DNA from: an uncultured Gammaproteobacteria bacterium
Lineage (GTDB): Bacteria; Patescibacteriota; Microgenomatia; UBA8517; UBA10165
DNA: 61,821 nucleotides
NCBI GenBank assembly: GCA_964472675.1
Contig: CAYYLO010000005.1
Coordinates: 1 to 61,821 of the forward strand
Reading direction: 5' to 3'
Shown here piece after piece: positions 1 through 61,821 of this stretch. Positions within the stretch are counted from its first letter, which is position 1; each line of letters begins with the position of its first letter. The notes under the pieces are model-generated. The model was not told where the DNA came from and did no database searches. It saw only the letters and a program-made list of their open reading frames with translations. The position numbers and the translations under genes were made by a program.

Positions 1-614
1 TCTTTTAAGGTTGGGCCAGTCGTCCAGACATCGTCGAATAGGATTATCTTGTTAAACTGCTTTATTGTTATATTGCTGGCAAGCGAGAAAATCCCCTGCA
101 CGTTTTCTTGGCGCTGCCTCCCTTTAAGCCCCACTTGATGTTTGGTATTTTTGGTGCGAATCAATATCTCTTTAAATTCCCAACCCATTTGTTCCACAAT
201 TAATTCCCCCGCACTTTTGACTTGATTAAACCCCCGCCAGTTTTCGCGTTTCCAATATAAAGGTATGGGCACCAAAGTGTTTTGGCCTTTTAACCAGGAG
301 GGGTAAGATTTAGACAGTTCTGGAAACACGCCGTGCGCCAAATCATAGGCTGCCTCCTCCACAAACCTGTATTTAAGCTGAACAATAAGTTTTCTTGGGA
401 CGCCTGTATATTCCCAAACTGAAAATAACCCTTCGGGAGCAATTCTGCTTTTACATCTGATGTGGGTTATCCCGTCAATTGAAGCCCGTTCACAAATTGG
501 ACACACATGCGGAAAGGTACGCTTTGCCTGCGCTGCACAATTTTGGCAAAAATATGTGCCATTTTTACCACACCCCACACAACGTTTGGGAAACAAAAAA
601 TCAAAAATACCCAC
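1..614 (-). CDS. comF: ComF family protein (zinc ribbon + phosphoribosyltransferase-like), 3' end runs off the window
   Basis: Manual translation from GTG at 614: CVGC/CQNC/CPIC zinc motifs, RGFNQ motif and IILFDDVWTTGPT PRT motif; not in the ORF track. Confidence 0.9.
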   Translation of the reverse strand, partial: MGIFDFLFPKRCVGCGKNGTYFCQNCAAQAKRTFPHVCPICERASIDGITHIRCKSRIAPEGLFSVWEYTGVPRKLIVQLKYRFVEEAAYDLAHGVFPELSKSYPSWLKGQNTLVPIPLYWKRENWRGFNQVKSAGELIVEQMGWEFKEILIRTKNTKHQVGLKGRQRQENVQGIFSLASNITIKQFNKIILFDDVWTTGPTLK

Positions 615-619
615 AATTT

Positions 620-627
620 AGTATACT
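620..627. promoter_or_regulatory. Palindromic AGTATACT giving a TATACT -10 box on both strands
   Basis: Lies in the 21-nt gap between the divergent comF and smpB start codons. Confidence 0.6.
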
Positions 628-635
628 TGTCATAT

Positions 636-1082
636 ATGAAAATATTAAATAGACGTGCCCGACGCGATTATCAAATTTTGGAAACATTCGAGGCTGGTGT
701 TTCTTTGCTGGGAGCAGAGGCCAGGGCGTTAAGAGATGGTCGCGGAGATATCAACGCCGCTTACGGCAGAATCAAAGATAATGAGGCCTATTTGATTGGA
801 GCCAACATTCCTGCGCATATTACCACCTCAGTAAAAGATTACGATCCGCTGCGCACAAGAAAACTTTTACTACACAGAAGAGAGCTTCTCGCTTTAGGCA
901 CAAAAATAAAGCAGCAAAACTTGAATTTGATACCTCTTTCGGTGTACAATAAAGGACCTTTGGTAAAGGTTCAATTAGCCTTAGCTAAAAGCAAAAAGCA
1001 GTTCGAGAAAAAGGAGGCTAAAAAGCGCCGCGACATAGCGCGCGAGGCTGAAATTGAAGCCAGAGGTAAATGGCGAGTTTGA
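636..1082 (+). CDS. smpB: SsrA-binding protein
   Basis: NRRARRDY, EAGVSLLGAE, RTRKLLLH and KVQLALAKSKK motifs; adjacent to tmRNA; start moved to ATG 636. Confidence 0.97.
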   Translation: MKILNRRARRDYQILETFEAGVSLLGAEARALRDGRGDINAAYGRIKDNEAYLIGANIPAHITTSVKDYDPLRTRKLLLHRRELLALGTKIKQQNLNLIPLSVYNKGPLVKVQLALAKSKKQFEKKEAKKRRDIAREAEIEARGKWRV

Positions 1083-1102
1083 TGTTTCGTCTGTTTGTCA
1101 AC

Positions 1103-1125
1103 CAAAATTTGCAAAGCAAATTTTG
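1103..1125. repeat. Perfect hairpin CAAAATTTGC-AAA-GCAAATTTTG between smpB and ssrA
   Basis: 10-bp inverted repeat read directly; further small hairpins (TTGCGAAAGCAA) follow. Confidence 0.6.
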
Positions 1126-1190
1126 AGAGGAAACTCACACGAAAGCCGGAAGTTGCGAAAGCAACGAAGGCGGAAGTGTAGAGTTGACGA

Positions 1191-1556
1191 GGGGATGATA
1201 GGCATCGACGGGAAAGTACTTTGACACGTTGCAAGCCGAGGATGACTAAGCACTCGTTAAATCATAGTCAAAAATATAAAAGGCACGGATTATTCCGCAG
1301 CCCGAGTCACAACTTACGCATACGCGTACGCTTAAACTCGCATCCACACTTAGTGCGTCTGGTTGCTCAAGTGCTGGGTGTCAACTTTTACCAGAACGCA
1401 ACCGGTTATCTGATCAGTACCGGCCAAGATTTGATCTTTGCAGGGAAACCAACTTTGGTTTGCTAAAGGGTTTCTTGCGAGAAAAAATAGCAAAATAAGC
1501 TTGTAGATACGTTTAAAGATCTTGCTCGGATGAGGGTTCAATTCCCTCCATCTCCA
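1191..1556 (+). ncRNA. ssrA: tmRNA (one-piece)
   Basis: 5' GGGGATG pairs with 3' CATCTCC-A including G3.U70; T-arm GGTTCAATTCC; internal tag ORF 1282-1335 GTDYSAARVTTYAYAYA*. Confidence 0.95.
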
Positions 1557-1559
1557 CAC

Positions 1560-2097
1560 TTAAAGCCTCTGTTGGAATCTTAGGTTAATCAAATTGAAGT
1601 CAGGACGTATTAGAGAAATCGTATAACATCTGGTCTTTTTACCTCTGTCTTGAAAAATAACAGGTAAGTATTCAACTTCGTGGAATAATGACCAGGGAAA
1701 ATCCCTGCTGTTGGCAGTCATTATTAACGAACCAGTCAATATTGCAGTGGAAGCTATAAACTTATCACCGTGGTCGACGCTATTAACTTCAGCTCCTTCT
1801 GCTTTCATTATGTTATCAAGTCGCGCAGCAGCAACCACGACGTTTTCATCTAAATAATATCTTAAGTATGGTTTTAGAATATTTAGCATTTTATCTTCTT
1901 TGCTGGCCGTGTTTCCTCTTAGTAGTTCATATAAAGTGATATCTGAGTAAGCAAATCCAAATCCTCTCTTTAATAAATCTTCTGTAGGAAATTATATGCG
2001 GGCCTAGTTCTTTTTCACCAAGATAGGAAAAAACGTTAGTGTCAAGAATAACTCTTTGCTTAGGTGAATTTGCGTCAGAAGATTCGTCAGGAGACAT
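1560..2097 (-). pseudogene. PIN-domain (VapC-like) toxin, frameshifted
   Basis: ATG 2097 frame gives VILDTNVFSYL and then stops; a second frame continues EDLLKRGF...ITLYELLRG...DKFIASTA...LIMTANSRDF; shift near 1975-1990. Confidence 0.75.
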
Positions 2098-2287
2098 CGT
2101 AATTCAGTGGGGAAGGGAAAATTCTCTTCCCAGAAGCTTTTTTAAGAGTTTCAATAAACTCTCTGTCAGATTTCTCACTTTCATTGTTCTCGACGGCCTG
2201 CTTATTTATTTTTACAACAGGGACGCTAGGTAAAGATACTGTACCTCCAACCTTTTCTGGTTTAACTTTGTTTTCCTTGCCGACCAT
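2087..2287 (-). CDS. Small charged protein, putative antitoxin
   Basis: 66 aa, overlaps the PIN start by 11 nt, TAAAAT 5 nt upstream of the ATG. Confidence 0.5.
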   Translation of the reverse strand: MVGKENKVKPEKVGGTVSLPSVPVVKINKQAVENNESEKSDREFIETLKKASGKRIFPSPLNYDVS

Positions 2288-2327
2288 AGCTTATTTTAGC
2301 ACATCAAGCCACACCAAACCTCAGTAC

Positions 2328-4106
2328 TTACCTTTTTAGAGGAATTGAGAAAATTTTGTTGTTAACAAGAAGAAAAATCTTTTTGTCAGAGCTGGAAACT
2401 ACCATTCCACTGGCCTGCCTGGCCTCGTCAACCACATATTCAAATTTATAACTGCCGGTTTTATCAAGCTCTACAATACGCCCCAAACCCCTGTCCAACA
2501 CATACAATGAATCCAACGATGGATCAGTGTAAATAGCTGTGGCTTCCCCAAAAGGACGGGGAAGGTCTAAAATACGGAAAGAGTCTTTTGTCCCCCTTGC
2601 ATACCTGGTAATATTTCCATCAGAACCCAAAACATATATTGACCCGTCTATCGTCCAGCTTTTGGTTTCCCTCACCAAATCCAGGGAATCACTTTTAAGC
2701 CACTCCTGTTTGTCTCCAAAACCGTTCGTTATCCCAGGATACTTCCAAATAACTCCGCCCTTTTCCAACAAATAAAGATTTGAGCCAAAAGCCGCAATCT
2801 TTACAGGAGAATTCCACTGGCTGTCTGCCGGAATAATTACTTTCCCTCCGGTTTTATCAACTTCCGAAACCCCATCTTTGCCTAGAACATATGTCCTCCC
2901 GTCAACATTTGACACAGACAAAGGACTTGTTGCCTTGCCCGAAACCGTAGTTTCTTTATTTTTGCTGCCCACAAACACAACACGCTCACCTTGAATATCT
3001 AAAACGGCCATTGTCCTGTTGCTAAACGCTAAATCAGAGGCGCTAATATCCTGTCTAAAAATGGTCAGGTCGGTAAAGGGTGTGGCAGGAACATGAGATT
3101 GTCCCAAAATCTCCGATTCTTGAGAATCAAGTTCACTTTTAAGTTGATCTAGAGCTGGATCGTCAACCCCTTCTTCTTTCAGGGAAGTCAGAATTGCCTT
3201 AGCTTGCGTAAAAAAATCACGGGACTGTAAGATGTTTGACCCTTTTAAGGAGACAGCATCACTATAAAGCACTTGTGCACGGCTTAAACGGTCCTGATAT
3301 GAGGCTTTGTAATCCCGAACTCCTTTTTGTTTTATCCCAAAAAAGATACTGACACTCAATAAAACTAAAAGTACTGTGCCAACATAAAAAGCCGTTCTTC
3401 GGGAGGCCGAGGGAATGCCTGGCGTAAATTCACGCTCAGGCAGCATGTAAGCAAATTTAACCAATAGCTTCTTAAAAATACTTGGCTCTGCACAAGTTTT
3501 GACGGCAAGAACAGGCATGGTTTGTACTTCTTCAGCAGAAACTGACACAACTTTAGCTTTAACCACTACTCCTCCGGCTTTAGGGTCATCACTTCTGTGG
3601 ATAAGGGGACTTATGGCGTCAGCAACTTCATCAGCCGTACTTTTACCCTCAAATATTTCTTCTAAATTTCCCACTAAAGCTCTATTGAAGAATTCAGCCG
3701 TACCCAACAGGAACAAATCTCCAGAATCTAAACGTCCCGAGAAATTGTCAGAATTCAGACGATAAGGTTTTTGGCCCCTGACCGCCCAGATTTCAGCCAA
3801 ACCCCGCTTGGCAAAATAAATGTGGTCACCTGAAACTATGCAAGCAGCAAAACCCGGATTGTTGCTTCTAAATGTTGAGTATAATCTTTCTACTATCGAA
3901 GATGTATTTTGAGCTATGCTACTTGATGATAAGCACTCCGCCTGAAGAAGAGAGAGAGCCTCGTGGCCACTTTCGATTGCGGATGTAGCATCAGCTTCCC
4001 CACCTGCTTCCAAGGATAACAAAACTACCAGCCCATCCTTTTCATAAACCTGCGTCCAGGCACGCCTTGTAGCATTTAGAAGAATCTTGGCAGTGAGAAC
4101 GGGCAT
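2328..4106 (-). CDS. Membrane protein: degenerate PP2C-like N-domain, TM, extracellular beta-propeller
   Basis: GDLFLLGTAEF resembles the PP2C core; TM AFYVGTVLLVLLSVSIFFGI; repeated IDGSIYVL/NLYLL/SLYVLD blades. Confidence 0.6.
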   Translation of the reverse strand: MPVLTAKILLNATRRAWTQVYEKDGLVVLLSLEAGGEADATSAIESGHEALSLLQAECLSSSSIAQNTSSIVERLYSTFRSNNPGFAACIVSGDHIYFAKRGLAEIWAVRGQKPYRLNSDNFSGRLDSGDLFLLGTAEFFNRALVGNLEEIFEGKSTADEVADAISPLIHRSDDPKAGGVVVKAKVVSVSAEEVQTMPVLAVKTCAEPSIFKKLLVKFAYMLPEREFTPGIPSASRRTAFYVGTVLLVLLSVSIFFGIKQKGVRDYKASYQDRLSRAQVLYSDAVSLKGSNILQSRDFFTQAKAILTSLKEEGVDDPALDQLKSELDSQESEILGQSHVPATPFTDLTIFRQDISASDLAFSNRTMAVLDIQGERVVFVGSKNKETTVSGKATSPLSVSNVDGRTYVLGKDGVSEVDKTGGKVIIPADSQWNSPVKIAAFGSNLYLLEKGGVIWKYPGITNGFGDKQEWLKSDSLDLVRETKSWTIDGSIYVLGSDGNITRYARGTKDSFRILDLPRPFGEATAIYTDPSLDSLYVLDRGLGRIVELDKTGSYKFEYVVDEARQASGMVVSSSDKKIFLLVNNKIFSIPLKR

Positions 4107-4110
4107 ATTT

Positions 4111-4326
4111 TTACAGCAAGATAAAGGCAAGAACTAGTACTGCCAACGCAAAAATAAAATGCGCCCAGGATAACGTGCGCACTAAACTTTCAAGGCCAAT
4201 TTCTAGAGTTTGGGTCATGAGGTATGTCTGTTTTACTGTAACCGCAGCAAAAACAACATACACAGAAAATGCGACAAGATAAAAAACTTTCACCAAAAGC
4301 CAAATTGATGCTGATTCAAATATCAT
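4111..4326 (-). CDS. Small 2-TM protein (DUF5657-like)
   Basis: 71 aa, two hydrophobic helices around VKQTYLMTQTL. Confidence 0.6.
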   Translation of the reverse strand: MIFESASIWLLVKVFYLVAFSVYVVFAAVTVKQTYLMTQTLEIGLESLVRTLSWAHFIFALAVLVLAFILL

Positions 4327-4919
4327 ATGTTTCCCTTATTGCGCTGCAAATCTTGCAAGATGTTTGTTACTTGCGCCGGATTAGGAACATTTTCAAAATT
4401 AAAGTTAGGAAGGGCTCCGGCCGTTTGGATTTCAACATTGCCAAAGTGGAAAAACGTCCCAAGCAAACCTCCCACTTTATAAGTTATTTCCTGAATGTTA
4501 TCCAAGCGAGCGTCGGAGATTTCCCTATAAATAAGGGTATAGAAGTCAACATCCACTATCCTTCTGTTTGTAATGATATTCACGTTAAAAAACCAAGTGA
4601 GCGCGCCCTGGATAAAAACAGCAGTTGTAAACAGATACCAAAGCACAACTGTTGCTAGTTGAAACCTTCCCGGAAACGCAGATATCCCGGGAAAAAAATT
4701 TAGAAGTGTGGGGGCAAGCGCAAGAAGAATAACTAGTAAAATCCAGGGGAGGTTGGTTATCGGGTGGCGACGAAGCAATAGAATTACCTGCTCGTCATCA
4801 TCCTGGTTCTCAAATTTTGCTTTTTTGGGAAGATAAAAAAATGCAGACAAAGGATTTCCTCCTTTTTTTACTGCGCTTCCGTTTGTATTCTTTTGTTCAG
4901 AAACGTAAAGATCAGGCAT
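4323..4919 (-). CDS. Membrane protein with bacterial PH domain
   Basis: LRRHP, 2 TM, ITNRRIVD, LDNIQEI, FHFGNVEIQTAG, VPNP motifs. Confidence 0.8.
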   Translation of the reverse strand: MPDLYVSEQKNTNGSAVKKGGNPLSAFFYLPKKAKFENQDDDEQVILLLRRHPITNLPWILLVILLALAPTLLNFFPGISAFPGRFQLATVVLWYLFTTAVFIQGALTWFFNVNIITNRRIVDVDFYTLIYREISDARLDNIQEITYKVGGLLGTFFHFGNVEIQTAGALPNFNFENVPNPAQVTNILQDLQRNKGNI

Positions 4920-4960
4920 GGGTTTATGTTATTCTACACCACTACAAGCCTTCGATACAA

Positions 4961-6667
4961 TTAGCGCCTCTCGATATTAAAAAGCGGTCCGACGATTTGA
5001 ATATTTCCCGGCGCACGCAAATTGAAGAAAGTCTTAAACTCATCTCCCGAGAAAGTATCGGCTCCGGCATCTCCGGAAACGGAAACAGAGTTTGTTTTGC
5101 CCATACCAGTATCCCAATCAGAAACTGAAACGCTGCTTATAGAGTTGTATGGAGTAATTCCCCGCGAGGAAAGTTCCTGTTTGACTTTACCCTGGTCCCA
5201 AGTGTCACTGTCTGCTTTATCAGGTTGAGAAAGATGGGGTTGCGTCCCAGAATCGGCTTTGGCTAATTTTAAGCTGTTTACAATATCTGCAACCTCATCA
5301 CTTTTTAGCCAGGCGCTCTTGTTGTACTCTTTCCGGTAACCTTGAGCGGCATAAAAACAAGGCGAATCTTTGTCATAGGCTAGGCTGTTAAGATCCCCAA
5401 AGCTGCCCACGTCGCCTGATGTGTCTCGCATCCTTTTGGTCCAGGAAGTTGGGGACCACCCAATATCTGCAGAGGCCAGCTCATACCCGCCAAAAGTCGA
5501 AGCATACCATGCTGTAATCGGCGACCCTCCCGATGTTAGTATTTCTCCTTCGGTTGCCCTAACTGCCTGCTCCCAGTTTCCCCCGCGGTTTGAACCTTTG
5601 TAGACCTGGCAAGCCTGTGTTGTACAAATAGATTTTGCTCCCCCATTTGTGTAAGACCACGCATAAGAACGGGCAGCTACTGCCTGGGCCTTCAGAGCCT
5701 CAATCGGCCAATCCCCCGGCATTTCGGCAATACCTAAAAGATAAGTCTCCATAGTCAAATTCCCGTATCCATTGACCGAAATTGTAATATTGCCTTTATT
5801 CTCAAAACTTACACCCTGGTAATAAACATTTAAAATATCTTTATAATTTTGACCGGCTTTTGCCCTCCCATAAGCTCCATATTGATTTAAACCAACACGG
5901 TGCGGAATGCCATATGTATAGAAAGCAAAGCCTGGTGAAAATCCCGGGTCAATTTTTCTGTCATCCGTACACAACAAAGGACCGGCGCCTAAAGAGGTTG
6001 GCAGACGAAGACTAGCCAACTTTGCCGCAATTAAGTTTTTCTGCTTTTGGGTTAAACCTTGGATATATTTTTCAACCTTAGCCACTTCCCCTGCTAAAAA
6101 GTCCGCGTTTTTATTTAAAGAACTTTGGGCTGTTTGAAGAGAAGTTCGATTTTGAGTCAATGTCTGCTTATCCTTTTCCAAATCATTTATTTCCTGGGCA
6201 ATTTTTATAATATCCTGTTGGTCCTGGGCAATAACTCTTGAACGGATGGCAATTTGCTGTAAAAGATCTGTGGCTGTATCAGCTAGCAAAAATGGGACCA
6301 GAGGATCTTGTTGGCGCAAAACCATATAGTGGCGTTTAGTTTTTTCTTCAAACAACTGCTGGCGAACCGCCAAACTCGTTTCCCTGTCTTCTAGGTTTTT
6401 CTCAACCGTATCCAGCTGGCGCGACAGGCTACTTATTTTTGCGTTCAAGCTGTTTATTTTAGTACGAAGACTGGCCAGTTCTGCTTTGTTTTTATCATGC
6501 GCCGGCTTTATTTGGTCAATTTCTCTTTGAATCTGGTCAATTTGGCATTGAAAAGATTCGGCATTGTTGGCATTGGCGCAATCAGCATGCGCAGAAGAGG
6601 AAACAAAAAGCAAAAAACAAAAAGCAAAAATAGGAGTTAATAAAGACAGGTAAAATCGGTTTTTCAT
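4961..6667 (-). CDS. Secreted coiled-coil + SpoIID/LytB peptidoglycan hydrolase
   Basis: Signal peptide, long heptad region, EMPGDWPIEALKAQAVAARSYA, HRVGLNQYGAYGRA. Confidence 0.85.
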   Translation of the reverse strand: MKNRFYLSLLTPIFAFCFLLFVSSSAHADCANANNAESFQCQIDQIQREIDQIKPAHDKNKAELASLRTKINSLNAKISSLSRQLDTVEKNLEDRETSLAVRQQLFEEKTKRHYMVLRQQDPLVPFLLADTATDLLQQIAIRSRVIAQDQQDIIKIAQEINDLEKDKQTLTQNRTSLQTAQSSLNKNADFLAGEVAKVEKYIQGLTQKQKNLIAAKLASLRLPTSLGAGPLLCTDDRKIDPGFSPGFAFYTYGIPHRVGLNQYGAYGRAKAGQNYKDILNVYYQGVSFENKGNITISVNGYGNLTMETYLLGIAEMPGDWPIEALKAQAVAARSYAWSYTNGGAKSICTTQACQVYKGSNRGGNWEQAVRATEGEILTSGGSPITAWYASTFGGYELASADIGWSPTSWTKRMRDTSGDVGSFGDLNSLAYDKDSPCFYAAQGYRKEYNKSAWLKSDEVADIVNSLKLAKADSGTQPHLSQPDKADSDTWDQGKVKQELSSRGITPYNSISSVSVSDWDTGMGKTNSVSVSGDAGADTFSGDEFKTFFNLRAPGNIQIVGPLFNIERR

Positions 6668-6747
6668 CGATGCTTGATGTTTCTGCTTACTTAAGTATAC
6701 CAGCACAGTTACAGTCTAAGTTCGCAGTCCAAGTACAGGAGTTTGAA

Positions 6748-7113
6748 CTATTCTTTTAGTTCCGTGGTCAGTGGTGAAACATCTTCATCGTGCGCTCTCA
6801 AAACTACGATTTTCCCCGCCATATCTTCGTCTTTTCTAAGCAATCTATCAAACGCCAGTGTCAATGTAGAAGCCTTACTTTGTGGAACCTTTAGAAGAAC
6901 AACTGCGTAAATCGTGTTTTTTGCATAGTCTTCAAAATCAGAGTCGTTGGTAACCAAAACGCGCTTTTCTTTTTTAGAAATCGCTGCTAATTTGGAGTCT
7001 GGAGCTGATTTTGGCGCCAAGAGTACATCAAAACCGCCTGCTTTTAAAAAACGGGCAAGGTCAATTCTTACATTCTCATCGAGAAGAAATCGCCGATTGG
7101 GTGTTGACAACAA
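6748..7113 (-). CDS. DUF5615 family PIN-like toxin
   Basis: FLLDENV, RVLVTNDSDF. Confidence 0.85.
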   Translation of the reverse strand: MLSTPNRRFLLDENVRIDLARFLKAGGFDVLLAPKSAPDSKLAAISKKEKRVLVTNDSDFEDYAKNTIYAVVLLKVPQSKASTLTLAFDRLLRKDEDMAGKIVVLRAHDEDVSPLTTELKE

Positions 7114-7333
7114 CGTAACCTTCTCGAGTTATAGAACTGGCATAGTCAAGTGCAGCTTTTATATGTTTGGGGTTGAGCGCCGGGAAGGCTTCAATTATTT
7201 CCTTCTCTCCTGCCCCTTCAGCCAACATCTCCAAAACTTGCCAAACCATTATCCTCGTTCCTTTAAGTGTGGGCTTACCATGGCAAATTTTCGGATCAGC
7301 CACGATGTATTTATTAATTACAACTTTTTTCAT
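7076..7333 (-). CDS. DUF433 family antitoxin
   Basis: DPKICHGKPTLKGTRIMV...IKAALDYA; overlaps the toxin gene. Confidence 0.9.
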   Translation of the reverse strand: MKKVVINKYIVADPKICHGKPTLKGTRIMVWQVLEMLAEGAGEKEIIEAFPALNPKHIKAALDYASSITREGYVVVNTQSAISSR

Positions 7334-7430
7334 GCTTACATTGTAGCACAAAAATTCAAATCAGCTCGCAGAAAACGGGTCTATTGTGGTACACTTTGCA
7401 CAAACCTCTTCAAAAAGAGGGCCTGTTTGT

Positions 7431-8462
7431 ATGAAAAAAATATTATCTTCACTTTTTATTGCCCTGCTTCTCCTGTCTATTTGGTCACCAAGGCAAATTT
7501 ATGCTGCTACATGCACCTATGAATTTGAACCCAAAGGACCCACAGCCGACAGGCCAGTTAAATTTATTATTTCCAACCCAGAAGGTTTTAACCAGGCCGA
7601 TCGATATCGTTTGAGGCTGACAAATACTTTTGGGGCAGATGACTGGATATCGGGTTTCTTTACTCCAATTAATGGAAAACTTGAGTTCCAGGCGGGAGGA
7701 CGAAGGGATGAAACCAAGGCAGGCACACACACCATCTCTGTTCGTGCAGAATCAGACAATCAAGATAGATGCACTTTCACTTACACCATTAAACCTCAAG
7801 AGCAAGGATGTAATGTGGTAAGAGAACCCAAAGGACCTGGCGTAGGCCAGTCAGCAAAATTAACTTTTTCTAATCTTGCCTTAAAACAAGGCGTAAACGC
7901 CGGCTGGGGCAGATGGTTTGCAGAAATAACCCCCCGAAGTAGTGGCTCCATAAAGGCTGTCAACGAAAAAGCAGGCGGTGTCGAAGTGGTGACAGGAGAC
8001 TTCAAGTCAGAAGGTAGCTACACAGTTACTCTTAAAGGACGCAGTGGTCTAAGTACTAAGGTGTTCTGCCAAACCATAGTCCGTGTTGCCCAAAATCCTG
8101 GGGATCAGTCTGCTTACACACTACAGCCGGGCGAATCCCAACCCACCTCTCCCAGCGAAATTAAACGCTGTGGAGATGATAACTCGGGCCTTTCCACTGC
8201 GCTCGGCTGCATACCAGTTGGAGATACTAATTCTTTTGTTGGGTGGTTTTTGAAGTGGGCACTTGGAATTTCTGGAGGAGTAGCGTTTTTATTGATTATT
8301 TTCGCAGGGTTTCAAATTATGTCTTCGACAGGCAATCCGGATAAAATTCAAGGTGGGAAGGAGCTCCTAAACGCAGCGATATCCGGTTTAATTTTGATAA
8401 TCTTTTCTGTCTTCTTGTTAAAATTAATTGGAGTAGATATATTAGGTCTACCGGGATTCTAA
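7431..8462 (+). CDS. Secreted tandem Ig-like domains fused to a C-terminal T4SS pilin
   Basis: Signal peptide, two C..PKGP...C beta-rich repeats, TALGCIP and GFQIMSSTGNPDKIQGGKELLNAAISGL pilin motif. Confidence 0.75.
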   Translation: MKKILSSLFIALLLLSIWSPRQIYAATCTYEFEPKGPTADRPVKFIISNPEGFNQADRYRLRLTNTFGADDWISGFFTPINGKLEFQAGGRRDETKAGTHTISVRAESDNQDRCTFTYTIKPQEQGCNVVREPKGPGVGQSAKLTFSNLALKQGVNAGWGRWFAEITPRSSGSIKAVNEKAGGVEVVTGDFKSEGSYTVTLKGRSGLSTKVFCQTIVRVAQNPGDQSAYTLQPGESQPTSPSEIKRCGDDNSGLSTALGCIPVGDTNSFVGWFLKWALGISGGVAFLLIIFAGFQIMSSTGNPDKIQGGKELLNAAISGLILIIFSVFLLKLIGVDILGLPGF

Positions 8463-8464
8463 AA

Positions 8465-8803
8465 ATGGAACTTGCGCAAGCAGTTACACCAGCAATAAAT
8501 TTTGATGTCTTGCAAGACAACTTAAACCAAACAGGTTACAATCCCCAGTTGAACACGCTCGGTGGAATCGTGAGCGCTTTTGTACCTTATGTTTTTGGTC
8601 TGGCTGGTATAGTTTTGTTTCTTTACTTCATCTGGGGAGGGTTTGGAATCATGATGTCCCATGGTGATCCAAAAGCCACCGCCGCCGGAAAAGACAGGAT
8701 AACCCACGCCGTCATTGGCTTTGTAATTATTTTTGCTGCCTTTTGGATTGTGCAAATATTAGGCTTGATATTAGGCATTCCGCAGTTTAGAAATCTCTTT
8801 TAA
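8465..8803 (+). CDS. VirB2/TrbC-like T4SS pilin
   Basis: GGFGIMMSHGDPKATAAGKDRITHAVIGF between two TM helices. Confidence 0.8.
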   Translation: MELAQAVTPAINFDVLQDNLNQTGYNPQLNTLGGIVSAFVPYVFGLAGIVLFLYFIWGGFGIMMSHGDPKATAAGKDRITHAVIGFVIIFAAFWIVQILGLILGIPQFRNLF

Positions 8804-8829
8804 GTTTGTGATACAATCTGAAACCTGAC

Positions 8830-9609
8830 ATGGCAAAACCTACCCCGTCTCCAAACGGTGTTCCTAATCATGTGGCCATAATTATGGATGGCAACCGCCG
8901 CTGGGCTGCAAAACATGGACTTGGCGCAGTTGACGGACACAGGGTCGCTGCTGAAAAGACGATAAAGCCGGTTGTCGAACACGCCATAAAACGTGGGATT
9001 GGTCACCTAACTTTTTGGGCATTCTCTACAGAAAACCAAAAACGTGACACTCTCGAGCTTCAGGGACTTTTTAAAATCTTCCGGGATGCTTTAAAAACTA
9101 ACCTTTTGGAACTTGCGGAGTTGGGAGTTAAAATAAGAATAATAGGCAACATCGACTGGTTCCCAAAAGATATTGCCACATTGGCCAAAAAAATTGTTGA
9201 AAAAACCAGAGACAACAAAAAAATCACCGTTTCTTTTGCTCTAAATTATGGCGGTCGCGATGAAATCCTGCGGGCTATCTCCCGCCTTTTGGACAAAATC
9301 CAAACTCACAATCGCTCTGTAGAAACTCCTATAACTGAAGAGGAGTTTTCAAGCTACATGGATACCGCTGGCATACCTGATCCTGATCTGATTATTAGAA
9401 CCGGCGGGGACAAAAGGCTTTCGGGGTACTTCCCCTGGCAGGCGGTCTATAGCGAACTTTACTTTACAAAAACTTTGTGGCCTGATTTTTCGCCTTCAAA
9501 ATTTGAGTTGGCTTTGAAAAACTTTGCCCAACGCACCAGAAGATTCGGGAAAGGCAAGTTTATAGATTACCTCAAGAACGCAGCCAAAAAAGTGGCAGTT
9601 GGACATTAG
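8830..9609 (+). CDS. uppS: Undecaprenyl/polyprenyl diphosphate synthase
   Basis: HVAIIMDGNRRWA, AFSTEN, LNYGGRDEI, DPDLIIRTGG, RLSGYFPWQ. Confidence 0.97.
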   Translation: MAKPTPSPNGVPNHVAIIMDGNRRWAAKHGLGAVDGHRVAAEKTIKPVVEHAIKRGIGHLTFWAFSTENQKRDTLELQGLFKIFRDALKTNLLELAELGVKIRIIGNIDWFPKDIATLAKKIVEKTRDNKKITVSFALNYGGRDEILRAISRLLDKIQTHNRSVETPITEEEFSSYMDTAGIPDPDLIIRTGGDKRLSGYFPWQAVYSELYFTKTLWPDFSPSKFELALKNFAQRTRRFGKGKFIDYLKNAAKKVAVGH

Positions 9610-9617
9610 CCACACCG

Positions 9618-9699
9618 TGTCATTTCGAACGGAGTGAGAAATCTAGTTATTCTGCACTTCAACGAGATCTCTCGTCAGTTACACCTCCTCGAGATGACA
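9618..9699. mobile_element. Palindromic MITE/REP-like element
   Basis: Terminal inverted repeats TGTCATTTCGA...TCGAGATGACA with internal GAGAAATCT/AGATCTCTC. Confidence 0.75.
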
Positions 9700-9752
9700 A
9701 CTATCACCGCTTTTCTTGCAAAGCTACGCTTCTGCCTGATACACTTAGAACT

Positions 9753-10163
9753 GTGAAAATAATAAAAAGTAACTCGTCAGCTCGCAACATAGTAACTAGT
9801 TTCGCAAAGTGCACAATTGCCGCCCTCTTTACTCTAATCATTAATCACAAGTTACTAGTCACCTCTGCCTTAGCTGTCGATATAGGCGCCGAGTACAATT
9901 CTCCTGTAAAAAATATCACCGACATGGGAGGTTTGGTCTCGACCGTAGCCGGGAATCTTTATCTTATCGCCGGCGTTATAGTCTTCATCCTTTTCCTGTG
10001 GGGCGGGTTTGAATACATCCGTGGCGCAGGCTCTGATGACAGGGATGCCATTGGCCGCGGGAAAAAGATTATTTTCTCGGCAATTACCGGTTTCTTGATT
10101 ATCTTCGTCTCATATTGGATAATTCTACTTATTGAAATGTTGACCAACGTTAAAATATTTTAA
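9753..10163 (+). CDS. VirB2/TrbC-like T4SS pilin
   Basis: GGFEYIRGAGSDDRDAIGRGKKIIFSAITGF. Confidence 0.8.
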   Translation: MKIIKSNSSARNIVTSFAKCTIAALFTLIINHKLLVTSALAVDIGAEYNSPVKNITDMGGLVSTVAGNLYLIAGVIVFILFLWGGFEYIRGAGSDDRDAIGRGKKIIFSAITGFLIIFVSYWIILLIEMLTNVKIF

Positions 10164-10164
10164 T

Positions 10165-10680
10165 ATGAGAAATCTCATCTTTGCTTTGATACTCTTTTTA
10201 TCTATTGTCTTTTTTGGTGCATCTCCAGCTTTTGCTCAAGCAGGCAGTACCTTCGACAGCGAAGTGGAGTGTCGACTTTCCGGATGTTCAGGCACCTGTA
10301 ATGATATAACTGTGGGCGATCAACCCACGTTTGTCTGTTACACCTCCACTGGCGGGACTGGAGCTTTATTTGGAAAAATTAAACCACCCGCTAAAGTAAC
10401 TTCAGACGTTTCAGGCTTAGGTAATTTTATTGGCGCAATTTTAAGACTCTTAGTTATTGCTGGTGGAGTTTGGGCTCTGTTTAACTTTATAATTGCAGGG
10501 TATCAGTTCATTCAAGCCGGCGGGGATGCAAAAGCAGTTAGTGCCGCCTGGGCAAGAATTTGGCAAAGTCTTGTAGGTATAGTCATAATTGCTGCGTCTT
10601 TCCTGTTTGCAGCTATCATTGGGCAAATATTCTTTGGAAGTCCAACAGCAATTCTTTCGCCAAAACTTATAACACCATGA
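10165..10680 (+). CDS. VirB2/TrbC-like T4SS pilin with Cys-rich N-terminal extension
   Basis: Signal peptide, CRLSGCSGTC...C, AGYQFIQAGGDAKAVSAAWARIWQSLVGI. Confidence 0.8.
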   Translation: MRNLIFALILFLSIVFFGASPAFAQAGSTFDSEVECRLSGCSGTCNDITVGDQPTFVCYTSTGGTGALFGKIKPPAKVTSDVSGLGNFIGAILRLLVIAGGVWALFNFIIAGYQFIQAGGDAKAVSAAWARIWQSLVGIVIIAASFLFAAIIGQIFFGSPTAILSPKLITP

Positions 10681-11042
10681 TAGAACTAATCGCAGACACA
10701 AGCCTTGGAGAATTAAAAGGACTTGGTCCTTTGGGTGACCCCGCCTCCTTTTCAGAAGGCACAGGCGGACTTTTGGAGAAGTTATTGTCCAATATTATTG
10801 GCTTTTTAACTGTGGGGGCTATCTTGTGGTTTGTTGTTCAAATCGTCATTGGGGGTTACAGCTTAATGACAGCAAGCGGAGATCCTAAAGGAGCAGCTGA
10901 TGCAAGACAAGGGATCACAAATTCAATAATCGGGTTGGTTGTTGTTTTTGTAGCATTAATTTTTGTTTCCGTTATCGGATTCCTATTGGGGGTTGATGTT
11001 TTGAAAATTGGCGATTTTGTTAACAACTTAAGTATTAAATAG
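10677..11042 (+). CDS. VirB2/TrbC-like T4SS pilin
   Basis: GGYSLMTASGDPKGAADARQGITNSIIGL; ATGA overlap with the previous gene. Confidence 0.8.
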   Translation: MIELIADTSLGELKGLGPLGDPASFSEGTGGLLEKLLSNIIGFLTVGAILWFVVQIVIGGYSLMTASGDPKGAADARQGITNSIIGLVVVFVALIFVSVIGFLLGVDVLKIGDFVNNLSIK

Positions 11043-11049
11043 AACACAC

Positions 11050-11382
11050 ATGTACCTGGCAGATATCTCAAACCCAATAACACCTAGACTAAATCCTACA
11101 GCAGGAACTTCTGTTGGTTTGTTTAGCTCAGTCATTGCTGTAATTATCAAAACTCTATTTGTTGCCGGATTTGTACTATTTATCGTTTACTTTTTAATTG
11201 GAGGTCTGCAGTGGATTACATCCGCAGGAGATGCAAAAGCCCTTGAAAAAGCCCGCAATAGTGTAACCCAGGCAATTTTTGGCATTGTAGTTATGCTTGC
11301 CCTCTTTGCAATCATAAGGCTTATTGAAGCTGTCTTTGGCGTCAACATTTTACAAATTGATCTTGGCGCGATTAAAATATAA
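11050..11382 (+). CDS. VirB2/TrbC-like T4SS pilin
   Basis: GGLQWITSAGDAKALEKARNSVTQAIFGI. Confidence 0.85.
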   Translation: MYLADISNPITPRLNPTAGTSVGLFSSVIAVIIKTLFVAGFVLFIVYFLIGGLQWITSAGDAKALEKARNSVTQAIFGIVVMLALFAIIRLIEAVFGVNILQIDLGAIKI

Positions 11383-11407
11383 TTACATACGGTGAGGGGG
11401 TGAAAAC

Positions 11408-11806
11408 ATGACAAAACAAACTTTAAATTTTCTTTGGGCGTCTAGCGTAGCTTTGGCTCTTTCTGCAACACCAATTGCAGCTCAAGAATCAGCAAAAATT
11501 AATGTGGGTACAGGTGCTCCATCCACAACCGTTGCTAACCTAACAATTGGAGCAATCGTCTCAACAGCTATTAAAATTTTAGTCGTTGTTGCAGCTGTCT
11601 TGTTCTTCTTCTGGTTGGTATTAGGTGGTATTAAATGGATCACCTCAGGTGGAGATAAAAACAAAACCGAAGAAGCTCGCCAACAAATAACGTCAGCTTT
11701 GGTTGGTTTGGTTGTAGTCTTTTCAGCCTGGGCAATTGCCCAACTTATAAGGATATTGTTCGATGTCGACTTGTTCAATCTTACGATTAGCAGAGTTGGT
11801 GTCTAA
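11408..11806 (+). CDS. VirB2/TrbC-like T4SS pilin
   Basis: GGIKWITSGGDKNKTEEARQQITSALVGL; signal peptide. Confidence 0.85.
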   Translation: MTKQTLNFLWASSVALALSATPIAAQESAKINVGTGAPSTTVANLTIGAIVSTAIKILVVVAAVLFFFWLVLGGIKWITSGGDKNKTEEARQQITSALVGLVVVFSAWAIAQLIRILFDVDLFNLTISRVGV

Positions 11807-11904
11807 CAGCAAAAGTGATAGGGATTAGTGATAGCGATTTTAGGTGTCTATCCTGATCCCTTTCGCATTTTGCCCCATCGCTGCTTTTCTGATACACTTG
11901 CAAT

Positions 11905-12243
11905 ATGGCAAGCTGGTTGGGAACTGCATGTGTTGGCACAAAGATAAGCGACACAGTTGATGCGTCGGATGTCGCAACAATTGCTGGTTTGGAGTGCGCT
12001 TTTGGGAACGTCATTGGTGTCGTTTTGGCTCTTTCCGGTGTGGTAGTTTTCGTTACGTTTTTGATAGGAGGTTTTAAATATCTAACCTCAGGATCTGATC
12101 CAAAGGCAGTAGAATCAGCAAAACATACTCTAACAGCAGCCATTGCGGGGCTAGTTGTTTTGGTTTTGGCATTTGCGGTTTTATTGGTTATTCAAGCTGT
12201 AACAGGAGTGCAGGTAACTCAATTTAAAGTAACGACTCCATAG
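11905..12243 (+). CDS. VirB2/TrbC-like T4SS pilin
   Basis: GGFKYLTSGSDPKAVESAKHTLTAAIAGL. Confidence 0.85.
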   Translation: MASWLGTACVGTKISDTVDASDVATIAGLECAFGNVIGVVLALSGVVVFVTFLIGGFKYLTSGSDPKAVESAKHTLTAAIAGLVVLVLAFAVLLVIQAVTGVQVTQFKVTTP

Positions 12244-12254
12244 GAATGGAGTAA

Positions 12255-12310
12255 TTTCTAATTTTCAATTTACAATTTTCAATCAATTATCAAATTACAA
12301 TTTTTAAATT
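12255..12310. repeat. AT-rich 7-mer (AATTTTC-like) microsatellite
   Basis: aatttct aattttc aatttac aattttc ... aaattac aattttt. Confidence 0.7.
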
Positions 12311-12321
12311 AGAAACTCTTC

Positions 12322-13431
12322 ATGATCCGCTTCTTATCATTCTTATCACTATTTCCCTTCTTTTTGATTCTGTTCACACAAACCACGCACGCTGCTGATA
12401 CTACTCCCGATTCTTATGGAACCGAAAAGGGCCAGCAGCTATTTAGCCCTGAAAACGCCCAGAAATTAATTCCTTATAAAGGAGATTCTCCAACCATTGC
12501 TGACTTCGGAAAATCTGCGGAGTTTTTCCGTGACTCAACCAATGCCTATGCTCCCACACCCTCTCCCCAAGCACAAATTGATCCAAACTCTAAAGTGTTA
12601 GGCAGTTCCATTTTTGAAAACTTCTTTAATGCCCTCAGGGGTCTGTTTGATGAAGTTTTCGCCAGGCTTTTTTCTGGCGGCATACCTTTCTTTGGGACTA
12701 TTTACACCAATGGAACAAATGCTCCTAAGCTGACCGAAACAGAAGAAACAAAGAACGAGTTTAACCGCGGAGTTGACGAATATATCGACTCACTAAACCC
12801 ATTCAACGCTAATCCCTTCAGAATAACCTCAGGAATCGCCTCAGCCTTCAATATGCAATCCGAAAATCTTAAGGGAATCATAAATAGTGCAGCCGAAGCA
12901 ACTGAAGTTCCAGCCCCTCTTTTATTGGCTATCTCCCAAACCGAAGCCCCGGGAGCTTTTAGCTACACAGATGAGGACGTGAAGTTTTTTAGCACGGACA
13001 ATTGGTGGGCTGGTTCGCCATACGACACCCTCAAAAAGGGGTATTGCTACAATACCTGTTCTGATCCGTCATTGGGTTGTCCAAACAACGACGTCCGTGG
13101 AGCAACACAATTCGAGGCCGCCACATGGAGAAGTTTAATAAACGATAACGCCTCTCGTGGTTTAGTAGGTATCCAAAGCGTGTTGCAATCAAAATTTGGA
13201 TTGAACAAGACCATCACTGCCGACGACCGGTGTAATGTGGCTGCAGCTTTTGTTGGCACAGCTGTTAAAATAAAAAGGGACGCCGGAGCAACACCAGCTT
13301 GGGACGAGCCAACTATAAGAAAGGTTGCTGGGGCCTACTGTGGAACATGCAACCCAAGTCGTGCGTGTGGGCCTGATTACTGTGGAACCGTATGGAGGCT
13401 TTTTAAGTCATATTCTTCCCAATCACAATGA
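12322..13431 (+). CDS. Secreted lytic transglycosylase/lysozyme-like protein (VirB1-like)
   Basis: Signal peptide; VPAPLLLAISQTE (catalytic Glu position), GATQF, AYCG. Confidence 0.65.
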   Translation: MIRFLSFLSLFPFFLILFTQTTHAADTTPDSYGTEKGQQLFSPENAQKLIPYKGDSPTIADFGKSAEFFRDSTNAYAPTPSPQAQIDPNSKVLGSSIFENFFNALRGLFDEVFARLFSGGIPFFGTIYTNGTNAPKLTETEETKNEFNRGVDEYIDSLNPFNANPFRITSGIASAFNMQSENLKGIINSAAEATEVPAPLLLAISQTEAPGAFSYTDEDVKFFSTDNWWAGSPYDTLKKGYCYNTCSDPSLGCPNNDVRGATQFEAATWRSLINDNASRGLVGIQSVLQSKFGLNKTITADDRCNVAAAFVGTAVKIKRDAGATPAWDEPTIRKVAGAYCGTCNPSRACGPDYCGTVWRLFKSYSSQSQ

Positions 13432-13838
13432 AATACCTTACTGCCATAGGCCAGTTTTTTACCAGGAGTAAAAAAAGAATTGCTGTCTTGTTGATTGTTA
13501 TCTTGTTAGCAGCAGGCTATGTGTTTACCAGCAACAACCAGGCTCCCGCTACACAAACCACCTCACCTCTTCCAACACCAACCAAAGCCCTAACCATACA
13601 GGAACAAAACGCTTTACAGCAAAACAAGCAGCGTTTAATTTCTCAACTGCCCTTCAGTTCGGAGCAATTCACAGTCCAGTACTTCCCTGACCAGGACTAT
13701 TTCTTAATCTCTATTCAGAGGCAGCCATACGAAAATAATAAAGCCTTAGCGGAAAGTTGGATGAGACAAAATGGAGTTGATCCAGGGTATGTAACAATCC
13801 AATGGAGCGCCGTCCGCGGCGCCGGCCCCAGACAATAA
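13428..13838 (+). CDS. Bitopic membrane protein, hypothetical
   Basis: TM IAVLLIVILLAAGYVF, Thr/Pro linker, small alpha/beta domain; ATGA overlap. Confidence 0.7.
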   Translation: MKYLTAIGQFFTRSKKRIAVLLIVILLAAGYVFTSNNQAPATQTTSPLPTPTKALTIQEQNALQQNKQRLISQLPFSSEQFTVQYFPDQDYFLISIQRQPYENNKALAESWMRQNGVDPGYVTIQWSAVRGAGPRQ

Positions 13839-13864
13839 CCAGTTTTCGTCCGCGGCTTCGCTCC

Positions 13865-14233
13865 CTAACGAAGAGGAACCAGTCTCACTTCAAGCTTGGC
13901 ATTGAGTGCCCTTGCAACTTTTTCTAAAGTTTTGTGGGTATAGCCTGTATAGTCCGCTGCTTCAATCCGAGCAATGTTGGATTGAGTAGTTCCAACCAAT
14001 TTTGCCAACTGCGTTTGAGTAAGACCCGCTTTTTTGCGAAGATCATAAATCTGAAGAGCAATACCCCAAGCAGCCCCTGCTTGGTCAAGCTCGTACTGAA
14101 AAGCAGGATCCTCCTTGAGAATTTTTTCTATTGTTCTATCAAGATCGTCTTTTTTTCTTTTCATTTTCCTCCTTGTGATAAACTCTACTTCTAAGTTCAA
14201 GTTGTCCTGGTAGTAACTAATTTCAAATTCCAT
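13865..14233 (-). CDS. XRE/HigA-like HTH regulator (possible alternative start at 14164)
   Basis: LRKKAGLTQTQLAKLVGTTQSNIARIE. Confidence 0.9.
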   Translation of the reverse strand: MEFEISYYQDNLNLEVEFITRRKMKRKKDDLDRTIEKILKEDPAFQYELDQAGAAWGIALQIYDLRKKAGLTQTQLAKLVGTTQSNIARIEAADYTGYTHKTLEKVARALNAKLEVRLVPLR

Positions 14234-14238
14234 AGTGG

Positions 14239-14258
14239 TTATATCAAAGTTGATATAA
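14239..14258. promoter_or_regulatory. Operator-like inverted repeat inside the XRE promoter
   Basis: TTATATCAA-AG-TTGATATAA; minus-strand TTGACA (14260-14265) and TATAAC (14238-14243) flank and overlap it. Confidence 0.65.
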
Positions 14259-14351
14259 ATGTCAAGAAGTGCAATTGATTTTTAAGGTGGTTTTTTGACA
14301 AGTTACTTAGTATGGTATATGCTTGTTTTTAGGCTAAACCATATTAAGTAT

Positions 14352-15314
14352 ATGTCGTACTTATCCAAAATATTGATTGATAGAATAGAAAGCAAACTAA
14401 AATTTCTTCAGAAACTAAGGCCTTTGCCCCCTTCTGCCGTAAAAAAACTCCAAGAACAGTTTGAAATTGAAATGACTTACAACTCAAACGCCATCGAGGG
14501 AAACAGCCTTACTCTAAAAGAAACTTATCTTGTTATCCAAGAAGGTTTAACTATAAAAGGAAAACCCCTTAAAGACCATCTAGAAGCAAAAGATCATCAT
14601 GAGGCTTTGGAATTTTTGCATGAGACCGTCGAACACGGCTCGCAACCAACCCTCTCTGAGCACTTAATACGAACGCTCCATCAAATCGTTATGAAGAAAA
14701 CCGACGAAGAGTATGCAGGAAAATATAGGAATAGCAAGGTTTTTATAGGAGGAGCCGATCATGTTCCTCCCGACGCGCTTCTCGTACCGAAACAGATGCC
14801 TGATCTTATTCGTTGGTTTTCCAAAAACATAAAGCGCCTTCACCCAATAGAACTTGCAGCTCTGTTGCACCACAAACTCGTTTACATACATCCATTTTTT
14901 GACGGAAACGGCCGGACAGCACGATTAGTTATGAATATTATACTGATGAAGGCCGGATATCCGTTGGTTATTATACTGAAAAACGATAGAAAAAAATACT
15001 ATCGAGCTTTAAGCCAAGCAGATAGCGGAAAATATTCTCTTCTCGTTCAAGTTATTGCTCAAGCAGTAGAACGTTCTCTGAATATTTACTTAAAGACCCT
15101 TACACCAATAAACCAACGCAGGGAAAAGTTTGGTTCGCTTAGGCAGATGAGTAGAAAAGCTCCATATTCAACTAAATATTTAAACTTGTTAGCGCGAACT
15201 GGCAAGCTTGAAGCCCACAAACAAGGCCGAAATTGGTTAACAAGCTATGAGGCAATTAGAAGATATATTGGCCAAAGAGAAAGAGCACGAAAATTTGTTA
15301 GATTGAAAAAGTAA
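14352..15314 (+). CDS. Fic family protein (N-terminal inhibitory motif) with C-terminal HTH
   Basis: SNAIEGN, HPFFDGNGRTAR, LARTGKLEAHKQGRNWLT. Confidence 0.92.
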   Translation: MSYLSKILIDRIESKLKFLQKLRPLPPSAVKKLQEQFEIEMTYNSNAIEGNSLTLKETYLVIQEGLTIKGKPLKDHLEAKDHHEALEFLHETVEHGSQPTLSEHLIRTLHQIVMKKTDEEYAGKYRNSKVFIGGADHVPPDALLVPKQMPDLIRWFSKNIKRLHPIELAALLHHKLVYIHPFFDGNGRTARLVMNIILMKAGYPLVIILKNDRKKYYRALSQADSGKYSLLVQVIAQAVERSLNIYLKTLTPINQRREKFGSLRQMSRKAPYSTKYLNLLARTGKLEAHKQGRNWLTSYEAIRRYIGQRERARKFVRLKK

Positions 15315-15357
15315 GGCTTTTTGTGCTAAGATCGTGTTAGAGTACAAAACGTAATCC

Positions 15358-16770
15358 ATGAAACTCTTCAAGCCTGCTCGCAATCTAATTCGCAGCGTTG
15401 CCCGCCACCCAAAGTTTTTTGTCTTTATTCTTTTCTGTGCTCTTGTGGCCGCCCCCGCAGCCTATGCCCAATATTCTCTGGATACCCACCAAGAAGCCCT
15501 CAATGCATCTGGACAGAATTTACAAAAATTTTCTGAGCAAAATTTTGCTGGTTTTGTTAATTCAGTCAACACCGCTTTACTTGGCTGTCCGAAATGTAAC
15601 GACTCAGACCTAAAAGTAGGAGTAATGCCATTTACCGTAAATATGATTGCTGGGTTGTACAGCAATCCCCCTGCTTCAGGGATTGCTTATCTTGACGATG
15701 TGGCCCAACGTTTTAATCCAGTTCGCCCAGCTTATGCCCAAACAGGTACTGGTTTTACTGGACTAGCACCACTTCTACCTCTGTGGAAAGCATTTAGAGA
15801 TTTTGCATATGCGTTTTTTGCCATATTATTTGTAGGAATTGGCTTAGCCATAATGTTCCGCATGAAGCTAGATCCTCGAACCGTATTGACCATTCAATCT
15901 GCCATACCAAGAATCGTTATTGCTCTATTACTTGTTACTTTTTCTTACGCAATTGCAGGCTTAATGATTGATCTTTTATATGTAATGATATCCTTAGCAA
16001 TTCTCATATTTGGTCGAGCCGGAGCCGACGTACCTCATTTTCAAGAAATGTACCTAACTGGGGGATTTGGAGCTTTGTGGGGAAGCTTGTGGGGAGTTGT
16101 TGGAGGAGGAAAAACAGCCGTAGTTTCAGGGCTTACTTCAATTGCTGGCCTTTTAGGTTTTTTGCTTTTACCAACTATTCCTGTTCTCTCGGGTGCATTG
16201 TTTGGAATTGGCTTAGGTGCCGGTTTATTTTTGTTGCTTTTAGTCGTCATAATAATTTATGTTCTTTTCAAAATTTTTATGGATCTACTTCGAGCATATA
16301 TTGGTATTATTATTGCTGTGGTGTTGGGCCCTCTCCAGATAGCTTTAGGTGTTATACCAGGCTTCCCGGGGTTCGGGTCTTGGCTGAAAGGGCTCTTTAC
16401 TAATGTATTAATCTTTGTTGGTGTAGCATTTGTACTAATGTTGGGTCAAACCATAATTGGTTTAGGTTTTGCAACTAACCTTTGGCACCCTCCTTTGTTG
16501 GTAGGAGGCGGATTAGTTGGAACTGTTATTCCCGTGCTTATCTCTATTGGAATTCTCCAAATAGTTCACCAAGTCCCCGAGGCAGTCAGACAAATAATGG
16601 CTGGAAGACCGCCCGAATTTGCACCTGGCCAAGCAGTAAATACACTTGTTGGATCACCTGCATCTGGAGCAATGGAGGATAGAGCTAGAAGATCAACTGG
16701 GTTCTTTGAAGCTGCTGCTTGGAGAGTTGGAGGAGGAATTTTGGGAAGCGGGGGGGGTCGGAGAAGATAA
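15358..16770 (+). CDS. Polytopic membrane protein, VirB6/TrbL-like
   Basis: LWKAFRDFAY...IPRIVIALLLVTFSYAIAGLMID, many TMs, YIGIIIAVVLGPLQIALGVIPG, Gly-rich tail; T4SS context. Confidence 0.65.
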   Translation: MKLFKPARNLIRSVARHPKFFVFILFCALVAAPAAYAQYSLDTHQEALNASGQNLQKFSEQNFAGFVNSVNTALLGCPKCNDSDLKVGVMPFTVNMIAGLYSNPPASGIAYLDDVAQRFNPVRPAYAQTGTGFTGLAPLLPLWKAFRDFAYAFFAILFVGIGLAIMFRMKLDPRTVLTIQSAIPRIVIALLLVTFSYAIAGLMIDLLYVMISLAILIFGRAGADVPHFQEMYLTGGFGALWGSLWGVVGGGKTAVVSGLTSIAGLLGFLLLPTIPVLSGALFGIGLGAGLFLLLLVVIIIYVLFKIFMDLLRAYIGIIIAVVLGPLQIALGVIPGFPGFGSWLKGLFTNVLIFVGVAFVLMLGQTIIGLGFATNLWHPPLLVGGGLVGTVIPVLISIGILQIVHQVPEAVRQIMAGRPPEFAPGQAVNTLVGSPASGAMEDRARRSTGFFEAAAWRVGGGILGSGGGRRR

Positions 16771-16795
16771 ACATTAGTAGATGATTGAATCTTCC

Positions 16796-18853
16796 TTATG
16801 TGTCAGGATCCAATCCAACCTTAGAACGAAACCACTTTCTAAAACCAACACCCGCTTTCATGGGACCACCTAACTCACGCGCTACTCCCCTCACCCCATA
16901 CAACTCTCGTCTTAGCCTGCTAGATTGAGCCCTTTCATCCTCTATTGATATCCTTGAAGGATCCATAAGCCTATCCTTCGTTGCGTCAGAAAGCTTTCTC
17001 TTGACGTCAAGTATACCAGCGTCTTTGTCCATTGTCTTTCTTATAGCTTCAAGCCTTTCACCGTAACGCAACCTACCTCCCTCGGGTCCTCGACCGCTCC
17101 TGTAAGCATTTATGGTATTTACAAGGTCTTCTAACCTCTTGTAATCTGCCCAATCACGCCTATCTTTGCCTGATGGGTATCGAGCTCCAATTAACGCACT
17201 TGCAAACTCATCAATACCGTAATTTGCCAACACTCTATCTAAACGATCTCCGGTTTGTGTATCAGAATTTCTCTCGATTATTGGCCTTATGTCGGAGTAT
17301 TCTAAATCTCCTGTCCGTGTTTGAGGATCATATAGCTTACCGTACAACTCTTTAAACTTTTCGTTTTGATGAGGAAATCCGAAATACCTAAATATGGTAT
17401 AAGCCAATCTTACTACGCCTTTATCTGTCCCAACAGCTTGTTGAACAGCTAAAAGATAGGCATCTATCTCTTGGTTTGTAATACCAATATCACCCTCTCC
17501 GCGATAGTTTGTACCCCTGCCACCTAACACATCAGAAAATCTATGGGTTGTTCCTTCAAGTATGTAAGAAGAAGAGTGTTCAGCATATATATAATTGTTG
17601 TTTCTCCCAACTCGTCTCAAACCTGGAATAATAGTAGTGGGGTCTTCATATTCTCCTTCCGCCCCACCTTCCCTGTGAACTCTATAACCTTGAAGTTGGA
17701 ATAATAGAGACAGGCACCTTCTTGTCTCCGAATCAGCCCTCAACCAAGTACCTATTCCCCCAGGAAAAGGACCTTGTTGTTCAATGTGTGCAGCCACATC
17801 ATCAATGCGGCTGGAATCCATAGTAAAGTTAAGCAAGATCAACCTTTGCATGGTATCGTAACTTAAGCGAAATAGTCGGTCGCGGGAAGCTCGTAAAACC
17901 AAATTAAGTTCGGCAGCAATCGCGTCAGTACGACCTCCATCCATAACATCGCTTAAAACCTGAAAGGACCTGACATCCAATGGAATTCCCTGATAATCGT
18001 TTGCGCCGATCAAATCAGGCAACTGGTGAAGTCGAGCCCACCGTCTCGAGAAAGTACTCCCATTTGAGGGGTCAGGTTCGTCTACTCTCCACTCGATTCG
18101 GCGTACAGCATAAGTTCTATCAATATCTGGTTGTGCTCCCCCCGGATTGGCGGGTTGTGGTTCCGAGCGAGCTGCCCGAGCGGCTTCCGCCGCAAGCCTC
18201 CTTTGTTCTTCGATAAACGCTCTCTGTTCCTCAGCCGCTTGGCGTTGGGCTTCTGCTGCCGCCAGTTGAGCTTCTCTTACTCTTGCCGCTTCTTCATCCC
18301 GCACGGGTGGTCTGGCTGGCTCGGGTTCTGTAACCCTCGCTGCAGCTGCTTCAGGAATAAGTTTCTGCCACTTCCAAGATTCGTCTGTATATCTTTCTAA
18401 TTCTTCCTCGGGAATGGTTCCTGGTTCAGCACGATTGTACATTTCCTGCATAACTCGCTGGAGTCCATGTTCATACCTCCATCCTGCCAACCCTTCAAAA
18501 AGAGTTCTGTTGGCGCCATTCAAGGTGAGTGAGCTAGCACGATCTATTTGTGCGGATCTGTCCATTTTTTCAGAAATTGCCAGCGCTTGGCTGGGAAGGT
18601 CGGGCAAGGTTGCAATTTCTGCCGCATCCGCATCTAACTGTCGGTCACCAATAACAAACAATCGTAAACTTTCTGCACGAGCTGCAAGTCTAGAACGTTC
18701 ATCAATAAGCTGACTTCTCCTCTCGCGGTCAGCAATTGTGGGAGCAGCACTTGCTTCTACTGCATCAATTTCACCTTGGACGACTCTAAAAGGACGAAGC
18801 TCAACCCGATCTACTGCAGCCTCGCGGGGTGCTCCTGGTATTTCTGGTGCCAT
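16796..18853 (-). CDS. Hypothetical 685-aa soluble protein with E/A/R coiled coil
   Basis: Long ORF, TATAAT 7 nt upstream of the ATG, no recognised family. Confidence 0.75.
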   Translation of the reverse strand: MAPEIPGAPREAAVDRVELRPFRVVQGEIDAVEASAAPTIADRERRSQLIDERSRLAARAESLRLFVIGDRQLDADAAEIATLPDLPSQALAISEKMDRSAQIDRASSLTLNGANRTLFEGLAGWRYEHGLQRVMQEMYNRAEPGTIPEEELERYTDESWKWQKLIPEAAAARVTEPEPARPPVRDEEAARVREAQLAAAEAQRQAAEEQRAFIEEQRRLAAEAARAARSEPQPANPGGAQPDIDRTYAVRRIEWRVDEPDPSNGSTFSRRWARLHQLPDLIGANDYQGIPLDVRSFQVLSDVMDGGRTDAIAAELNLVLRASRDRLFRLSYDTMQRLILLNFTMDSSRIDDVAAHIEQQGPFPGGIGTWLRADSETRRCLSLLFQLQGYRVHREGGAEGEYEDPTTIIPGLRRVGRNNNYIYAEHSSSYILEGTTHRFSDVLGGRGTNYRGEGDIGITNQEIDAYLLAVQQAVGTDKGVVRLAYTIFRYFGFPHQNEKFKELYGKLYDPQTRTGDLEYSDIRPIIERNSDTQTGDRLDRVLANYGIDEFASALIGARYPSGKDRRDWADYKRLEDLVNTINAYRSGRGPEGGRLRYGERLEAIRKTMDKDAGILDVKRKLSDATKDRLMDPSRISIEDERAQSSRLRRELYGVRGVARELGGPMKAGVGFRKWFRSKVGLDPDT

Positions 18854-18913
18854 ATACCAAATTATACAAGAAAAGTTGTTCTACTCCAAGCTTATTGCTA
18901 TTATTAGTAAGTT

Positions 18914-20272
18914 ATGGCTGAAACTGCTCCAATATCCGAAGGTCCAAGACCAGAAATTAGCCCTTTTGACAGCTTAAGAAAAAATTTTGGTGCAGCTGCT
19001 CGACAGATAAGAGGAATTGAGAGTGGGAACGAAGCCGAAATGCGCGCAGCTGTTCACGATCCTGAAGTTTGGAAAAAGACATTTCAACGTCTAGCCGTCC
19101 CGGGAGAAAGTGTGGATACTTGTCATCAAAATTACTGTAGGGAACTTGCCCAGACAGCCGTGCAACTTGGAGCCAGTAATGAACAAGTTCAAAGCTTTGA
19201 AAGTTTTTTAGGGCTCCCCGAGGGGAAAATTGATTACTATTCGGCTTTTATGGATGCTACGAGTTGGCAAAAAGCTGCCACTGGCGGAACCCCGGGTGGC
19301 GTAGAAAGAAAAGCTGAACCAGTTGATCTTTTTCAAGCACACCCACCCGAAACTGGAGAAAAACTGCCGCGCTATAGAGATAGAGATGAGCAAATTGCTT
19401 ACAGAACTTACCAGGAAGCCTGGAACCCCAACCCGTTAATGGCAAACCGTGTTGATAACTGGTTTGAGAACGAACGGGCCAGGTTAAGAGCGCGCGGTGA
19501 AGTAGGACAATCTTCTGAAAAAAGAGAAGTAAGGCCTCCATTGAGGTGGTTGTTGGATGAAATTAATACGTCACTGAAAGATAGAAATGTCGACCTAAAC
19601 GACCGTACACAAGTTGAGGCTCAAATAAGAAACGAAGCATTTTGGCTGGGAACTCCTGAGAGCTTTTGGGAAAAACTGGCAGTAGGTTCTAAGCAAAGGC
19701 CGGAGGATTTCCAGGAGGAAAAATGCAGGGAAGTTTTAGAAGATATCCGAACAAGGAGAGGAGGGCATGACGATAGAGCCGAACTGCGCACCCTATTTGG
19801 GCTGCCCCCAGGTTACAGGTTTGATCTTTATGATTTAATTGACATAACAAATGGTTTTATCACCAACTCCCAACTTGTGGAACAAGAGGCTCGCCAATCA
19901 AGTGCCGCCAGCCAGATACCTACATCAGAAGTACCAATTCAAGAACTGATTAATCAAGGAGACAAAGATGACAGTACCCCAAGAAGATGGCAGAGATTCC
20001 GTGGCTCACTCAACCCCTTGGGTGGCGCCACTATGGCTACCCAAATCACTACACCAGAAGAGCCTGAAGCAGTCCAGGTGGAAGAGGTTGAGACACCTGT
20101 GGCCAGTGAAGGTTTAACTGGTGGCCTTCGCGAAGCGTTCCAAAAAGCGCAACAAGAACAAGCCCGGGAAGATAAGACTGGCAACAATGATAAAAGAGCG
20201 CAAAGAAGACAAAAGAGAGACGAACAGATCCGCCGCGCCCGAGAGCTCCGCAGAAAATACAGCGGCGGGTAA
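18914..20272 (+). CDS. Hypothetical 452-aa charged protein with Arg-rich C-terminus
   Basis: Long ORF, no TM or signal, no recognised family. Confidence 0.75.
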   Translation: MAETAPISEGPRPEISPFDSLRKNFGAAARQIRGIESGNEAEMRAAVHDPEVWKKTFQRLAVPGESVDTCHQNYCRELAQTAVQLGASNEQVQSFESFLGLPEGKIDYYSAFMDATSWQKAATGGTPGGVERKAEPVDLFQAHPPETGEKLPRYRDRDEQIAYRTYQEAWNPNPLMANRVDNWFENERARLRARGEVGQSSEKREVRPPLRWLLDEINTSLKDRNVDLNDRTQVEAQIRNEAFWLGTPESFWEKLAVGSKQRPEDFQEEKCREVLEDIRTRRGGHDDRAELRTLFGLPPGYRFDLYDLIDITNGFITNSQLVEQEARQSSAASQIPTSEVPIQELINQGDKDDSTPRRWQRFRGSLNPLGGATMATQITTPEEPEAVQVEEVETPVASEGLTGGLREAFQKAQQEQAREDKTGNNDKRAQRRQKRDEQIRRARELRRKYSGG

Positions 20273-20395
20273 TTCCCGTGTTTTGTGAAAAATCCTCCGA
20301 GTTGCAAACCCGTTTTCATATGTTAAGTTTGAAATAGAGAGACTTTTGAAGTATATTGTTTAACTCTCCTGGTTTTGCTTGATTTTTATACCCTT

Positions 20396-21367
20396 ATGCC
20401 TTTAGAACAACATCCAGTACCACAAGAGATTTCATCCTACGAATTCCGCTTAGTCGGAGATATGACTTTGAAGCAATTTTTACAACTTGCCGGCGGGGTA
20501 GGAGTTGCCTTTTTGATTTTCGTTACTCCCCTTCCTGCTTTTATTAAATGGCCGGTAGTCGCATTCGCAGCAATTTCAGGTGCCGCTTTGGCTTTTTTGC
20601 CCATTGAAGAAAGGCCTTTGTCTTTCTGGTTTTTCTCATTTATTAAAGCCGTTTACTCACCAACACTTTATTCTTGGGAAGATGGGACATCACAAGACGT
20701 TTTTGCAAAAGAAAGCGCAGCAGTAACACCCGCAATTATTGCCCCCCAAGGCCAGGAAAAAGCCGAAGAGTATCTACGCTCTGTTCCGCAAACAGAAGTT
20801 GTAAACCGGCTTGAAGAAATAGAAAAAGGGTTTTTCAAAAAAATCTTTGGCCTGTTCCAAACGCCAACTCCCTCAGGCACGCCAACCCCAACTCAAGTCT
20901 CACCACAAGTTACATCCTTGCCTACTCCGGCTATTATTAATCCCAACGCACCGCTGGCTCCACCCACAGAATCAATTAAAATTGAACACCAACAAGCTGA
21001 ACACAATCCCACTCCGATTACTCCTGTTTATGGCAGCAATATACAACCCGCCCGACAAGCCGCACAAGCCCAGTTTGCATTGCAGGCTGCTCCTCCCAAT
21101 CCTCCCGTACAGCCCAACATTATTGTCGGCCAAGTAATCACCAATGACGGCAAAATCATTGAGTCGGCAATTTTGGAAATCAGAGAAGTTGGCGGCACAC
21201 CAGTCAGAGCTTTGCGCACCAACAAAATTGGACACTTTATGACAGTTACTCCCATAAAAGACGGGGAATATGAAATTTTAACAGAGAAAGAGGGATTAAC
21301 TTTCGATGTAATTAAAATAACAGCCAGCAGCAATATTATTCCACCGATACTAATAAAGGCGAAGTGA
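20396..21367 (+). CDS. PrgI (VirB3-like) family protein with C-terminal carboxypeptidase-regulatory-like beta domain
   Basis: HPVPQEISSYEFRLVGDMTLKQF, LAFLPIEERPL; VRALRTNKIGHF. Confidence 0.85.
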   Translation: MPLEQHPVPQEISSYEFRLVGDMTLKQFLQLAGGVGVAFLIFVTPLPAFIKWPVVAFAAISGAALAFLPIEERPLSFWFFSFIKAVYSPTLYSWEDGTSQDVFAKESAAVTPAIIAPQGQEKAEEYLRSVPQTEVVNRLEEIEKGFFKKIFGLFQTPTPSGTPTPTQVSPQVTSLPTPAIINPNAPLAPPTESIKIEHQQAEHNPTPITPVYGSNIQPARQAAQAQFALQAAPPNPPVQPNIIVGQVITNDGKIIESAILEIREVGGTPVRALRTNKIGHFMTVTPIKDGEYEILTEKEGLTFDVIKITASSNIIPPILIKAK

Positions 21368-21406
21368 AATTTACAATGTAAATTGGAAATTGAGAATTGA
21401 AAATTA
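21366..21406. repeat. 7-mer (AATTGAA-like) microsatellite
   Basis: aattgga aattgag aattgaa aatt; reverse complement of the 12255 tract type. Confidence 0.7.
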
Positions 21407-21411
21407 TTTAT

Positions 21412-22056
21412 ATGTCTACTATTGTTCCCATAAAAGCATCCTCTCAACAGCACGTCATTGTTGCTGATATTGCTGAAGATATAGTTTTGACTAAAGACGG
21501 CGGAGCGGCATTGGTTTTGCGCTCCTCGGCTTTAAACTTTTCGCTTTTATCTGAAAAAGAGCAGGAGGCAGTAACGGTTTCTTATGCTGCTCTTTTAAAT
21601 TCTTTATCCTTTCCTATCCAAATTCTTGTCCGCTCTCAAAAAAAGGATATTACCCGCTACCTGGCGTTTTTGGATACTCAAGAAAAACTCCAAACCAATC
21701 CGCAACTAAAAAGCCTTATGGTCGTTTACAAAAATTTCGTTTCCCAAATGGTAAAAAAAAGGAATGTTTTAGAAAAAGAATTTTATATAGTCATACCTTT
21801 CTCGCCGCTTGAACTGGGTATAACCACAGGCGGTTTTATCGATTTATTTACTCCTTCAGTTAGAACAAAAAAGGCAAAAAGCTTGCCTTATTCAAAAAGT
21901 TATATTATCAAAAAAGCAAAAACGGTTCTTTATCCAAAACGTGATCATTTAATCCGCCAAGTAGGCCGCTTAGGAATTAAAATGGATCAGTTGACAACGG
22001 AAGACTTGGCCACCTTGTTTTTTAAAATATACAACTCAAGCTCTCCGACCACCTAA
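21412..22056 (+). CDS. VirB4/TraC N-terminal-like conjugation accessory protein
   Basis: LNFSLLSEKEQEA...LLNSLSFPIQIL, KEFYIVIP, RLGIKMDQLTTEDLATLF. Confidence 0.7.
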   Translation: MSTIVPIKASSQQHVIVADIAEDIVLTKDGGAALVLRSSALNFSLLSEKEQEAVTVSYAALLNSLSFPIQILVRSQKKDITRYLAFLDTQEKLQTNPQLKSLMVVYKNFVSQMVKKRNVLEKEFYIVIPFSPLELGITTGGFIDLFTPSVRTKKAKSLPYSKSYIIKKAKTVLYPKRDHLIRQVGRLGIKMDQLTTEDLATLFFKIYNSSSPTT

Positions 22057-22063
22057 AAAACTT

Positions 22064-23938
22064 ATGCAATTACCAAACACAATTCCCGATTTGAAACCAA
22101 AAAGCCAGGTCGAACCACCAGCGGTAAGCAAACCCGCTTCCTCCAAATCTATCCAGGACATTATTGCCCCGCAAAAAATAGAGGTCGATTTTAACTACAT
22201 AAAAATCGACGGCCGGTACTTTAGAACTCTTTTTGTTTCAGGCTATCCAAGATTTGTTTATCCTGGATGGCTTGACCAAGTTATTAACTTTGACCACTCA
22301 TTAGACATCTCCTTTTTCACCTATCCAGTTGCCGGAAAAACAGTCCTTGATGATTTAAGACGCAAGATAACTGAAATGGAGGCAGAACTTGCTACCGACT
22401 TACAACGCGGGAAGGTGCTAAATCCTTCAACACAGGCAAAATTAGAAGATGCTCGAGATTTGCAAGACCAATTAGTAAAAGGTGCAGAGCGCTTTTTTCA
22501 GTTTTCTTTTTATATCACCATTCCGGCTTCAAACCTGGAAGAGTTAAACAATATTACCGCCCAAGTTGAATCAACTTTGGGGTCATTGTTGGTTGTAGCT
22601 AAAAAAACAACATTACGTATGGAAGACGGTTTCTTAACAAGCCTACCTTTAGGAGAAGACCGGCTTTCTATAACCCGCAATATGGATACAACTTCTCTTT
22701 CAACTACGTTTCCATTTTCTTCAGCTGAACTCTCCTCAGATAGCGGAGTTTTATATGGAATCAACGAAGATAACGATTCGTTGGTTGTTTTTGACAGATT
22801 TTCCCTCGAGAATTACAACTCGGCAGTTTTTGCAACTTCGGGATCCGGCAAAAGCTACAGCGTGAAGTTAGAAGCACTGCGATCCTTAATGTTGGGGGCG
22901 GAGGTTTTTATTATTGATCCCGAGCAGGAATATAAAAAGCTGGCCGAAGCAGTAGGCGGTGAATTTATTTCATTTTCCTTTAACTCGACTGCAAAAATTA
23001 ACCCTTTTGATTTGTCCAACATTGTCGACCAGGACGAAAATCAGTTGGGCTTAAAAATTCTTTCTTTGCATTCTTTGTTTGGAGTAATTATGGGCGCTCT
23101 AAATCCTTCCGAACAGGCAGTTTTAGACAGGGCTTTAATTGCGACATACAAAGCAAAAGGAATCACTCCTGACCCGGCTACACAAACCAAAACTCCCCCC
23201 TTAATGGAAGATCTTTATAAAACACTAATCGGTATGGAAGATGCCGTCTCCCGCTCTCTTGCCGACCGGATTGAAAAGTTTGTTAAGGGCTCTTTTGCCG
23301 GAATTTTTGATCAGCACACAAACATAAGTCTTAAAAACCCGTTTACTGTTTTTTCTGTCCGCGACCTGGAAGAATCATTGCGGCCGATTGCGATGTTTGT
23401 AGTTTTGGATTTTATCTGGACCCGCGTCAAAGAAAACTTGAAAAAGCGCATTTTAATCGTTGATGAGGCGTGGCATATGATGCGCTATCCGGATACTGCT
23501 CAATTTCTCTTCTCTATCGCCAAACGCTCGCGCAAATATTATTTGGGTTTAACAACTATAACTCAAGACGTAGAAGACTTTTTATCCTTAGATATTGGCA
23601 AGGCTATTGTTACTAACTCAGCCTTGAAACTTCTGATGAAACAGTCCCCTACGGCTATAGATAAGGTTGGTGAGGTTTTTAAACTTTCCCAGGGAGAAAA
23701 ACAGCTGTTATTATCTGCTGACGTGGGAGAAGGAATTTTCTTTGCCGGACCAAATCATGTTGCTATCCGTGTCGTGGCCTCAGACGAAGAACATAAATTA
23801 GTTACCACCAACCCTGCAGAAACACTTAAAAATCCCACACCAACAACCCCTACTTCCCCAAATACACCCATTACCCCAACTCCTACCTCACCCCCAGTTA
23901 ATTCAGGTCCTATCCTTCGCGTCGAAGAAGCTCAGTAA
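22064..23938 (+). CDS. VirB4-like conjugation ATPase
   Basis: Walker A ATSGSGKS, IIDPEQEY, Walker B ILIVDEAW, RSRKYYLGLTTITQ. Confidence 0.92.
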   Translation: MQLPNTIPDLKPKSQVEPPAVSKPASSKSIQDIIAPQKIEVDFNYIKIDGRYFRTLFVSGYPRFVYPGWLDQVINFDHSLDISFFTYPVAGKTVLDDLRRKITEMEAELATDLQRGKVLNPSTQAKLEDARDLQDQLVKGAERFFQFSFYITIPASNLEELNNITAQVESTLGSLLVVAKKTTLRMEDGFLTSLPLGEDRLSITRNMDTTSLSTTFPFSSAELSSDSGVLYGINEDNDSLVVFDRFSLENYNSAVFATSGSGKSYSVKLEALRSLMLGAEVFIIDPEQEYKKLAEAVGGEFISFSFNSTAKINPFDLSNIVDQDENQLGLKILSLHSLFGVIMGALNPSEQAVLDRALIATYKAKGITPDPATQTKTPPLMEDLYKTLIGMEDAVSRSLADRIEKFVKGSFAGIFDQHTNISLKNPFTVFSVRDLEESLRPIAMFVVLDFIWTRVKENLKKRILIVDEAWHMMRYPDTAQFLFSIAKRSRKYYLGLTTITQDVEDFLSLDIGKAIVTNSALKLLMKQSPTAIDKVGEVFKLSQGEKQLLLSADVGEGIFFAGPNHVAIRVVASDEEHKLVTTNPAETLKNPTPTTPTSPNTPITPTPTSPPVNSGPILRVEEAQ

Positions 23939-23956
23939 ATACGGTACAATACAAAT

Positions 23957-25903
23957 ATGGCTACAAAACCTGGTGGCTTTTTTAGCGTCTTCTCCAATAT
24001 TGTTTCCGACCTACAACAGCGCGTAAACCGGACTTTGTTTCGTTCTCAAAACCCTGCACATGGGGTTCCCCCAACCACAGCTGTTCCGCCAACCACAAGA
24101 ATCCAACAAAGTCCTCCTTGGATATCAGATGACTCGGACAAGCTAGTTTATCAGCAAACTAAAACAGAACTTAAGGAAATTCCCCAGGGAGAAAAGCAAC
24201 GTATCAAATCCCAATCGCCACTTGAGCAGGCGCTTGAAAAAGGCACCCAACTTGAACAATGGCAAGAATTACAAAAACAAACACCGGTTACGCCAGAAAC
24301 GACAGAAAACCCCATAAAAGTTCCGTTTATTCCCATATCCCGCCCAGTAAGGCCTATATCAATACAAACAGAGAAAGTTGCAACACCCGACATAAGCCGG
24401 GAACAATATCTTTTAGCCTTAGTTTCCCGCCCTAAAAGTTGGCAGGACCGTATTGTTGATGGTTTAAAAGATGCTATTCCCTTTCTCCCAAAATCACACA
24501 CCTCAGAAGAGAGACTGGAAGATGCTATCAATCAACTTATTGCCCAAAATCCCGAATTTGCCAACTCCGAGGAAGTTAGGGTTGTTAAAGATTCTAAAAA
24601 AGGAATCCTTGAGGAAGTTGAAACCTTAACCGGACAAGTAAAAGATGTCCGATTTGTGCCCCCAAAAAGCTACGACTATGAACAACCCCGCATAGGCTCC
24701 GGCGATCATGTTTTTAACTTAAATATCAGCCCCTCCTCAAATATTGTTCGCATCGCCCAAGAACCCTTTAATCGGTTTATTTCTCCCAAATTTGCCCCTG
24801 TTTTGAAACAGTTTGCGGGCAGTGCAGCCCAAAACGCCGCTTCCCAATCAGCAATTCTGGGGAGAGGTCTGATTTCGGGAGCAGCTCGCGGATTGAGTTC
24901 TGGATTATTGAGGACAGCCATGGGTGCTGGAAGATTGCTGGCTATCTTTGCTGGAGGCGGACAAGCAGCAGCCATCGGCGGGGGCGCTTTGGCTTTAATA
25001 CTAATTCTGGTTATCGCTTTACCTTTGGTTCTCAATAACACCGGTCCTATTTTTACTCAGCGCGCAGCCTTAAGTAGTGCTGGCGGTACAGGAGACGTAC
25101 TTGCCAAAGGCAACCAATATATTTCAATTGAAATCTCTTCTTCTAAAAATACGCTTAAAAATGAAGAGTTGCCTCAAGATGTAACTTTTACTGTTACAGT
25201 CAAACCAAAAAAGCAGCCATTTCAGGAAGATCCTAATATTTCAGCAACTATAACTGCATCAGGTAAAGATGGCACAAAAACCCTGGTAAGTGAAAGTTGG
25301 TCGGAAGAAACTCACCAAATCAATCTAAAGCTGGAAAACTTGGAAGACGTCAATGTTATCCTGGCCGTTAGTGTTAGTGCTAGAGTCGAAGAACAACCAG
25401 ACAGCCAAACCGCTGCCAACAACGCTTCAATTAGGGTGGGAAACCCACCTGATGATTGCCCCAGTGGTTGGGCAACAACTTATGGAACCATAACCTCCGA
25501 ACCAAATGATTCAGTCGTCTCAACCCACCGAACCGCAGAAGCGATCGATATCGGCAACAGCCCGAAAGGTAGAATTCAGGGCGCGCCAATTTACGCAACC
25601 AGCCGTGGTGTGACCTCGTTTAACTGCTACAGCTCTTTATATGGAAACTGTGTTCGGATAACAACTTCCTGCAACGGTAAAACAGTCGAAATAATATATG
25701 CCCACATGATGAACAGAAGTGTCCAGGACGGCCAAGGTGTTTCTTCAGGAACTCAAATTGGAAGTGTTGGAGCAACAGGTAACGTCTTTGGCAGCGATCC
25801 AAACCATTTGCATTATGAATTCTTAAAAATTAGTGGTTCTGTTACAATTCCAATGGCACCACCATATATACCCTTGCACGGAAAACGCGGAACTACATGG
25901 TAA
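23957..25903 (+). CDS. Membrane-anchored M23 family peptidase
   Basis: HRTAEAIDI (HxxxD) and HLHYE (HxH); Gly/Ala-rich TM region. Confidence 0.85.
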   Translation: MATKPGGFFSVFSNIVSDLQQRVNRTLFRSQNPAHGVPPTTAVPPTTRIQQSPPWISDDSDKLVYQQTKTELKEIPQGEKQRIKSQSPLEQALEKGTQLEQWQELQKQTPVTPETTENPIKVPFIPISRPVRPISIQTEKVATPDISREQYLLALVSRPKSWQDRIVDGLKDAIPFLPKSHTSEERLEDAINQLIAQNPEFANSEEVRVVKDSKKGILEEVETLTGQVKDVRFVPPKSYDYEQPRIGSGDHVFNLNISPSSNIVRIAQEPFNRFISPKFAPVLKQFAGSAAQNAASQSAILGRGLISGAARGLSSGLLRTAMGAGRLLAIFAGGGQAAAIGGGALALILILVIALPLVLNNTGPIFTQRAALSSAGGTGDVLAKGNQYISIEISSSKNTLKNEELPQDVTFTVTVKPKKQPFQEDPNISATITASGKDGTKTLVSESWSEETHQINLKLENLEDVNVILAVSVSARVEEQPDSQTAANNASIRVGNPPDDCPSGWATTYGTITSEPNDSVVSTHRTAEAIDIGNSPKGRIQGAPIYATSRGVTSFNCYSSLYGNCVRITTSCNGKTVEIIYAHMMNRSVQDGQGVSSGTQIGSVGATGNVFGSDPNHLHYEFLKISGSVTIPMAPPYIPLHGKRGTTW

Positions 25904-25928
25904 CAAAGAAGGTGTCATCCCAAAAACT

Positions 25929-26906
25929 ATGTTAAATTTTTTCAAAAACCACTGGCTTCTAATAATGCTGGCTGTAATTGCTACCCTGCTGGCCATAGTC
26001 TGGGTTCAGGGGGAAAGCAACAAAACTGCCAAACAATCTCTCCCCAACCTACCCGCGATTACTTATCCAAACCTGACGGGCCAGAACGTTCCTCCCGCGA
26101 TTACTTTCAATCTCACAGGGGTAGATCTGCCAACCCAGGTTTCTCTTTATCAAATATCTCCCAAGAGTTTAAATTCCACCCAGGCTAAAGCTTTGGCTAG
26201 AAATTTTGGCTTTCCTGAAAATCCGTCTAATATTTCAACCGACAGCGCTTTGGGAGATTATTATCTTTGGCTTTCAGGGTCAAAAAGTTTATCAGTTAGA
26301 CTCTCGCCATTAGATATCAACTTCGTCCAAGACCCAGGCAGTTCCCCACCGCCTTCCGAAGGAGAATTGCCCAATAAACAAACAGCATTCACTTTTGTCC
26401 AAAACCTTCTATCGACCAATGATCTAAACCTGATTGGAACAACTTTGGCCGTTAGTGGTTCCCGCAAAACATCGGAAGATAATATTCTTGAGTTAAAACT
26501 TGACCCAATAATCGGGCAAACAAAAGTTGTCGATAATAACACCACAACCTCCCTGGTCACTTCCTATTTGGGGAAAGACGGCAAAGTTTATTCTCTGCTT
26601 TACAAAGCAGGTTTTACAAATCCCCATAATCCAACCGGCTACCCTTCCAAAACTCTAGAACAAATTAAAGAGTCTTTGGTAAAAGAAGGTAAAATTGTCA
26701 CACTTGGGGCACCAACCACTGAGCCTGCGCTTTATGTCCCTGTTTCAGTCAATATTATAAGGATTGAAAGTGCCTTACTTTTTTACCCTACACAGCCAGA
26801 CGCTTTATACCCAATTTATATTCTTACGGGCACATCCAAAACCAACGAAGGAGACCAGCCAGTCTATATTTATACTCCAGCCATAAACTCAAAGTATGTG
26901 CGTTAA
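25929..26906 (+). CDS. Membrane-anchored extracellular hypothetical protein (possibly YycH/YycI-like fold)
   Basis: N-terminal TM, soluble domain ending LYPIYILTG...YIYTPAI. Confidence 0.55.
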   Translation: MLNFFKNHWLLIMLAVIATLLAIVWVQGESNKTAKQSLPNLPAITYPNLTGQNVPPAITFNLTGVDLPTQVSLYQISPKSLNSTQAKALARNFGFPENPSNISTDSALGDYYLWLSGSKSLSVRLSPLDINFVQDPGSSPPPSEGELPNKQTAFTFVQNLLSTNDLNLIGTTLAVSGSRKTSEDNILELKLDPIIGQTKVVDNNTTTSLVTSYLGKDGKVYSLLYKAGFTNPHNPTGYPSKTLEQIKESLVKEGKIVTLGAPTTEPALYVPVSVNIIRIESALLFYPTQPDALYPIYILTGTSKTNEGDQPVYIYTPAINSKYVR

Positions 26907-28003
26907 ACCCTTACGGGCATAATGATGTGTTTATATGTGGGATCTTGTGGATCGCAGAAAACTCCTGGAGAGGTCGGACCTTGTGTCTCTATAAGAACTG
27001 TATCCCCATCTATTGAATTCAAAAAATCTAAAAGATATTTATAGTTAAAAGCTACAGTCGTCTCATCGCCCTCAGTTTTTGCTTCAATTTGTATCTCTTC
27101 TTTACCATACTGGTTGCTTTCAGATGTCAAAACCAACCCGTCTTTGTTGAAGTTTATCCTAACAATACTAGCCGATTCCCGCGCAAAAACTGAGGTAGCT
27201 TTAACAGCCTGAAAAAACTCATCTCTTCCTAATGCTGTTTTGGTCGTCCATGCTTTAGGCATTACCCTGTTGTAGTCCGGATACTCACCATCTATTAAAC
27301 GACTGGTTAATATTGTATTTTCTGATTGAAAAATTATCTGACCTTCTTTTTCTAAAACAGCAACTTTTACATCTTCTGTCTTTGTGCCTAATGTCTTATT
27401 TAATTCTTCAATAACTCTTGCCGGAAGAAGAAATTTAGATCCGGCTGCGTCAAAACTTACTCCATCAAGCTCTTTATATGACATTCTAAAACCGTCTGTG
27501 GCCACAGCAATAACCTTATCACCAACTATCAGGTTAACCCCTGTTAGAATTGGCCTGGTGTCGTCTGTTGCTGCAGAAAATGTAACATTATCAGTTAATG
27601 CCTCCAGTGTTTCTTTTTTTAAAGAAAATGTTGCATTTTCTAAAAAGTCTGGAATATTCGGGAACTCTGTTGCCGGTAATCCGGAAATATTGGCTGAAAA
27701 GTTGTTGCAGGAAATTTTTAACTGATCTTTATCTGTTTCTAATAAAACCTTACCAGCAGGCAAATGGTTTACAAGATCAACTAAAATTTTTGCAGGAACT
27801 GTAATACTTCCTTCTACTTCTACTTTTACACCTGTTGAAATATGGATTCCTGTTTCAAGATTGGTAGCCGACAAAGACAATTTGCCATTTTCGGCTTTTA
27901 GTAAAATATTTGAAAGTACCGGAAGTTGTGCACGCGTTGAAACAAATTTCGAAGCAAATGTGGTATTACTGGACAAGTCTTCCTGTAATATTGAGAGTTT
28001 CAT
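26903..28003 (-). CDS. dnaN: DNA polymerase III beta clamp
   Basis: LPVLSNILL, ATNLE, TRPILTGV, ATDGFRM, SRLIDGEYPDY, HIIMPVR. Confidence 0.98.
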   Translation of the reverse strand: MKLSILQEDLSSNTTFASKFVSTRAQLPVLSNILLKAENGKLSLSATNLETGIHISTGVKVEVEGSITVPAKILVDLVNHLPAGKVLLETDKDQLKISCNNFSANISGLPATEFPNIPDFLENATFSLKKETLEALTDNVTFSAATDDTRPILTGVNLIVGDKVIAVATDGFRMSYKELDGVSFDAAGSKFLLPARVIEELNKTLGTKTEDVKVAVLEKEGQIIFQSENTILTSRLIDGEYPDYNRVMPKAWTTKTALGRDEFFQAVKATSVFARESASIVRINFNKDGLVLTSESNQYGKEEIQIEAKTEGDETTVAFNYKYLLDFLNSIDGDTVLIETQGPTSPGVFCDPQDPTYKHIIMPVRV

Positions 28004-28084
28004 AGACTATAGTTAAAACAACATACAACATAAGACAAGTAAAGACAAGAAGTTCATCTTCTTAAGATTGTGCGCCCTCTGTTG

Positions 28085-28236
28085 TTTATTGTATTTTAAT
28101 TAGTTGTAGTAGTAGGTATTGTTGATATGTGTAAAATGAACCTGAATTCTGTTTATAACAGGTATAAGCATTTTGCTGATAAATTGTACACTTGTTACAC
28201 ACAAGGGTGTTGTAAAATTGAATTAATACACAAGTT
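28085..28236. other. oriC: Replication origin, dnaA-dnaN segment with basal unwinding element
   Basis: Minus strand TTTTACACA-TATCAACA-ATAC-CTACTACTACAACTA followed by an AT-rich tract; more degenerate boxes to 28230. Confidence 0.8.
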
Positions 28237-28237
28237 A

Positions 28238-29605
28238 TCAGGAAATGGTTTTTTTAATCCCCAGGATATCCTCATGCAATCCACCTTTTTCTAAAATATT
28301 TTTAGATATCTTATCCACAGCATGCATAACTGTAGTATGATCTCTTCCGCCAACCAACCTGCCTACCTCCTGAAGTGAAAGGCCTAAATCTATACGTAAA
28401 ATATACATTAATATTTGTCTTGGTAAGGCTACTGTTTGAACTCTACTATCACCCAGTAAGCTTCGTTTACCTAATGAATAATAATTTGAAACGGCATTAA
28501 TCACAGATTGTGGGGAAACAGGTTTTTTATACGGTTGTATATCTCCGTTTGATGTTCCTAGGAGTTTATTAACCAGTTCAATGGTTAAAGTCTCGTGTGT
28601 TAAGGTAAAGTGGCTATTGAGTTTGGTTAAAAAACCCTCAATTCTTCTGGGGCTATCAATATTGGCGGCAATAACTTGAGCTATTTCTGTTGGAAGCTCC
28701 AATCCCCTTTCTTGAGATTTAATCAAAGTGATAGCGGCACGCAATTCAAAATCTGGTGGCGCAATATCTACTATTAATCCAGCCTCAAACCTGCTTTTTA
28801 GACGTTCTTCCAGGCGTTCAATCTCATGTGGTGGTCTGTCAGAAGTAAGAATTACCTGTCCACCTTCCCTTTGAAGGGTGTTAAAGGTATGAAAAAACTC
28901 TTCCTGTACGGCTGTTTTTCCAGCAATAAATTGAATATCATCAACCATCAACAGTTTTAGTTTGCGGTATCTGTTTTTAAACGCAGGCGTTGTCTTGTTT
29001 CTTATGGCATCAACTATCTCGTTGGTAAATTCTTCTCCCATACAGTAAAGCATGGGGGTCTCAGAATCTTTTTTTAATAATTCGCAAGCAACAGATAGCA
29101 TTAAATGTGTCTTGCCTACCCCTACTCCTCCATATAAAAACAACGGGTTATATGCATACCCTGGGTTTTTACTTACTGCTTCTGCTGCAGCATGGGCCAT
29201 TTGGTTAGTTCCGGAGACTGCAAAGTTTTCAAAAGTAAAACCCGGCCTTATTCTTACCCTTTTTAAAGCATCGGAAACTAAAGCTGAACTTTGGGGCTGC
29301 AGGTTGGCAAACAATGGCTCCTCCCTCTTATTATCTGTTTTTATCTTTTGGCGTACAATAAAGGTAATATCATTTTTCAAGTTTGTAGTTTGGTTTAAAG
29401 CATCTTGCAAGATGTCGAAATACCTTTTCTCAATTCCATCGGCTATAAACGAGGACGAACAACCAATTTCAATAGCTTGCCGTATGTCTGAAATTTTCTT
29501 TATAGAAACGATAAAAGTTGAAGAAAACCATGTTTGAAAGTTAGCTTGAGAAAGCGATAATTTTAAGGTTGATAAAACATTTTTCCACACTTGATCTTGT
29601 TCCAT
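28238..29605 (-). CDS. dnaA: Chromosomal replication initiator
   Basis: YNPLFLYGGVGVGKTHL, LMVDDIQF, RLKSRF, GGRDHTTVMHA. Confidence 0.99.
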   Translation of the reverse strand: MEQDQVWKNVLSTLKLSLSQANFQTWFSSTFIVSIKKISDIRQAIEIGCSSSFIADGIEKRYFDILQDALNQTTNLKNDITFIVRQKIKTDNKREEPLFANLQPQSSALVSDALKRVRIRPGFTFENFAVSGTNQMAHAAAEAVSKNPGYAYNPLFLYGGVGVGKTHLMLSVACELLKKDSETPMLYCMGEEFTNEIVDAIRNKTTPAFKNRYRKLKLLMVDDIQFIAGKTAVQEEFFHTFNTLQREGGQVILTSDRPPHEIERLEERLKSRFEAGLIVDIAPPDFELRAAITLIKSQERGLELPTEIAQVIAANIDSPRRIEGFLTKLNSHFTLTHETLTIELVNKLLGTSNGDIQPYKKPVSPQSVINAVSNYYSLGKRSLLGDSRVQTVALPRQILMYILRIDLGLSLQEVGRLVGGRDHTTVMHAVDKISKNILEKGGLHEDILGIKKTIS

Positions 29606-29702
29606 GTTTTGTTTCCACATTAAAGAGTTATCCACAATTAGTGTCAACCCCTAAAAAGGACGAAACGCTCCCTGTTGTTTTACACGACATTGTTGTGTAA
29701 AA
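29581..29702. promoter_or_regulatory. DnaA-box cluster upstream of dnaA
   Basis: TTTTCCACA 29581, GTTTCCACA 29611, TTATCCACA 29628, TGTGTAAAA 29694. Confidence 0.75.
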
Positions 29703-29735
29703 TAATACAACTCGTTTCAAAACAGCTTCATAACG

Positions 29736-29879
29736 ATGTCTACCAAAAGAACTTATCAACCTAGTAAAACCAGAAGAATAAGGGTTAGTGGGTATAGAGC
29801 CCGTGCAAAGAGTAGATCAGGTAAAAAAGTAATATCAAGAAGGCAAAGGAAAGGTCGCAGAATTATTGCCCATAGCTAA
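29736..29879 (+). CDS. rpmH: 50S ribosomal protein L34
   Basis: Manual translation MSTKRTYQPSKTRRIRVSGYRARAKSRSGKKVISRRQRKGRR (47 aa). Confidence 0.95.
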   Translation: MSTKRTYQPSKTRRIRVSGYRARAKSRSGKKVISRRQRKGRRIIAHS

Positions 29880-30211
29880 TGCTCCCCCGTCAACACAGGC
29901 TCACTTCAAAGAAGGATTTTCAAGAAGTTTTTTTAAAAGGTAAGAACATTAGTGGCAGGTTTTTTAATATTGTTATACTACACAGTGATTCGGGCAAAAA
30001 AAGCAAGTTTGGAATAATTGTTTCAAACAAAGTTTCAAAAAGAGCTGTTTTGCGCAATCGAATCAAGAGGGTGGTTAGGTCATTTATACAAGATCACATA
30101 TTAGAATTGGAAAATGGTATAAATATTTTAGTTGTTGCCAGAAATAATTCATCTTTCCAGGAAAACACTGTACTTGCAGAAGACCTTAAAAGTTGTTTCG
30201 ATAGATTGTAA
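29879..30211 (+). CDS. rnpA: RNase P protein component
   Basis: RLTSKKDFQEV, KFGIIVSNKV, AVLRNRIKR. Confidence 0.95.
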   Translation: MLPRQHRLTSKKDFQEVFLKGKNISGRFFNIVILHSDSGKKSKFGIIVSNKVSKRAVLRNRIKRVVRSFIQDHILELENGINILVVARNNSSFQENTVLAEDLKSCFDRL

Positions 30212-30224
30212 ATCATTTTTGATA

Positions 30225-30446
30225 ATGTTAAAAAAATTTGTTTGTTTCCTGATCCGGACTTACCAGGTAATACTTGGTGGAAGGAATGGTTTTTTGTCTT
30301 TTGTTGTCGGGGGTGGCTGTCCTCAATCCCCCAGCTGTTCAGAGTATACATACCAGGCAGTTGGGAAGTTTGGAGTTGTTAAAGGGTTAAAGCTGGGGAC
30401 AATGCGTATTATTAAGTGTAGCCGCTCTATTCTGTTATGGAACTGA
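30225..30446 (+). CDS. yidD: Membrane protein insertion efficiency factor
   Basis: CPQSPSCSEY...GVVKG...RIIKC; conserved position. Confidence 0.85.
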   Translation: MLKKFVCFLIRTYQVILGGRNGFLSFVVGGGCPQSPSCSEYTYQAVGKFGVVKGLKLGTMRIIKCSRSILLWN

Positions 30447-31225
30447 TTACTCAACCATTATTAAATCTCTTAATAATTTTCTACCATTTATTATTTAGTA
30501 ATTTGGGTTTGGCTATTATTGGTTTTACTGTTTTTGTTCGGCTTTTGCTTACCCCATTAACTTTGCCGTCAATGAAAATGATGCAAAAAATGAAGGAGTA
30601 CACTCCGGAGTTAAACAAAATTAAAGCTAAATATAAAGATGACAAAAAGAAGTTGTTACAGGCACAAACCGATTTCTATAAAGAAAAAGGTATTAATCCT
30701 GCATCGGGATGTTTACCACAAATAGTAAGTATTGTAATTCTTATTGCGTTATTCAACGGCTTTTCTCAAGTTTTTCAAGGATCCAATATAACTCAACAAT
30801 TAAATAAGGTTCTTTACCCTGTTTTACAAATTAACGGAGAAATTAATCATTTTTTCTTTGGCCGCGATTTAACGCGGCCCGACGTTCTTAATATTAGCGG
30901 TATACCCTTTGCGCTCCCGGGTTTGTTTTTAATTGTGGTGGCGTTGGTTCAGCTACTTTCCTCTAAAATGATGATGCCTAACGTTCAAGCTGCTGAGAAA
31001 GTAGCCAAAAAGACCGAAGAAGGGTTTGATGATATTGCAGCCTCTATGCAATCACAAATGACATATATTTTCCCCCTAGTTACCTTGTTTATTGGCTTAA
31101 ATTTCCCTCTAGGGGTAGTTTTATATTGGGGCACCTTCTCTCTTTTTCAAGCAGTCCAGCAGTATTTTGTGTCCGGTTGGGGAGGTTTGGCCCCTTGGGT
31201 TAATAAGTTTAGGAAAGTTGTCTAG
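30437..31225 (+). CDS. yidC: Membrane protein insertase YidC/Oxa1
   Basis: GLAIIGFTVFVRLLLTPL, GINPASGCLP, GVVLYW. Confidence 0.95.
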   Translation: MELITQPLLNLLIIFYHLLFSNLGLAIIGFTVFVRLLLTPLTLPSMKMMQKMKEYTPELNKIKAKYKDDKKKLLQAQTDFYKEKGINPASGCLPQIVSIVILIALFNGFSQVFQGSNITQQLNKVLYPVLQINGEINHFFFGRDLTRPDVLNISGIPFALPGLFLIVVALVQLLSSKMMMPNVQAAEKVAKKTEEGFDDIAASMQSQMTYIFPLVTLFIGLNFPLGVVLYWGTFSLFQAVQQYFVSGWGGLAPWVNKFRKVV

Positions 31226-31273
31226 AAAACCTCTCTTTGTCAGATTCAAACAAAACTGGTACAATACCTGAAC

Positions 31274-31735
31274 ATGGTTGCTAAAAAACAGGATTTAATC
31301 AAGGAAATTGTTGAGGAGTTGTTAAGGCTCGCGGGTATTGAGGGGTCAGCTGAAGTTGCTGAAGATAAGGAAAATGGATTTTTTAATGTTCAAATAGAAA
31401 CGGAACAAGCAGGGGTTTTAATTGGACACCGTGGAGAAACCCTTTCCTCTCTTCAAACGGTTGTAAGGCAGATTGCTTTTAACAAACTGGGTGAGAATAC
31501 AAATATACTTATAAATGTTGGAGACTGGAAGACAAAGCGCGAAGAAACTTTGAAAAATATTGCCCAAGTGGCAGTAAATAAAGTTAAAAACACAGGTGTT
31601 GCTCAACATGTTTACGATTTAACACCAGCAGAGCGCAGGTTTGTACATGTATTATTAGAAGATGATGGTGAAGTTGTAACTGAATCAGAAGGTGAAGGAC
31701 GGGAGCGCCATTTAGTTATTAAACCTAACGTATAA
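31274..31735 (+). CDS. jag: Jag/KhpB RNA-binding protein (KH + R3H)
   Basis: LIGHRGETLSSLQ, AERRFVH, SEGEGRERH. Confidence 0.93.
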   Translation: MVAKKQDLIKEIVEELLRLAGIEGSAEVAEDKENGFFNVQIETEQAGVLIGHRGETLSSLQTVVRQIAFNKLGENTNILINVGDWKTKREETLKNIAQVAVNKVKNTGVAQHVYDLTPAERRFVHVLLEDDGEVVTESEGEGRERHLVIKPNV

Positions 31736-31890
31736 AAGAAAGCAGAATTTCTCTTCGGCTACGCGTAAAAGAAAGCAGAATTTCTCTTCAACTTCGTATA
31801 AAAGAAATCTGAATTTCTCATCCTGTCAGAGCGTATACACTTCGTATATTGAAAATTAGAATTTTCTCAAACTTCGTATAAATTTCTCCA
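31729..31890. repeat. Degenerate tandem repeat tract (33-nt period)
   Basis: TAAAAGAAAGCAGAATTTCTCTTC identical at 31733 and 31766; degenerate copies follow; CTTCGTATA recurs. Confidence 0.8.
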
Positions 31891-31909
31891 TATTTGTTAC
31901 AATAGCTTT

Positions 31910-33199
31910 GTGGATATTGGACGTTTAATTTTTAAGAATGCCTCTTTTCAGGTAATTGGTAAAGTAATTACTATTTTCTCCTCGCTCCTCCTCACTTGGT
32001 TTTTGCGAGATAGGCTTGGCAATGAAGGGTACGGCGTTTACGTTTTTGTTACAGCATTTGTTTTGTTTTTTGGCAATATTGCCGATTGGGGTACCAATTT
32101 GATCGTGGTCCGCGAAGCATCAAGAGTAAACCAGGAAAATCAAAACACCATCTTTACAAGTAGTATAAGTTTTCGTCTGCTTCTCTCTTTCATTGCTGTT
32201 ATTCTGGTCAATATTTTTATTCGTGCCAACCTTGAGTGGCAGCCTTTTGTTTTACCAGCAACTATCGCGTCTTTTGTTCTGTTGGCCCTTTCCCTAAAGA
32301 ATTCCCTGGCGATCATTCTCCAGACAATTATGCGATTTGGGCTGCTTACAATGATGGAGGTTTTATTGTCCATTTCCTTTTTGTTACTTTCTGTTGCTTT
32401 TTTAATTAACAACTTTAATGTGCACTATGTAATGCTTGCCTGGGTTGTGGCTACAGCTATTTCAGCATTTTTGGGTTTTTGGTTTACCAGACAACACCTG
32501 AAAAGATTTTCCTTTGACTGGAATGTGAGCAAAAAAATAATTAAGGAGGCGTTGCCTACAGGAACACTACTTATCGTTTTTTCCATTTACAACAGAATAG
32601 ACATTCTTATTTTGCAGCATTTTTGGGGAACGGACAGCGTTGGTGTCTATGGACTTTCTTACAAGATTTACGAGACTTTAATAACTGGCGCCGCTTTTAT
32701 CGTTAGTGCCGCCTATCCCCTTTTGTCTTCCTTAAAACACACAGAAGATGTTCGACACGTTTATCAAAAAACCTTTAATATTCTTGCTGCCACCTGTCTA
32801 GTATTATTTTTGGTAACTTTTATTTTAGCCCCATCAATAAAATTACTTTGGGGTGAAAGCTCTCTCGCCTCTGTTTTGCCGCTGCGAATTTTATCTGTTG
32901 CTTTAATTTTTTCCTACCTTAACCATTTAACTGGTTATTCCTTAATTGCTTTAGGCAAACAAAAAATATCATTGTTAATTGGAGTATTTGCTTTACTTTT
33001 AAATTTGTCTCTTAACTTTCTGTTAATTCCCCACTATTCTTATCAGGCTGCCTCAGTAATGACTGTTGTGACAGAGGGTTTTGTTTTTGTGTGTTCCTCT
33101 GTTGCCCTTTATCAACTGACAGATCTTCGTCCCTCTTTTCTTTCTTTTCCCAAAACCATATACTCACTCTTGTTTGCAAGGAGAAAAAATGGAAAGTAA
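31910..33199 (+). CDS. Oligosaccharide flippase (Wzx/RfbX family)
   Basis: 12+ TM, LGNEGYGVY, IADWG, RIDILIL, VGVYGLSYK. Confidence 0.9.
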   Translation: MDIGRLIFKNASFQVIGKVITIFSSLLLTWFLRDRLGNEGYGVYVFVTAFVLFFGNIADWGTNLIVVREASRVNQENQNTIFTSSISFRLLLSFIAVILVNIFIRANLEWQPFVLPATIASFVLLALSLKNSLAIILQTIMRFGLLTMMEVLLSISFLLLSVAFLINNFNVHYVMLAWVVATAISAFLGFWFTRQHLKRFSFDWNVSKKIIKEALPTGTLLIVFSIYNRIDILILQHFWGTDSVGVYGLSYKIYETLITGAAFIVSAAYPLLSSLKHTEDVRHVYQKTFNILAATCLVLFLVTFILAPSIKLLWGESSLASVLPLRILSVALIFSYLNHLTGYSLIALGKQKISLLIGVFALLLNLSLNFLLIPHYSYQAASVMTVVTEGFVFVCSSVALYQLTDLRPSFLSFPKTIYSLLFARRKNGK

Positions 33200-33617
33200 T
33201 TCGCTTAAGGTTTTTTCAGATGGAGGGGCTCGCGGCAACCCCGGTCCTGCTGCCAGTGCTTTTGTAGTTAAAGATTTTCAGGACAATATAATTTATAAAA
33301 GTGGCAAAACAATTGGCAACACCACAAACAATATTGCAGAGTATACAGGAGTGAAAATGGCAATGGATTGGCTAGTTGAAAACAATAAAGAGAATTTTAA
33401 AATAAATTTTTTTTTGGATTCTCAACTAGTTGTTAATCAATTAAAAGGACTTTTTAAAATTAAAAATGAAAACTTAAGGAAAATAGTTTTATCAATTAAA
33501 GTGCTGGAAAACAAACTAAAAGCGGGAGTAACTTATCAACATATACCCCGCGAACAAAATAAGGAGGCAGATCTTTTAGTGAACATGGCACTTGATGGCT
33601 CTCCAATACTTTCATAG
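33189..33617 (+). CDS. rnhA: Ribonuclease HI family protein
   Basis: SDGGARGNPGPA, TNNIAEY, DSQLVV, NKEADLL. Confidence 0.9.
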   Translation: MESNSLKVFSDGGARGNPGPAASAFVVKDFQDNIIYKSGKTIGNTTNNIAEYTGVKMAMDWLVENNKENFKINFFLDSQLVVNQLKGLFKIKNENLRKIVLSIKVLENKLKAGVTYQHIPREQNKEADLLVNMALDGSPILS

Positions 33618-33735
33618 TTTCACAATAAAATTTTACTTTTGCAACTGACTTTCACGTCTCGCTAACACAAAATTTACTCATTTTTTATTTTGGAAGTTTC
33701 TTGCATTAATTTGTGAATTTGCCTACCATTAAAGC

Positions 33736-36570
33736 ATGTACCCACTGCCGGAATTTTTTTTTGATGGCAACTCTCCCATATCCTTAGTTTTTGGTGGAGC
33801 AAGTTTTATTGGTAGTCATCTATGTGAAGAACTTTTAAAAAAAAATATCCGTGTAATTTGTATTGACGACTTTGAGATTTTACCTGAAGAAAATATTTCT
33901 CATTTAAAAGGCAATTCTCAATTTGTTGCTGTTGATAGTAAAAATATTGAAAGACTTTTTGAAAGTATTGAAAGAGTTAATTATGTTGTTGATATTTATG
34001 GCGTTGATAATAAATGTACAAAATTATTAATCAAACTGGCAGACAAATTTAACTCACGTTATTTGTACGTCTCATCTTTTTTGAGTGAAGAATCAGAATT
34101 TAGTTTTGTTCATAAAAATGAACAAGAAGAAGATTTTCTAAGAAACCTAACCACTGAATATTCAAAACAAAAATTCAACTTCCGCATTGTCCGCCTGGGT
34201 GATGTCTACGGACCGCGGATGCATTTATTAGATGACAACCCCCTTTCTTTTTTGGTTGGAGAATATACCAGAGAGCGAAAGGTCAAAGTTCACGGAGATG
34301 AGTCATACGTGTACCCCTTATTTATTGATGATGCGATATGGGGGATTGTCAAAACATTATTATCACCTGGCACAAAGGGGTCGGTAATTTCTTTAACCGG
34401 AGACCGGTTAACATTTTCGGAGACTGCAGAGACTATAAAGTCTCTTAAAAGTGGTACTCCTGTTGAATATATAAGTCAGGACAAATTTCCAAACCGGCAA
34501 AAATTTTTGGGTGAGGGGTTTTTGCGAAAAGGAAGAGAACTTATCAACTGGGAGCCGCATACCACACCAACAGAGGGTTTGGCACATACACTCGAGTGGT
34601 TGGATAAAAATAAGAAAAAACTTAGTTTTACCAAAGTTGCACAAAAGAAGGAGAAAACAACTCTTGTTAACAAGCCAGCACCAGTCAGGAAGACTATGCC
34701 CCTAAAAGTTGTAAAGGCATATACCGGGTTTTGGCAGGACACCTTATCTAAAGAAAAAGAAGTAACTCCTCCCAAAAAGGCTATTAAAAAAAATGTTTTT
34801 ATTAAACCAATCCTTGCTGGAATTTTTTCGCTTACTATTTTTATATTGTGGTTTTTGGCTTTTCCGTTTGTTGAATTGTTTTTGGGACTGGCTAATTTGC
34901 AAATAGCCCAAAGCAAAATGGGCCAAAAAGATTTTCGTGATGTTGAAACTTGGGCAAGTATCTCAAGCTTTTGGTTTAAAAACTCTCAGGAAAGTTTCTT
35001 AAGATGGTCATCGCTGCCTCTTTTAAAAGCATATTCCACCAATATGGCCCAAAAGGGGAGAATAATGGATCGGGTTGTTGATATTGTCAAAAAGAAAAAA
35101 GACATAAGAGAATCTTCTGATGAGTTATTTGAAAAAGTTTTAGGTGAAGACTCTTACTCAATTGCGCCCTTTGCCAGTTCACTTTCAGTGCAAAGCTCTT
35201 CACTAGATCAAGGTTTGGCCTTTTTGGCCACAGAGATACAGGACGACAAAAACTTATTAAGTATGGTGACGAAGCGGTTGGGTGACTCAAGCGCCCAACT
35301 GTCTGATTTACGGGGACAAGCACGAATTATTTCAGGCCTGGCAGCAAATTTAGGAGATATTTTAGGATCTAAGACTAGGAAGTCTTATTTGGTACTTATT
35401 CAAGACAATACTTATGCAAGGCCAGGTGGGGGTTCTATTTTAGGATATGGAGTCCTCACTCTTGATAAAGGCAGGCTAATCTCAGGAGAATTTTTTAAAA
35501 CAGTTGTTGCAGATGGTCAGCTTAAAGGCAGAGTAGATCCGCCCCAACCGCTTGCAAAATACAAAAACCAGAATACATGGATGCTTAAGGATGTTTCTTG
35601 GGATCAGGACTTTTCAGTAGTTGCCAAAAGGGCAATTTGGTTTGCAGACAAAGAATTGGATCAAAAAATGGATGGGGTGATCTCTGTTGACCTGGATTTT
35701 TTGGCGGACGTTGTTAAAGAATCTGGTCCAATAGCAATAGAAGGGACAAAGGTTGATTCTAAAAATTTATACAAGCTGGTTTTAAGTAAAGATGGTGAGG
35801 AGAAGCAAGCGGTTGTGGTAAACATTTTTAATCAAATTTACGATAGTCTAATCAAAAACCCAGGTAAAATAGGGGATGTGTTGGGTGTAAAAAGTTTGGA
35901 AAACTTGGACCAAAAACACATCATGCTCTATGTTAACAACGCTCAAGTACAAAACATATTAGCCGAAGGTGGATGGGGGGGCTCAACTAAATATACAACC
36001 TGCACGGAGGGAGAGTCCTGTTTTGCTGATTACCTTAATTTCGCAGACGCCAACATGGGCGAGGGGAGTGTGAACTATTACCTAAAAAGATCTTTCTCTT
36101 TGGATGTTTTTATACAAAACGGGAAAGTTTTAAGAAAGCTGACAGTATTTTATAAAAGTAGCTCAAAAAACGGCTACAAGAATTATTTTAAAATTCTTAT
36201 CCCATCAGGTGCTGTAAACTCTAAAGCTTTTTTAGTAGATCAAAAGAAGGGTACACAAGAGAGCGTAAGCTTAGATATTCAAAACCAAAATAACAAAAGC
36301 TTACTCGGAGGATACATGGTTATACCAGGCGGAGAGGAACGGCAACTTATGCTTTCCTGGGAATCTGACCAAGGCGCTCTTTCTGACTATACGCTGGTGT
36401 GGCAAAAACAACCCGGCACTTCAAAAGAAGCCTTTTGGCTGACCGTAAACAACCCAAAATCAAGCTTAAAAGAGGCAAAACCGACTCCTTCATTGACAGG
36501 CTCAGGGTCAGTTGGGTACAATAGCACATTAGTAAGAGATTTCTTGCTAACAACCAAATGGCAAAAATAG
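33736..36570 (+). CDS. Degenerate NAD-dependent epimerase domain + TM + DUF4012 extracellular domain
   Basis: GGASFIGSHL, RLGDVYGP; TM near residue 360-390; YLVLIQDN..RPGGG, DGVISVD, DANMG. Confidence 0.8.
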   Translation: MYPLPEFFFDGNSPISLVFGGASFIGSHLCEELLKKNIRVICIDDFEILPEENISHLKGNSQFVAVDSKNIERLFESIERVNYVVDIYGVDNKCTKLLIKLADKFNSRYLYVSSFLSEESEFSFVHKNEQEEDFLRNLTTEYSKQKFNFRIVRLGDVYGPRMHLLDDNPLSFLVGEYTRERKVKVHGDESYVYPLFIDDAIWGIVKTLLSPGTKGSVISLTGDRLTFSETAETIKSLKSGTPVEYISQDKFPNRQKFLGEGFLRKGRELINWEPHTTPTEGLAHTLEWLDKNKKKLSFTKVAQKKEKTTLVNKPAPVRKTMPLKVVKAYTGFWQDTLSKEKEVTPPKKAIKKNVFIKPILAGIFSLTIFILWFLAFPFVELFLGLANLQIAQSKMGQKDFRDVETWASISSFWFKNSQESFLRWSSLPLLKAYSTNMAQKGRIMDRVVDIVKKKKDIRESSDELFEKVLGEDSYSIAPFASSLSVQSSSLDQGLAFLATEIQDDKNLLSMVTKRLGDSSAQLSDLRGQARIISGLAANLGDILGSKTRKSYLVLIQDNTYARPGGGSILGYGVLTLDKGRLISGEFFKTVVADGQLKGRVDPPQPLAKYKNQNTWMLKDVSWDQDFSVVAKRAIWFADKELDQKMDGVISVDLDFLADVVKESGPIAIEGTKVDSKNLYKLVLSKDGEEKQAVVVNIFNQIYDSLIKNPGKIGDVLGVKSLENLDQKHIMLYVNNAQVQNILAEGGWGGSTKYTTCTEGESCFADYLNFADANMGEGSVNYYLKRSFSLDVFIQNGKVLRKLTVFYKSSSKNGYKNYFKILIPSGAVNSKAFLVDQKKGTQESVSLDIQNQNNKSLLGGYMVIPGGEERQLMLSWESDQGALSDYTLVWQKQPGTSKEAFWLTVNNPKSSLKEAKPTPSLTGSGSVGYNSTLVRDFLLTTKWQK

Positions 36571-37298
36571 AAGACAAAAAGGCTCCGGTTTCTAAAAAGT
36601 CTCAATTTGAAAATAGTTTGCAAGCTGAAAAGCGCGAGATTTTTGGCAGAAAGATAAAAAAGCTAAGGAAAAATGGCATTATTCCTGCGAATGTTTCCGG
36701 AAAACATATAAAGTCTTTTTCTATACAGGTGAAAGCCGATGAGTTTAAAAAGGTTTTTTCCGAGGCAGGGGAAACCGGAGTTGTAGGCTTGACTGTTGAC
36801 GGAGCAGTCCATCCGGTTTTAATCCACGAAATACACAAAGATCCAGTTTACGATTCTGCTCTTCATGTTGACTTTCTAGAGGTTAACCTGTCTGAAAAGG
36901 TAACTGCTACAGTTCCGGTTGAAATTGTGGGTGAATCTCCAGCTGTAGCTTCAGAAACGGGAGTTTTGGTTACTCAAATGCATGAAGTTGAGGTTGAAGC
37001 ATTGCCGACCGATCTTCCAGACAGCATCCAGGTTGATATTTCCGGCCTTACCGCGGTTGATGATGCCATAAAAGTTTCTGACCTTAAAGTTGACCGGTCG
37101 AAGGTAGAAATTAAGGAGGAAGACCCAGAAAGAATTGTCGTTTCTATCGCTGAACCAGCCAAAGAAGAAGTTGAAGAAGTAGCTCCTAGTGCCGCCGAAG
37201 GCGAAGAAGGTGCTCCAGCGGAAGGCGAGACAGGGGAAGGGGAAACCCCAGCTGAAGGTGCAGAGGAGAAGCCTGTGGAAGAAAAAAACCAGGAATAA
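36558..37298 (+). CDS. rplY: 50S ribosomal protein L25 (Ctc form)
   Basis: IPANVSG, HVDFLEV, LPTDLPDSIQVDIS, acidic tail. Confidence 0.95.
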   Translation: MAKIEDKKAPVSKKSQFENSLQAEKREIFGRKIKKLRKNGIIPANVSGKHIKSFSIQVKADEFKKVFSEAGETGVVGLTVDGAVHPVLIHEIHKDPVYDSALHVDFLEVNLSEKVTATVPVEIVGESPAVASETGVLVTQMHEVEVEALPTDLPDSIQVDISGLTAVDDAIKVSDLKVDRSKVEIKEEDPERIVVSIAEPAKEEVEEVAPSAAEGEEGAPAEGETGEGETPAEGAEEKPVEEKNQE

Positions 37299-37303
37299 AT
37301 CTT

Positions 37304-38281
37304 CTAGATTCTTATTAATTTTTCCAGCCACGGAATATTCTCATTCTTCCTTTTCCACCATAAATTTTCCCAAATGTAATGTACCGCAAGTTGTTGGTAA
37401 GGAGCATATTTTTCAAAATGCTCGATTAGCTTTTCAACAGGAACGGGGTTTTCCGGGTCGCTGCCAAAGAAGACTTTTGAGTAGATCTTTTGCTCCCAAG
37501 GTGAGATGTGGTTGAAAAAATCAAAGTGGTGAAAAACATCAAACAGTAGGTACCAGACGGTAGCCGGGCCTACGCCGTAGATTTTCAAAAGCTCTTTCAT
37601 TTTGGCATCCCGATCTTTGTTTCTCAGCTTTGTTTCATCAATTAATCTCGCACCAAATTGTTCGTCAATGATTTTTATAGATTTAGCTCGATAGCCAAGC
37701 TTCAAATCTCTCAGTTCTTGCTCTGAAACATCTTTTAAACCTCCCGGGTTCCAAAAACAGTAAAGTTCTTTGTCGACAAACTCCAGCTTTGTTCCGTAGT
37801 TCTCAAAAAGAGTTTTAAGCATGGAGATAGATCTCTTAACTGTGGTGTTTTGCAGGATAATACCGATTATTAAGTAAGTGTACAAGTTGCCTGGATGTCC
37901 AGGCCTCATGCCGCGCCATTTTTTAATAATCGGTCCAAGAATCTTGTTGTTTTCGAACTTGCCATAAAAATCTCTTAGATCGAGGTCAAGATTGTATCTG
38001 TATTTAACTTCTTCGGTTAATTCTTTCAGCATGCTTTCTGGTAGTGGTTCTGGGGAATAAACAGACATTTCGATTTTTGGATTATTTGTGTTTCCGACTT
38101 CCTGAAACTCTAATCCCAGACATTCACCTTTAAAGTTCCATGTTTGCCACTTTTTGCCTGGTTCCCAGTAATTATCATCAGAGGGGAAATGGTCTGGTTT
38201 GTGGAAGGTTGAGTCAAAATGAAACGGGGAAGTAGGGACAATTTCTACTATCTGCCTAAACTTTAGCTTTTTACTTTTCAT
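37304..38281 (-). CDS. HhH-GPD DNA glycosylase (AlkA/Ogg-like)
   Basis: IILQNTT, LGYRAK, LLKIYGVGPAT. Confidence 0.8.
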   Translation of the reverse strand: MKSKKLKFRQIVEIVPTSPFHFDSTFHKPDHFPSDDNYWEPGKKWQTWNFKGECLGLEFQEVGNTNNPKIEMSVYSPEPLPESMLKELTEEVKYRYNLDLDLRDFYGKFENNKILGPIIKKWRGMRPGHPGNLYTYLIIGIILQNTTVKRSISMLKTLFENYGTKLEFVDKELYCFWNPGGLKDVSEQELRDLKLGYRAKSIKIIDEQFGARLIDETKLRNKDRDAKMKELLKIYGVGPATVWYLLFDVFHHFDFFNHISPWEQKIYSKVFFGSDPENPVPVEKLIEHFEKYAPYQQLAVHYIWENLWWKRKNENIPWLEKLIRI

Positions 38282-38675
38282 TATTTCCGATCAAGTGAAA
38301 CTCAAGAGGCATGCCGTCGGGATCTTGCGTAAATATCGCAGTTCCGCCGTAGCCGTCGTCTGTAACACCACCGTCTTCCATCTCAATACCCCCATGCTTT
38401 AAGTGTTGTTCAATCTCTTTTAGGTCTTCCATTGAAGCAACACTGAAAGCCCAATGGTCGAGGCCGACATTGCCTCTGCGATTAAAAGGAACAGCTCCCT
38501 CACTGTTGTTCGGTGGAGACAACCACAAGGAATCAAGCCCTGCACCACTTAGCCCGTATGCGCCACCTTCTTCGGAAAAGATCTTCATACCACATGCTTT
38601 AACATAGAAGTCAGCAGATTTTTTCGGATCTTTAACTTTAAGAACTATATGGTGGACGCCAGTTACTTTAACCAC
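38271..38675 (-). CDS. VOC/glyoxalase family protein
   Basis: VHHIVLKV, GLDHWAFSV, DPDGMPLE. Confidence 0.9.
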   Translation of the reverse strand: MVKVTGVHHIVLKVKDPKKSADFYVKACGMKIFSEEGGAYGLSGAGLDSLWLSPPNNSEGAVPFNRRGNVGLDHWAFSVASMEDLKEIEQHLKHGGIEMEDGGVTDDGYGGTAIFTQDPDGMPLEFHLIGNNEK

Positions 38676-38722
38676 GCCTTAATTATATCGCAGATTGAAG
38701 CGAAATTATGATTTCAATTATA

Positions 38723-41017
38723 CTACTCTTGTGGAGTTGGCCAGGGGGCCAGCATGATGGACTCACTCTTTTCCAGTTTCTCCAACCACAACTCTTCAGT
38801 TAAGAAGGGTATAAAGGGATGGAGCAGTCTAAGTATAGAGTCTAGTACATACTCTAAAGTAGGCTGAGCGCCCTCGCGGCGGGATTTGGAATTTTCAATA
38901 TAGACATCGGCAAATTTATGCCATATAAAGTCATAGAGCTCCTCTGTCGCTAAATGCAGCTGAAAACCTTCGATATTTTTAGTTACTTCTTGGGTGGTTT
39001 TCTCCAATTCTTCCAGAATCCACATATCATCTTGGTGTAAGTTGTCATTCTGAGCCAGGTTACCGGACGGTACCTGGCTCAGAATCTCTGCTGTCGGAGC
39101 GTGTACACTTGTCCCAGGTTCCCCAGGACTCGCATGCGCGAGAGACCTTTCGGCCGATTGCCTCAGGGTGACACCATTTGGTCTTAAGTCAACAATAAAA
39201 CGGGCGATGTTCCGGAGCTTATTGCCGAAATTGCGAAAGTTTTTGGCACGCTCATCCATTAACTGCTTTGAAGTGCGGGAGTCGCGGCCAGGGGCGGCAT
39301 AGGTGTAAAGAGTCATTCTCACACTGTCAGTTCCCCAAGCATCGCGCAGCTCGTTAGGGTAAACTGCGTTCCCCAAAGATTTGGAAAACTTAGCGCCAGT
39401 TAGAGGGCGCAACATTCCATGGAAAAACATATGTTTGAATGGAATTTCGTCTTTAAACCACAACGAAAGCATAATCATGCGAGCAATCCATAAATATTTA
39501 ATTTCGGGAGCAGTGATCTCAAAATCCCAAGGGAAGTAGGCTTTAAAATCTTTAGATTTTTCAGGGCCGCCTTCGCCTTCAGTTTCGTCGAGCCAAGGCC
39601 AGCCGAGGGTAGTGATTGGCCACATGCCGGATGAAAACCATGTATCAAAAACCTGCTCGTCCTGTGCCCAGTGCTTTTTACCGCAAGAGGTACACTCCCG
39701 GGTTGGCTCTTCGAAAGAAACCATTATTTCTTTGTCCTTACCCACAAGCTTTCCGTGGTTACATTTTATACAGTACCAAACAGGAATTCTGTGCCCCCAC
39801 CAAAGCGAGCGGGAAATGCACCAGTCATGAATATTTTCCAGCCAGTCGGTGAGAATTTTTTGATAATTTTCAGGATAGAAGTTAATTTCTCCAATGTGCT
39901 CTAAAGCCTTTTTGGCCAAAGGCTCCATTTTGATAAACCATTCTTCAGAGATCAAAGGCTCAACTGTTGTTTTGCAGCGCTCGCAAATCGGGACAGAATG
40001 GGTATAATTTTCAACTTTCTCCAAAGCATCCAGACTTTCTAATTTTTGGGCTGCTTTTTCTCTTGCTTCTTCAATTTTTAAGCCGGACAAATCTTGTGCC
40101 AGTTCTGTTGTGCGGCCTGTTTTGTCAATAGCGTGTAGAATCGGAAGATTGTGGTCTTTGCCAATCTGGTAATCCAAAGGATCGTGGCCTGGTGTGATTT
40201 TTAATGCTCCTGTTCCAAACTCCGGATCAACCCTTTCATCTTCAAAAATGGGGACATACTCTCCGGTCAAGGGGTTTTTGGCTTTTTTGCCAATAAATTG
40301 GGCGTACTTAGGGTGGTTGGGGTAGACTGCAATACCCGTATCGGCGTAGATTGTTTCCGGACGAGCAGTGGCAATGACAACACAATCGCCTTCGGCTTGG
40401 CTTTGTTCAATTTGATATCTCACAAAGTAGAGCTTTTCTTCCTTTTCCAGATATTCCATCTCCACATCTTCAATAGCGGTTCCGCATTTTGGACACCATT
40501 GGACGATGTAGGCGCCTTTATATAAAAGGCCCTGTTCCCAAAAAGTTTTAAACTCGGTAAAAACAGCTTTTTGGATCTTAGGCTCAAAAGTAAACACCTC
40601 TCGTAACCAGTCGGCAGAAATTCCGAGTACTGTCCAGGTGTTATGGAAGGATTTATAAACCTCGTCTTTAAACTTCCAAGCTCGTTTCAACCATTCTTCG
40701 CGGCCTAGTTTGTGTTTTGACAAACCTTCTTTTTCAAGGATTTTGTTAAACGTGCCCTCAAATTGAATTCCTGCATGGTCGACTCCGGGAAGCAGTAAAA
40801 CGTCGTAGCCTTGCATACGTTTATAGCGGGCTAAAGCATCTAAAATTGCGTGCTGCATTGCATGACCCAAATGAAGGTCACCGGTTAAGTTGGGTGGAGG
40901 CATTAATAGGGAGTAGCGGGGTTTGTCAGATTCTGGATTGGCACGAAAAAGCCTCGAGGCTTCCCAGGCCTCGTATATTTCTTTTTCTTTGTTTAGTTGT
41001 TGCTGGTTATTGTTCAC
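38723..41017 (-). CDS. valS: Valyl-tRNA synthetase, short form
   Basis: PPPNLTGDLHLGH, DWCISRSLWWGHRIP, DTWFSSG, KFSKSLGN; start set to GTG 41017 (TATAAT 7 nt upstream). Confidence 0.95.
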   Translation of the reverse strand: MNNNQQQLNKEKEIYEAWEASRLFRANPESDKPRYSLLMPPPNLTGDLHLGHAMQHAILDALARYKRMQGYDVLLLPGVDHAGIQFEGTFNKILEKEGLSKHKLGREEWLKRAWKFKDEVYKSFHNTWTVLGISADWLREVFTFEPKIQKAVFTEFKTFWEQGLLYKGAYIVQWCPKCGTAIEDVEMEYLEKEEKLYFVRYQIEQSQAEGDCVVIATARPETIYADTGIAVYPNHPKYAQFIGKKAKNPLTGEYVPIFEDERVDPEFGTGALKITPGHDPLDYQIGKDHNLPILHAIDKTGRTTELAQDLSGLKIEEAREKAAQKLESLDALEKVENYTHSVPICERCKTTVEPLISEEWFIKMEPLAKKALEHIGEINFYPENYQKILTDWLENIHDWCISRSLWWGHRIPVWYCIKCNHGKLVGKDKEIMVSFEEPTRECTSCGKKHWAQDEQVFDTWFSSGMWPITTLGWPWLDETEGEGGPEKSKDFKAYFPWDFEITAPEIKYLWIARMIMLSLWFKDEIPFKHMFFHGMLRPLTGAKFSKSLGNAVYPNELRDAWGTDSVRMTLYTYAAPGRDSRTSKQLMDERAKNFRNFGNKLRNIARFIVDLRPNGVTLRQSAERSLAHASPGEPGTSVHAPTAEILSQVPSGNLAQNDNLHQDDMWILEELEKTTQEVTKNIEGFQLHLATEELYDFIWHKFADVYIENSKSRREGAQPTLEYVLDSILRLLHPFIPFLTEELWLEKLEKSESIMLAPWPTPQE
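39043..39173. mobile_element. Palindromic MITE/REP-like element inserted in frame in valS
   Basis: TIR TGTCATTCTGAG...CTCAGGGTGACA; internal 13-bp stem TTCTGAGCCAGGT/ACCTGGCTCAGAA. Confidence 0.85.
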
Positions 41018-41040
41018 CAATTCAATTATATGACATTTGG

Positions 41041-41194
41041 AGCGCAGAATGAATTTTTGTAGTAGCGCACTTTTAAGATTGTTCAAGAAGTCCCGCTTAG
41101 CGGGATGAATTGAACAAGATCGAACTCGCCAGAGGCGAAGTCGGCGAAGCCGAAGGATACCACGGCGCCAGGAGTGGTAGTTCATGTGTGCGCT
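41041..41194. mobile_element. Palindromic MITE-like element between tsaD and valS
   Basis: Imperfect TIR AGCGCAGAATGAA / TTCATGTGTGCGCT; nested hairpin TTGTTCAA..TCCCGC-TTA-GCGGGA..TTGAACAA. Confidence 0.6.
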
Positions 41195-41197
41195 GTT

Positions 41198-42223
41198 CTA
41201 TGTGGTGGTGATGGTTAGACTTGGGTTGGTTGTAACTTCTTGCCAGGGGATAGGGTGGTAATTGAATTCTGCAGCAGCAGCAATCATAGCGGCATTGTCG
41301 GTGCACAACTTCGGAGAAGGAATATGGAGATTAATGTCCAATGATAAATGACCAATGCTAAATTCAAACTTTTCGCAGAGGCGGGAGTTCGCGGCGACCC
41401 CACCTGACACTAGAATTGTTTTAACGCCACACCTTTGTGCAGCTTTTAAAGTTTTGGCTACCAACACATCAGTGATAGCTTCCTGTACCTCGTAAGCAAT
41501 CTGATTTATTGCTTGATTGCTTAACTGGTTTGCTTCTTTAAGTTGATTTACTTCTCGGAGTACTGCTGTCTTTAAACCACTGAAAGAAAAGTCAAAATTA
41601 TTTTGATCCAACAAAGGCCTCGGAAGTTTAATTGGAAATTGAAAATTGGAAATTGGAAATTTTGCTGCTGAGGCAGCAATCGCTGGTCCGCCTGGATAGC
41701 CCAACGTGAGAAGCCGTGCCGCTTTGTCAAAGGTTTCTCCGGCAGCGTCATCGCGTGTGCCGCCGATCCATTCAACTTCTCTGTGGTCTTTCAACAAAAC
41801 AATATCTGTGTGACCGCCAGAGACCACTAGCGCAATTGCTGGAAGCGTTGGGGGGTTATCTAGCCAATTGGCGTAAATATGTCCCAAAAGGTGGTTTATG
41901 GGGACAATAGGCTTATCCCAAACCCAAGAAAGAGTCCTGGCGGTTTCTACGCCAACCAACAGGGAACCGATTAAGCCCGGGCCATAAGTGACCGCTATTG
42001 CGTCCAAATTTTCAATTTTCAATTTACAATTTCCAATGGCCTCGTTGATAACAGGAATTATGGATTTGACTTGTTCGCGGGCTGCCTGTTCGGGAATAAT
42101 ACCTCCGGTTTTTGCATGCATTTCAACCGAGGAGGCAATCGCGTTGGAGAGTATTTCTTTCCCATCTTTTACAACTGCGGCTGCTGTTTCGTCGCAACTG
42201 GTTTCGATACCTAGAATAGTCAT
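41198..42223 (-). CDS. tsaD: tRNA N6-threonylcarbamoyladenosine biosynthesis protein
   Basis: LGIETSCDETA, GPGLIGSL, HLLGH, VSGGHT, DDAAGETFDK, GGVAANS, CTDNAAMI. Confidence 0.98.
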   Translation of the reverse strand: MTILGIETSCDETAAAVVKDGKEILSNAIASSVEMHAKTGGIIPEQAAREQVKSIIPVINEAIGNCKLKIENLDAIAVTYGPGLIGSLLVGVETARTLSWVWDKPIVPINHLLGHIYANWLDNPPTLPAIALVVSGGHTDIVLLKDHREVEWIGGTRDDAAGETFDKAARLLTLGYPGGPAIAASAAKFPISNFQFPIKLPRPLLDQNNFDFSFSGLKTAVLREVNQLKEANQLSNQAINQIAYEVQEAITDVLVAKTLKAAQRCGVKTILVSGGVAANSRLCEKFEFSIGHLSLDINLHIPSPKLCTDNAAMIAAAAEFNYHPIPWQEVTTNPSLTITTT

Positions 42224-43332
42224 ATTTTTTGGCTTTCGCGAATTTTTTCCATAAGTATTGAATAGAAGCGCAAATTGTGAATTGTGGCGAGTCTAAGTGC
42301 AGTTGACTCTTCAATTCTGAAAAGGTGAGCCAAATAGGCGCGGGAGTAGCGGGTACACAATAGGCAGTCGCACGCGGTTGAAACCGGTTCTGTATCGTTG
42401 TAATAGCGCTCTTTGTCGGGGACGTAGTAGCTAGAAAATTTATCTTCCTCGATGCTTATTTTGTCCATAGAAGGCGCATTGTAAACATATAGTCGCTTGT
42501 GTCTAGCATCGCGGGTAGGGAGTACGCAATCAAAAATGTCATAGCCTAATTTGCAAAGTGCTACGACCTCATGCGGCTTACCAATACCTAAGCCGTAGAG
42601 CAGGTAGTCTTTTGGAGAATTGTCGGCAATGGTTTGAGCGACTGCATAGTTGAATAATCCTTCAGAATCAATCGGCCAACCGCCGTAACCCAGACCATCA
42701 AAGCCAATTCTTGCAAGTTTTTGGGTACATTCAGCGCGAAGATCCAAATAATCTCCTCCTTGTACCACACCCAAAAGATAAGGACGAGACTTGTTTCCCA
42801 GTTTTTCCTTATCGCAAATTCTTTCAAATTCATACTTGCTTCTTGTTGCCCAGGCTAATGTCCTGGTAACGGTATCTTTTGCCTCTTCAAAGCTTGCGTT
42901 TTGGGGAGTAAAGTCATCCAAAACTACAACCATATCGGTTTTTAGAGACATTTGAAATTCTATCGATTCCTCGGGGGTAAGTGAAACCTTTTTGCCGTTT
43001 TGGGTAAAAGTTACACCCCGATCAGTGATTGCCTTTCTGCCGCTTATCTTTTTGGCAATTGACATGACTTGAAATCCTCCTGAGTCAGAAATTACTGCAC
43101 CATTCCAGGACATAAAATTCCTTACACCTTCATGGCTTTTTATTACTTTGCTACCCAGTTCGCGCATGAGGTGATAGGTGTTCACTAAGATTCCAGGAGT
43201 GTTAGTGTTTTCAATATCTTTGCTATCTATTGTTTTGACAATAGCGCGGGTGGCATCGGGGAAAAAGACTGGCAAGGGAACGCTCCGGCCATCAATCATT
43301 TTAAACTGTTTAGAATTTGTGCTTTTGGCCAT
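42220..43332 (-). CDS. tgt: tRNA-guanine transglycosylase family protein
   Basis: NTYHL, DSGGFQ, GVVQGG, FDCVLPTRDARH, CDCLLC..H zinc site. Confidence 0.9.
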   Translation of the reverse strand: MAKSTNSKQFKMIDGRSVPLPVFFPDATRAIVKTIDSKDIENTNTPGILVNTYHLMRELGSKVIKSHEGVRNFMSWNGAVISDSGGFQVMSIAKKISGRKAITDRGVTFTQNGKKVSLTPEESIEFQMSLKTDMVVVLDDFTPQNASFEEAKDTVTRTLAWATRSKYEFERICDKEKLGNKSRPYLLGVVQGGDYLDLRAECTQKLARIGFDGLGYGGWPIDSEGLFNYAVAQTIADNSPKDYLLYGLGIGKPHEVVALCKLGYDIFDCVLPTRDARHKRLYVYNAPSMDKISIEEDKFSSYYVPDKERYYNDTEPVSTACDCLLCTRYSRAYLAHLFRIEESTALRLATIHNLRFYSILMEKIRESQKI

Positions 43333-43374
43333 TGTAATTTGTTTGGGATTTAGAAATTAGGATTTGGAATTTAC

Positions 43375-45141
43375 CTAGGGGGTTACGCCCCGCAAGTATA
43401 TTGCTTGCCAGGAGCGGTAATTTGAATAGAAGGTTCTGTTTTGCAAAACCTCACCATTTCTGGTGACTTTATAGTCAAACGCCGCTTTTGTCCCCGGGGC
43501 GGCAAAGTCTACCTGTTTTATCACACCTGGCGCAAGTGTGGGGTCATCCTGATAAAGGGGTGGGGGAGCAGAGACGACGTCCCAAATTCTGTGATTTAAA
43601 ATCTGAGACACTCTTCCGTCAGAAGTTCCATAGAGCTCAAATACAAGCGCCATCTTTTTTGTATCAGTTGAAGTTTGAATAAGAATGTTAGCCGGCGTAT
43701 CGTTTTGAATTCTTAGGTCGGTACCGGGAGAATAAACCGTGGCGTCGATACCGGGCTTAGTATCTTCTTCGTAATAATGAACACGATAGGCGTGAGGATG
43801 GCGTTCGGTTATGGGAAGTCCTGCATTTAAGGCTGCACGGAAAAGTGTGGTTGAAACCTGGCAAACACCGCCGCCATCACCCAAAACTGTTTTTCCGTCT
43901 TTTATGACATAAGCCTGTTGGTAGCCTGTGTAAGCGGACACGTCTCCAAGGGCGTTATTAAAAGAAAAGGTTTCTCCTGGCTTTATTAAAAGCCCATTAA
44001 GTCTGCTTGCGGCCAGCGTTACATTGTGTACTCTTCCGGGTATAGAGCCGGCAAAAAGCGAAGTGCCGCGACCAATAAGCTCTTTTATCCCCAAATTGTT
44101 TACCTCACTGGTTCCCACCTGAGGCTCTTTTCGATTAACCGGAATTTCGACTTTGGTTGCTTTTGCCTCACTGACTATTAGGTTTTCCACACCTGCCTTT
44201 AATCTGTTGCCCAATTCAACTTTGTTGGTTTCCAACCCGTCTTTTCCGGGCGCAAATTCTTTCACTTTTCCATCCTCAAACACCAGGCGGGCGTTTTGTG
44301 GTTCTGTATCAACTGAAGAGGCAATGTTATTAATTAATGAAGCCAGCTTTTCTTCTTTGACACCATTCGGGGTCAAAAGAGGCAAAATATCCGCAGCTTT
44401 GTAGGTAAAATCTTTGTAGTCGACTGAAAGCTGTAGCGATTTGCCGACTATATTTTGCGCCCTCACCTTAATTTCTTCTGCTTCAGTATCAGAAAGTTGA
44501 GCTTTAGTCTTTTTTAGTGGAATGCTAATAGAGTTACTGTTTTTATACTTTAAACTTTCCAGAACTTGCTCTCTAAGCTTTACCTGGTCAACTTCAATAC
44601 CATCTTTACCTTTGTTGACAATGATTGCGTTTTTTTCAATTATCAGAGTAGGTTCTGTGGGTGGAACACCAATCTGGTCGGCTATGTCGGCCAAACTTTT
44701 ATCAAGGGCCTCCTGGCGTAAGGAGTATGCATAAGGCAGGTTGGGTTTCTGAACTAAGGAGGACACTTTAGCCAAAAGTCTATCCTCAAAACTGCCAGTG
44801 CGGCCAACAGCGTATGCTGCCTCTACGGATTGTTCATAATTGTAATTAACTTCCACGTCCAGTGACATTTGGATTTTAGGGTCATCAGCCACCAAAGTCA
44901 GGCCGGGGGGCTTGTTCTCGGGTAATAGTAGTTTTAGAGCCTGCTCTTTGGTTTTTCCTGATAAGTTAATTCCTGCCAGCTGTACGCCGGGGAAGATTTT
45001 ATTAAAGAAATAAATAGTGTAGACGGCAGTTAAAATTGCCAGGAATAAAAATGTCCAAAAAAGAGTTTTCAAAACAAGCGCTTTGATAGAAGATGGAACG
45101 ACATCTTCCTTTAATGGCGGAATACTAATTGGCACACCCAT
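43375..45141 (-). CDS. VanW family protein with peptidoglycan-binding repeats
   Basis: N-terminal TM, ETFSFN, GGGVCQVSTTLFRA, DATV. Confidence 0.92.
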   Translation of the reverse strand: MGVPISIPPLKEDVVPSSIKALVLKTLFWTFLFLAILTAVYTIYFFNKIFPGVQLAGINLSGKTKEQALKLLLPENKPPGLTLVADDPKIQMSLDVEVNYNYEQSVEAAYAVGRTGSFEDRLLAKVSSLVQKPNLPYAYSLRQEALDKSLADIADQIGVPPTEPTLIIEKNAIIVNKGKDGIEVDQVKLREQVLESLKYKNSNSISIPLKKTKAQLSDTEAEEIKVRAQNIVGKSLQLSVDYKDFTYKAADILPLLTPNGVKEEKLASLINNIASSVDTEPQNARLVFEDGKVKEFAPGKDGLETNKVELGNRLKAGVENLIVSEAKATKVEIPVNRKEPQVGTSEVNNLGIKELIGRGTSLFAGSIPGRVHNVTLAASRLNGLLIKPGETFSFNNALGDVSAYTGYQQAYVIKDGKTVLGDGGGVCQVSTTLFRAALNAGLPITERHPHAYRVHYYEEDTKPGIDATVYSPGTDLRIQNDTPANILIQTSTDTKKMALVFELYGTSDGRVSQILNHRIWDVVSAPPPLYQDDPTLAPGVIKQVDFAAPGTKAAFDYKVTRNGEVLQNRTFYSNYRSWQAIYLRGVTP

Positions 45142-45161
45142 ATGATACCATGTAACAAGCT

Positions 45162-46592
45162 ATGGAGCCTCAAGAATTAGTGGAAAGTGACGAGGGGGAA
45201 GTGATGAATCAAAATACGGGAGAGGGTGTGGCGCCGCCTGCAACGCCACCTGCGCCTGTTTTGGGGCAAGCCCCAAAAAGAAAACTTCCCATATTTCTGG
45301 TTTTGGGGGTAATTACCGGGTTAGTTCTAGTTTTGGCTTCTACCTGGGGAGTTAAATACTTTTTAACAAAGCAAAACAATACAAAGAATAAACCTGTTGA
45401 GATTATATGGTGGGGGACAGAGCTTGAGCAAGCGGCAGTTGCCCCCATAATTGAAGAGTATGAGAAGAAAAATAATGTCAAAGTGGTTTATGCGAAACAG
45501 GACGCGCAAGACTACAAAGACAGGCTAAAAAGTTTACTAAACAAAGAGAATGGGCCTGATATTTTTGAAATACACAACACTTGGGTGCCGATGTTTACCA
45601 CGGATTTAGATCCGTTGCCGGCAATCACGATGGCGCCTGACGTCTACAAAAAGACATTCTACCCCGTTGTTGTGCGCGATCTAACTTTGGGCTCAGCCTT
45701 TGCTGGCATCCCCCTCAATTTTGACGGTTTGGCTTTATTGACAAATACAGCGATTTTAGAAGAGAAAAATGCTTTACCCCCAAAAGATTGGAATGAACTT
45801 GTCGCTTTGGCGAAAACTTTGACGATAAGAGATGAAAATAAAAGAATAACAAGAGGTGGAATAGCTATGGGTACTACTCAGAATGTTAACCATTGGGAAG
45901 ATGTGCTTTCCTTGATGTTTTTACAAAGTAAGATTGATCCAAAAGACCCTAATACCGCAGGCACAATAGGCGTTTTGGAAACTTTTTTAAATTTCAGTGG
46001 GGAAAATGGTTATTGGGATAGTTCTCTGCCAAACTCGCTTGATGCTTTTTCTCAAGGGAGAGTAGCTATGTATATTGCTCCAGCTTCTGAGGTTTTTAAA
46101 ATTGTTAAAACAAACCCGGCTCTTGTATTCAAAGTTAGTATGGTGCCTCAGTTGCCGAAAATTAATACTACCCCTCAGGATATAAATTTTGCGTCATATA
46201 AGGTAGAAAGTGTTTCAAGTAAAAGTAAACACAAAAAGGAAGCCTGGGAATTTTTAAATTTTGCAACGTCAGTTTCTGTTTTGCCTGTTTTACAAGCTAA
46301 TCAAAAAATAGCCGGAGGCAGGGCATTTCTTCCTTCAAGAGTAGATTTGGCAGGGAATTATTCAAGTGACCCTATTCTGGGAGTTTACACACAGGAGGCA
46401 TTAAGTGCCCATTCTTCTTATCTGTCCTCAAATACCAACGATGGTTTTTCCGGTATCAACTCAAAATTTTCTGCTGCTTATAAGGTTGCCCTAGAAGAAG
46501 TGGAGAAACGTTATACTATAGAAAATATTTTAAGTAGCTTGACTGGCAAAATTGGTCAAATTTTAGCTTCCTATCCGGCTCCAAATAAATGA
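45162..46592 (+). CDS. Membrane-anchored extracellular solute-binding protein (carbohydrate-type)
   Basis: TM, GPDIF, IPLNFDGLALLTN, PPKDWNE, FSQGRVAM, AWEFLNF. Confidence 0.85.
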   Translation: MEPQELVESDEGEVMNQNTGEGVAPPATPPAPVLGQAPKRKLPIFLVLGVITGLVLVLASTWGVKYFLTKQNNTKNKPVEIIWWGTELEQAAVAPIIEEYEKKNNVKVVYAKQDAQDYKDRLKSLLNKENGPDIFEIHNTWVPMFTTDLDPLPAITMAPDVYKKTFYPVVVRDLTLGSAFAGIPLNFDGLALLTNTAILEEKNALPPKDWNELVALAKTLTIRDENKRITRGGIAMGTTQNVNHWEDVLSLMFLQSKIDPKDPNTAGTIGVLETFLNFSGENGYWDSSLPNSLDAFSQGRVAMYIAPASEVFKIVKTNPALVFKVSMVPQLPKINTTPQDINFASYKVESVSSKSKHKKEAWEFLNFATSVSVLPVLQANQKIAGGRAFLPSRVDLAGNYSSDPILGVYTQEALSAHSSYLSSNTNDGFSGINSKFSAAYKVALEEVEKRYTIENILSSLTGKIGQILASYPAPNK

Positions 46593-46599
46593 AGTTCAT

Positions 46600-46654
46600 T
46601 GTGGATAAGTATGTTGAAATGTGGTGGAAAGCGTTCTTTGCAGGCTGTGGATAT
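46600..46654. promoter_or_regulatory. Co-oriented DnaA-box cluster between convergent genes
   Basis: TGTGGATAA 46600 (perfect), TGTTGAAAT 46612, TGTGGATAT 46646. Confidence 0.55.
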
Positions 46655-46662
46655 TTTGTTGA

Positions 46663-47061
46663 CTACTTGAGTTTCTTTTCAAACGAGACAACTCCGCCGG
46701 ACTTTAATGTAAAGTCGACATTTAGTCTAACACCTGTTACGTTTTTGTGATAAGTACACACATTTTTAGAACATGTCCCAAACAACAGACTTCGGGATAA
46801 TGATTTGGTTCCGGACTTTACTTTTATCGTTCCACTAGCTCCCTGTGGTCCGCCTTTTGAGTCGTAGGTTAGGGTGTAGCGAATGGATTTTGTATTAGTC
46901 AGGTTTGTAAATTTAACTGAGGCCGACTTGCGGTTTTTGGTGATGGAGGCAGAAACCGTGGGGGATTTACCTCTGGTGCTGGATTTGGTTTGTGCAGAGG
47001 CAGTTTGCGATAGCAAGAGAAAACAAACAATAAAGGATAGAAAAACCAGGAGGAGTTTCAT
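46663..47061 (-). CDS. Secreted basic hypothetical protein
   Basis: Signal peptide; LLFGTCSKNVCTYH. Confidence 0.75.
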   Translation of the reverse strand: MKLLLVFLSFIVCFLLLSQTASAQTKSSTRGKSPTVSASITKNRKSASVKFTNLTNTKSIRYTLTYDSKGGPQGASGTIKVKSGTKSLSRSLLFGTCSKNVCTYHKNVTGVRLNVDFTLKSGGVVSFEKKLK

Positions 47062-47840
47062 CTTAGCAGTAGTTGGAATACGACAGTGACTGTTTTGCCT
47101 GTGGTTGTGGATCCCGGCTCTGTGGGTATTCCGCCTCCACCTATCCCTTCTCTTGCAAACAAGGGTGTTGTGGAGGATTGAAAGCCTTCTGTGACACTAA
47201 TTACCTTTCCAAGTTTACCGCCTGAGGACGTGGCAACTGTGGCGGCTTTTTTCTTTGCGTCTTCGATTGCATCTTGCAATAGCTGGTTTTCAGCATCTTT
47301 AGAGTTTTCCAGGGAGAAATTTGGTCCATACACATTATTTGCTCCGCTGGAGGTTAACAAATTCGCCAGTTCCGAAGCGCGGTTTATGTCGCGCAAGGTC
47401 ACTTGAATGGAATTAGAAACCTGCCATTGGCCTGGCCTGGTTTTTTGTCTGCCATCTGTGTCGTAATAGCTTTCCTGGTTTTGGTAAACACTTATGTTTT
47501 GAGTCTGAATATCCTCACTTTTAATACCAAAATCTTTAACAGACTTGATAATACTTTCCATTTTTTTATTAACCTCTTCTACTGCCTTGTCTTTATCGTC
47601 ATTGGTTACGCTCACGCCCGCTGTAAAGTTGGCCACCTGGTTCTTTTGGCTTGTTTGTGATTGCCCAAGAACAGTAATAGTTTTTCCGGGAGTAAAGTGG
47701 ATATTGCCCCAGTCAATTCGGCTTAGAGGCAAAATAAAAAGCGCAGCAAAGAAGACGCCAACGCCAATCACAAAACCCAAAAGTGCGCGATTTTCCATGG
47801 GGACTAATATAGAGCGTAGCATAATTTGATTGTTTGTCAA
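47058..47840 (-). CDS. SIMPL/DUF541 family protein
   Basis: ITVLG, DIQTQNISV, AIEDAKKKA, LGKVISVTE. Confidence 0.9.
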   Translation of the reverse strand: MTNNQIMLRSILVPMENRALLGFVIGVGVFFAALFILPLSRIDWGNIHFTPGKTITVLGQSQTSQKNQVANFTAGVSVTNDDKDKAVEEVNKKMESIIKSVKDFGIKSEDIQTQNISVYQNQESYYDTDGRQKTRPGQWQVSNSIQVTLRDINRASELANLLTSSGANNVYGPNFSLENSKDAENQLLQDAIEDAKKKAATVATSSGGKLGKVISVTEGFQSSTTPLFAREGIGGGGIPTEPGSTTTGKTVTVVFQLLLR

Positions 47841-47912
47841 ATTGCGGCTTTACATTTCTCACACATTTCTTATAATTTTAGTCTAATATCGGGACAATAG
47901 CCTGTAAATATT

Positions 47913-48584
47913 ATGGTTTCTAAAATACTTTTAGTTGAGGATGATAAGGATCTCCAGGATTCCCTGAAGGAACTTTTTACAGCAGAAGGATTTTTTGTAA
48001 AAACAGCCTCTGATGGTGTTGAAGCGCTCAAAGTTATAAACAAGGGAGAATTTGATTTGCTAATTCTGGATTTGGGTTTACCTGTAATGAGCGGAGAGAG
48101 TGTTTTGATGGAGGTACGGAAAAAGTATCCTGAGATTCCTGTTGTTGTTCTCACGGCTCGTGATACCACCTCTGATGTGATTAGAGGATTAAATTTGGGT
48201 GCCGACGATTATGTAACTAAACCTTTTGTGGCTGATGAGTTAATAGCGCGGGCCAAAGCCAGGCTAAGGTCTCGTCAGTCCGGAGAGCAAAAGATGAAAG
48301 TGGGAGATTTGGAGCTTGACCCAACTACATTTGAAGTCAAGCGAGGTGGAAGGCTTATTAGTTTAACACCTCAGGAATTTAAATTATTACAATACCTTAT
48401 GGCCAACCAAGGGCGAGTGCTGACGCGTGACGCTATATTAAACCGGGTGTGGTTCTATTCCCCTGAAGTTGAAACCAGAGTTGTAGATGTCTATATCGGT
48501 TATCTTCGCAAAAAGGTAGATAAAGGTTTTAAAAGAAAACTTCTTTCGTCGGTACGCGGTTTTGGGTATGTCCTTAAGGAGTAG
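47913..48584 (+). CDS. OmpR/PhoB family response regulator
   Basis: ILLVEDD, LDLGLP, LTARD, GADDYVTKPF, winged HTH VDVYIGYLRKK. Confidence 0.97.
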   Translation: MVSKILLVEDDKDLQDSLKELFTAEGFFVKTASDGVEALKVINKGEFDLLILDLGLPVMSGESVLMEVRKKYPEIPVVVLTARDTTSDVIRGLNLGADDYVTKPFVADELIARAKARLRSRQSGEQKMKVGDLELDPTTFEVKRGGRLISLTPQEFKLLQYLMANQGRVLTRDAILNRVWFYSPEVETRVVDVYIGYLRKKVDKGFKRKLLSSVRGFGYVLKE

Positions 48585-48601
48585 AAATTAAAAAAAAGCC
48601 C

Positions 48602-48631
48602 AAAGGTTTTTGAGTTTGGAGACCTTTTTTT
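48602..48631 (+). terminator. Probable intrinsic terminator
   Basis: AAAGGTTTTT/GGAGACCTTT stem (G.U pairs) running into a T tract. Confidence 0.45.
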
Positions 48632-48692
48632 CTTAAATTTCAAAAAACATCTAGGGCGGACTTCGTTCGCTATATATACCCATAAGGCTTGC

Positions 48693-48995
48693 TTATTCGA
48701 CAGGTGCAGTAAAAAGGTTATACAAATGTTCCGCTAGAGTGCCCTTAAGGAGATTGCGAACCCTGTTTGTTTTTCCGGGTGAATTGTTTGTATCCAATGT
48801 CTGGTTGTAGTTGTTTGGCTGGTAAGAGGCGGGGTGGATAAAGGGTTGGATTGGTTTTATTTGCGAGTGGTAAACCCTTTTTACAGAAGAGTGTAGAGCT
48901 ACACTATTTTGAACGACCACCATCTCATAGGGAAAGTAGGCGATATGAGTTGATGGATTCAAACTAATTTTATGTCGTCCGGGCAGAAATTTCAT
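48693..48995 (-). CDS. Hypothetical protein
   Basis: 100-aa ORF filling the gap, no motif recognised. Confidence 0.45.
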   Translation of the reverse strand: MKFLPGRHKISLNPSTHIAYFPYEMVVVQNSVALHSSVKRVYHSQIKPIQPFIHPASYQPNNYNQTLDTNNSPGKTNRVRNLLKGTLAEHLYNLFTAPVE

Positions 48996-49054
48996 AAGCT
49001 ATATAAGTTGTAAGCGAATACTACTTCTAAATTTTTAAAGTAGTGGTAAAATTC

Positions 49055-49131
49055 GGTAAGAACCTGGTAAACCAGAACCTTGTTGTTCGCAGATTCACAA
49101 TAAGAACCTTGGAAGAAGACTTATGAGAACC
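49055..49131. repeat. AGAACCT-rich repeat, copy 1
   Basis: 49055-49109 matches 49805-49859 with 2 mismatches in 55 nt. Confidence 0.85.
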
Positions 49132-49135
49132 TTTT

Positions 49136-49384
49136 TTAGGTGTTTTTGGGGTTTTTGAGAGATTTTCGTATTGTTGTTGCAAAATCACTTAGAAGGTCCA
49201 GAGCTCGATCGAGGTTGGATTGGATTTTGCCAACATAATTTATACAGGCTTCTGCGTCCGGGTTTTTTTGAAGTTGTAATGTCAAAAGATGGCTGAAAGT
49301 TTTTACGTTTGTTAGTGGTGTTTTTAAGTCATGAAGAGCCTGGTCGAAAGTTTCTGCATCAAGTTGATCTTGTTGGTTAGACAT
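49136..49384 (-). CDS. Stand-alone HisKA (DHp) domain protein
   Basis: ALHDLKTPLTNV H-box and two helices; no HATPase domain. Confidence 0.75.
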   Translation of the reverse strand: MSNQQDQLDAETFDQALHDLKTPLTNVKTFSHLLTLQLQKNPDAEACINYVGKIQSNLDRALDLLSDFATTIRKSLKNPKNT

Positions 49385-49478
49385 TTTACTTTAACTAGTA
49401 TACCTGGTAAAAATACCCTCGACCACACCCTTCCTCCTTGCGCTTAACAAGCACACTTGGTGGCCTGGACAGTTTTCC

Positions 49479-49730
49479 TCAGGCTCGCGAGAGCGTCCGT
49501 CCCACGAACAGCAATACTAATGCTCCGCCAATTGCTACCAAAATGGAAGGCATATCAAAACCCGTAATTCCCCGACCTAGTAACATGCTTCCTAAAAATC
49601 CTCCCACAAGCGCACCTACAACACCTAAAACAATTGATCCCAACAGCCCGCCCTTGGAAGGTCTACGGTCAATTATGTTAGCTATGGTTCCTACAATAAG
49701 GCCAAAAGCTACCCAACCCAAAATACCCAT
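49479..49730 (-). CDS. GlsB/YeaQ/YmgE stress-response membrane protein
   Basis: WVAFGLIVG...LGVVGALVGG...AIGGALVLL; AGGAGGTGA upstream. Confidence 0.9.
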   Translation of the reverse strand: MGILGWVAFGLIVGTIANIIDRRPSKGGLLGSIVLGVVGALVGGFLGSMLLGRGITGFDMPSILVAIGGALVLLFVGRTLSRA

Positions 49731-49804
49731 ATGTTTTTATTAAAAACTCACCTCCTTTTATTAAAAGATGGTGACACCCGAGGGTTAAAACCCTGGCAAT
49801 AACA

Positions 49805-49877
49805 GGTAAGAACCTGGTAAACCAGAACCTTGTTGTTCGCAGCCTCACAATAAGAACCTGGTAAACCAGAACCTTGT
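49805..49877. repeat. AGAACCT-rich repeat, copy 2 with internal duplication
   Basis: TAAGAACCTGGTAAACCAGAACCTTGT at 49807 and 49851 (44-nt period). Confidence 0.85.
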
Positions 49878-49881
49878 GTGG

Positions 49882-51282
49882 CTAAATATTTGCCAAAGTT
49901 TGAAGTGTCTGGGTAAGTTGGGAAGCGGGGATAGTCTTGACGTTTTTGAGATGGCTTGGGTTGTCCAAATAACGCCACAGGATTTTATACGTGTCAAAGT
50001 CAAATGTATTTTTGCAGTTTTTATCCAAAAGACACCAGTCATTAACTATAAGTGTGGCAAACTTTTCCAAAGTGGGGTGCTTTTCTTCTATGGCAACTGG
50101 TCCGGCAAAAGGCCAGGGTTTAACTTTTGTTTTGGAAAAACTTTGAGCAAAACGTATGTTGTAGCGCAAAGCATCTTCGCGTCCGCAACAAGCACCCTTA
50201 CACCAACCTAAACTATAAGCAAAACAGGACCCTCTGGGGTTTTCCAGCCCTAAGAGTTTATGGCAAAGGTTATGCTCGCGCGAGAGTTGATGTAAAAACT
50301 CTTTGGCCTGGTGGTGAGATCTGAAGACAGACAAGACCCCTTGCGCTTTGTGGGGTTGAAGTTTATCGACAGTTTCCAAAACGACTGTGTCAAAACCGCC
50401 AAAGGTGGAATGTTTTGCTACAACAAGCTGGCGGGTTATTCTTAGCTTGCGGTTGTATACGGGTTGAATTTTCTTAACCAGTGACGCCTCGCAAATTAGA
50501 GCTGAAAGTTCTCCGGCTGTGGGAATGACCTCAATTCTATGGGTTTGCTGGCAGATTTTCATTTCTCTGGGAGAGGTGTGGTCATTGGAAAAGTGAGAAA
50601 GCACGCGGTTTTTGATGTTTATGCTTTTGCCAACATAAAGCGGCATATCATTTTCGCCATAGAAAATGTATACTCCTGGCGCAGAAGGTAGATTGCCCAC
50701 AAGAGAATCTTTCAGGTGGGGTGGTAGGGCTGGTCTGGCCGAGATCTTTTTAACAGCCTCGACCAGTTTTTTTCTTCCGTGCTCTTTGGTTAGCAACTGA
50801 TAGAAGTTCCAAAGCACTCCAGCATCTCCCAAAGCTCTGTGGCGGGCAGAGCAGGCGATGTTAAATTTTTCAATAATACTATCCAGGTTGTGGTACTTTC
50901 GTCTGGGGTAGAAATATCTTGACAACTTAACGGTGCAAAAATGTTTTGAGCGAAAATTAATCCCGAAGCGCTTAAACTCGTTTCTTAAAAAGCCGTAATC
51001 AAACCGGACGTTGTGGGCAATAAATATAGAACCTTGAAGATGGCTTAATATCACTTCTTTGACTTGAGAAAATGTGGGGGCTTTTTCAAGTTCTTGGGTG
51101 TTTATGCCAGTTATACCCTCAATAAAGGCAGGAAGGTATGTTTCAGGATTAATAAGTGTAGAGTATGTATTTACCAGCTTGCCATTTTCTACACGCAAAA
51201 TCCCAACCTCGATAATGCGATCATTGTAAATACTTGTTCCAGTAGTTTCTATGTCGACAAAAGCTAGTTTGGACAGATCCAT
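49882..51282 (-). CDS. DEDDh exonuclease fused to GIY-YIG (Cho/UvrC-like) nuclease
   Basis: FVDIETTG, HNVRFD, HRALGDA; PGVYIF..LYVGKSINIKNRVLSHF. Confidence 0.92.
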   Translation of the reverse strand: MDLSKLAFVDIETTGTSIYNDRIIEVGILRVENGKLVNTYSTLINPETYLPAFIEGITGINTQELEKAPTFSQVKEVILSHLQGSIFIAHNVRFDYGFLRNEFKRFGINFRSKHFCTVKLSRYFYPRRKYHNLDSIIEKFNIACSARHRALGDAGVLWNFYQLLTKEHGRKKLVEAVKKISARPALPPHLKDSLVGNLPSAPGVYIFYGENDMPLYVGKSINIKNRVLSHFSNDHTSPREMKICQQTHRIEVIPTAGELSALICEASLVKKIQPVYNRKLRITRQLVVAKHSTFGGFDTVVLETVDKLQPHKAQGVLSVFRSHHQAKEFLHQLSREHNLCHKLLGLENPRGSCFAYSLGWCKGACCGREDALRYNIRFAQSFSKTKVKPWPFAGPVAIEEKHPTLEKFATLIVNDWCLLDKNCKNTFDFDTYKILWRYLDNPSHLKNVKTIPASQLTQTLQTLANI

Positions 51283-51342
51283 TTAAAAAAGGCAACAAAA
51301 AGTTAATGCGCGAGAATTGTAGCACACAGTCTGGAAAACCAC

Positions 51343-51379
51343 TTGACACAAATTGGCACTCGTGTTATGTTATTGCTAA
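51343..51379 (+). promoter_or_regulatory. Sigma70 promoter overlapped by a CIRCE (HrcA) operator
   Basis: TTGACA 51343, TATGTT 51366; TTGGCACTC-N9-TATTGCTAA 51353-51379; SD AGGAGGT 51391. Confidence 0.75.
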
Positions 51380-51405
51380 CTAGTAACAAAAGGAGGTGAG
51401 AAATA

Positions 51406-51846
51406 ATGGCATTGATTCGCTGGAATCCTTGGAACTTGTCTTCGCTTCTTGAAGAAGACTGGGATTTGCCCACCATTCCTGGACTGTCCCGCTTGGGGCA
51501 GGGCTTAAACATTTACGAGACAGAAAACGAGTTAGTTGCCGAAGCAGCTCTTCCGGGAGTACCTGAGGACAAAGTTGACGTAAGTGTTGATGACAACATT
51601 GTTCGTATAACTGCATCTGTTCGGGATAAGCAGGAAGAAAAGAGCGATAGGCGTTATTTTATGACGTCCATGGCTTCGAATTACAACTACTCCTTCCGCT
51701 TGCCGGAGGGAATAGTGGCAAATACAGAACCAGGTGCAGAACTTGGGAATGGAGTCTTGACCCTCCGCTTTGCAAAAGTAAAAAAGGCTCCTCCAAAAAA
51801 GATTCAAGTTAAGCCTCGTGCAAAAGAGGCGGTAGTGAAAGAGTGA
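51406..51846 (+). CDS. Hsp20/alpha-crystallin small heat shock protein
   Basis: LNIYETENE..AALPGV, YSFRLP, NGVLTLRFAK, KIQV. Confidence 0.92.
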   Translation: MALIRWNPWNLSSLLEEDWDLPTIPGLSRLGQGLNIYETENELVAEAALPGVPEDKVDVSVDDNIVRITASVRDKQEEKSDRRYFMTSMASNYNYSFRLPEGIVANTEPGAELGNGVLTLRFAKVKKAPPKKIQVKPRAKEAVVKE

Positions 51847-51873
51847 GTAGCTCACACAAGAAAAGCGCAAGCG

Positions 51874-51895
51874 AACCCGAGGCCGGCCTCGGGTT
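51874..51895. terminator. Bidirectional terminator-like palindrome
   Basis: Perfect 22-nt AACCCGAGGCCGGCCTCGGGTT between convergent genes. Confidence 0.65.
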
Positions 51896-51968
51896 TCTTG
51901 TGGGATTATTTGGTTCCATCCAAACTCTTGCTTCTTCAATTCTCCACAAATACGCTAATAAGTAGATT

Positions 51969-52553
51969 TCAAATAGCTCTCAAAACGAAACCTTTTGACT
52001 GGCCGAATTGAAGAAAACCGGAGATATCCAAAATTGTGTTTTTGATATTCGATTGTTCAAATACAGTTCTGTCAAGATTTGTATCCGACAAGTTGGTTCC
52101 CTCAAGATTACATTTTTCAAAAACAGTTTCTTCTAAGTTTGATCCATGATAATCGACACCTGCCAGGTCACAAGATATAAACACAGTTCTTGCGAGATTT
52201 GTTTTTACAAAAGTACAGGATTTTAAGTCGAAATTTTTCCTTGCGCCTTTATTGCTAGCTTTAAATTTTTGGAAAATGCAGTTGACTAAGGAAGAACCTG
52301 TAAGGTCACATTTCTCAATACTAGCTTGGGCAAAATTCAGGTTGCTAAAACTACATTCCTTAAAGGTACATTGGGAAAGGTTAGTAATCTCAAAAAGATC
52401 GCCCTGAAATTCGCAAGCAGAAAAAGTACAGCTGTCAAAATTTACAAAATGTAGACTAATGTTTACAAACTTGCAGTTGGTAAAAGTGTTCTGCGCAAAA
52501 TCTTGTCCACTCAACTCTTTTGTCGTAAACACCTGGTTTTTATATTGGTTCAT
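51969..52553 (-). CDS. Pentapeptide repeat protein
   Basis: FTNCK/FSACE/FKECS/LEGTN/LDRTV five-residue repeats. Confidence 0.9.
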   Translation of the reverse strand: MNQYKNQVFTTKELSGQDFAQNTFTNCKFVNISLHFVNFDSCTFSACEFQGDLFEITNLSQCTFKECSFSNLNFAQASIEKCDLTGSSLVNCIFQKFKASNKGARKNFDLKSCTFVKTNLARTVFISCDLAGVDYHGSNLEETVFEKCNLEGTNLSDTNLDRTVFEQSNIKNTILDISGFLQFGQSKGFVLRAI

Positions 52554-52629
52554 GGACAAACTGTAGCAAACATTCGTATTTGGGGGATACAATTAGGTGC
52601 AGAGTGGGGACAACAGAAAGGAGGAGAAA

Positions 52630-52722
52630 ATGGCAAAATACACGAGCGGAAGGGGTGTTTCAGGTGGCGCTTACGGTTTGGCTTTTATCGGCGCGGCCGT
52701 TTATTATCTACAACAGGCATGA
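52630..52722 (+). pseudogene. Truncated small membrane protein
   Basis: SD AGGAGG then MAKYTSGRGVSGGAYGLAFIGAAVYYLQQA*; appears to stop after one TM. Confidence 0.45.
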
Positions 52723-53020
52723 TGGACCCAGTAATTTGAGAGGTAATATTGTTGTGAGCATGTGGCTTAAAGTTCCTTGATTGGCACCAAACATTACATT
52801 GCTGGGGGGGCGTTGCACTCATTATTCTTGAGCTCTTTCACCAGGAGAAAGAACAAGATGTAAAGAAAGTCGGGGATTTAAGTTTAAAACAATCTTTTCC
52901 AATCGAAGTTTGTCAGTCTTTACCTGTGGTTCCCGGGGTGTTCAGAACCGCAGCTACTATTGGGGGGCTTTTTGTGGGGGCAGACAAAAAGGTTAAGTAT
53001 AATGATATATTTATTAATAC

Positions 53021-53350
53021 ATGCTTGATATCGAACTCTTGTTGGGATCAGTACTGATTTTAAGTTTTGGCTTTTATGGATTAATAGGAGCAATAAATAA
53101 AGAGATATACCTTCCGAGAGGCGCAACCTCAGGTAGTTTTGCAAAATTTACAGGTAAAAAGGCAATCCGGGCGGGGTTACTAACATTTGTAGGGATGGGT
53201 GTTTTTTCAGGAGGGGTACTCGCCAGCCTGTTTAAAAATACTGATATCTTTACAATTGTATTATACGTAGGTTTTATAATCTTGGCATCTTTTTTATTAA
53301 GTTTAGTGGAATATAAGACAAAGCTGTTTCACTGGTACCCTAAAAAATAA
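53021..53350 (+). CDS. Small 3-TM hypothetical protein
   Basis: 109-aa hydrophobic ORF. Confidence 0.65.
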   Translation: MLDIELLLGSVLILSFGFYGLIGAINKEIYLPRGATSGSFAKFTGKKAIRAGLLTFVGMGVFSGGVLASLFKNTDIFTIVLYVGFIILASFLLSLVEYKTKLFHWYPKK

Positions 53351-53468
53351 TAGTAATCCTGCAAGCCGTAAATACTATATCTAATTTAATGGTTCAATTT
53401 GGGTAGAAATTTGACAAGGGTTAGCTATTGATGTTTAACTGGAAAGCGTAACCATTTTAACTGCTCTA

Positions 53469-56400
53469 GTGAACAAGAAACCTGTTTTTTCTGTTCCGCA
53501 AATTGCTAGGGGAGGAGTAATTTCTCTCTTGCTGTTAGGGGTTTGCGCGTTTTTTCCCGGATTCGCTCTAGCGTCTTCTCAAAAATCTTCTTATTACGAC
53601 TTTGGGCCATACTATGGTCGAAGTCAGGTGCTAGGTTATTCTTTTTCCAGTCTGGAAAATTTGCCTGTTCCTAAAATTCCGGACAATCTTTTGCCCAAGG
53701 AAGCTGGCGGTATTACTCCAGGAAGTATTTTTTACCCGCTTGAGCGTGCGGCGGAAAATCTACAACTTACTTTTACATTTAACCCCATTAAGAAGGAGGA
53801 GTTAAGGCTTGAGTTTGCTACGGAGAGGTTTTCGGAGGCAAAAACCTTAGTTGATCAGGGCAAAACCGAGGCGGCCTCGCAAGCCTTAAGTGATTATCAA
53901 AAGGGCATAAAGGATATTGCTGAGGCTTTATCGAACTTAACCCAACAAGGTGATTCTTCGTTGTCAGTGTTAGTTGATAAGGTGGGAGAGGTTGTGGGCA
54001 GTCAGGCAATAGTTGGGCAAACCTTAAGTTTGGACATTGCTCCCGCACAAGCGGAAAGCTGGACCGCGGCGAGCAGAGAAGGCCAAAGGCTATTGGATGA
54101 GGTAGCGGAAACAAGAGGGGAGTCTCCAATACCTCAAGACTTGTCTTCCAGAATTCAAAAACTCAAGGATCAGGGGTTGTTGGGTGAAGAAGAGAGCAAC
54201 AAATTGTATAGCTTTAAAACTCGGTCTGAAGTAAGAAGCGAGATGGAGAAGCTAGCTTCTTCGGGCCAGCTCCCGGCTTCTGAGCTTAGCTGGCTTGATA
54301 CAGTAATAACACAGGAATTTCCGGATGTCCAACAGGCATTAAGAGCCAATTTTCAAGTAGCAGAGTTGCGCACCTACCAGGCGTTGCCCCAACCGTCAAA
54401 GGAAGTGTTAGCAGAAATTAAAAAGTGGCAAGGGGATACTTCTGTCCCTGTACCAAACGAGATTAAACCATACTTGTGGTATAGCAGAGCCCAGGAAATT
54501 GCACAGGGTGTTGACCTTTCAAATTTTTCGGCAGATCAACAGTTTGAGGTCGCAAAGGCGTATCCGCAAGTTGCAACAGAAAACCCCACTTACTCATATG
54601 TTCCTCTACCTTCGCCAACTCCGTCTATTAGCCCCGAGCTCACAGAACAAGTCCCTTCCACGGTTCCCTTACCATCTCCAACACCTTCGGTTGCCCAAGT
54701 TTCAGCGGAACCTTATCTTGCTGATTCTAGCGGGGCTTTGCCCGGGCAGCCGACCTACTTTCTAAAGCAATTCGGAGAGCAGCTTGCATATACTTTCGCT
54801 TTTAGCTCGACTGACAGGGTGCAGCTTAAGATGCAATATGCCGAGCGGCGCTTGGCAGAAGCTAGGCGATTGTCGGAGGATCCCGGCAAGGCTTCTTTGT
54901 ACAAGTCGACGATTGAAAACTACCGCAAGACCTTGGAAGACGCCTCTATCTTGCTTAAAAATAGTGCTGGTGATGATGGGCAAAAAACTTTAGTTGCAGA
55001 AAGGCTTGAGGCTCAAGCAGGAAGGCATGAAGTTTTATTAGAAAAAGGCCTCTTACCTTCAGGAGAAGATCCACAACTAATTCGGGGAGCCATACGTGCC
55101 ACAGAGGATGCGATGGACAGAAGCGCTGACGTTTTGGAAAGGAGCGCACTACCTGCTTCTTTGTCTCAAAGGTTAGGAGACCTTAAGGCTCAGGGTTTGA
55201 TACTTGCCGAGGAGGCGGAAGATTTGGTTAGATCAAGCTCTCGTGAGGAGGTCAGAGAAAAGGTGCGCAAGCTTGTGGAACTAAATACGATTCCGTTGGC
55301 TGATGCCAAGAAGATGGATGAGAGTCAGGTTTTAACCTCTCCTTCGGATTATAGTCAACTGGTTGAGGTTAGAAAAATCGAAGAGCTGCAAAATTTAAGA
55401 TCGGTTCAAGCCGATTTGGCTCAAACTCCTGCCTTAAAATCCAACCTAACCACTCTAGCCCAAAAAGAGACAGCCTTAGCTAGCTCTTTTGATCCTGCAT
55501 TTGTCAAACTGGAAGATTTGGGGGGCAGGGAAGACCTGGCCAAAACCTATGAAAGACTGGCATCGGTTCCCCGTCCTATTAATGGCGGTCAGTTTGGAGC
55601 AGAAGCAACGCCTGGCGCTCAGCCCGCAGTTGTTACCCCCCAACCCCAGGACGCAGTCTTATCTGCTTGTCCTGAGGGGGCTATTTTTAAGCAATTTGAA
55701 GGTTGTGTTTGGGCTGACAATGGAAGAAGAATTAATGATTATGATCAGTATAAGTGCGAGGGCCCCAGACAGTATTATTCTTTTGCTGTCGGAAAATGTG
55801 TAGCCAGTGATCAAAAAGGGGGCGCTGTGGAGGATGCTCAACCCATTTGTCCAATAGGCTATAGTTGGAGTTGGCAAAACCAGAGTTGCCAAGCCTATAC
55901 TGGTGGGGGGTCATTGCCCCTGCCCACCCCTCCTGTGGAACCCGAGCCAAAGGATGATCAAGAGCGCGAGAAAAGAGCAAAGAGTTGCCCGGAAGGGTCT
56001 TCTTATCAGACGCCTAATGGCTGTGTTTGGGATAAAAGCGGCAAATCGGTCTATGATTCCGAACAGTACCGTTGTGGACGGCGTCAATATTATTCATTTG
56101 AGGAAGGGGGATGTGTTGCCTCTCCCGAAGAAGGACAGCCTTATCCTAAAAATACCAACCCTGTTTGCAAAGAAGATGGTACCTTTTGGAGTTGGAATGA
56201 AGGGAAATGTATTAGTGCTATTTTCCCGTTAAAACAAGAGGACGGGAATACTTCTAAGATAATTATTGATGATTTTAGGTCTCCTTTTATAGCTCCTGGT
56301 AGTCCATTTTATATTTTCAAGCAGGCGGCAGAGAGGGCACAACTGGCTCTATCATTTACTGCACCAGCCAGAGAACGGGTTAGCCTGTCTCAAGCTAAAG

Positions 56401-58985
56401 AGAGATTGGTTGAAGCTGCTGATGCTTTAAAGAAAAATGACGAGAAAACTGTTAAAAAAGCTTTGGAAGCTTACACCTCTGCGATGCAGGGTATTGTGGC
56501 CGATGTGTCCCGGGAACAACTGAGCGAGGGGGCCAGGAAGGAAATCTCAAAACTGCTGGCTGAGGAGTCAGCTGAACAAAATTTATTGCTTGAGAGATTG
56601 TCAGCTTGGGCTCCTAAGGAGCATGATATTGCCATCAACGCTGCTGTATCAGCCACTATTTTGGGAGTTGATAAGGCGGCAGACATAGCTGGCGAGCCTC
56701 CGGTTCCTGATGAAGTTAGAAGCAAAATTGAGTCCTTGCCAGAAAAGATGATTTCTGAGGAGGACAAGAAAGCTCTTCTCGATATGGATTCCCGTGTAGA
56801 AGCCAGACTCAAACTAGGAGGATTAGTGACAAGTGGCGTTTTGACCCAAGTTGACGCAGCTTTCTTAAACGAGGATTTTGAGGCTGTAGACGAAACGGCC
56901 AAGATCAAAGTAGAAGAACTGAAAAAGCTGGAGGAGATTACTAGTGCTTCCGATAGCATTGACAAAATAGAAGAAAGGATAGGAAAGAATGAAGAAGTTG
57001 TTCAAAAACTGGAGGAATTTAAAAAGACTTTCGAGGTTGGAGAAGTGGTAGCAGACGAGATCCGTTCTTATGTTAAATTAACAAGGATTGACGAGGTGAC
57101 TGGGACCATAAGGCCCGATATTGTCAAGCTGGAAGATTTTTCAAACCGTAAAGATGTTGTTTTGGCGGTTGCCACCTTGCAAGAAGAATTTCGTCCTACA
57201 AAAGAGGCTTTTTCGAAGGTAGAAGATTTTAGGAGAAGAAACCCCAACGTCATTTTGCCTCCTGACCTGGCAAGAATTGAAGCACTCTCTTATAGCCTTG
57301 GAGTTAGGGGGCAGGCAAGCTCGTGCTTCTTGCCTTCTCCACCATTCCCAGTCGGCACTCCGTGTCCGGCGCCAGGAGCAGCAATACCGATTGCATCGTA
57401 TTACGACTACAATACAGCTAACTTGTTTGGAACGAACGCAGTTGGCGGACAAGGGGTTGGGGCAACCGCACCATCACTTGACAAGGATGGTAAACCTTTG
57501 GTTTATGGTCAAGGCCCAAAAGCTGAGAGCGCAGGTGTCTGTTCTTCGGGATATCATTGGATGTACGACAGCGGGGGGTGGTGCATGTCCAACAGTGGCA
57601 GTTATAGCCCTTCTTACACTTATACGCCAACTGGCACTGGTTCAGGCTATACTCCTTACAGCCCCTATTACACTGCCCCTGGTGCCCCTCCTGCTACTTA
57701 TGGTTATCCTGGAAATAACAACTACCCTGCCTCGCCTTACTCATACAGCCCGCCAAGTTACTATGGTACTGCCCCCACTTATTACACCACCAATCCGCCT
57801 GCCGGAACTGTTCCAGGTTCAGGACCTAAGCCTACGGCTCCTGGTCAATGTCCTTCGGGATACCACTGGATGAGTGACAGTGGAGGCTGGTGTATGTCTG
57901 ATGGCCCAACTTATGTGCCGGCAGGAACCACCACAGACAGCACGCCTCCATCAGGAGGATATAACTGTGGTAGCCAGCCTTATGATCCAGTTACGAAAAA
58001 ATGTAAAGACGGAGCTTGTCCTGGTGGTTATAACTGGGATGGTAGTAAGTGTGTGACCAGTGGGGGTTATTCGGGAGGAGGGAGTGCTCCTGGCTCATAC
58101 CAGTATGGTTGCACTCCGGGCTATTACTGGGACGGCAGTAAATGCGTAGCAGGCAGCTATTCTGGCGGAGGCTGGTCAGATGCAGCTGCCAGATCCCAAT
58201 CCTGGTGTCAACCACCCTCAGGCGGCTGTGGCTCCAATTCTTATTGGGATTATGGAAGCTGTTACTGCCGAAGCTCAAGCAATTATTATGGAGGTAGCGG
58301 TCCCTCGCCAAGCAATCAATGCCAAGGTCTAAGCTGTGGCGGAGGTGCCTGGTTAGATTACTCAACCTGTAGTTGCAAGTATTCAGGATCAACTTCTGGC
58401 AACTCAGGCGGTCTAACTTGTTACCCTCCTTCTGCAGGTTGTCCAGGCGGCTGGTATGATTATGGCACTTGCTCTTGTAAATCCTCTTCATCTAGCACAG
58501 GCTCGAGCGGAGGAAGTAGTTATTGTTCTCCTCCCTCAGGCGGGTGTGGATCAGGCTGGTGGGATAGCGGATCGTGTTCGTGCAGACAGGCTTCCTCACA
58601 AGGCTGTTACAATGTATCGGCTTCAAGTTGCGGAGCAGGATGGTATTTTGATGCAGGTTTGTGTACTTGCCGACAAAACTCTGAAAGCAGCACAACTACT
58701 ACATCTGGAGGAACTTCCGGTGGATCATCCTCTTCTGGCTCCTGCCCATCTGGATACCACTGGATGAGTGACAGTGGAGGCTGGTGTATGTCTGATGGCA
58801 GTAGTGGGTCTGGTGGCTCTTCTTCATCTACCACTACAACCACCACAGAGCCTGCGCAAACTACTACGCCGACAACAACTACTACAACCGAGACGAGTTC
58901 ACAGCCTGCGCCAGCGCCGACTGAAAATACCACTACCACTACAACCACCACAGAGCCTGCGCCAGCGCCGACAACATCTCCATGA
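53469..58985 (+). CDS. Giant secreted/surface protein: three DUF5667-like modules, Cys-rich repeats, Thr/Pro tail
   Basis: PGSIFYPLERAAE / PGQPTYFLKQFGE / PGSPFYIFKQAAE; CPSGYHWMSDSGGWCM repeats; identical 48 nt at 57858 and 58752. Confidence 0.85.
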   Translation: MNKKPVFSVPQIARGGVISLLLLGVCAFFPGFALASSQKSSYYDFGPYYGRSQVLGYSFSSLENLPVPKIPDNLLPKEAGGITPGSIFYPLERAAENLQLTFTFNPIKKEELRLEFATERFSEAKTLVDQGKTEAASQALSDYQKGIKDIAEALSNLTQQGDSSLSVLVDKVGEVVGSQAIVGQTLSLDIAPAQAESWTAASREGQRLLDEVAETRGESPIPQDLSSRIQKLKDQGLLGEEESNKLYSFKTRSEVRSEMEKLASSGQLPASELSWLDTVITQEFPDVQQALRANFQVAELRTYQALPQPSKEVLAEIKKWQGDTSVPVPNEIKPYLWYSRAQEIAQGVDLSNFSADQQFEVAKAYPQVATENPTYSYVPLPSPTPSISPELTEQVPSTVPLPSPTPSVAQVSAEPYLADSSGALPGQPTYFLKQFGEQLAYTFAFSSTDRVQLKMQYAERRLAEARRLSEDPGKASLYKSTIENYRKTLEDASILLKNSAGDDGQKTLVAERLEAQAGRHEVLLEKGLLPSGEDPQLIRGAIRATEDAMDRSADVLERSALPASLSQRLGDLKAQGLILAEEAEDLVRSSSREEVREKVRKLVELNTIPLADAKKMDESQVLTSPSDYSQLVEVRKIEELQNLRSVQADLAQTPALKSNLTTLAQKETALASSFDPAFVKLEDLGGREDLAKTYERLASVPRPINGGQFGAEATPGAQPAVVTPQPQDAVLSACPEGAIFKQFEGCVWADNGRRINDYDQYKCEGPRQYYSFAVGKCVASDQKGGAVEDAQPICPIGYSWSWQNQSCQAYTGGGSLPLPTPPVEPEPKDDQEREKRAKSCPEGSSYQTPNGCVWDKSGKSVYDSEQYRCGRRQYYSFEEGGCVASPEEGQPYPKNTNPVCKEDGTFWSWNEGKCISAIFPLKQEDGNTSKIIIDDFRSPFIAPGSPFYIFKQAAERAQLALSFTAPARERVSLSQAKERLVEAADALKKNDEKTVKKALEAYTSAMQGIVADVSREQLSEGARKEISKLLAEESAEQNLLLERLSAWAPKEHDIAINAAVSATILGVDKAADIAGEPPVPDEVRSKIESLPEKMISEEDKKALLDMDSRVEARLKLGGLVTSGVLTQVDAAFLNEDFEAVDETAKIKVEELKKLEEITSASDSIDKIEERIGKNEEVVQKLEEFKKTFEVGEVVADEIRSYVKLTRIDEVTGTIRPDIVKLEDFSNRKDVVLAVATLQEEFRPTKEAFSKVEDFRRRNPNVILPPDLARIEALSYSLGVRGQASSCFLPSPPFPVGTPCPAPGAAIPIASYYDYNTANLFGTNAVGGQGVGATAPSLDKDGKPLVYGQGPKAESAGVCSSGYHWMYDSGGWCMSNSGSYSPSYTYTPTGTGSGYTPYSPYYTAPGAPPATYGYPGNNNYPASPYSYSPPSYYGTAPTYYTTNPPAGTVPGSGPKPTAPGQCPSGYHWMSDSGGWCMSDGPTYVPAGTTTDSTPPSGGYNCGSQPYDPVTKKCKDGACPGGYNWDGSKCVTSGGYSGGGSAPGSYQYGCTPGYYWDGSKCVAGSYSGGGWSDAAARSQSWCQPPSGGCGSNSYWDYGSCYCRSSSNYYGGSGPSPSNQCQGLSCGGGAWLDYSTCSCKYSGSTSGNSGGLTCYPPSAGCPGGWYDYGTCSCKSSSSSTGSSGGSSYCSPPSGGCGSGWWDSGSCSCRQASSQGCYNVSASSCGAGWYFDAGLCTCRQNSESSTTTTSGGTSGGSSSSGSCPSGYHWMSDSGGWCMSDGSSGSGGSSSSTTTTTTEPAQTTTPTTTTTTETSSQPAPAPTENTTTTTTTTEPAPAPTTSP

Positions 58986-59338
58986 CGAGGAACACTTTAT
59001 TCTTTTTTGTTTTAGGGGTTGTTACGGGTTTGGTGGCTTTTAGGTTATTTTCCGAATTTCCCCAAAAGCACATGATAGTTTATGATGGTCTTACTTTTAA
59101 TCCTGTGCTTTTAGTAATTGACCTAGGTGACTCGGTTACTGTTTCTAATAAATCGAATAAAGTTATGGAGGTTGCCGCGGGAAAGCATGATGACCACAAA
59201 AACTTAAAAGGTTTTGAGGAAAAAATTGTTAAAGCGGGTGAAACCTATTCATTTATCCCAGAGGAGAAGGGAATATTTGATTTGCATGACCATTTGAATC
59301 CCAAAAAATTGGGGGTACTTGTTATCGATGGAAAATAA
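58982..59338 (+). CDS. Cupredoxin-fold protein
   Basis: FNPVLLVIDLGDSVTVSN, GETYSFIPEEKGIFDLHDHLNP; ATGA overlap. Confidence 0.7.
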   Translation: MTRNTLFFFVLGVVTGLVAFRLFSEFPQKHMIVYDGLTFNPVLLVIDLGDSVTVSNKSNKVMEVAAGKHDDHKNLKGFEEKIVKAGETYSFIPEEKGIFDLHDHLNPKKLGVLVIDGK

Positions 59339-59399
59339 GAGACAGGTGTTTGAAAATCTTCCGGAAGATAAATAGTTTGCTACAAATCATCCATTTATT

Positions 59400-59669
59400 T
59401 CAACGATGGGGGCAACCGACCCAACAACAAGGCCTGCGCATTCCACCCTTAAGCTTTGAGATGGCCTTCTTAATGCGGATACTCCTCGTCTCCGCTTTCT
59501 TGCCGGAAGTTACCCGGCAAATCCATTCTTTTTCAGCCAGTTCTAGTCGTTCGTGGAGTTCTTTATCAGATACATGATCACGGACTTGCTTGAGGATATC
59601 GGCAAATCCGGCTTCATCAACCTTAAAAACCTTTTTGCATTGTGGACATACAATATCGTTCATAGTCAT
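59400..59669 (-). pseudogene. DUF2130-family N-terminal fragment
   Basis: IVCPQCKKVFKVDEAGFADILKQVRD...LHERLELAEKE followed by unrelated sequence. Confidence 0.65.
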
Positions 59670-59689
59670 TTACATTTATTTTTGTTTAT

Positions 59690-60718
59690 CTATTTATTTC
59701 GTTTACTTTCTCCCTTGATTAGCTTCTTCACCACCCGATCAAAGTCAGACTCAATTGGCTGAATCTTGTTGAACTCTCTATACTCAGCCAAGGCTTTCTT
59801 ATCAGCATCATCCTTTGAAACTTTTCCCTTACCGTCCAAAATTCTGTACTCATTGAACGTCAGGAATTTATTAACACTTTCAGCGAACTCTTCCATGTTG
59901 AATGTCTGTCGGTTTTCAATCAGATTTTCGATGTAGTCAAAGAACCCAGTAACAGTTCGTTCAAGTTTTTTAATCTGTTCTTCTGGCAAATAATTTTTAG
60001 CTACCATAACATCAGCAGATAAAATTCTGCCGGCTGGTGCTTGTTTCCAAGTGGTCAAGCCCATGTGAGGTTGGCGACGATCTGCCCGCTTATCGATCAA
60101 CTCAGCTGCAGTGTGACCAGTGATGGCGTAATGGAACTTGTTTTGAACAGTAGCAAAGAAATCTTTAGTGGTTTGGGAGTGAGGATCGTAATCTATGCTA
60201 CATTCTGCAAAGATATCAGTTATTTGCTGATAAATACGACGTTCGCTTGACCGGATCGAACGAACCCTTTCCAGCAATTCACGAAAATAATCCTGACCAA
60301 AAACTTTCTCTCCTTGCTTAAGACGATCATCGTTCAAGGCAAAACCCTTGATTATGTATTCTCGAAGCACTTGGGTAGCCCAGATTCTGAATTGTGTGGC
60401 TCTTTGTGAGTTAACCCGATAGCCAACCGCAATAATGGCATCAAGATCATAAAAAACGACTTCTCTTGAAACCTCTCTGCCACCCTCATTTTGAACTATT
60501 CGAATTTTTCGAATGGTTGAATTTTCTGATAATTCGCCACTCTTAAACACTTCCTTTAAGTGGTAGTTAACTGTATTCACTTCTACACCGAACAGATCCG
60601 CCATCATTTTCTGAGTCAACCACAATGTTTCGTCTTGAATAAACACATCCAGCTTTATATCTCCACCTGGGGAAGTGTAAAGAATGAATTTAGATGTTTG
60701 CGTCAGTTCATTTACCAT
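59690..60718 (-). CDS. Virulence RhuM family protein
   Basis: TLWLTQKMMADLF, YDLDAIIAVGYRVNSQRATQFRIWAT, AKNYL. Confidence 0.92.
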   Translation of the reverse strand: MVNELTQTSKFILYTSPGGDIKLDVFIQDETLWLTQKMMADLFGVEVNTVNYHLKEVFKSGELSENSTIRKIRIVQNEGGREVSREVVFYDLDAIIAVGYRVNSQRATQFRIWATQVLREYIIKGFALNDDRLKQGEKVFGQDYFRELLERVRSIRSSERRIYQQITDIFAECSIDYDPHSQTTKDFFATVQNKFHYAITGHTAAELIDKRADRRQPHMGLTTWKQAPAGRILSADVMVAKNYLPEEQIKKLERTVTGFFDYIENLIENRQTFNMEEFAESVNKFLTFNEYRILDGKGKVSKDDADKKALAEYREFNKIQPIESDFDRVVKKLIKGESKRNK

Positions 60719-60719
60719 A

Positions 60720-60905
60720 TTACTTCTTCTTTATAAACTTCTTAATATCCTCAAGGCGATAGCGTCTGATTTTCTTCTCACCAATACGCACCGCTACCAA
60801 AATACCCTTACTGTCCCAAAGCCGAAGGGTGTTTGAGTGAACACTCAATATCTCCGCCGCTTCCTTGAGTTTTAAGAGTTTTTCCATAAGTACATTACCT
60901 ACCAA
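60720..60905 (-). CDS. MerR/excisionase-like HTH protein
   Basis: LKEAAEILSVHSNTLRLWDSKG..RRYRLEDI. Confidence 0.85.
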   Translation of the reverse strand: MVGNVLMEKLLKLKEAAEILSVHSNTLRLWDSKGILVAVRIGEKKIRRYRLEDIKKFIKKK

Positions 60906-61255
60906 TTGATGACACTAGCATACAAAATAATTGGCTATTTATCAATCCCTTTTGCGAGGAAGTTTTCTATGATAGTTAACTATAATAGAGAGGCGCGAAG
61001 GGGTAATTTCCAGGCTAAAAGCAGTAAGTTTTCTATTTTGATTTTTCAGTAATCTGGAATTTTCGGACAATAGTTGTCAAGAATTCCTTGACAACTGCAC
61101 CTACTGCAAACTCATAAACACGAGCACTGACACCACGTGGCCGCTTTGGGGGGGCATTTGCTGCCTGGTTGGGCTCGTTACCCTGGGAATAGAATCAGGA
61201 AAATTTAGAGGATTTTGAAAAAGAAACTTCCGAACATAAAGAATTGCCCGACAGA

Positions 61256-61594
61256 TCAATAGTCCCAAAATACTAAAATAGTCTTTTGCCCTTGTTCTTT
61301 ATAATCTTCTGAAGGCTCGGAAGCCTTTAAGAAAGAGAAAATTTCTTGTCTTTTTGTAGAATCTTCTGGGAGTTCTACAATCAACTCGTCGGCGTAAGGT
61401 CGATCTGGCTCATTTTGACTATACCCTTTAACTTCTCCAACAAGAACTTTCGTTGCACCGAGCTCATAAAGCTTGTCAACAAAGTTTAAAGCATCTTCTT
61501 TTGTGTCAAAGACATGCCCAGCAAAAGCGCCATCTTGGGTTTCTTCTAATCCTACCCAGTTTTCTATAATCCACTTTTTAGCTTCTAGCTCCAT
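61256..61594 (-). CDS. Hypothetical acidic protein
   Basis: 112-aa ORF, FVDKLYELGATKV..YADELIVELP..FWDY. Confidence 0.65.
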   Translation of the reverse strand: MELEAKKWIIENWVGLEETQDGAFAGHVFDTKEDALNFVDKLYELGATKVLVGEVKGYSQNEPDRPYADELIVELPEDSTKRQEIFSFLKASEPSEDYKEQGQKTILVFWDY

Positions 61595-61614
61595 ATATAA
61601 GATGTCAGCGCATT

Positions 61615-61821
61615 TTATTGCTTCGGCGACAACAACTCCTTAAACTGCTTTTCATTTTCTTCCCTTTTCCTCTTTGTCTCTTTGTCGTCATTATAAAAAC
61701 GTTCTTCAATCATAGCCTTGTCCAAGGCCGCTGCTTGTTGGGCTAATGCTTGAATGTTACCTAGGAGCTTTTCTCTAGTTAATTGGTGTCCTGGTGTGTA
61801 TGCAATCTGTAAGAGTGAATT
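61615..61821 (-). CDS. 3' end of a hypothetical protein (5' end outside the window)
   Basis: Open frame NSLLQIAYTPG...ELLSPKQ* reaching the window edge. Confidence 0.5.
   Translation of the reverse strand, partial: NSLLQIAYTPGHQLTREKLLGNIQALAQQAAALDKAMIEERFYNDDKETKRKREENEKQFKELLSPKQ

Follow-up and report, generated by a model that had tools for sequence, protein, structure and literature searches.

Patescibacteria carry type IV secretion systems (T4SS) whose VirB4 proteins form a clade nested in the MPF-FATA machineries, with TrsD and PrgI present, the relaxase absent, and arrays of 2-11 pilin genes of ~25% identity (Quinonero-Coronel et al., 2025, PMC12102498). In Microgenomatia the locus lies near dnaA and dnaN and VirB6 homologues are scarce, while VirD4-like genes are found in most Patescibacteria, but far from virB4; strand and orientation go unmentioned in that study (PMC12102498). 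Epibiotic growth of Southlakia requires the T4SS with its pilin array (Wang et al., 2023, PMC10633639). In Southlakia, a 998-aa helical protein, listed as essential, is encoded on the operon strand between the VirB6-like protein and PrgI. Tubular structures, possibly T4SS pili, have also been described at a parasite-host interface (bioRxiv 10.64898/2026.06.21.733656).

We analysed a 61.8-kb stretch of DNA (the window), in which positions 7386-26906 hold a T4SS locus with 19 of 21 genes on the + strand, nearly all of them as a preliminary description of this DNA had stated. Besides eight VirB2-like pilins and a wall protein with weak likeness to lysozyme, the locus encodes PrgI, a VirB6-like and a TrsD-like protein, an M23 hydrolase and a VirB4 of monoderm type (Table 1). 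As the best explanation, the locus is very probably a chromosomal T4SS fixed beside oriC, with an ancestry in the conjugation machinery of monoderms (MPF-FATA), and it is of the type already described in ultra-small Patescibacteria. The preliminary description, whose interpretation was partly supported overall, was right that the core is not new: a chromosomal, relaxase-free, origin-proximal system with pilin arrays, thus every supported point except strand orientation, had been published (PMC12102498, 2025; PMC10633639, 2023). Two points seem undescribed, the transcription of the operon towards oriC, and the minus-strand gene at 16796-18853, which is not cargo but encodes a hypervariable protein in an opposite-strand slot.

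Table 1. Features of the T4SS locus and of its origin-side flank, in window coordinates
Feature	Position	Strand	Evidence
Long pilin	7386-8462	+	PF18895 residues 289-347, 25.6 bits, slightly under cut-off 26.6
VirB2/TrbC-like pilin 2	8465-8803	+	PF18895 46.4 bits; PF04956 TrbC E 4e-4
UppS (undecaprenyl-diphosphate synthase)	8830-9609	+	PF01255 239.7 bits
Six tandem VirB2-like pilin paralogs	9753-10163, 10165-10680, 10677-11042, 11050-11382, 11408-11806, 11905-12243	+	PF18895 E 3e-3 to 4e-11
Candidate wall-lytic secreted protein (VirB1 role), lysozyme/SLT-like	12364-13431	+	Signal-like N-terminus; weak overall
Small bitopic membrane protein	13428-13838	+	TM segment 14-37
Variable slot: XRE-type HTH 13865-14233 (-), class II-like Fic AMPylase 14295-15314 (+)	13865-15314		HTH_3 42.3 bits; Fic 86.6 bits
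VirB6-like polytopic membrane protein, fast-evolving	15358-16770	+	AF2 model and Foldseek
BIG, large soluble polymorphic protein, 685 aa	16796-18853	-	Position kept in 62/62 related loci
Soluble charged 452-aa protein, divergent from BIG	18914-20272	+	Blackburnbacteria lineage only
PrgI (VirB3-like), long Pro-rich C-terminal extension	20375-21367	+	PF12666 30.5 bits, cut-off 27
TrsD-like protein	21412-22056	+	NF041427 TrsD E 1.9e-6 (under cut-off); precomputed PF26593 TraC-like match
VirB4 ATPase, monoderm (MPF-FATA, CD1110) type	22064-23938	+	NF045971 392.7 bits, cut-off 325
M23 bitopic wall hydrolase	23957-25903	+	PF01551 59.5 bits, residues 541-624
Bitopic membrane protein, last gene of the locus	25929-26906	+	TM residues 36-62 of the long ORF
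dnaN 26903-28003, dnaA 28238-29605/29647	26903-29647	-	Precomputed Pfam DNA_pol3_beta, Bac_DnaA
Probable oriC/dnaA control region (dnaA-rpmH spacer)	29606-29735		Skew minimum at 29771, DnaA boxes

For comparison, we used 80 loci from Blackburnbacteria and Woesebacteria MAGs, with VirB4 identities of 66-93%. The shared order is pilins, VirB6-like, large minus-strand ORF, PrgI, TrsD, VirB4, M23, dnaN(-), dnaA(-), rnpA, yidC and jag, and both order and orientation are the same in all 66 loci that reach dnaN. The pilins, recognised as such in the preliminary description, are eight PF18895 (T4SS_pilin) paralogs, four above the Pfam cut-off and four slightly under it. All have a two-helix hairpin, the aligned cores of which share the loop G-[DN]-[PA]-K and a mean pairwise identity of 26.5%. 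In the long pilin, the C-terminal VirB2-like hairpin follows a Sec-type N-terminus and ~250 aa with two repeated extracellular modules (hydrophobic segments 12-34, 287-316 and 324-358). UppS, a housekeeping enzyme, is no part of the T4SS; its gene lies within the array only in this lineage and is missing from the complete pilin arrays of loci L018, L020, L028 and L064.

The membrane core combines a VirB4 split over two genes (TrsD-like and VirB4) with PrgI/VirB3 and a divergent channel protein of VirB6 type. The PrgI, VirB4 and M23 genes were confirmed as named earlier. VirB4 aligns to positions 182-734 of the 752 in the NF045971 profile, scores 94.2 bits with PF19044 and has 4ag5 as its best PDB match (E 9.7e-45). 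The TrsD-like protein, first called a VirB4 accessory, corresponds to the N-terminal domain missing from VirB4; although its TrsD match lies below the NCBIfam cut-off, it also matches positions 113-233 of the VirB4_plasma profile and is present in 80/80 loci, PrgI being present in 78/80. The VirB6-like assignment drew no match from Pfam, NCBIfam or PDB sequence searches, and all 187 homologs are named hypothetical, but the top three Foldseek PDB matches of the AlphaFold2 model (pLDDT 81.7) were R388 TrwI/VirB6 (prob 0.90-0.97, E 0.14-0.64, TM 0.40-0.48), which gives it moderate support; the protein was found in 62 loci.

Walls would be cut by the M23 hydrolase, which has a ~330-aa cytoplasmic part, a single TM segment (333-367) and an extracellular part with a terminal M23 peptidase (family in 76 loci by iterative HMM), and by a probable lysozyme-like protein. 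The latter had been described as an SLT, a claim that found weak support: its family profile matched goose-type lysozyme in the PDB at E 0.14, and one of 18 members matched SLT_3. The window has a short form, relatives carrying a 500-1250-aa protein at the same position, and the family spans 47 loci (iterative HMM). Family and PDB searches gave no match for either bitopic membrane protein; homologs of the small one are at the same position in eight loci plus L084 and L085, and the family of the last gene is in 21 loci (iterative HMM).

This last gene, not the M23 gene, is the partner in the 4-nt overlap with dnaN noted earlier, in which the two stop codons share TTAA at 26903-26906. The cumulative GC-skew minimum lies at 29771, between dnaA and rpmH, and the locus is therefore head-on to the fork, in agreement with the preliminary description. 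Perfect DnaA boxes were found at 28311 and 29628 (TTATCCACA at the latter), with a one-mismatch box at 29581, and in 48 of 58 related loci the sign of the skew switches at dnaA. dnaN and dnaA converge on the T4SS operon and run with the leftward fork. Among relatives, dnaN is kept in 66/80 and dnaA in 65/80 loci, always on the strand opposite to virB4, with dnaN convergent in each of the 66. Head-on orientation applies to 19/21 genes of the locus; it is not rare in the window, where 14 of the 35 genes outside the locus, LeuRS, TsaD and TGT included, are head-on and 21 co-directional. The Southlakia T4SS operon is also transcribed towards oriC. Position on the origin side could plausibly act through gene dosage, as has been proposed (PMC12102498).

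As had been noted, neither relaxase, coupling protein, integrase nor att site was found in the window: no substantial ORF in the 61.8 kb gave a Pfam match for a relaxase, T4CP or integrase, no tRNA was found there, with a tmRNA the sole one, and searches found neither flanking direct repeats of at least 16 nt at the locus nor a repeat of the tmRNA 3´ end. This absence is established for the 61.8 kb, and a coupling protein or relaxase may be encoded elsewhere in the genome.

The large minus-strand protein (BIG) comprises an N-terminal helical module (~20-160), a long helix (187-229), disordered linkers and a C-terminal module (270-660). Its confident AF2 model (pLDDT 83.5) has no analogue in PDB or BFVD, and we found neither TM segments nor a Walker A/NTPase motif. 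A large opposite-strand ORF for a soluble protein follows the VirB6-like gene in each of the 62 related loci covering this part, and also in L084 and L085, and BIG is thus, in every relative, a hypervariable component that keeps its position rather than an insertion or cargo. Most positional equivalents have no detectable sequence similarity to the window's protein, the N-module HMM reaching 9/62, and an exhaustive search of 1.84 billion proteins returned only 36 representatives, some matching the N module alone or the C module alone. L084 and L001 have BIG N-termini that are 75% identical across 164 aa and C-termini that are unrelated, while L084 and L085 share 42% identity across the C-terminal 510 aa; by these alignments, the two modules reassort. 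The C-terminal two-thirds is replaced between genomes ~90% identical elsewhere, and unalignable BIG cassettes sit inside ~83-95% identical DNA in L042/L043, L022/L023 and L037/L044. Median identities over 21 pairs were 90% for VirB4, 42% for the VirB6-like protein and ~3% for the C-terminal part of BIG. Such exchange is what one would expect of a protein that targets or recognises the host. No toxin or enzyme domain was recognisable in ten BIG representatives (nine relatives and the window copy), no immunity-like gene was seen beside BIG, and no secretion signal of known kind was found in it. Signals of known T4SS substrates are usually C-terminal, not N-terminal. The neighbouring 452-aa protein gave no match in family searches; it is present in only 3/80 loci plus L084, following the N-module type of BIG and not its C-module type (n=4). 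The control region spans 60 bp between BIG and the 452-aa gene here, and ~127 bp between BIG and PrgI in L018.

We propose that the ATPase-driven core would assemble a pilus or conduit that contacts a host bacterium, through which protein or other macromolecules, and not the epibiont's own DNA, would pass. The host-facing or host-specific part would be the mid-locus variable module made of the fast-evolving VirB6-like protein and BIG, the latter pairing a better conserved N-terminal module with a C-terminal one that is exchanged via recombination. Tentatively, BIG may be a candidate T4SS substrate or specificity factor recognised via its N-terminal module, with the 452-aa protein possibly its partner; the missing secretion signal, toxin or enzyme domain and immunity-like gene, and the dissimilarity of most positional equivalents, speak against this. 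BIG could instead, though we consider this rather unlikely, be a cytoplasmic component of the machine that is not secreted, structural or regulatory, such as a stand-in for the coupling protein or a platform for assembly that docks on VirB4/TrsD, its rapid divergence arising from co-evolution with the VirB6-like protein or the pilins. The fixed position in 62/62 loci, the co-variation with the VirB6-like protein in L042/L043, the T4CP missing from the window and the divergent control region common to BIG and the PrgI-VirB4 unit are consistent with such a component, as is the essential 998-aa protein of Southlakia, which fits a structural component as well as a substrate. However, whole C-modules are replaced in those ~83-95% identical genomes, in which VirB4, TrsD and PrgI are 85-98% identical, and this would be unusual for a stoichiometric cytoplasmic subunit; the lack of an NTPase motif and the independent reassortment of the N and C modules also argue against it.

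It is unlikely that the machine works inward, taking up DNA, RNA or nutrients to feed an organism that cannot make nucleotides, like H. pylori ComB or archaeal Ced, neither of which needs a relaxase or coupling protein. In favour of this, neither a relaxase nor a T4CP was found in the window, and VirB4 has weak similarity to CedB (36 bits) and CedD (33 bits). In addition, ABY1-class T4SS loci sit with comF, recG and radA (PMC12102498), and the 2026 preprint that described the tubular structures ties a Patescibacteria parasite to acquisition of host RNA (bioRxiv 10.64898/2026.06.21.733656). Against this, VirB4 scores 392.7 bits with the conjugative CD1110 family and 36 bits with CedB, and an uptake channel would not explain why the locus has a polymorphic soluble protein. 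Southlakia can dispense with comEC but not with the T4SS (PMC12857230), and competence-route uptake is therefore not the essential function.

The suggestion that the locus encloses cargo was half right: BIG is no insertion, but the HTH and Fic genes are a lineage-specific insert, the Fic gene having the motifs HPFFDGNGRTAR and SNAIEGN read off the sequence. The equivalent slot holds BrnT and CopG in L084 and Gp49 and HTH in L085, and we regard it as variable toxin-antitoxin-like baggage, candidate effector cargo at most. Positions 12874-15373 are at least 99% identical to L001, a species otherwise ~77% identical, and DNA in the locus therefore moves between species. That the whole is an integrated conjugative element (ICE), intact or decaying, with the Fic/HTH, 685-aa and 452-aa genes as cargo, is highly improbable. 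In its favour, the core genes come from conjugation genes, DNA moves between species as just described, GC content is raised at 17-20 kb, and 6 kb upstream there is a tmRNA, a gene that islands often target. Against it, the mobility genes and repeats listed above are missing, the exchange is explained by homologous recombination inside a conserved locus, the breakpoints falling sharply at gene borders, and the constant order and placement relative to dnaN/dnaA in 66/66 relatives, a distribution that is not sporadic, led us to reject this reading in favour of a vertically conserved T4SS, as first proposed.

Among known systems, H. pylori ComB and archaeal Ced resemble the locus as chromosomal, non-mobile VirB4-type ATPase machines that have no relaxase or coupling protein, but the similarity of VirB4 to CedB is marginal (36 versus 392.7 bits for CD1110) and ComB is a diderm VirB2-B10 set. 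Like the LXG toxins of T7SSb, CDI, Rhs and the X-Tfe effectors of Xanthomonas/Stenotrophomonas T4SS, BIG, encoded inside a secretion locus, joins a better conserved module to alternative, unrelated modules that close relatives exchange by recombination. Unlike these systems, it has no known toxin domain or adjacent immunity gene and its secretion is putative; X-Tfe effectors need VirD4 and have their conserved recognition domain (XVIPCD) at the C-terminus, whereas the conserved part of BIG is N-terminal and VirD4 was not seen in the window. With the MPF-FATA systems (pCF10 Prg/Pcf, pIP501 Tra, pGO1 Trs and the C. difficile CTn CD1110 type) the locus shares a CD1110-family VirB4, PrgI, TrsD, a VirB6/PrgH-type protein and a wall hydrolase. 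It differs from them in the relaxase, oriT and coupling protein missing from the window, in VirB2-like pilins, which the Gram-positive systems lack, in its fixed chromosomal site at oriC, the others being borne on plasmids or ICEs, and in having no PrgB-type adhesin and no VirB8-like protein recognisable by sequence. From the Patescibacteria-clade T4SS (Quinonero-Coronel et al., 2025, PMC12102498; Southlakia epibionticum SEML1_0006-0019, Wang et al., 2023, PMC10633639) nothing essential differs. Both have a VirB4 of MPF-FATA descent with neighbouring TrsD-like and PrgI proteins, pilins in comparable number and divergence (eight at ~26% mutual identity here, 2-11 at ~25% as reported), M23 or lysozyme hydrolases beside virB4 and no relaxase nearby, and the site beside dnaA, dnaN, rnpA and rpmH is that reported as typical of Microgenomatia. 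To this system, our analysis adds structure-based support for a Microgenomatia VirB6-like protein, the explicit head-on orientation, the hypervariable opposite-strand slot and the toxin-antitoxin-like Fic/HTH slot.

An ORF map combined with profile searches bore out the gene inventory of the preliminary description, which had reported a conjugation-like T4SS beside the replication origin with its end overlapping dnaN, and the locus very probably belongs, as an ordinary representative, to the chromosomal T4SS of Patescibacteria.

Features of the origin-side T4SS locus, with their coordinates and supporting matches
Feature	Coordinates	Remarks
T4SS locus	7386-26906	19 of 21 genes on the lagging-strand side; ORF map and profile searches
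VirB2-like pilins, eight PF18895 paralogs	within locus	hairpin cores 19-33% identical pairwise
First pilin	7386-8462	358 aa; N-terminal extension of ~250 aa
UppS	8830-9609	housekeeping; inside the pilin array
Secreted wall protein, lysozyme/SLT-like candidate	12364-13431	
Small bitopic protein (136 aa)	13428-13838	neither family nor structure matched
HTH gene (-) and Fic gene (+)	13865-15314	
Polytopic membrane protein, putatively VirB6-like	15358-16770	
685-aa ORF	16796-18853	minus strand
452-aa ORF	18914-20272	
PrgI (VirB3-like PrgI/TrsC)	20375-21367	near VirB4; PF12666 30.5 bits (cut-off 27)
TrsD-like protein	21412-22056	NF041427 E 1.9e-6, below cut-off; precomputed PF26593; adjoins virB4 in 80/80 loci
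VirB4 ATPase, FATA/CD1110 type	22064-23938	NF045971 392.7 bits (cut-off 325); PF19044 94.2 bits
Bitopic M23 hydrolase	23957-25903	directly after virB4; M23 domain 59.5 bits; peptidoglycan-hydrolase role (VirB1/PrgK/TraG)
Bitopic protein, last gene	25929-26906	stop codon overlaps the dnaN stop (TTAA)

The closest solved structure to the VirB4 ATPase was that of Thermoanaerobacter VirB4 (PDB 4ag5, E 9.7e-45). Only positions 182-734 of the CD1110 model are covered by VirB4, and the upstream TrsD-like protein gives a match to the N-terminal region of VirB4 models; in effect, VirB4 is therefore divided between two genes (21412-23938). For the polytopic membrane protein we found no sequence-family match and nothing against PDB profiles, and all 187 of its homologs are named 'hypothetical'. 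When its AlphaFold2 model (pLDDT 81.7) was compared with 350,542 PDB chains, R388 TrwI/VirB6 accounted for the three best matches, with probabilities of 0.90-0.97 but E values of 0.14-0.64 and TM scores of 0.40-0.48; we assign it as VirB6-like with moderate confidence. For the SLT of the preliminary description, the family gave weak lysozyme/SLT signals only (E 0.14 for the family profile against goose-type lysozyme and an SLT_3 match in one of 18 members). Judged from sequence, the 136-aa protein and the product of the last gene are candidates for the VirB8-like component (NTF2 fold; PrgL, TraM, TcpC); against the PDB, the family profile of the former gave nothing and that of the latter only a chance-level match to the VirB10 N-terminus (E 0.14). 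A promoter and terminator scan gave consensus-level matches only, on which nothing here is based, among them a promoter-like sequence before prgI (20329-20357) and a terminator-like sequence after the 452-aa gene (20265-20279).

We also noted some features of the pilin array. The first pilin has a Sec-like N-terminus and two ~100-aa repeats, each with an 'EPKGP' motif, ahead of the hairpin and is possibly a fusion of adhesin and pilin; a homolog was seen at only one related locus, L064. The essential cell-wall gene uppS lies between pilin genes 2 and 3 and is absent from the complete pilin arrays of the related loci L018, L020, L028 and L064. At L084, a close relative, an rve-family transposase gene (14160-14945) is located just outside the pilin array.

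The window matches GCA_016187265.1. For comparison, we used 80 loci from species-representative genomes carrying the closest genomic relatives of its VirB4 (66-93% identity), mostly titled Blackburnbacteria, Woesebacteria, Microgenomates or Patescibacteria, with the remainder having uninformative or apparently wrong titles and the same synteny. Many of the related records, including those of L006, L009 and L012, are titled 'uncultured Gammaproteobacteria', a title that looks wrong because the Microgenomatia T4SS-dnaN-dnaA synteny is present; others are titled 'bacterium'. Mapping by tblastn revealed a common order of pilins, VirB6-like, a gap, PrgI, TrsD, VirB4, M23, dnaN(-), dnaA(-), rnpA, yidC, jag and RNase H. 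In iterative searches, the M23 family was detected at 76 of the 80 loci, the lysozyme-like family at 47, the last-gene family at 21, the 136-aa protein at 8, the 452-aa protein at 3, and HTH and Fic at 2 each.

The gap in this order is occupied on the opposite strand. A large ORF (440-1067 aa) follows the VirB6-like gene in that orientation at all 62 loci that cover the interval, as well as at L084 and L085, two further close relatives found by exact look-up, and the 685-aa gene is not an insertion. The encoded proteins are soluble, with TM-like segments in 2/64, Walker A motifs in 3/64 and 31% charged residues, and neither the 685-aa protein nor nine further representatives of this group yielded a Pfam domain. 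The positional equivalents fell into 15 BLAST clusters plus singletons, and profile-profile comparison (hhalign) gave no link between them and the cluster of the window protein. A word-index search retrieved only four homologs of the 685-aa protein; an exhaustive profile search retrieved 36 representatives among 1.84 billion proteins, some matching the N-terminal 200 positions only and others positions 268-655 only. An HMM of the N-terminal module detected nine of the 62 positional equivalents, seven of these in Woesebacteria-type loci. The AlphaFold2 model of the 685-aa protein is confident (mean pLDDT 83.5, mostly >90 in the C-terminal module), and Foldseek gave no match to it in the PDB or BFVD. 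We also observed that GC content is 46-48% over the 685-aa and 452-aa genes (17000-20000) compared to ~42% around them.

Comparison of closely related loci showed that the two parts of the large protein vary separately. The L084 protein is 75% identical over its first 164 residues to that of L001, from a Rifle Blackburnbacteria MAG, with nothing aligning afterwards, and the L084 and L085 proteins are 42% identical over the last 510 residues with nothing aligning before. DNA identity between L042 and L043 is ~90%, apart from 4.1 kb that cannot be aligned and that correspond to the VirB6-like and large genes, and for the pairs L022/L023 and L037/L044 the unalignable tracts (1.6-1.7 kb) correspond to the C-terminal two-thirds of the large gene only. 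For 21 pairs with VirB4 at least 85% identical, median identity was 90% for VirB4, 42% for the VirB6-like protein, 18% for residues 1-200 of the large protein and ~3% for its remainder, with mechanically called ORF starts possibly lying too far upstream and lowering the apparent N-terminal identities. The family of ORF 16796-18853 thus shows a hallmark of polymorphic toxins and effectors, a conserved module joined to alternative C-terminal modules that are exchanged by recombination. A toxin or enzyme domain with a cognate immunity gene downstream was not found for this ORF; downstream of it comes the VirB6-like gene, in convergent orientation.

We consider this variable module, composed of the VirB6-like protein and the large opposite-strand protein, to be the new element of the locus. 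With its fixed slot, conserved N-terminal module, recombining C-terminal modules and lack of an enzymatic signature, it resembles polymorphic effectors or specificity determinants, a reading that we find plausible, if short of an even chance. On a further-reaching view, again short of an even chance, Microgenomatia T4SS loci might carry a dedicated polymorphic module in which a large soluble protein of previously unseen fold, always encoded antisense between virB6-like and prgI, would co-vary with a VirB6-like channel protein and be the substrate or host-specificity determinant of the essential Patescibacteria T4SS. The large protein would be recognized by the T4SS through its N-terminal module without a coupling protein, strains would exchange its C-terminal modules through recombination, and the range of hosts would be reflected in its diversity. 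The main rival explanation, that the large protein is a fast-evolving structural component, is favoured by Southlakia, in which an essential helical protein is encoded in the equivalent interval; we think this rival somewhat unlikely. As for the machine as a whole, we follow the literature in taking it to be a host-contact apparatus, one that assembles a VirB2-type pilus and probably serves to export protein or to exchange macromolecules with the host in some other way; we regard an uptake device as the less likely alternative. Should the large protein prove to be the substrate or the specificity factor, this would open the function of the machine to testing, and sequence might come to predict host range. 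The 80-locus comparison provides a concrete handle for this, a fixed slot in which a fast-swapping large protein sits beside a fast-evolving VirB6-like protein.

An ordinary ICE is essentially excluded by the fixed synteny of the locus among relatives and by the lack of a relaxase, T4CP, integrase or att site in the window. The locus was present at the same site in all 66 relatives whose sequence reaches dnaN, with the gene order kept, and such conserved synteny next to dnaN and dnaA rules out a sporadic distribution. The preliminary description had recognized no relaxase, coupling protein, integrase or att site, and Pfam and repeat searches of the 61.8 kb agreed: with respect to a relaxase (MOB) or oriT, no relaxase-family match was obtained for any substantial ORF, no integrase was detected in these ORFs, and neither att-like or flanking repeats nor, by tRNA/tmRNA search, tRNA targets were found in the window, which does contain a tmRNA. 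VirB4 is the only T4SS ATPase in the 61.8-kb window, with no T4CP (VirD4/TcpA) found there; according to PMC12102498, most T4CP homologues lie at a distance from virB4, and the lack is therefore stated for the window only.

The preliminary description had also proposed enclosed cargo genes, which does not hold for the 685-aa gene, given the presence of a large opposite-strand ORF at every locus covering the interval; the HTH and Fic genes are accessory. Two motifs can be read from the sequence of the Fic protein (Fic match 86.6 bits), the canonical HPFFDGNGRTAR and, towards the N-terminus, the inhibitory SNAIEG. Exactly where this pair is found, in the interval flanked by the 136-aa and VirB6-like genes, L084 has BrnT and CopG (9413-9959) and L085 has Gp49 (HigB-like) and HTH (5268-5917), which makes this interval a slot for different modules of toxin-antitoxin-like type. 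In addition, positions 12874-15373 are at least 99% identical to positions 1-2500 of L001, while the other L001 genes show ~75-78% DNA identity. The lysozyme-like and 136-aa genes as well as HTH and Fic are covered by this segment, which ends abruptly where the VirB6-like gene starts, and the near-identity and the abrupt end together indicate a recent inter-species exchange by recombination inside the T4SS locus. The shared segment is at least 2.5 kb; for its left boundary, a metagenome scan yielded sequences of L001's own population only, flanked on the wrong side, and an exact-protein look-up only the window's own contig.

The locus is flanked by housekeeping genes, with smpB, tmRNA and a SpoIID-like gene on the left and dnaN, dnaA, rpmH, rnpA, yidD, yidC and jag, then LeuRS, TsaD, TGT and others, on the right. 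The smpB and tmRNA genes are adjacent (507-1559; tag peptide GTDYSAARVTTYAYAYA), and no repeat of the tmRNA 3´ end was found elsewhere in the window. Directly upstream of the locus is a gene for a PIN-like DUF5615/Mut7-C nuclease, overlapped by a small ORF upstream of it (6748-7113 (-) and 7076-7351 (-)); the two may form another toxin-antitoxin pair. Farther right, an 1838-aa ORF (53469-58985) contains three DUF5667 stretches; GC content is 47-51% in this region, and a RhuM-family gene (59690-60718 (-)) follows.

The cumulative GC skew reaches its minimum at 29771, in the dnaA-rpmH spacer 2.9 kb from the end of the locus, and perfect DnaA boxes are present at 28311 and 29628. The leftward fork thus meets the T4SS operon head-on, in agreement with the orientation proposed in the preliminary description. 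This orientation is genuine and is conserved among relatives. At all 66 loci that reach dnaN, this gene and virB4 are convergent, and the skew changes sign at dnaA at 48 of the 58 loci that extend far enough. We rejected the stronger claim that it is exceptional, as 14 of the genes outside the locus in the window are also head-on (compared to 21 co-directional); with essential genes among them, the significance of the orientation is unproven.

The headline of these findings is already published, as the preliminary description had said of the core, and the window adds no new system but provides a clean Microgenomatia example. Quinonero-Coronel et al. (2025, PMC12102498) described a Patescibacteria-specific VirB4 clade nested in MPF-FATA, accompanied by TrsD and PrgI, with arrays of 2-11 VirB2-like pilin genes (~25% identity), relaxases nearly absent, VirB6 homologues scarce in Microgenomatia, and proximity to dnaA, dnaN, rnpA and rpmH, above all in Paceibacteria and Microgenomatia, which was read as gene dosage. 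The T4SS of Southlakia, a system lacking recognizable relaxases and coupling proteins, and its pilins were reported to be essential for epibiotic growth (Wang et al., 2023, PMC10633639), as repeated in a 2025 review (PMC12857230); for the one Patescibacteria species tested, the machine is thus essential for epibiotic life, and its substrate and choice of host are what is at stake. We found no description of the variable slot or of operon transcription towards oriC in the literature searched, which was not exhaustive, and PMC12102498 makes no mention of the strand or orientation of the locus. Southlakia SEML1_0006-0013 are minus-strand genes located 5-21 kb rightward of dnaA (gene table of Wang et al., PMC10633639, Table S1), and the operon of this member of the Saccharimonadia is therefore also transcribed towards dnaA and oriC, a small unexplained regularity beside the gene-dosage idea. 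Like other MPF-FATA systems, the locus has a CD1110-type VirB4, PrgI and a peptidoglycan hydrolase, and it shares with the Patescibacteria clade a TrsD-like gene adjoining virB4, a divergent pilin array and, as in Microgenomatia and Paceibacteria, a position beside dnaA, dnaN and rnpA. The 998-aa helical protein of Southlakia, SEML1_0011, is encoded on the strand of the operon, in the interval from the VirB6-like gene to PrgI, whereas the large protein in the equivalent interval of the window is encoded on the opposite strand.

Follow-up and report, generated by a model that had tools for sequence, protein, structure and literature searches.

Eight pilin-like genes lie on the + strand between positions 7431 and 12243 of a chromosomal stretch from Ca. 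Blackburnbacteria (Microgenomatia, Patescibacteria), which belongs to the ultra-small CPR bacteria. The window, meaning the whole analysed stretch of 61.8 kb, also contains dnaN and dnaA (26.9-29.6 kb), about 17-22 kb from the array. Each gene encodes a C-terminal two-helix hairpin, pairwise identity among the eight paralogues is 24-44%, and gene calls are identical on the public contig JACPKD010000044. The uppS gene divides the array into two and six pilin-like genes. The features, in order, are:

7387..7395, + strand: extended -10-like motif TGGTACACT, 5′ of p1
7431..8462, + strand: p1, 343 aa; signal peptide, two tandem Ig-like domains, Cys-bounded loop, C-terminal VirB2-like hairpin (266-332); PF18895 25.6 bits
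8465..8803, + strand: p2, 112 aa; minimal hairpin, acidic N-tail, without signal peptide; PF18895 46.4 bits
8830..9609, + strand: uppS (undecaprenyl-diphosphate synthase), between p2 and p3; PF01255 E = 3.5e-71, TIGR00055
9737..9745, + strand: extended -10-like motif TGATACACT, ending 7 nt before the p3 GTG
9753..10163, + strand: p3, 136 aa, GTG start; signal-peptide-like N-terminus and hairpin; PF18895 22.9 bits
10165..10680, + strand: p4, 171 aa; signal peptide, then short 4-Cys head, then hairpin; PF18895 18.0 bits
10677..11042, + strand: p5, 121 aa; minimal hairpin; PF18895 40.2 bits
11050..11382, + strand: p6, 110 aa; minimal hairpin; PF18895 20.3 bits
11408..11806, + strand: p7, 132 aa; signal peptide and hairpin; PF18895 43.2 bits
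11890..11898, + strand: extended -10-like motif TGATACACT, ending 6 nt before the p8 ATG
11905..12243, + strand: p8, 112 aa; minimal hairpin; PF18895 33.3 bits

A preliminary description had placed eight paralogous pilin-like ORFs here, and this is confirmed: PF18895 (T4SS_pilin) is the top Pfam match for all of them and type IV secretion (T4SS) genes are adjacent. The Ig-like, Cys-rich or minimal heads that it distinguished were likewise recovered, as the tandem Ig-like domains of p1, the four cysteines of p4 and the minimal heads of the rest. Pseudogenisation, which it had named as an argument against its own reading, affects none of the eight. The motif it wrote down holds less strictly: the full literal form is present in p1, p2, p3 and p5, a slightly relaxed form in six copies and the second half in seven, so that it approximates a TM1-loop-TM2 region whose conservation is real. 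From sequence and an AF2 model, each paralogue is predicted to cross the membrane twice as a helical hairpin, its two ends lying outside and a short basic loop connecting the helices on the inner side. In the p2 model, the helices span residues 28-63 and 69-103.

Putative transcription units and the neighbouring T4SS genes

The array is compact. The p2 start lies 2 nt downstream of the p1 stop, several genes overlap or are separated by gaps of 1-2 nt, and the p4 stop and the p5 ATG share the sequence ATGA, a sign of translational coupling; several array genes are probably coupled in this way. About three co-directional units can be proposed: p1-p2-uppS, p3-p7 and a third beginning with p8. The uppS gene is probably co-transcribed with p1-p2, and it has stayed linked to the pilin pair: of 43 Patescibacteria loci, about 33 have pilin genes no more than about 1-2 kb away from uppS. 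The sequence TGNTACACT occurs three times in the whole window, each time heading a pilin sub-operon, and the sister genome L002 (GCA_001816385.1) carries the promoter-like motif at the same three places. The p3 and p8 mRNAs may be leaderless. The clearest Shine-Dalgarno sequence of the array, GAGGGGGTGA, is located 5′ of p7.

Monoderm-type T4SS genes adjoin the array, with the PrgI/VirB3-like, VirB4 and M23 genes at 20.4-25.9 kb:

15358..16770, + strand: orf470, signal peptide and polytopic membrane protein with multiple TM segments by hydropathy scan
20375..21367, + strand: PrgI/VirB3-like protein; PF12666 PrgI 30.5 bits (gathering score 27)
21397..22056, + strand: orf219, conserved T4SS accessory protein, 5′ of VirB4
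22064..23938, + strand: VirB4-like ATPase; PF19044 TraG P-loop E = 8.9e-27, AAA_10
23957..25903, + strand: M23 peptidoglycan hydrolase; PF01551 E = 3.9e-16

The M23 hydrolase is a functional analogue of VirB1. A Pfam search with orf470 gave no match; the protein is 60% identical in L002 and 53% in a further locus, L082, and its topology and position make it a candidate VirB6/PrgH-like assembly platform. The orf219 product is 28% identical (E = 6e-23) to that of an equally placed gene in a Pontibacillus T4SS cluster, and the ATPase is 37% identical to the Pontibacillus VirB4 of the CD1110 family. Core module and gene order match a Bacillota T4SS cluster (L083) carrying two tandem pilin-like genes. 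No coupling protein, relaxase or other DNA-transfer gene was found in the window, which makes conjugative DNA a less likely substrate than protein or other molecules passing between the cell and its host.

Family membership and relation to VirB2

The pilin HMM proposed earlier as a check puts half of the array above the PF18895 gathering score of 26.6 bits (p2, p5, p7 and p8) and half below it (p1, p3, p4 and p6). The sub-threshold copies are connected to other paralogues by BLASTP (E = 1e-8 to 1e-20), for instance p4 at E = 1e-9 to 1e-12 and p6 with p7 at 4e-20 and with p8 at 4e-19. When the 532 six-frame ORFs of the window were searched with an HMM of the eight cores, no ninth copy was found (next E = 1.6).

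The sequence relation of these proteins to bona fide VirB2 is weak. The best PF04956 (TrbC) score in the array is that of p2, at 20.9 bits and E = 4e-4, below the cutoff of 27.9. Alignment to R388 TrwL by hhalign gave a probability of 0.1, and a profile search of PDB sequences found no pilin. The only NCBIfam family matched, at sub-threshold scores throughout, is NF045849 (Mbov_0395 family), which comes from ICEs of wall-less Mycoplasma. Classical VirB2 prepilins have a signal peptide, unlike four of the eight paralogues. The helical hairpin is moreover a generic fold: a Foldseek search with that of p2 returned nothing significant (best pilin match 8dfu, E = 2.4), and ATP-synthase c-subunit and complex I subunits scored like pilins.

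These results, together with the fact that to our knowledge no filament has been observed from any Patescibacteria T4SS, are what one would expect if the hairpins never left the cytoplasmic membrane and served the T4SS channel as structural or gating parts, or were loosely secretion-related proteins for which the PF18895 label ‘pilin’ is a misnomer. We consider this unlikely. The loop/helix pattern and the predicted topology, with N- and C-termini out and the basic loop in, fit VirB2-type pilins, and the TrbC match of p2, although sub-threshold, points the same way. In addition, PrgF of pCF10, whose architecture makes it a monoderm homologue, is essential and VirB2-like; in labelling experiments it acts as a pilus subunit that lines the lumen, and the published model sets the PrgF pilus on a pentamer of VirB6, its lumen lined by the loop (bioRxiv 10.64898/2025.12.18.695078). 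Finally, p1 carries a tandem Ig-like head of 230 residues, which is easiest to understand if it is displayed off the membrane.

Orthology, selection and the variable head of p1

The layout of two pilins, uppS and six to seven pilins recurs in at least 20 Microgenomatia loci. Identity is 54.4% for the same position between genomes, 27.2% for different positions and 27.8% for paralogues within a genome. Among 21 loci compared, the reciprocal best hit of p1 is position 1 in nearly all, and that of p4 is position 4 in all 21, a count which tolerates a shift of one position in loci with one copy more or fewer. The reciprocal best hit of p8 is position 9, the last-position orthogroup. The p7 protein corresponds by orthology to positions 7/8, which are the best conserved, and is a candidate major subunit; with position 8, itself conserved at 67.5% between genomes, it shares 44.7% identity. 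The orthogroup assignment of p3 is the least clear among the eight; p3 and its L002 orthologue share 84% identity. The duplications thus appear to predate the divergence of the sampled Microgenomatia lineages, the order having been kept as distinct orthogroups since.

All eight array genes are under purifying selection. Against a congener, omega is 0.06-0.49 in seven of them; the value of 0.71 for p8 derives from two amino-acid differences only (dS 0.011), which are few because p8 sits in a near-identical tract. Across three Blackburnbacteria genomes, p2-p8 are 74-98% identical, comparable to uppS and SpoIID.

Within the array, hypervariability and swapping are confined to the tandem Ig-like head of p1. 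Its two domains (about residues 27-121 and 128-220) are modelled by AF2 as tandem Ig-like beta-sandwiches (pLDDT 83), and Foldseek matched them to scFv, FN3 and adhesin folds at E about 1e-6. Between p1 and its L002 counterpart the head is 34% identical and the anchor 95%; in L082 the head is replaced outright, the anchor still being 90% identical. We regard p1 as a candidate host-recognition subunit.

The preliminary description had proposed a combinatorial or antigenically varied pilus. Its combinatorial half is plausible: natural fusions elsewhere hold 2-17 pilin units per polypeptide, five of them begin with a position-1-type unit and some join such a unit to units of other positions, which favours co-assembly by a Rosetta-stone argument. 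Antigenic variation as the cause of the eight copies fares badly against the positional orthology. Under this explanation, the genes would encode alternative major pilins, each able to form its own pilus, singly or in changing mixtures, in order to match hosts or evade phage. The high divergence of the paralogues would suit such a repertoire, as would copy-to-copy variation in the N- and C-tails, predicted to face outward, and three separate promoter-like elements from which differential expression is possible; VirB2 paralogue arrays of Bartonella and Anaplasma have been so interpreted, according to work cited in PMC12102498, and host adaptation through pilin arrays is itself a published speculation (PMC12102498). 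Yet the divergence is ancient and position-specific rather than recent, and two of the checks suggested earlier, dN/dS and copy number, went against the proposal, with purifying selection throughout and a layout stable in number and order over distant Microgenomatia. Congener identity equals that of housekeeping neighbours, p3-p7 are close-packed or overlapping and therefore probably expressed together, and fused multi-pilin genes force a fixed stoichiometry. A search for DNA repeats, silent cassettes and invertible segments found none. Variation is confined to the p1 head. A repertoire is consequently quite improbable.

More doubtful still is that the three units build different structures at different life-cycle stages, for example in the free swarmer and the attached cell: the motifs are shared by two Blackburnbacteria genomes, the position 1-2 pair is physically apart from the rest and even inverted in other Microgenomatia, and attached and motile stages are distinct in Saccharibacteria (PMC11665869), but one identical sequence at all three motifs suggests co-regulation over differential control, the fusions link position-1-type units with others, and no regulator was identified.

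A proposed heteromeric subunit set and its relatives

We lean, with somewhat more confidence than doubt, towards a fixed heteromeric assembly: the eight genes would be the full VirB2-like (PF18895) subunit set of a chromosomal, origin-proximal, monoderm-type (MPF-FATA-like) T4SS, with p1 recognising the host. The paralogues would be ancient, non-redundant parts made from about three co-directional, internally coupled units. By analogy with VirB2/TraA pili and PrgF, the hairpins would be drawn out of a pool in the membrane and polymerised at a VirB6-like platform, for which orf470 is the candidate, with VirB4 supplying the energy. This would yield a single short tube or pilus of mixed subunits, reaching through the wall towards the host bacterium, its lumen lined by the conserved loop and the variable N- and C-tails facing outward. 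With its fast-evolving, swappable head on a highly conserved anchor, p1 might be the host-recognition or adhesin subunit, perhaps at the tip, a role taken elsewhere by VirB5 or minor pilins; the seven small paralogues would serve as shaft, initiation or adaptor subunits.

A functional analogy may be drawn with the minor-pilin sets of type IV pili and T2SS pseudopili, which also comprise fixed, conserved, co-transcribed, divergent paralogues sharing one assembly domain, one of them bearing a large variable adhesin domain. Fold and machinery are unrelated, as type IV pilins consist of a single N-terminal helix and a globular domain and use PilB/PilD. Also comparable are PrgF(B2) of pCF10 and the pilin-like proteins of the Mbov_0395 family, found in conjugative elements of Bacillota and Mycoplasma. 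These are two-TM hairpins with a short charged loop, and their genes immediately precede those for VirB6-, VirB3- and VirB4-like proteins and for a cell-wall hydrolase, in the order seen here (L083). In such systems a single copy or a pair sits on a mobile element that also encodes coupling protein and relaxase and that moves DNA, whereas the present locus has eight chromosomal copies and no detected DNA-transfer genes in its 61.8 kb. The VirB2 arrays of Rickettsiales (Anaplasma, Ehrlichia) and the TrwL arrays of Bartonella Trw are likewise tandem, divergent VirB2-type genes of a T4SS for host interaction, not conjugation. However, these systems are of the diderm MPF-T type, their pilins are canonical PF04956 members and they are interpreted as surface variation, while the present array fails the PF04956 test and consists of ancient conserved orthogroups under purifying selection.

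The locus is an instance of the published class of Patescibacteria pilin arrays, from which it does not differ in essence. Arrays of 2-11 pilin genes are widespread, Microgenomatia are singled out as particularly rich in them, and L002 was included in the survey dataset (Quinonero-Coronel et al. 2025, PMC12102498). In S. epibionticum (SEML1_0006-0019 region), the pilin series of the T4SS cluster is essential (Wang et al. 2023, PMC10633639). The arrays of both studies share with ours the PF18895 family, monoderm-type T4SS partners, an origin-proximal chromosomal site and the absence of relaxase and coupling protein nearby. Additions which we did not find in these two papers are the position-by-position orthology in Microgenomatia, the uppS/isoprenoid linkage and the limitation of variability to the head of the first paralogue. 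Overall, the array looks like a fixed, anciently conserved set of parts, not a variable wardrobe, in which only the p1 head changes fast.

Pilin family membership and protein anatomy

Eight co-directional open reading frames, p1 to p8, occupy positions 7431-12243, and uppS, between p2 and p3, is their sole interruption.

Proteins of the array, with length and score against PF18895 (T4SS_pilin)
p1: 343 aa, 25.6 bits
p2: 112 aa, 46.4 bits
p3: 136 aa (GTG start), 22.9 bits
p4: 171 aa, 18.0 bits
p5: 121 aa, 40.2 bits
p6: 110 aa, 20.3 bits
p7: 132 aa, 43.2 bits
p8: 112 aa, 33.3 bits

The preliminary description of this stretch as an array of eight pilin paralogues is confirmed. In the HMM search proposed there as a check, PF18895 is the top Pfam match of all eight proteins. 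Four of them (p2, p7, p5 and p8) pass the gathering threshold of 26.6 bits; p1, p3, p6 and p4 score below it and are linked to the other copies by BLASTP (E = 1e-8 to 1e-20, 24-44% identity). Furthermore, orthologues of p1 exceed the threshold at 27-33 bits. An HMM built from the eight cores recovers precisely these eight copies among the 532 six-frame ORFs of the window, with the next match at E = 1.6; a ninth copy is absent from this set.

According to hydropathy, every protein terminates in two hydrophobic helices with a short connecting loop, which carries two to five K/R residues. Alignment of this conserved region yields the loop consensus G-G-F-x-x-I-T-S-x-G-D-P-K-A-x-x-x-A-K-x-x-I-T-x-A-I-x-G. 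The motif written down earlier fits four of the eight proteins in full when taken literally, seven in its second half and six in a slightly relaxed form; it describes a genuinely conserved region fairly well. Signal-peptide-like N-termini are found in p1, p3, p4 and p7 and are missing in p2, p5, p6 and p8, whose short N-terminal tails are neutral to acidic. These tails, together with the K/R-bearing loops, fit an N-out/C-out hairpin; by the positive-inside rule, the loop would be cytoplasmic, as in VirB2-type pilins.

The N-terminal heads are indeed Ig-like, Cys-rich or minimal, as first described. The AF2 model of p1 (pLDDT 83) comprises two tandem β-sandwich domains followed by the hairpin (helices 266-298 and 303-332), and the Foldseek matches of the head (E about 1e-6 to 1e-5) are scFv/diabody, FN3-tandem and bacterial adhesin folds. 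The p4 head holds four cysteines within about 50 residues. For p2, AF2 predicts a simple hairpin of two helices (28-63 and 69-103; pLDDT 80).

Direct homology to the VirB2 pilins of diderm bacteria was considered and rejected. No copy reaches the TrbC family PF04956, whose cutoff is 27.9 bits, p2 scoring best at 20.9 bits (E = 4.3e-4); alignment of the eight-paralogue profile with R388 TrwL by hhalign gives a probability of 0.1; and a profile search of PDB chains returns designed helical proteins and a viral glycoprotein as its only matches, and no pilin. For these reasons, the genes are not filed as canonical VirB2. Foldseek with the p2 model finds zero matches at E <= 0.001, so that the fold alone cannot decide membership; the Aeropyrum pernix conjugation pilin 8dfu ranks fourth among generic hairpins (E = 2.4, probability 0.75, TM 0.54/0.69). 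The label 'VirB2-like' is thus one of architecture and presumed function, not of proven family membership.

The secretion locus and a candidate assembly

The window is a CPR chromosome segment, of the Ca. Blackburnbacteria lineage, with SmpB, tmRNA, dnaN and dnaA, and its cumulative GC-skew minimum lies at about 28-30 kb. The tmRNA (1191-1557, tag GTDYSAARVTTYAYAYA) adjoins smpB (507-1082), an ordinary housekeeping arrangement whose synteny is retained in L082, a third Blackburnbacteria genome. The nearest genome is Ca. Blackburnbacteria RIFCSPHIGHO2_01_FULL_43_15b (UppS 87% identical), and homologues of p1 are annotated as Blackburnbacteria, Woesebacteria or Microgenomates. JACPKD010000044 (GCA_016187265.1) is 99.8% identical to the window over 6.9 kb, with matching gene calls.

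Landmark genes of the window
8830-9609: uppS (PF01255, E = 3.5e-71)
22064-23938: VirB4 ATPase (PF19044/PF12846)
26903-28003: dnaN
28238-29647: dnaA

On the 3′ side of the array follow a secreted 369-aa protein (orf369), a 136-aa membrane protein (orf136), an HTH-Fic pair and orf470, then two highly charged proteins, a PrgI/VirB3-like protein, a 219-aa conserved protein (orf219), the VirB4 ATPase and an M23 hydrolase. VirB4, the PrgI/VirB3-like protein (PF12666) and the cell-wall hydrolase (PF01551) are clustered MPF-FATA-like parts. The orf470 product is polytopic, has no family match and is placed as a VirB6/PrgH-like platform would be; we regard it as a candidate VirB6-like platform. The literature describes VirB6 as difficult to find in Microgenomatia, and a Pfam search at relaxed E-values gave nothing useful for the locus proteins orf369, orf470, orf685, orf452 and orf219. 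No coupling protein (VirD4) or relaxase was found among the 40 Pfam-scanned ORFs in the 61.8 kb, which include all those of at least 500 aa.

The two large, R/E-rich charged proteins inside the cluster (16796-18853, reverse strand; 18914-20272, forward strand) lack TM segments and family matches. Their stretch is locally richer in GC (0.48 versus about 0.42), and they show the fastest divergence of the locus (36% and 52% identity to L002, the sister Blackburnbacteria genome). Possible roles are those of effectors or of accessory factors in the cytoplasm. Further away, an 1838-aa ORF with three DUF5667 stretches (53469-58985) probably encodes a CPR surface protein.

Within the array, genes are coupled and tightly spaced: p1/p2 are separated by 2 nt, p3/p4 by 1 nt and p5/p6 by 7 nt, and p4/p5 overlap (ATGA). 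A nonamer, TGNTACACT(T), of the form TGnTACACT, occurs in precisely three copies in the 61.8 kb, each heading a sub-operon:

7387-7395, forward strand: just 5′ of p1
9737-9745, forward strand: just 5′ of p3
11890-11898, forward strand: just 5′ of p8

The nonamer is kept at the three matching places in L002, a conservation that other genera do not share. It resembles an extended -10 element, and its second and third copies are preceded, at a distance of 17 bp, by -35-like sequences (TTGCAA and TTGCCC); a generic sigma-70 scan missed the nonamer and returned weak matches only. Because the start codons lie so near the motif (GTG of p3 7 nt and ATG of p8 6 nt after its hexamer), the p3 and p8 mRNAs may be leaderless. 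An AT-rich imperfect palindrome and tandem repeat (AATTTTCAATTTACAATTTTCAA / AATTATCAAATTACAATTTTTAA, 12255-12315) separates the stop codon of p8 from the start of orf369 and may act as an operator or terminator. An Rfam scan of 6500-13500 revealed no structured RNAs.

A search of plasmids with p2 gave one match only, in Pontibacillus, which indicates that p2-like proteins are rare on sequenced plasmids. The T4SS module of this megaplasmid runs in the order of the window (pilin-like pair, large polytopic protein, small VirB3-like protein, orf219 homologue, VirB4, M23 hydrolase) but contains just two tandem pilin-like genes; the VirB4 proteins are 37% identical. The shared module agrees with the published MPF-FATA (monoderm) origin of the Patescibacteria T4SS.

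On balance, we favour a fixed heteromeric set of VirB2-like subunits, built on the VirB6-like platform and powered by VirB4, with p1 as the host-binding component. By analogy, the hairpins would be pulled from the membrane and polymerised on the platform under VirB4 power, a process which is established for VirB2/TraA and has lately been argued for PrgF of pCF10 (bioRxiv 10.64898/2025.12.18.695078). The product would be a single heteromeric tube whose lumen is lined by the conserved loop, p1 would show its host-binding head in a VirB5 or minor-pilin role, and the cargo would be other than conjugative DNA. It is unlikely, in our estimate, that the proteins are instead membrane-resident parts of a channel and form no filament. 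Such an arrangement would accord with the fact that no filament has been seen so far and with the direct tests for canonical VirB2 (PF04956, PDB profile, Foldseek and hhalign), which were negative or ambiguous.

Conserved layout and the variable p1 head

The conservation of the layout was surveyed in 80 loci fetched via UppS. The Patescibacteria loci mostly have pilin genes beside uppS; the non-CPR loci among the 80 have none. A large pilin, a small pilin and uppS, with six to seven further pilins nearby, recur in at least 20 Microgenomatia loci, including Collier-, Woese-, Gottesman-, Chisholm-, Beckwith- and Shapirobacteria. When the window's paralogues are compared with other genomes, reciprocal best matches link equivalent positions. 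In 12 loci with nine copies, compared over HMM match columns, mean identity is 54.4% for pairs that share a position in different genomes (n = 594) versus 27.2% for pairs at different positions (n = 4752), which places the pilin duplications before the divergence of these lineages. Recent tandem duplication is rejected, as paralogues within a genome (mean 27.8%) are no closer than different-position pairs between genomes. Positions 7 and 8 are 49.9% identical and both map to p7; this younger pair accounts for eight copies here versus nine elsewhere.

In about 33 of 43 Patescibacteria loci, uppS accompanies the pilin pair of positions 1 and 2, and both orientations occur. In one locus (L006, 10931-12022), a polyprenyl synthetase stands between uppS and position 3, and in another (L024, 7738-9799) an AA-kinase-family (IPK-like) protein and NUDIX proteins lie upstream, beside uppS. 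This linkage to isoprenoid genes is not mentioned in the published Patescibacteria T4SS paper; it may reflect a lipid or glycan tie to pilus assembly, or mere synteny. In L082, an rve-type IS lies between uppS and p3. Toxin-antitoxin-like pairs flank the array, and their types differ between congeners: DUF433 with DUF5615/Mut7-C (6748-7351, reverse strand) and HTH with Fic (13865-15314) in the window, MNT/HEPN and CopG/BrnT at the matching spots of L082 (5055-5919 and 14278-14824).

Relative to L002, p2-p8 are 78-98% identical in amino acids (UppS 87%, SpoIID 88%), and relative to L082 74-93% (UppS 92%). Omega against L002 is 0.06-0.49 in seven of the eight pilin genes; the value of 0.71 for p8 derives from two amino-acid differences, since this gene lies in a near-identical tract. 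The p1 protein combines a head of 34% identity to L002 with an anchor of 95%. In L082, a 300-residue head without detectable similarity sits on a 90%-identical anchor, and across Microgenomates anchor identity is 55-70%, in proteins of 188 to 528 aa in total. From these comparisons, the p1 head is the only diversifying part of the array. Outside it, orf369, orf136, orf470, orf685 and orf452 (36-60% identity) diverge much faster than the small pilins.

The tract at about 11600-15314 (p8, orf369, orf136, the HTH gene and Fic) has dS of 0-0.025 against L002, with flanks at 0.65-1.9, and looks like a recent recombination or transfer whose left edge would fall inside p7. The public contig JACPKD010000044 (L001) ends at this edge; the window differs from it by 16 clustered SNPs, all within p7 and 15 of them synonymous.

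The preliminary description had proposed a varied pilus for recognising hosts or escaping phage, an interpretation which duplicates published speculation. An antigenic or host-range repertoire is improbable and, as variation of the whole array, is contradicted: the eight to nine copies are stable and collinear across lineages, the suggested check of dN/dS and copy number shows purifying selection in those seven genes, and diversification is confined to the p1 head. Moreover, 7000-12600 contains no DNA repeats, silent cassettes or invertible segments beyond a weak resemblance between codons at the loop motif. Stage-specific pilin sets seem, to us, slightly less probable still.

Multi-pilin fusions and the role of the paralogues

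The pilin family is very large, with 89,303 cluster representatives matching the eight-core profile at E <= 1e-3. The best matches (P0121-P0269) are single polypeptides of 2-17 pilin hairpin units, P0121 having 17 units in 1775 aa. One fusion of two units was confirmed on the NCBI contig MHCQ01000017 (L085, 6001-6660), and five independent fusions open with a position-1-type unit and continue with two others. Fusions of this kind are an argument for cooperation of different paralogues at fixed ratios. At some junctions ('VAYA|Q', 'PAYA|D'), the second helix is immediately followed by AxA, where, speculatively, signal peptidase could cut the polyprotein into single pilins.

Tentatively, the heteromeric set may be extended to the Microgenomatia T4SS at large: one obligately heteromeric conduit of a fixed set of eight to nine specialised subunits, each assigned to a site of its own, in which a p1-type cap or decoration, with a tandem Ig-like head swapped between close relatives, would retarget the machine to hosts. 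In some lineages, this set would possibly be made as one polyprotein of 2-17 units and cut by signal peptidase at AxA sites. Such a conduit would combine major and minor pilins, and an adhesin substituting for VirB5 would be fused to a pilin anchor. To our knowledge, this architecture has not been described for any type IV secretion pilus.

The array belongs to a class published in 2023-2025 and is a recognition, not a discovery. Wang et al. (2023, PMC10633639) described the pilin series of the S. epibionticum T4SS cluster. Quinonero-Coronel et al. (PMC12102498) define pilin arrays as at least two pilin genes in tandem or one non-pilin gene apart in a Patescibacteria genome with VirB4; the window, with eight genes, one interruption (uppS) and VirB4, corresponds to this definition. 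Their arrays have a reported average identity of 25%, and their dataset contains L002 (GCA_001816385.1). The arrays are taken up again in a 2025 review, which also puts forward the possibility of a monoderm pilus. The additions made here are modest and concern positional orthology, variability of the p1 head only, the uppS/isoprenoid linkage and the multi-pilin fusions.

Patescibacteria, which live attached to cells of a host, account for a substantial fraction of bacterial diversity. In the sole species tested, the T4SS with its pilin series is essential, yet its function has been described as 'completely unknown' (PMC11665869). Should the eight paralogues be fixed parts of a single machine, the question would move from why the pilus varies to what each part does, and the p1 head would be the obvious candidate for host specificity.

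Follow-up and report, generated by a model that had tools for sequence, protein, structure and literature searches.

Genomic Context of the Gene Pair

Are the two large genes that lie on opposite strands inside the core of a Patescibacteria-type T4SS substrates of the machine or parts of it? In the window, by which we mean the whole 61.8-kb stretch of DNA analyzed here, gene A (16796–18853, minus strand, defined by ORF and translation) encodes 685 aa and gene B (18914–20272, plus strand) 452 aa. A is convergent to a VirB6-like gene and divergent from B, and the first-pass annotation had correctly placed both ORFs and the gap of exactly 60 nt between them (18854–18913). Both are real genes, found only in DNA metagenomes, and the owner of the locus is a groundwater ultra-small (CPR) bacterium. 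Selection on A and B is purifying gene-wide (dN/dS 0.06–0.26) and their GC3 matches that of neighboring genes; they are constrained genes of native composition.

The locus is chromosomal, adjoins dnaN/dnaA, and includes a VirB2-like pilin array, TrsD-like and VirB4 proteins, PrgI and an M23 hydrolase. To the left of A, a polytopic membrane protein of 470 aa with about 10 TM-like segments (15358–16770, plus strand) occupies the usual VirB6 position and lies tail-to-tail with A, the 25-nt gap between them holding no significant hairpin. The right neighbor of B matches PrgI (VirB3-like; E 5e-7) and is followed by TrsD/TraC-like, VirB4 (CD1110 family) and M23 peptidase genes, a conserved T4SS operon (20375–25903, plus strand) with 80–96% identity to locus L001. 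The VirB6–PrgI junction named in the first-pass annotation is thus borne out by homology for PrgI and by position and TM-like segments for the VirB6-like gene, although the latter had no match in a Pfam search. A VirD4/T4CP domain was not found when the large ORFs of the window were compared with Pfam and the locus core with NCBIfam, and no relaxase was found near the locus. Two published accounts describe Patescibacteria T4SSs of MPF-FATA ancestry that the window locus fits (Wang et al., 2023, PMC10633639; Quinonero-Coronel et al., 2025, PMC12102498), mostly without relaxases and often near dnaA (PMC12102498); coupling proteins, too, are mostly missing from their vicinity (PMC10633639, PMC12102498, PMC12857230). 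The T4SS of Southlakia, the one tractable species, is described as essential for epibiotic growth, as without a recognizable coupling protein and as possibly exporting proteins, with no substrate known (PMC10633639, PMC12857230). Between a 134-aa gene and the VirB6-like gene lies a cassette hotspot whose content differs by locus (Fic, HicAB, HepT/NTase, BrnT, ParE or PIN), and toxin-antitoxin cassettes are found 1.5 kb upstream.

A Fixed Position Filled by Highly Variable Genes

Gene A is the window genome's version of a fixed-position, highly sequence-variable gene class of Microgenomates-type Patescibacteria T4SSs, whose members encode large soluble proteins on the opposite strand, directly following the VirB6-like gene and preceding prgI-trsD-virB4. 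Homologs in this slot were present in all Blackburnbacteria/Microgenomates loci seen. The VirB6-like protein, which has at least 564 relatives in metagenomes, is the constant neighbor: when it served as the sole anchor for a set of 41 metagenomic loci, it was followed by a large opposite-strand ORF (561–1357 aa) in 41/41. T4SS linkage and constant position likewise held in each of the 13 loci recovered through homology, the modules were never seen outside the slot, and the gap between the convergent slot and VirB6-like genes was below about 30 nt in most loci. Hence the pair, earlier said to interrupt the VirB6–PrgI junction, is no insertion but part of an arrangement that is conserved in this T4SS lineage. 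The proposal of a variable slot holds for its content, which is hypervariable and includes swapped C-domains, but the slot was never empty or randomly filled.

No other genes of the locus have diverged as far as A and B. Between the window and L001, identity is 37% for A and 47% for B, compared with 80% for PrgI, 88% for M23, 89% for TrsD-like and 96% for VirB4. The VirB6-like protein is also fast-evolving (53–63% identity among Blackburnbacteria loci). Nucleotide identity to L011 drops from approximately 100% to 61–66% about 60–100 nt into the VirB6-like gene and is mostly undetectable over A and B, with flanks at 78–90%; recombination breakpoints thus flank the A/B block. The 54 slot proteins collected here fell into 14 BLAST similarity clusters, few of which merged on profile–profile comparison. 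As the first-pass annotation had supposed, the pair is undescribed: A and B have four matches each among 5.8 billion protein clusters, and their modules had no match in Pfam, NCBIfam, PDB, PHROGs or PADLOC. Those searches returned no toxin or enzymatic domain for C1 (the C-domain of A, below), C2 or the other C-domains, and the suggested check for a cryptic toxin fold likewise produced none, the AlphaFold models of A and B (pLDDT 41 and 53) being too poor to use. Both proteins are soluble and charged as described earlier; their mostly helical character is a prediction of these low-confidence models.

Most slot proteins were without a signal peptide or TM segment and had hydrophilic, charge-rich N-termini. 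Glu at position 3 (M-x-E) occurred in 31/54 slot proteins versus 14/279 neighboring genes (p 1e-18), an enrichment that is inflated by shared ancestry and may instead reflect a leaderless-mRNA start context. The N-terminal similarity of A and B reported in the first-pass annotation was not significant pairwise (BLAST E 2.8; hhalign probability 0.3%); the strong enrichment of Glu at position 3 is a property of the class. Compared with neighboring genes, slot C-termini showed greater amphipathicity (p 8e-6) and a higher aromatic content (p 4e-5), and their charge was not above that of the neighbors (+1.9 versus +1.4, p = 0.14). The C-termini of A and B are indeed basic and may act as VirB/D4-type signals, but basic tails are common in these genomes, and no VirD4 that could read such a signal was found in the window.

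Domain Organization of Gene A

The A protein is soluble and acidic (pI 5.6, Arg 12.3%), with no TM-like segment (maximum Kyte-Doolittle 19-mer 0.72), and has homologs at the equivalent position in L001, L003, L007, L008, L011, L012 and L013. Its helical N-domain (aa 1–182; 18308–18853, minus strand), delimited by a local HMM match and alignment, starts with MAPE, where homologs start with MAE, and elsewhere is fused to no fewer than five unrelated C-domains; the N-domain-only matches of an exhaustive search (P0023 and P0033–P0041) were all encoded in the slot. A linker follows (aa 183–263; 18065–18307, minus strand), composed of an Ala/Glu/Arg/Gln-rich helix (AEAQRQAAEEQR...) and then a Pro-rich stretch, and containing the longest segment of the A model to exceed pLDDT 50 (aa ~188–228). 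Identity between L001 and L011 rises across the linker from 52–78% to 89–98%; the linker holds a recombination breakpoint and is the site of domain exchange.

The remainder of the protein consists of the C1-domain (aa 264–665; 16859–18064, minus strand), identified by local HMM match as an uncharacterized family of about 400 aa with the motifs FSxRWxRxHGxPD, WLxxDxETRR, GVVRLAYTIFRxxGFPH and AKRK and no Pfam or PDB match, and of a basic, aromatic and amphipathic C-terminal tail (aa 666–685, KAGVGFRKWFRSKVGLDPDT; 16799–16858, minus strand). The last 25 aa of A carry a net charge of +3. In the C1 family (relatives P0009–P0032 from the exhaustive search; 24 sequences aligned) the last 25 aa average +3.96, against −0.37 for the family's own interior, and are positive in 22/24. 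C1 also occurs as a stand-alone protein or behind other N-regions, and since it is found without the N-domain (L012, P0012, P0021), an obligatory signal role is excluded for the latter.

N- and C-domains assort independently, with the combinations Nb-C1 in L001, Nb-C2 in L006, Nc-C1 in L003 and Nc-C2 in L014. Because an unrelated C-domain can be swapped for C1 while the machine genes keep 73–88% identity, C1 is not a fixed structural part. The A class thus has a polymorphic-type architecture, in which a constant N-module is joined to alternative unrelated C-modules at one locus; no immunity gene lies directly 3′ of the variable domain of A, whose stop codon is 25 nt from that of VirB6-like. 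Constant presence and position, a trait of core subunits, were found for the A class and not for B.

Gene B and the Divergent Intergenic Region

The B protein is likewise soluble and acidic (pI 5.3, Arg 10.4%), has no TM-like segment (maximum Kyte-Doolittle 19-mer 0.39), and consists of two helical repeats of about 100 aa each, disordered linkers and a basic C-terminal helix. Repeat 1 (aa 16–120; 18959–19273, plus strand), detected by local HMM and as an internal repeat (E 6e-4; pLDDT 70–80), is the hypervariable copy, with 19–28% identity to close relatives. Repeat 2 (aa 207–316; 19532–19861, plus strand; local HMM and alignment) is the conserved copy, with 71–94% identity to relatives and the motif FWLGxPxSFW...C...LFGLPxxYRFDLYDLIDxTNG. 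The C-terminal basic helix (aa 425–450, DKRAQRRQKRDEQIRRARELRRKYSG; 20186–20263, plus strand) is conserved in the B1 family, and residues 421–450 carry a net charge of +9. Homologs of B were found at the equivalent position in L001, L006, L007 and L011, but B is optional, being confined to Blackburnbacteria-like lineages and absent from most loci. The type of B tracks the type of the A N-domain, and the hypervariable ends of the two proteins face each other. Such matching is the pattern expected of an adaptor or chaperone; it is weak evidence, since A and B are also physically linked. A role for B as a J-domain co-chaperone was considered and rejected, the window B having no HPD-motif J-domain region; among B-position relatives, those of L003 and L016 have the C-terminal sequence ...KARRKV.MA.HPD (Pfam DnaJ match only E 0.24), and the one in L014 has no HPD.

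The 60-nt region between the genes reads as a putative divergent promoter region. On the A side (minus strand), a −10 box at 18861–18866 (ATTATA, reverse complement TATAAT) and a −35 box at 18885–18890 (reverse complement TTGGAG) can be read, and on the B side (plus strand) a −35 box at 18876–18881 (TTGTTC) and a −10 box at 18899–18904 (TATTAT), each −10-like box being 17 nt from its weak TTG-type −35. The −10-like boxes noted earlier on both strands are therefore visible by reading, though they were not among the calls of a consensus promoter scan; an equivalent layout was seen in eight other loci. Both −10 boxes lie 7–9 nt from the start codons, so leaderless or near-leaderless mRNAs are predicted. 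In four loci, the two −10 boxes flank a TTGC-N5-GCAA palindrome, which is degenerate in the window. Directly 3′ of B, a terminator-like hairpin (20265–20279, plus strand; consensus match only) suggests that B and PrgI are not co-transcribed, and a promoter-like site precedes PrgI at 20329–20357 (consensus match only).

Comparison With Known Systems

We did not find the A/B slot described in the excerpts consulted of the Patescibacteria T4SS accounts (PMC12102498, PMC10633639). The essential Southlakia cluster SEML1_0006–0019 holds no A/B counterpart, its genes from VirB6-like to PrgI being all co-directional and encoding membrane or NTF2-like proteins. Well-known VirB/D4 effectors with positively charged C-terminal signals include Agrobacterium VirE2/VirF and the Bartonella Beps. 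Like these, A and B would be cytoplasmic proteins without a Sec signal, have a basic C-terminal tail and are encoded in a T4SS locus; unlike them, they have neither a BID-like domain nor, in the window, a VirD4 receptor, their T4SS is of monoderm type, and the slot tails, which do not exceed the genomic background in charge, are not simply Arg-rich but amphipathic and aromatic. Polymorphic effectors, such as the T7SSb LXG toxins with their Lap partners and the Xanthomonas T4SS X-Tfe with XVIPCD, offer another comparison. A shares with them a conserved helical N-domain, swappable C-domains, recombination at the junction, an adjoining helical partner (B) whose type follows that of the N-domain, and placement within the locus of a secretion system, but it differs in having no immunity gene, toxin domain or LXG/XVIPCD homology and in occurring as one copy per locus with no orphan cassettes. 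F-plasmid TraG and Rickettsia RvhB6 exemplify the extended VirB6 proteins. As in that class (PMC12857230), A is large, variable, hydrophilic and always beside VirB6-like, both being fast-evolving, but it is a separate opposite-strand gene not fused to a polytopic core. The A-class C-terminal helix (GFRKWFRSKVGL; FNLFSRLFK in relatives) we take to be similar to MinD/FtsA-type amphipathic membrane-targeting helices, a likeness of composition only: like these, the slot tail is short and terminal, one of its faces being aromatic/hydrophobic and another basic.

Candidate Functions of the Slot Genes

Because the larger gene is fast-changing, domain-swapping and located beside VirB6-like in every related locus examined, it is a leading candidate for what the machine handles or exports. 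Tentatively, and at somewhat less than an even chance, we favor A as the dedicated cargo of a relaxase-less T4SS that has no VirD4 in the window, either a host-delivered effector or a surface-displayed host-interaction factor. The variable body (here C1) would carry the activity or specificity and be exchanged by recombination at the linker, while the Pro/Gly/charge-rich M-x-E N-terminus and the amphipathic, aromatic, basic C-terminal helix would recruit A to the membrane-embedded VirB6/VirB4 apparatus; B may be the cognate partner of the A N-domain (adaptor/chaperone or co-substrate), binding via its hypervariable repeat 1. Counted against this reading are the missing VirD4, toxin/enzyme domain and immunity gene, a tail charge like that of the neighbors, purifying selection, the occurrence of C1 without the N-domain, a C-terminal helix as much like a MinD/FtsA-type membrane anchor as a secretion signal, and a universal presence at one position that also fits a machine component. 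The earlier proposal of an effector with or without a partner therefore keeps its support in an undescribed, T4SS-linked and variable pair, but has to contend with these same absences and with the constant position. The first-pass annotation had also held that conserved structural subunits, or housekeeping folds found far from T4SS loci, would speak against effectors; the A class is constant like a machine component, yet it is exclusively T4SS-linked in the contexts examined.

Not much less probable is the reading that A is instead a non-exported, membrane-peripheral accessory of the T4SS, either a detached hydrophilic domain of an extended VirB6 or a substrate-receptor platform replacing the coupling protein, with its C-terminal helix tethering it to the inner membrane face and B acting as an assembly or regulatory partner. 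Such a role would fit the large opposite-strand gene adjoining VirB6-like in all anchored and all homology-derived loci, and a VirB6-like protein that is unusually short (470 aa), whereas Southlakia, which has nothing equivalent to A or B, encodes VirB6-like proteins of about 1000 aa that include large hydrophilic domains. It would also fit the equal constraint on C1 and VirB6-like (dN/dS 0.06 for both among close relatives), the fast evolution of the latter, and the resemblance of the C-terminal helix (GFRKWFRSKVGL, FNLFSRLFK, FFEFLRQLFK) to MinD/FtsA membrane-targeting helices. However, unrelated C-domains or whole proteins fill the slot while VirB4, TrsD and PrgI are conserved, which is unusual for a structural subunit, profile comparison gave A and B no homology to known VirB, Prg or Trs families, and A lies outside the operon, on the opposite strand with its own predicted promoter.

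Other explanations appear improbable. A and/or B might regulate the T4SS, through transcriptional interference arising from the divergent promoter and from convergence on the pilin/VirB6 operon, or as proteins that switch between the pilin and ATPase operons; the opposite-strand orientation is kept over very deep divergence despite sequence replacement, the convergent gap is tiny with no significant terminator, the palindrome recurs between the −10 boxes, and the Arg-rich basic helix of B could bind nucleic acid. Yet hypervariable proteins of 560–1350 aa far exceed the size needed for orientation-based interference, no DNA-binding domain was detected, the palindrome is degenerate in the window and B is missing from most loci, and we give regulation little probability. 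Equally little is given to A and B as passenger cargo unrelated to secretion (a defense, addiction or selfish module) at a recombination hotspot within the T4SS locus: a genuine cassette hotspot does lie nearby and breakpoints occur on both sides of the A/B block, but the slot always holds one large opposite-strand gene, PADLOC, PHROG and Pfam searches gave no match, and the modules are found nowhere else and have native GC3. In pIP501/pGO1-type operons, a relaxase or DNA-processing protein precedes VirB3-TrsD-VirB4-hydrolase. The position of A fits that gene order, with a protein of about 650 aa upstream of VirB3-like, TrsD, VirB4 and peptidoglycan hydrolase genes, so that A could be a highly divergent descendant or replacement of such a protein and the intergenic region, with its inverted repeats, an oriT remnant. 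Unusual relaxases might escape detection, according to one account (PMC12102498). Descent from a relaxase is nevertheless very improbable, given that A has no HUH/3-His motif (its residues 1–185 hold a single His) and no MOB, Pfam or NCBIfam relaxase match, is predicted, with low confidence, to be all-helical, and shares its slot with unrelated proteins.

The cargo reading could extend beyond the window. Slot proteins of CPR T4SSs, at least in Microgenomates, might constitute a new class of translocated, coupling-protein-independent substrates, recognized via a disordered M-x-E N-terminus and an amphipathic, aromatic, basic C-terminal helix, with hypervariable, recombining bodies that govern host range or serve to manipulate the host bacterium and B-repeat proteins as lineage-specific adaptors, a generalization that we regard as somewhat unlikely. 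The slot class accompanies VirB6-like in every examined locus of one large CPR lineage and yet is the part replaced or recombined fastest, making its genes concrete candidates for the cargo, or for a specificity-determining machine part, of CPR T4SSs. If host specificity is set by slot proteins, their alleles could serve to match uncultured CPR bacteria with hosts. For metagenomes where homology fails, the arrangement also provides a positional rule, the large opposite-strand ORF after virB6-like.

Slot gene of the T4SS locus

Gene A (16796-18853, minus strand, an ORF of 685 aa) and gene B (18914-20272, plus strand, an ORF of 452 aa) lie within a chromosomal T4SS of the Patescibacteria type. 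The VirB2-like pilin genes form an array (7386-12243) in which uppS is embedded, followed by two exported or membrane proteins, an HTH/Fic cassette and a polytopic 470-aa protein (15358-16770, plus strand; ~10 TM-like segments), which found no match in a Pfam search and was assigned as VirB6-like by topology and position. Beyond gene B come PrgI, a TrsD/TraC-like protein, a CD1110-family VirB4, an M23 peptidase and dnaN-dnaA, and neither VirD4 nor a relaxase was found among the scanned large ORFs of the window. The available sections of the published account of Patescibacteria T4SSs (PMC12102498) agree with this locus and make no mention of the A/B genes. The essential T4SS cluster of Southlakia has no A/B equivalent. 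The gene uppS (undecaprenyl-diphosphate synthase, 8830-9609) also sits in or beside the pilin array in the related loci L001, L003, L011, L015 and L016. The far end of the window holds an 1838-aa protein with three DUF5667 repeats (53469-58985) and a RhuM-family gene (59690-60718).

A fixed-position, hypervariable gene on the opposite strand typifies this T4SS lineage, with A as one modular allele and B as an optional partner. With the VirB6-like protein rather than A as anchor, a metagenome scan recovered at least 564 relatives; the 80 best loci were retained. Among those with at least 2.5 kb downstream of the VirB6-like gene (n = 41), the next gene was an opposite-strand ORF of 561-1357 aa in 41/41 loci, as called by our own heuristics, usually followed by PrgI, TrsD-like and VirB4 genes. 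A set of 54 slot proteins (two near-identical) fell into 14 BLAST clusters, few of which merged by profile-profile comparison and none with the modules of A. As a class, the majority lack TM segments and the majority are net acidic. Pro, Gly and charged residues abound in their N-termini, and Glu occupies position 3 in 31/54 slot proteins compared to 14/279 neighbouring genes (p 1e-18, a value that shared ancestry inflates). Compared with other C-termini, the last 25 residues show higher amphipathicity (p 8e-6) and aromatic content (p 4e-5). They are far more basic than the interiors of the same proteins (p 1e-10), with no excess of C-terminal charge over neighbouring genes (p 0.14); phylogenetic non-independence affects these motif statistics. 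In more distant loci, a ~360-460-aa gene upstream of VirB6-like starts M-x-E-R too (L077 5714-6898, L082 328-1509, L083 5990-7072, L084 4435-5607 and L094 6470-7642); the window gene at this position (12322-13431) has a signal peptide instead.

A word-indexed search of 5.8 billion protein clusters returned 4 proteins for A and 4 for B, each of which comes from Candidatus Blackburnbacteria or an unnamed metagenome assembly. The contigs of these relatives all have the same gene order: pilins, a ~370-430-aa gene, a 134-aa gene, a variable toxin-antitoxin cassette, VirB6-like, A-like (opposite strand), B-like, PrgI, TrsD-like and VirB4. A scan of 185,579 species genomes, with a profile from an 8-sequence alignment, yielded 5 loci, and in 5/5 the A relative was tail-to-tail with VirB6-like. 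A concatenated A+B profile recovered already known A proteins and nothing else. The first-pass annotation called the slot variable; its content is not random in these loci, as the pair is conserved in position. The truly random-content slot of the locus is a hotspot of toxin-antitoxin or addiction cassettes between the 134-aa gene and VirB6-like, occupied by HTH and Fic in the window (13865-15314) and elsewhere by HicAB, NTase/HepT, BrnT/CopG, HicA with ParE/Phd, Gp49/HTH or PIN (L001 13631-14093, L003 13535-14354, L006 5651-6197, L007 12014-13093, L014 5268-5917 and L015 4163-4576). L003 (JACPEJ010000001, 7477-12031) has a divided T4SS locus, in which A and its partner, together with the pilins and VirB6-like, occur without PrgI/VirB4 and adjoin a response regulator and SBP/VanW/TsaD/LeuRS genes, so that here the pair travels with the VirB6/pilin half.

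Modular organization of A and B

Four parts make up protein A. An N-domain (aa 1-182) is joined through a helical linker rich in Ala, Glu and Arg to a C1 domain of ~400 aa, whose motifs are strongly conserved, and the protein ends in a short tail that is basic and aromatic. An exhaustive HMMER search of 1.84 billion representatives recovered 36 proteins, in which C1 occurs alone or behind other N-regions and the N-domain precedes other C-domains; all those with contigs examined are encoded in the same slot. Altogether, ~24 C1 and ~15 N-domain sequences were identified. The L006 slot protein has only the N-domain in common (72% with L001), its C-domain being unrelated. N- and C-domains assort independently, as seen in L001 (Nb-C1), L006 (Nb-C2), L003 (Nc-C1) and L014 (Nc-C2). 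Between L001 and L011, identity is 52-78% before the linker and 89-98% after it, with the breakpoint at the linker.

Protein B contains two copies of a ~100-aa helical repeat with invariant W, C and T and the motif LFGLP...DL.D.T.G, and it ends in a conserved basic helix. The acidic linkers between the repeats have low model confidence and are probably disordered. Identity to close relatives is 19-28% in the hypervariable repeat 1 and 71-94% in the conserved repeat 2. B-type proteins are limited to some loci; in others the position is taken by a single-repeat protein with a different C-terminus, a Zn-ribbon protein, or nothing. The type of B goes with the N-domain type of A, a match that linkage alone could explain as the genes are adjacent. 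Second-type proteins at the B position (L003 8544-9920 and L016 6802-7938, both minus strand) carry one repeat each and end in a J-domain-like ...KARRKV.MA.HPD segment, with the HPD missing in the L014 homologue. For B itself a J-domain identity was rejected, as it is just a weak lead in distant relatives (Pfam DnaJ match, E 0.24).

Divergence and recombination

Identity between the window and L001 falls from 96% in VirB4, 89% in TrsD-like, 88% in M23 and uppS and 80% in PrgI to 61% in VirB6-like, 47% in B and 37% in A. Compared to L011 (Blackburnbacteria MAG contig MHBW01000031), nucleotide identity is ~100% from 11857 to ~15400, collapses to 61-66% inside VirB6-like, is undetectable across the greater part of A and B, and recovers to 78-82% from PrgI on. 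VirB6-like, A and B thus form the hyperdivergent core of the locus, edged by a recombination breakpoint. The 3.5-kb stretch of ~100% identity (11857-15400, with flanks of just 61-90%) covers the last pilin gene, the 370-aa and 134-aa genes, HTH, Fic and the first ~60-100 nt of VirB6-like, and indicates that recombination or transfer occurred recently, its sharp edge falling inside VirB6-like.

A and B are real genes under constraint, parts of which are relaxed or change fast. For L001/L011, dN/dS was 0.02 in VirB4, 0.06 in VirB6-like, 0.06 in the A C-domain, 0.18 in the A N-domain and 0.26 in B; no gene-wide positive selection was seen in A/B (0.06-0.26, dS partly saturated). A foreign origin was rejected, as GC3 (0.35-0.38) is at the level of the neighbours; the raised GC of A/B arises at codon positions 1 and 2.

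Potential function of the slot protein

Searches of Pfam, NCBIfam, PDB (sequence and profile), PHROGs and PADLOC gave 0 matches for A, B, their modules and the alternative C-domains. AlphaFold2 models, suggested as a check in the first-pass annotation, were built from 4-row alignments and were too poor to use (pLDDT 40.9 for A and 53.4 for B), and Foldseek gave no match below E = 1. Function was assigned by neither homology nor fold in any library or Foldseek search. The soluble, charged character ascribed to both proteins was borne out (0 TM-like segments in each, net acidic, Arg-rich, basic C-termini). The proposed likeness of their N-termini, and with it a common N-terminal signal, was not significant in pairwise comparison.

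We tentatively rank first the possibility that the slot protein serves as a dedicated substrate for export or as a host-interaction factor, and that B is its lineage-specific partner. Three points suggest this: a position fixed next to a conserved machine accepts unrelated domains and proteins, the features in common lie in the termini and not in the bodies, and the system is without known cargo. A close rival, itself somewhat doubtful, is that A may be an accessory protein of VirB6 that stays at the membrane periphery and is not exported; it would amount to an extended-VirB6 domain that has become detached and is held in place by its amphipathic C-terminal helix. The presence of a slot gene in all loci, tightly adjacent to the gene of a short, fast-evolving VirB6-like protein, would fit such a role well. 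Regulatory, passenger-cassette and relaxase-derived readings of A/B are less likely, and a relaxase identity for A was rejected on motifs. The effector interpretation of the first-pass annotation is partly supported, and its observations largely stand. The more general finding reaches beyond the A/B pair: this T4SS lineage has an opposite-strand gene that is fixed in position and hypervariable in sequence.

Divergent promoter region and transcription

The ORFs of A and B were placed as first annotated, and the gap between them measures exactly 60 nt. The -10 boxes described on both strands, ATTATA for A (18861-18866, minus strand; reverse complement TATAAT) and TATTAT for B (18899-18904, plus strand), were seen by eye and were not called by a consensus promoter scan. 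Each lies 17 nt from a weak TTG-type -35 and just 7-9 nt from its own start codon, and the same divergent arrangement was found in 8 other loci. This layout predicts back-to-back promoters giving near-leaderless mRNAs; the sequencing runs that contain the sequence are all DNA. A TTGC-N5-GCAA palindrome, which looks like an operator, lies between the divergent -10 boxes in L001, L011, L006 and L014 and is degenerate in the window's gap.

The stop codons of the converging VirB6-like gene and A are 25 nt apart (16771-16795), a distance of -4 to ~30 nt in most other loci, and no significant hairpin for a bidirectional terminator was found between them (z = -0.67), so that the two transcripts may overlap convergently. 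At the other side, a terminator-like hairpin after B (20265-20279) and a promoter-like site ahead of PrgI (20329-20357), both consensus matches, make A and B look like a self-contained divergent unit. The true start of PrgI is probably the ATG at 20396 and not the TTG at 20375, as homologues open with MPLQQHPVPQ or MEQHPVPQ.
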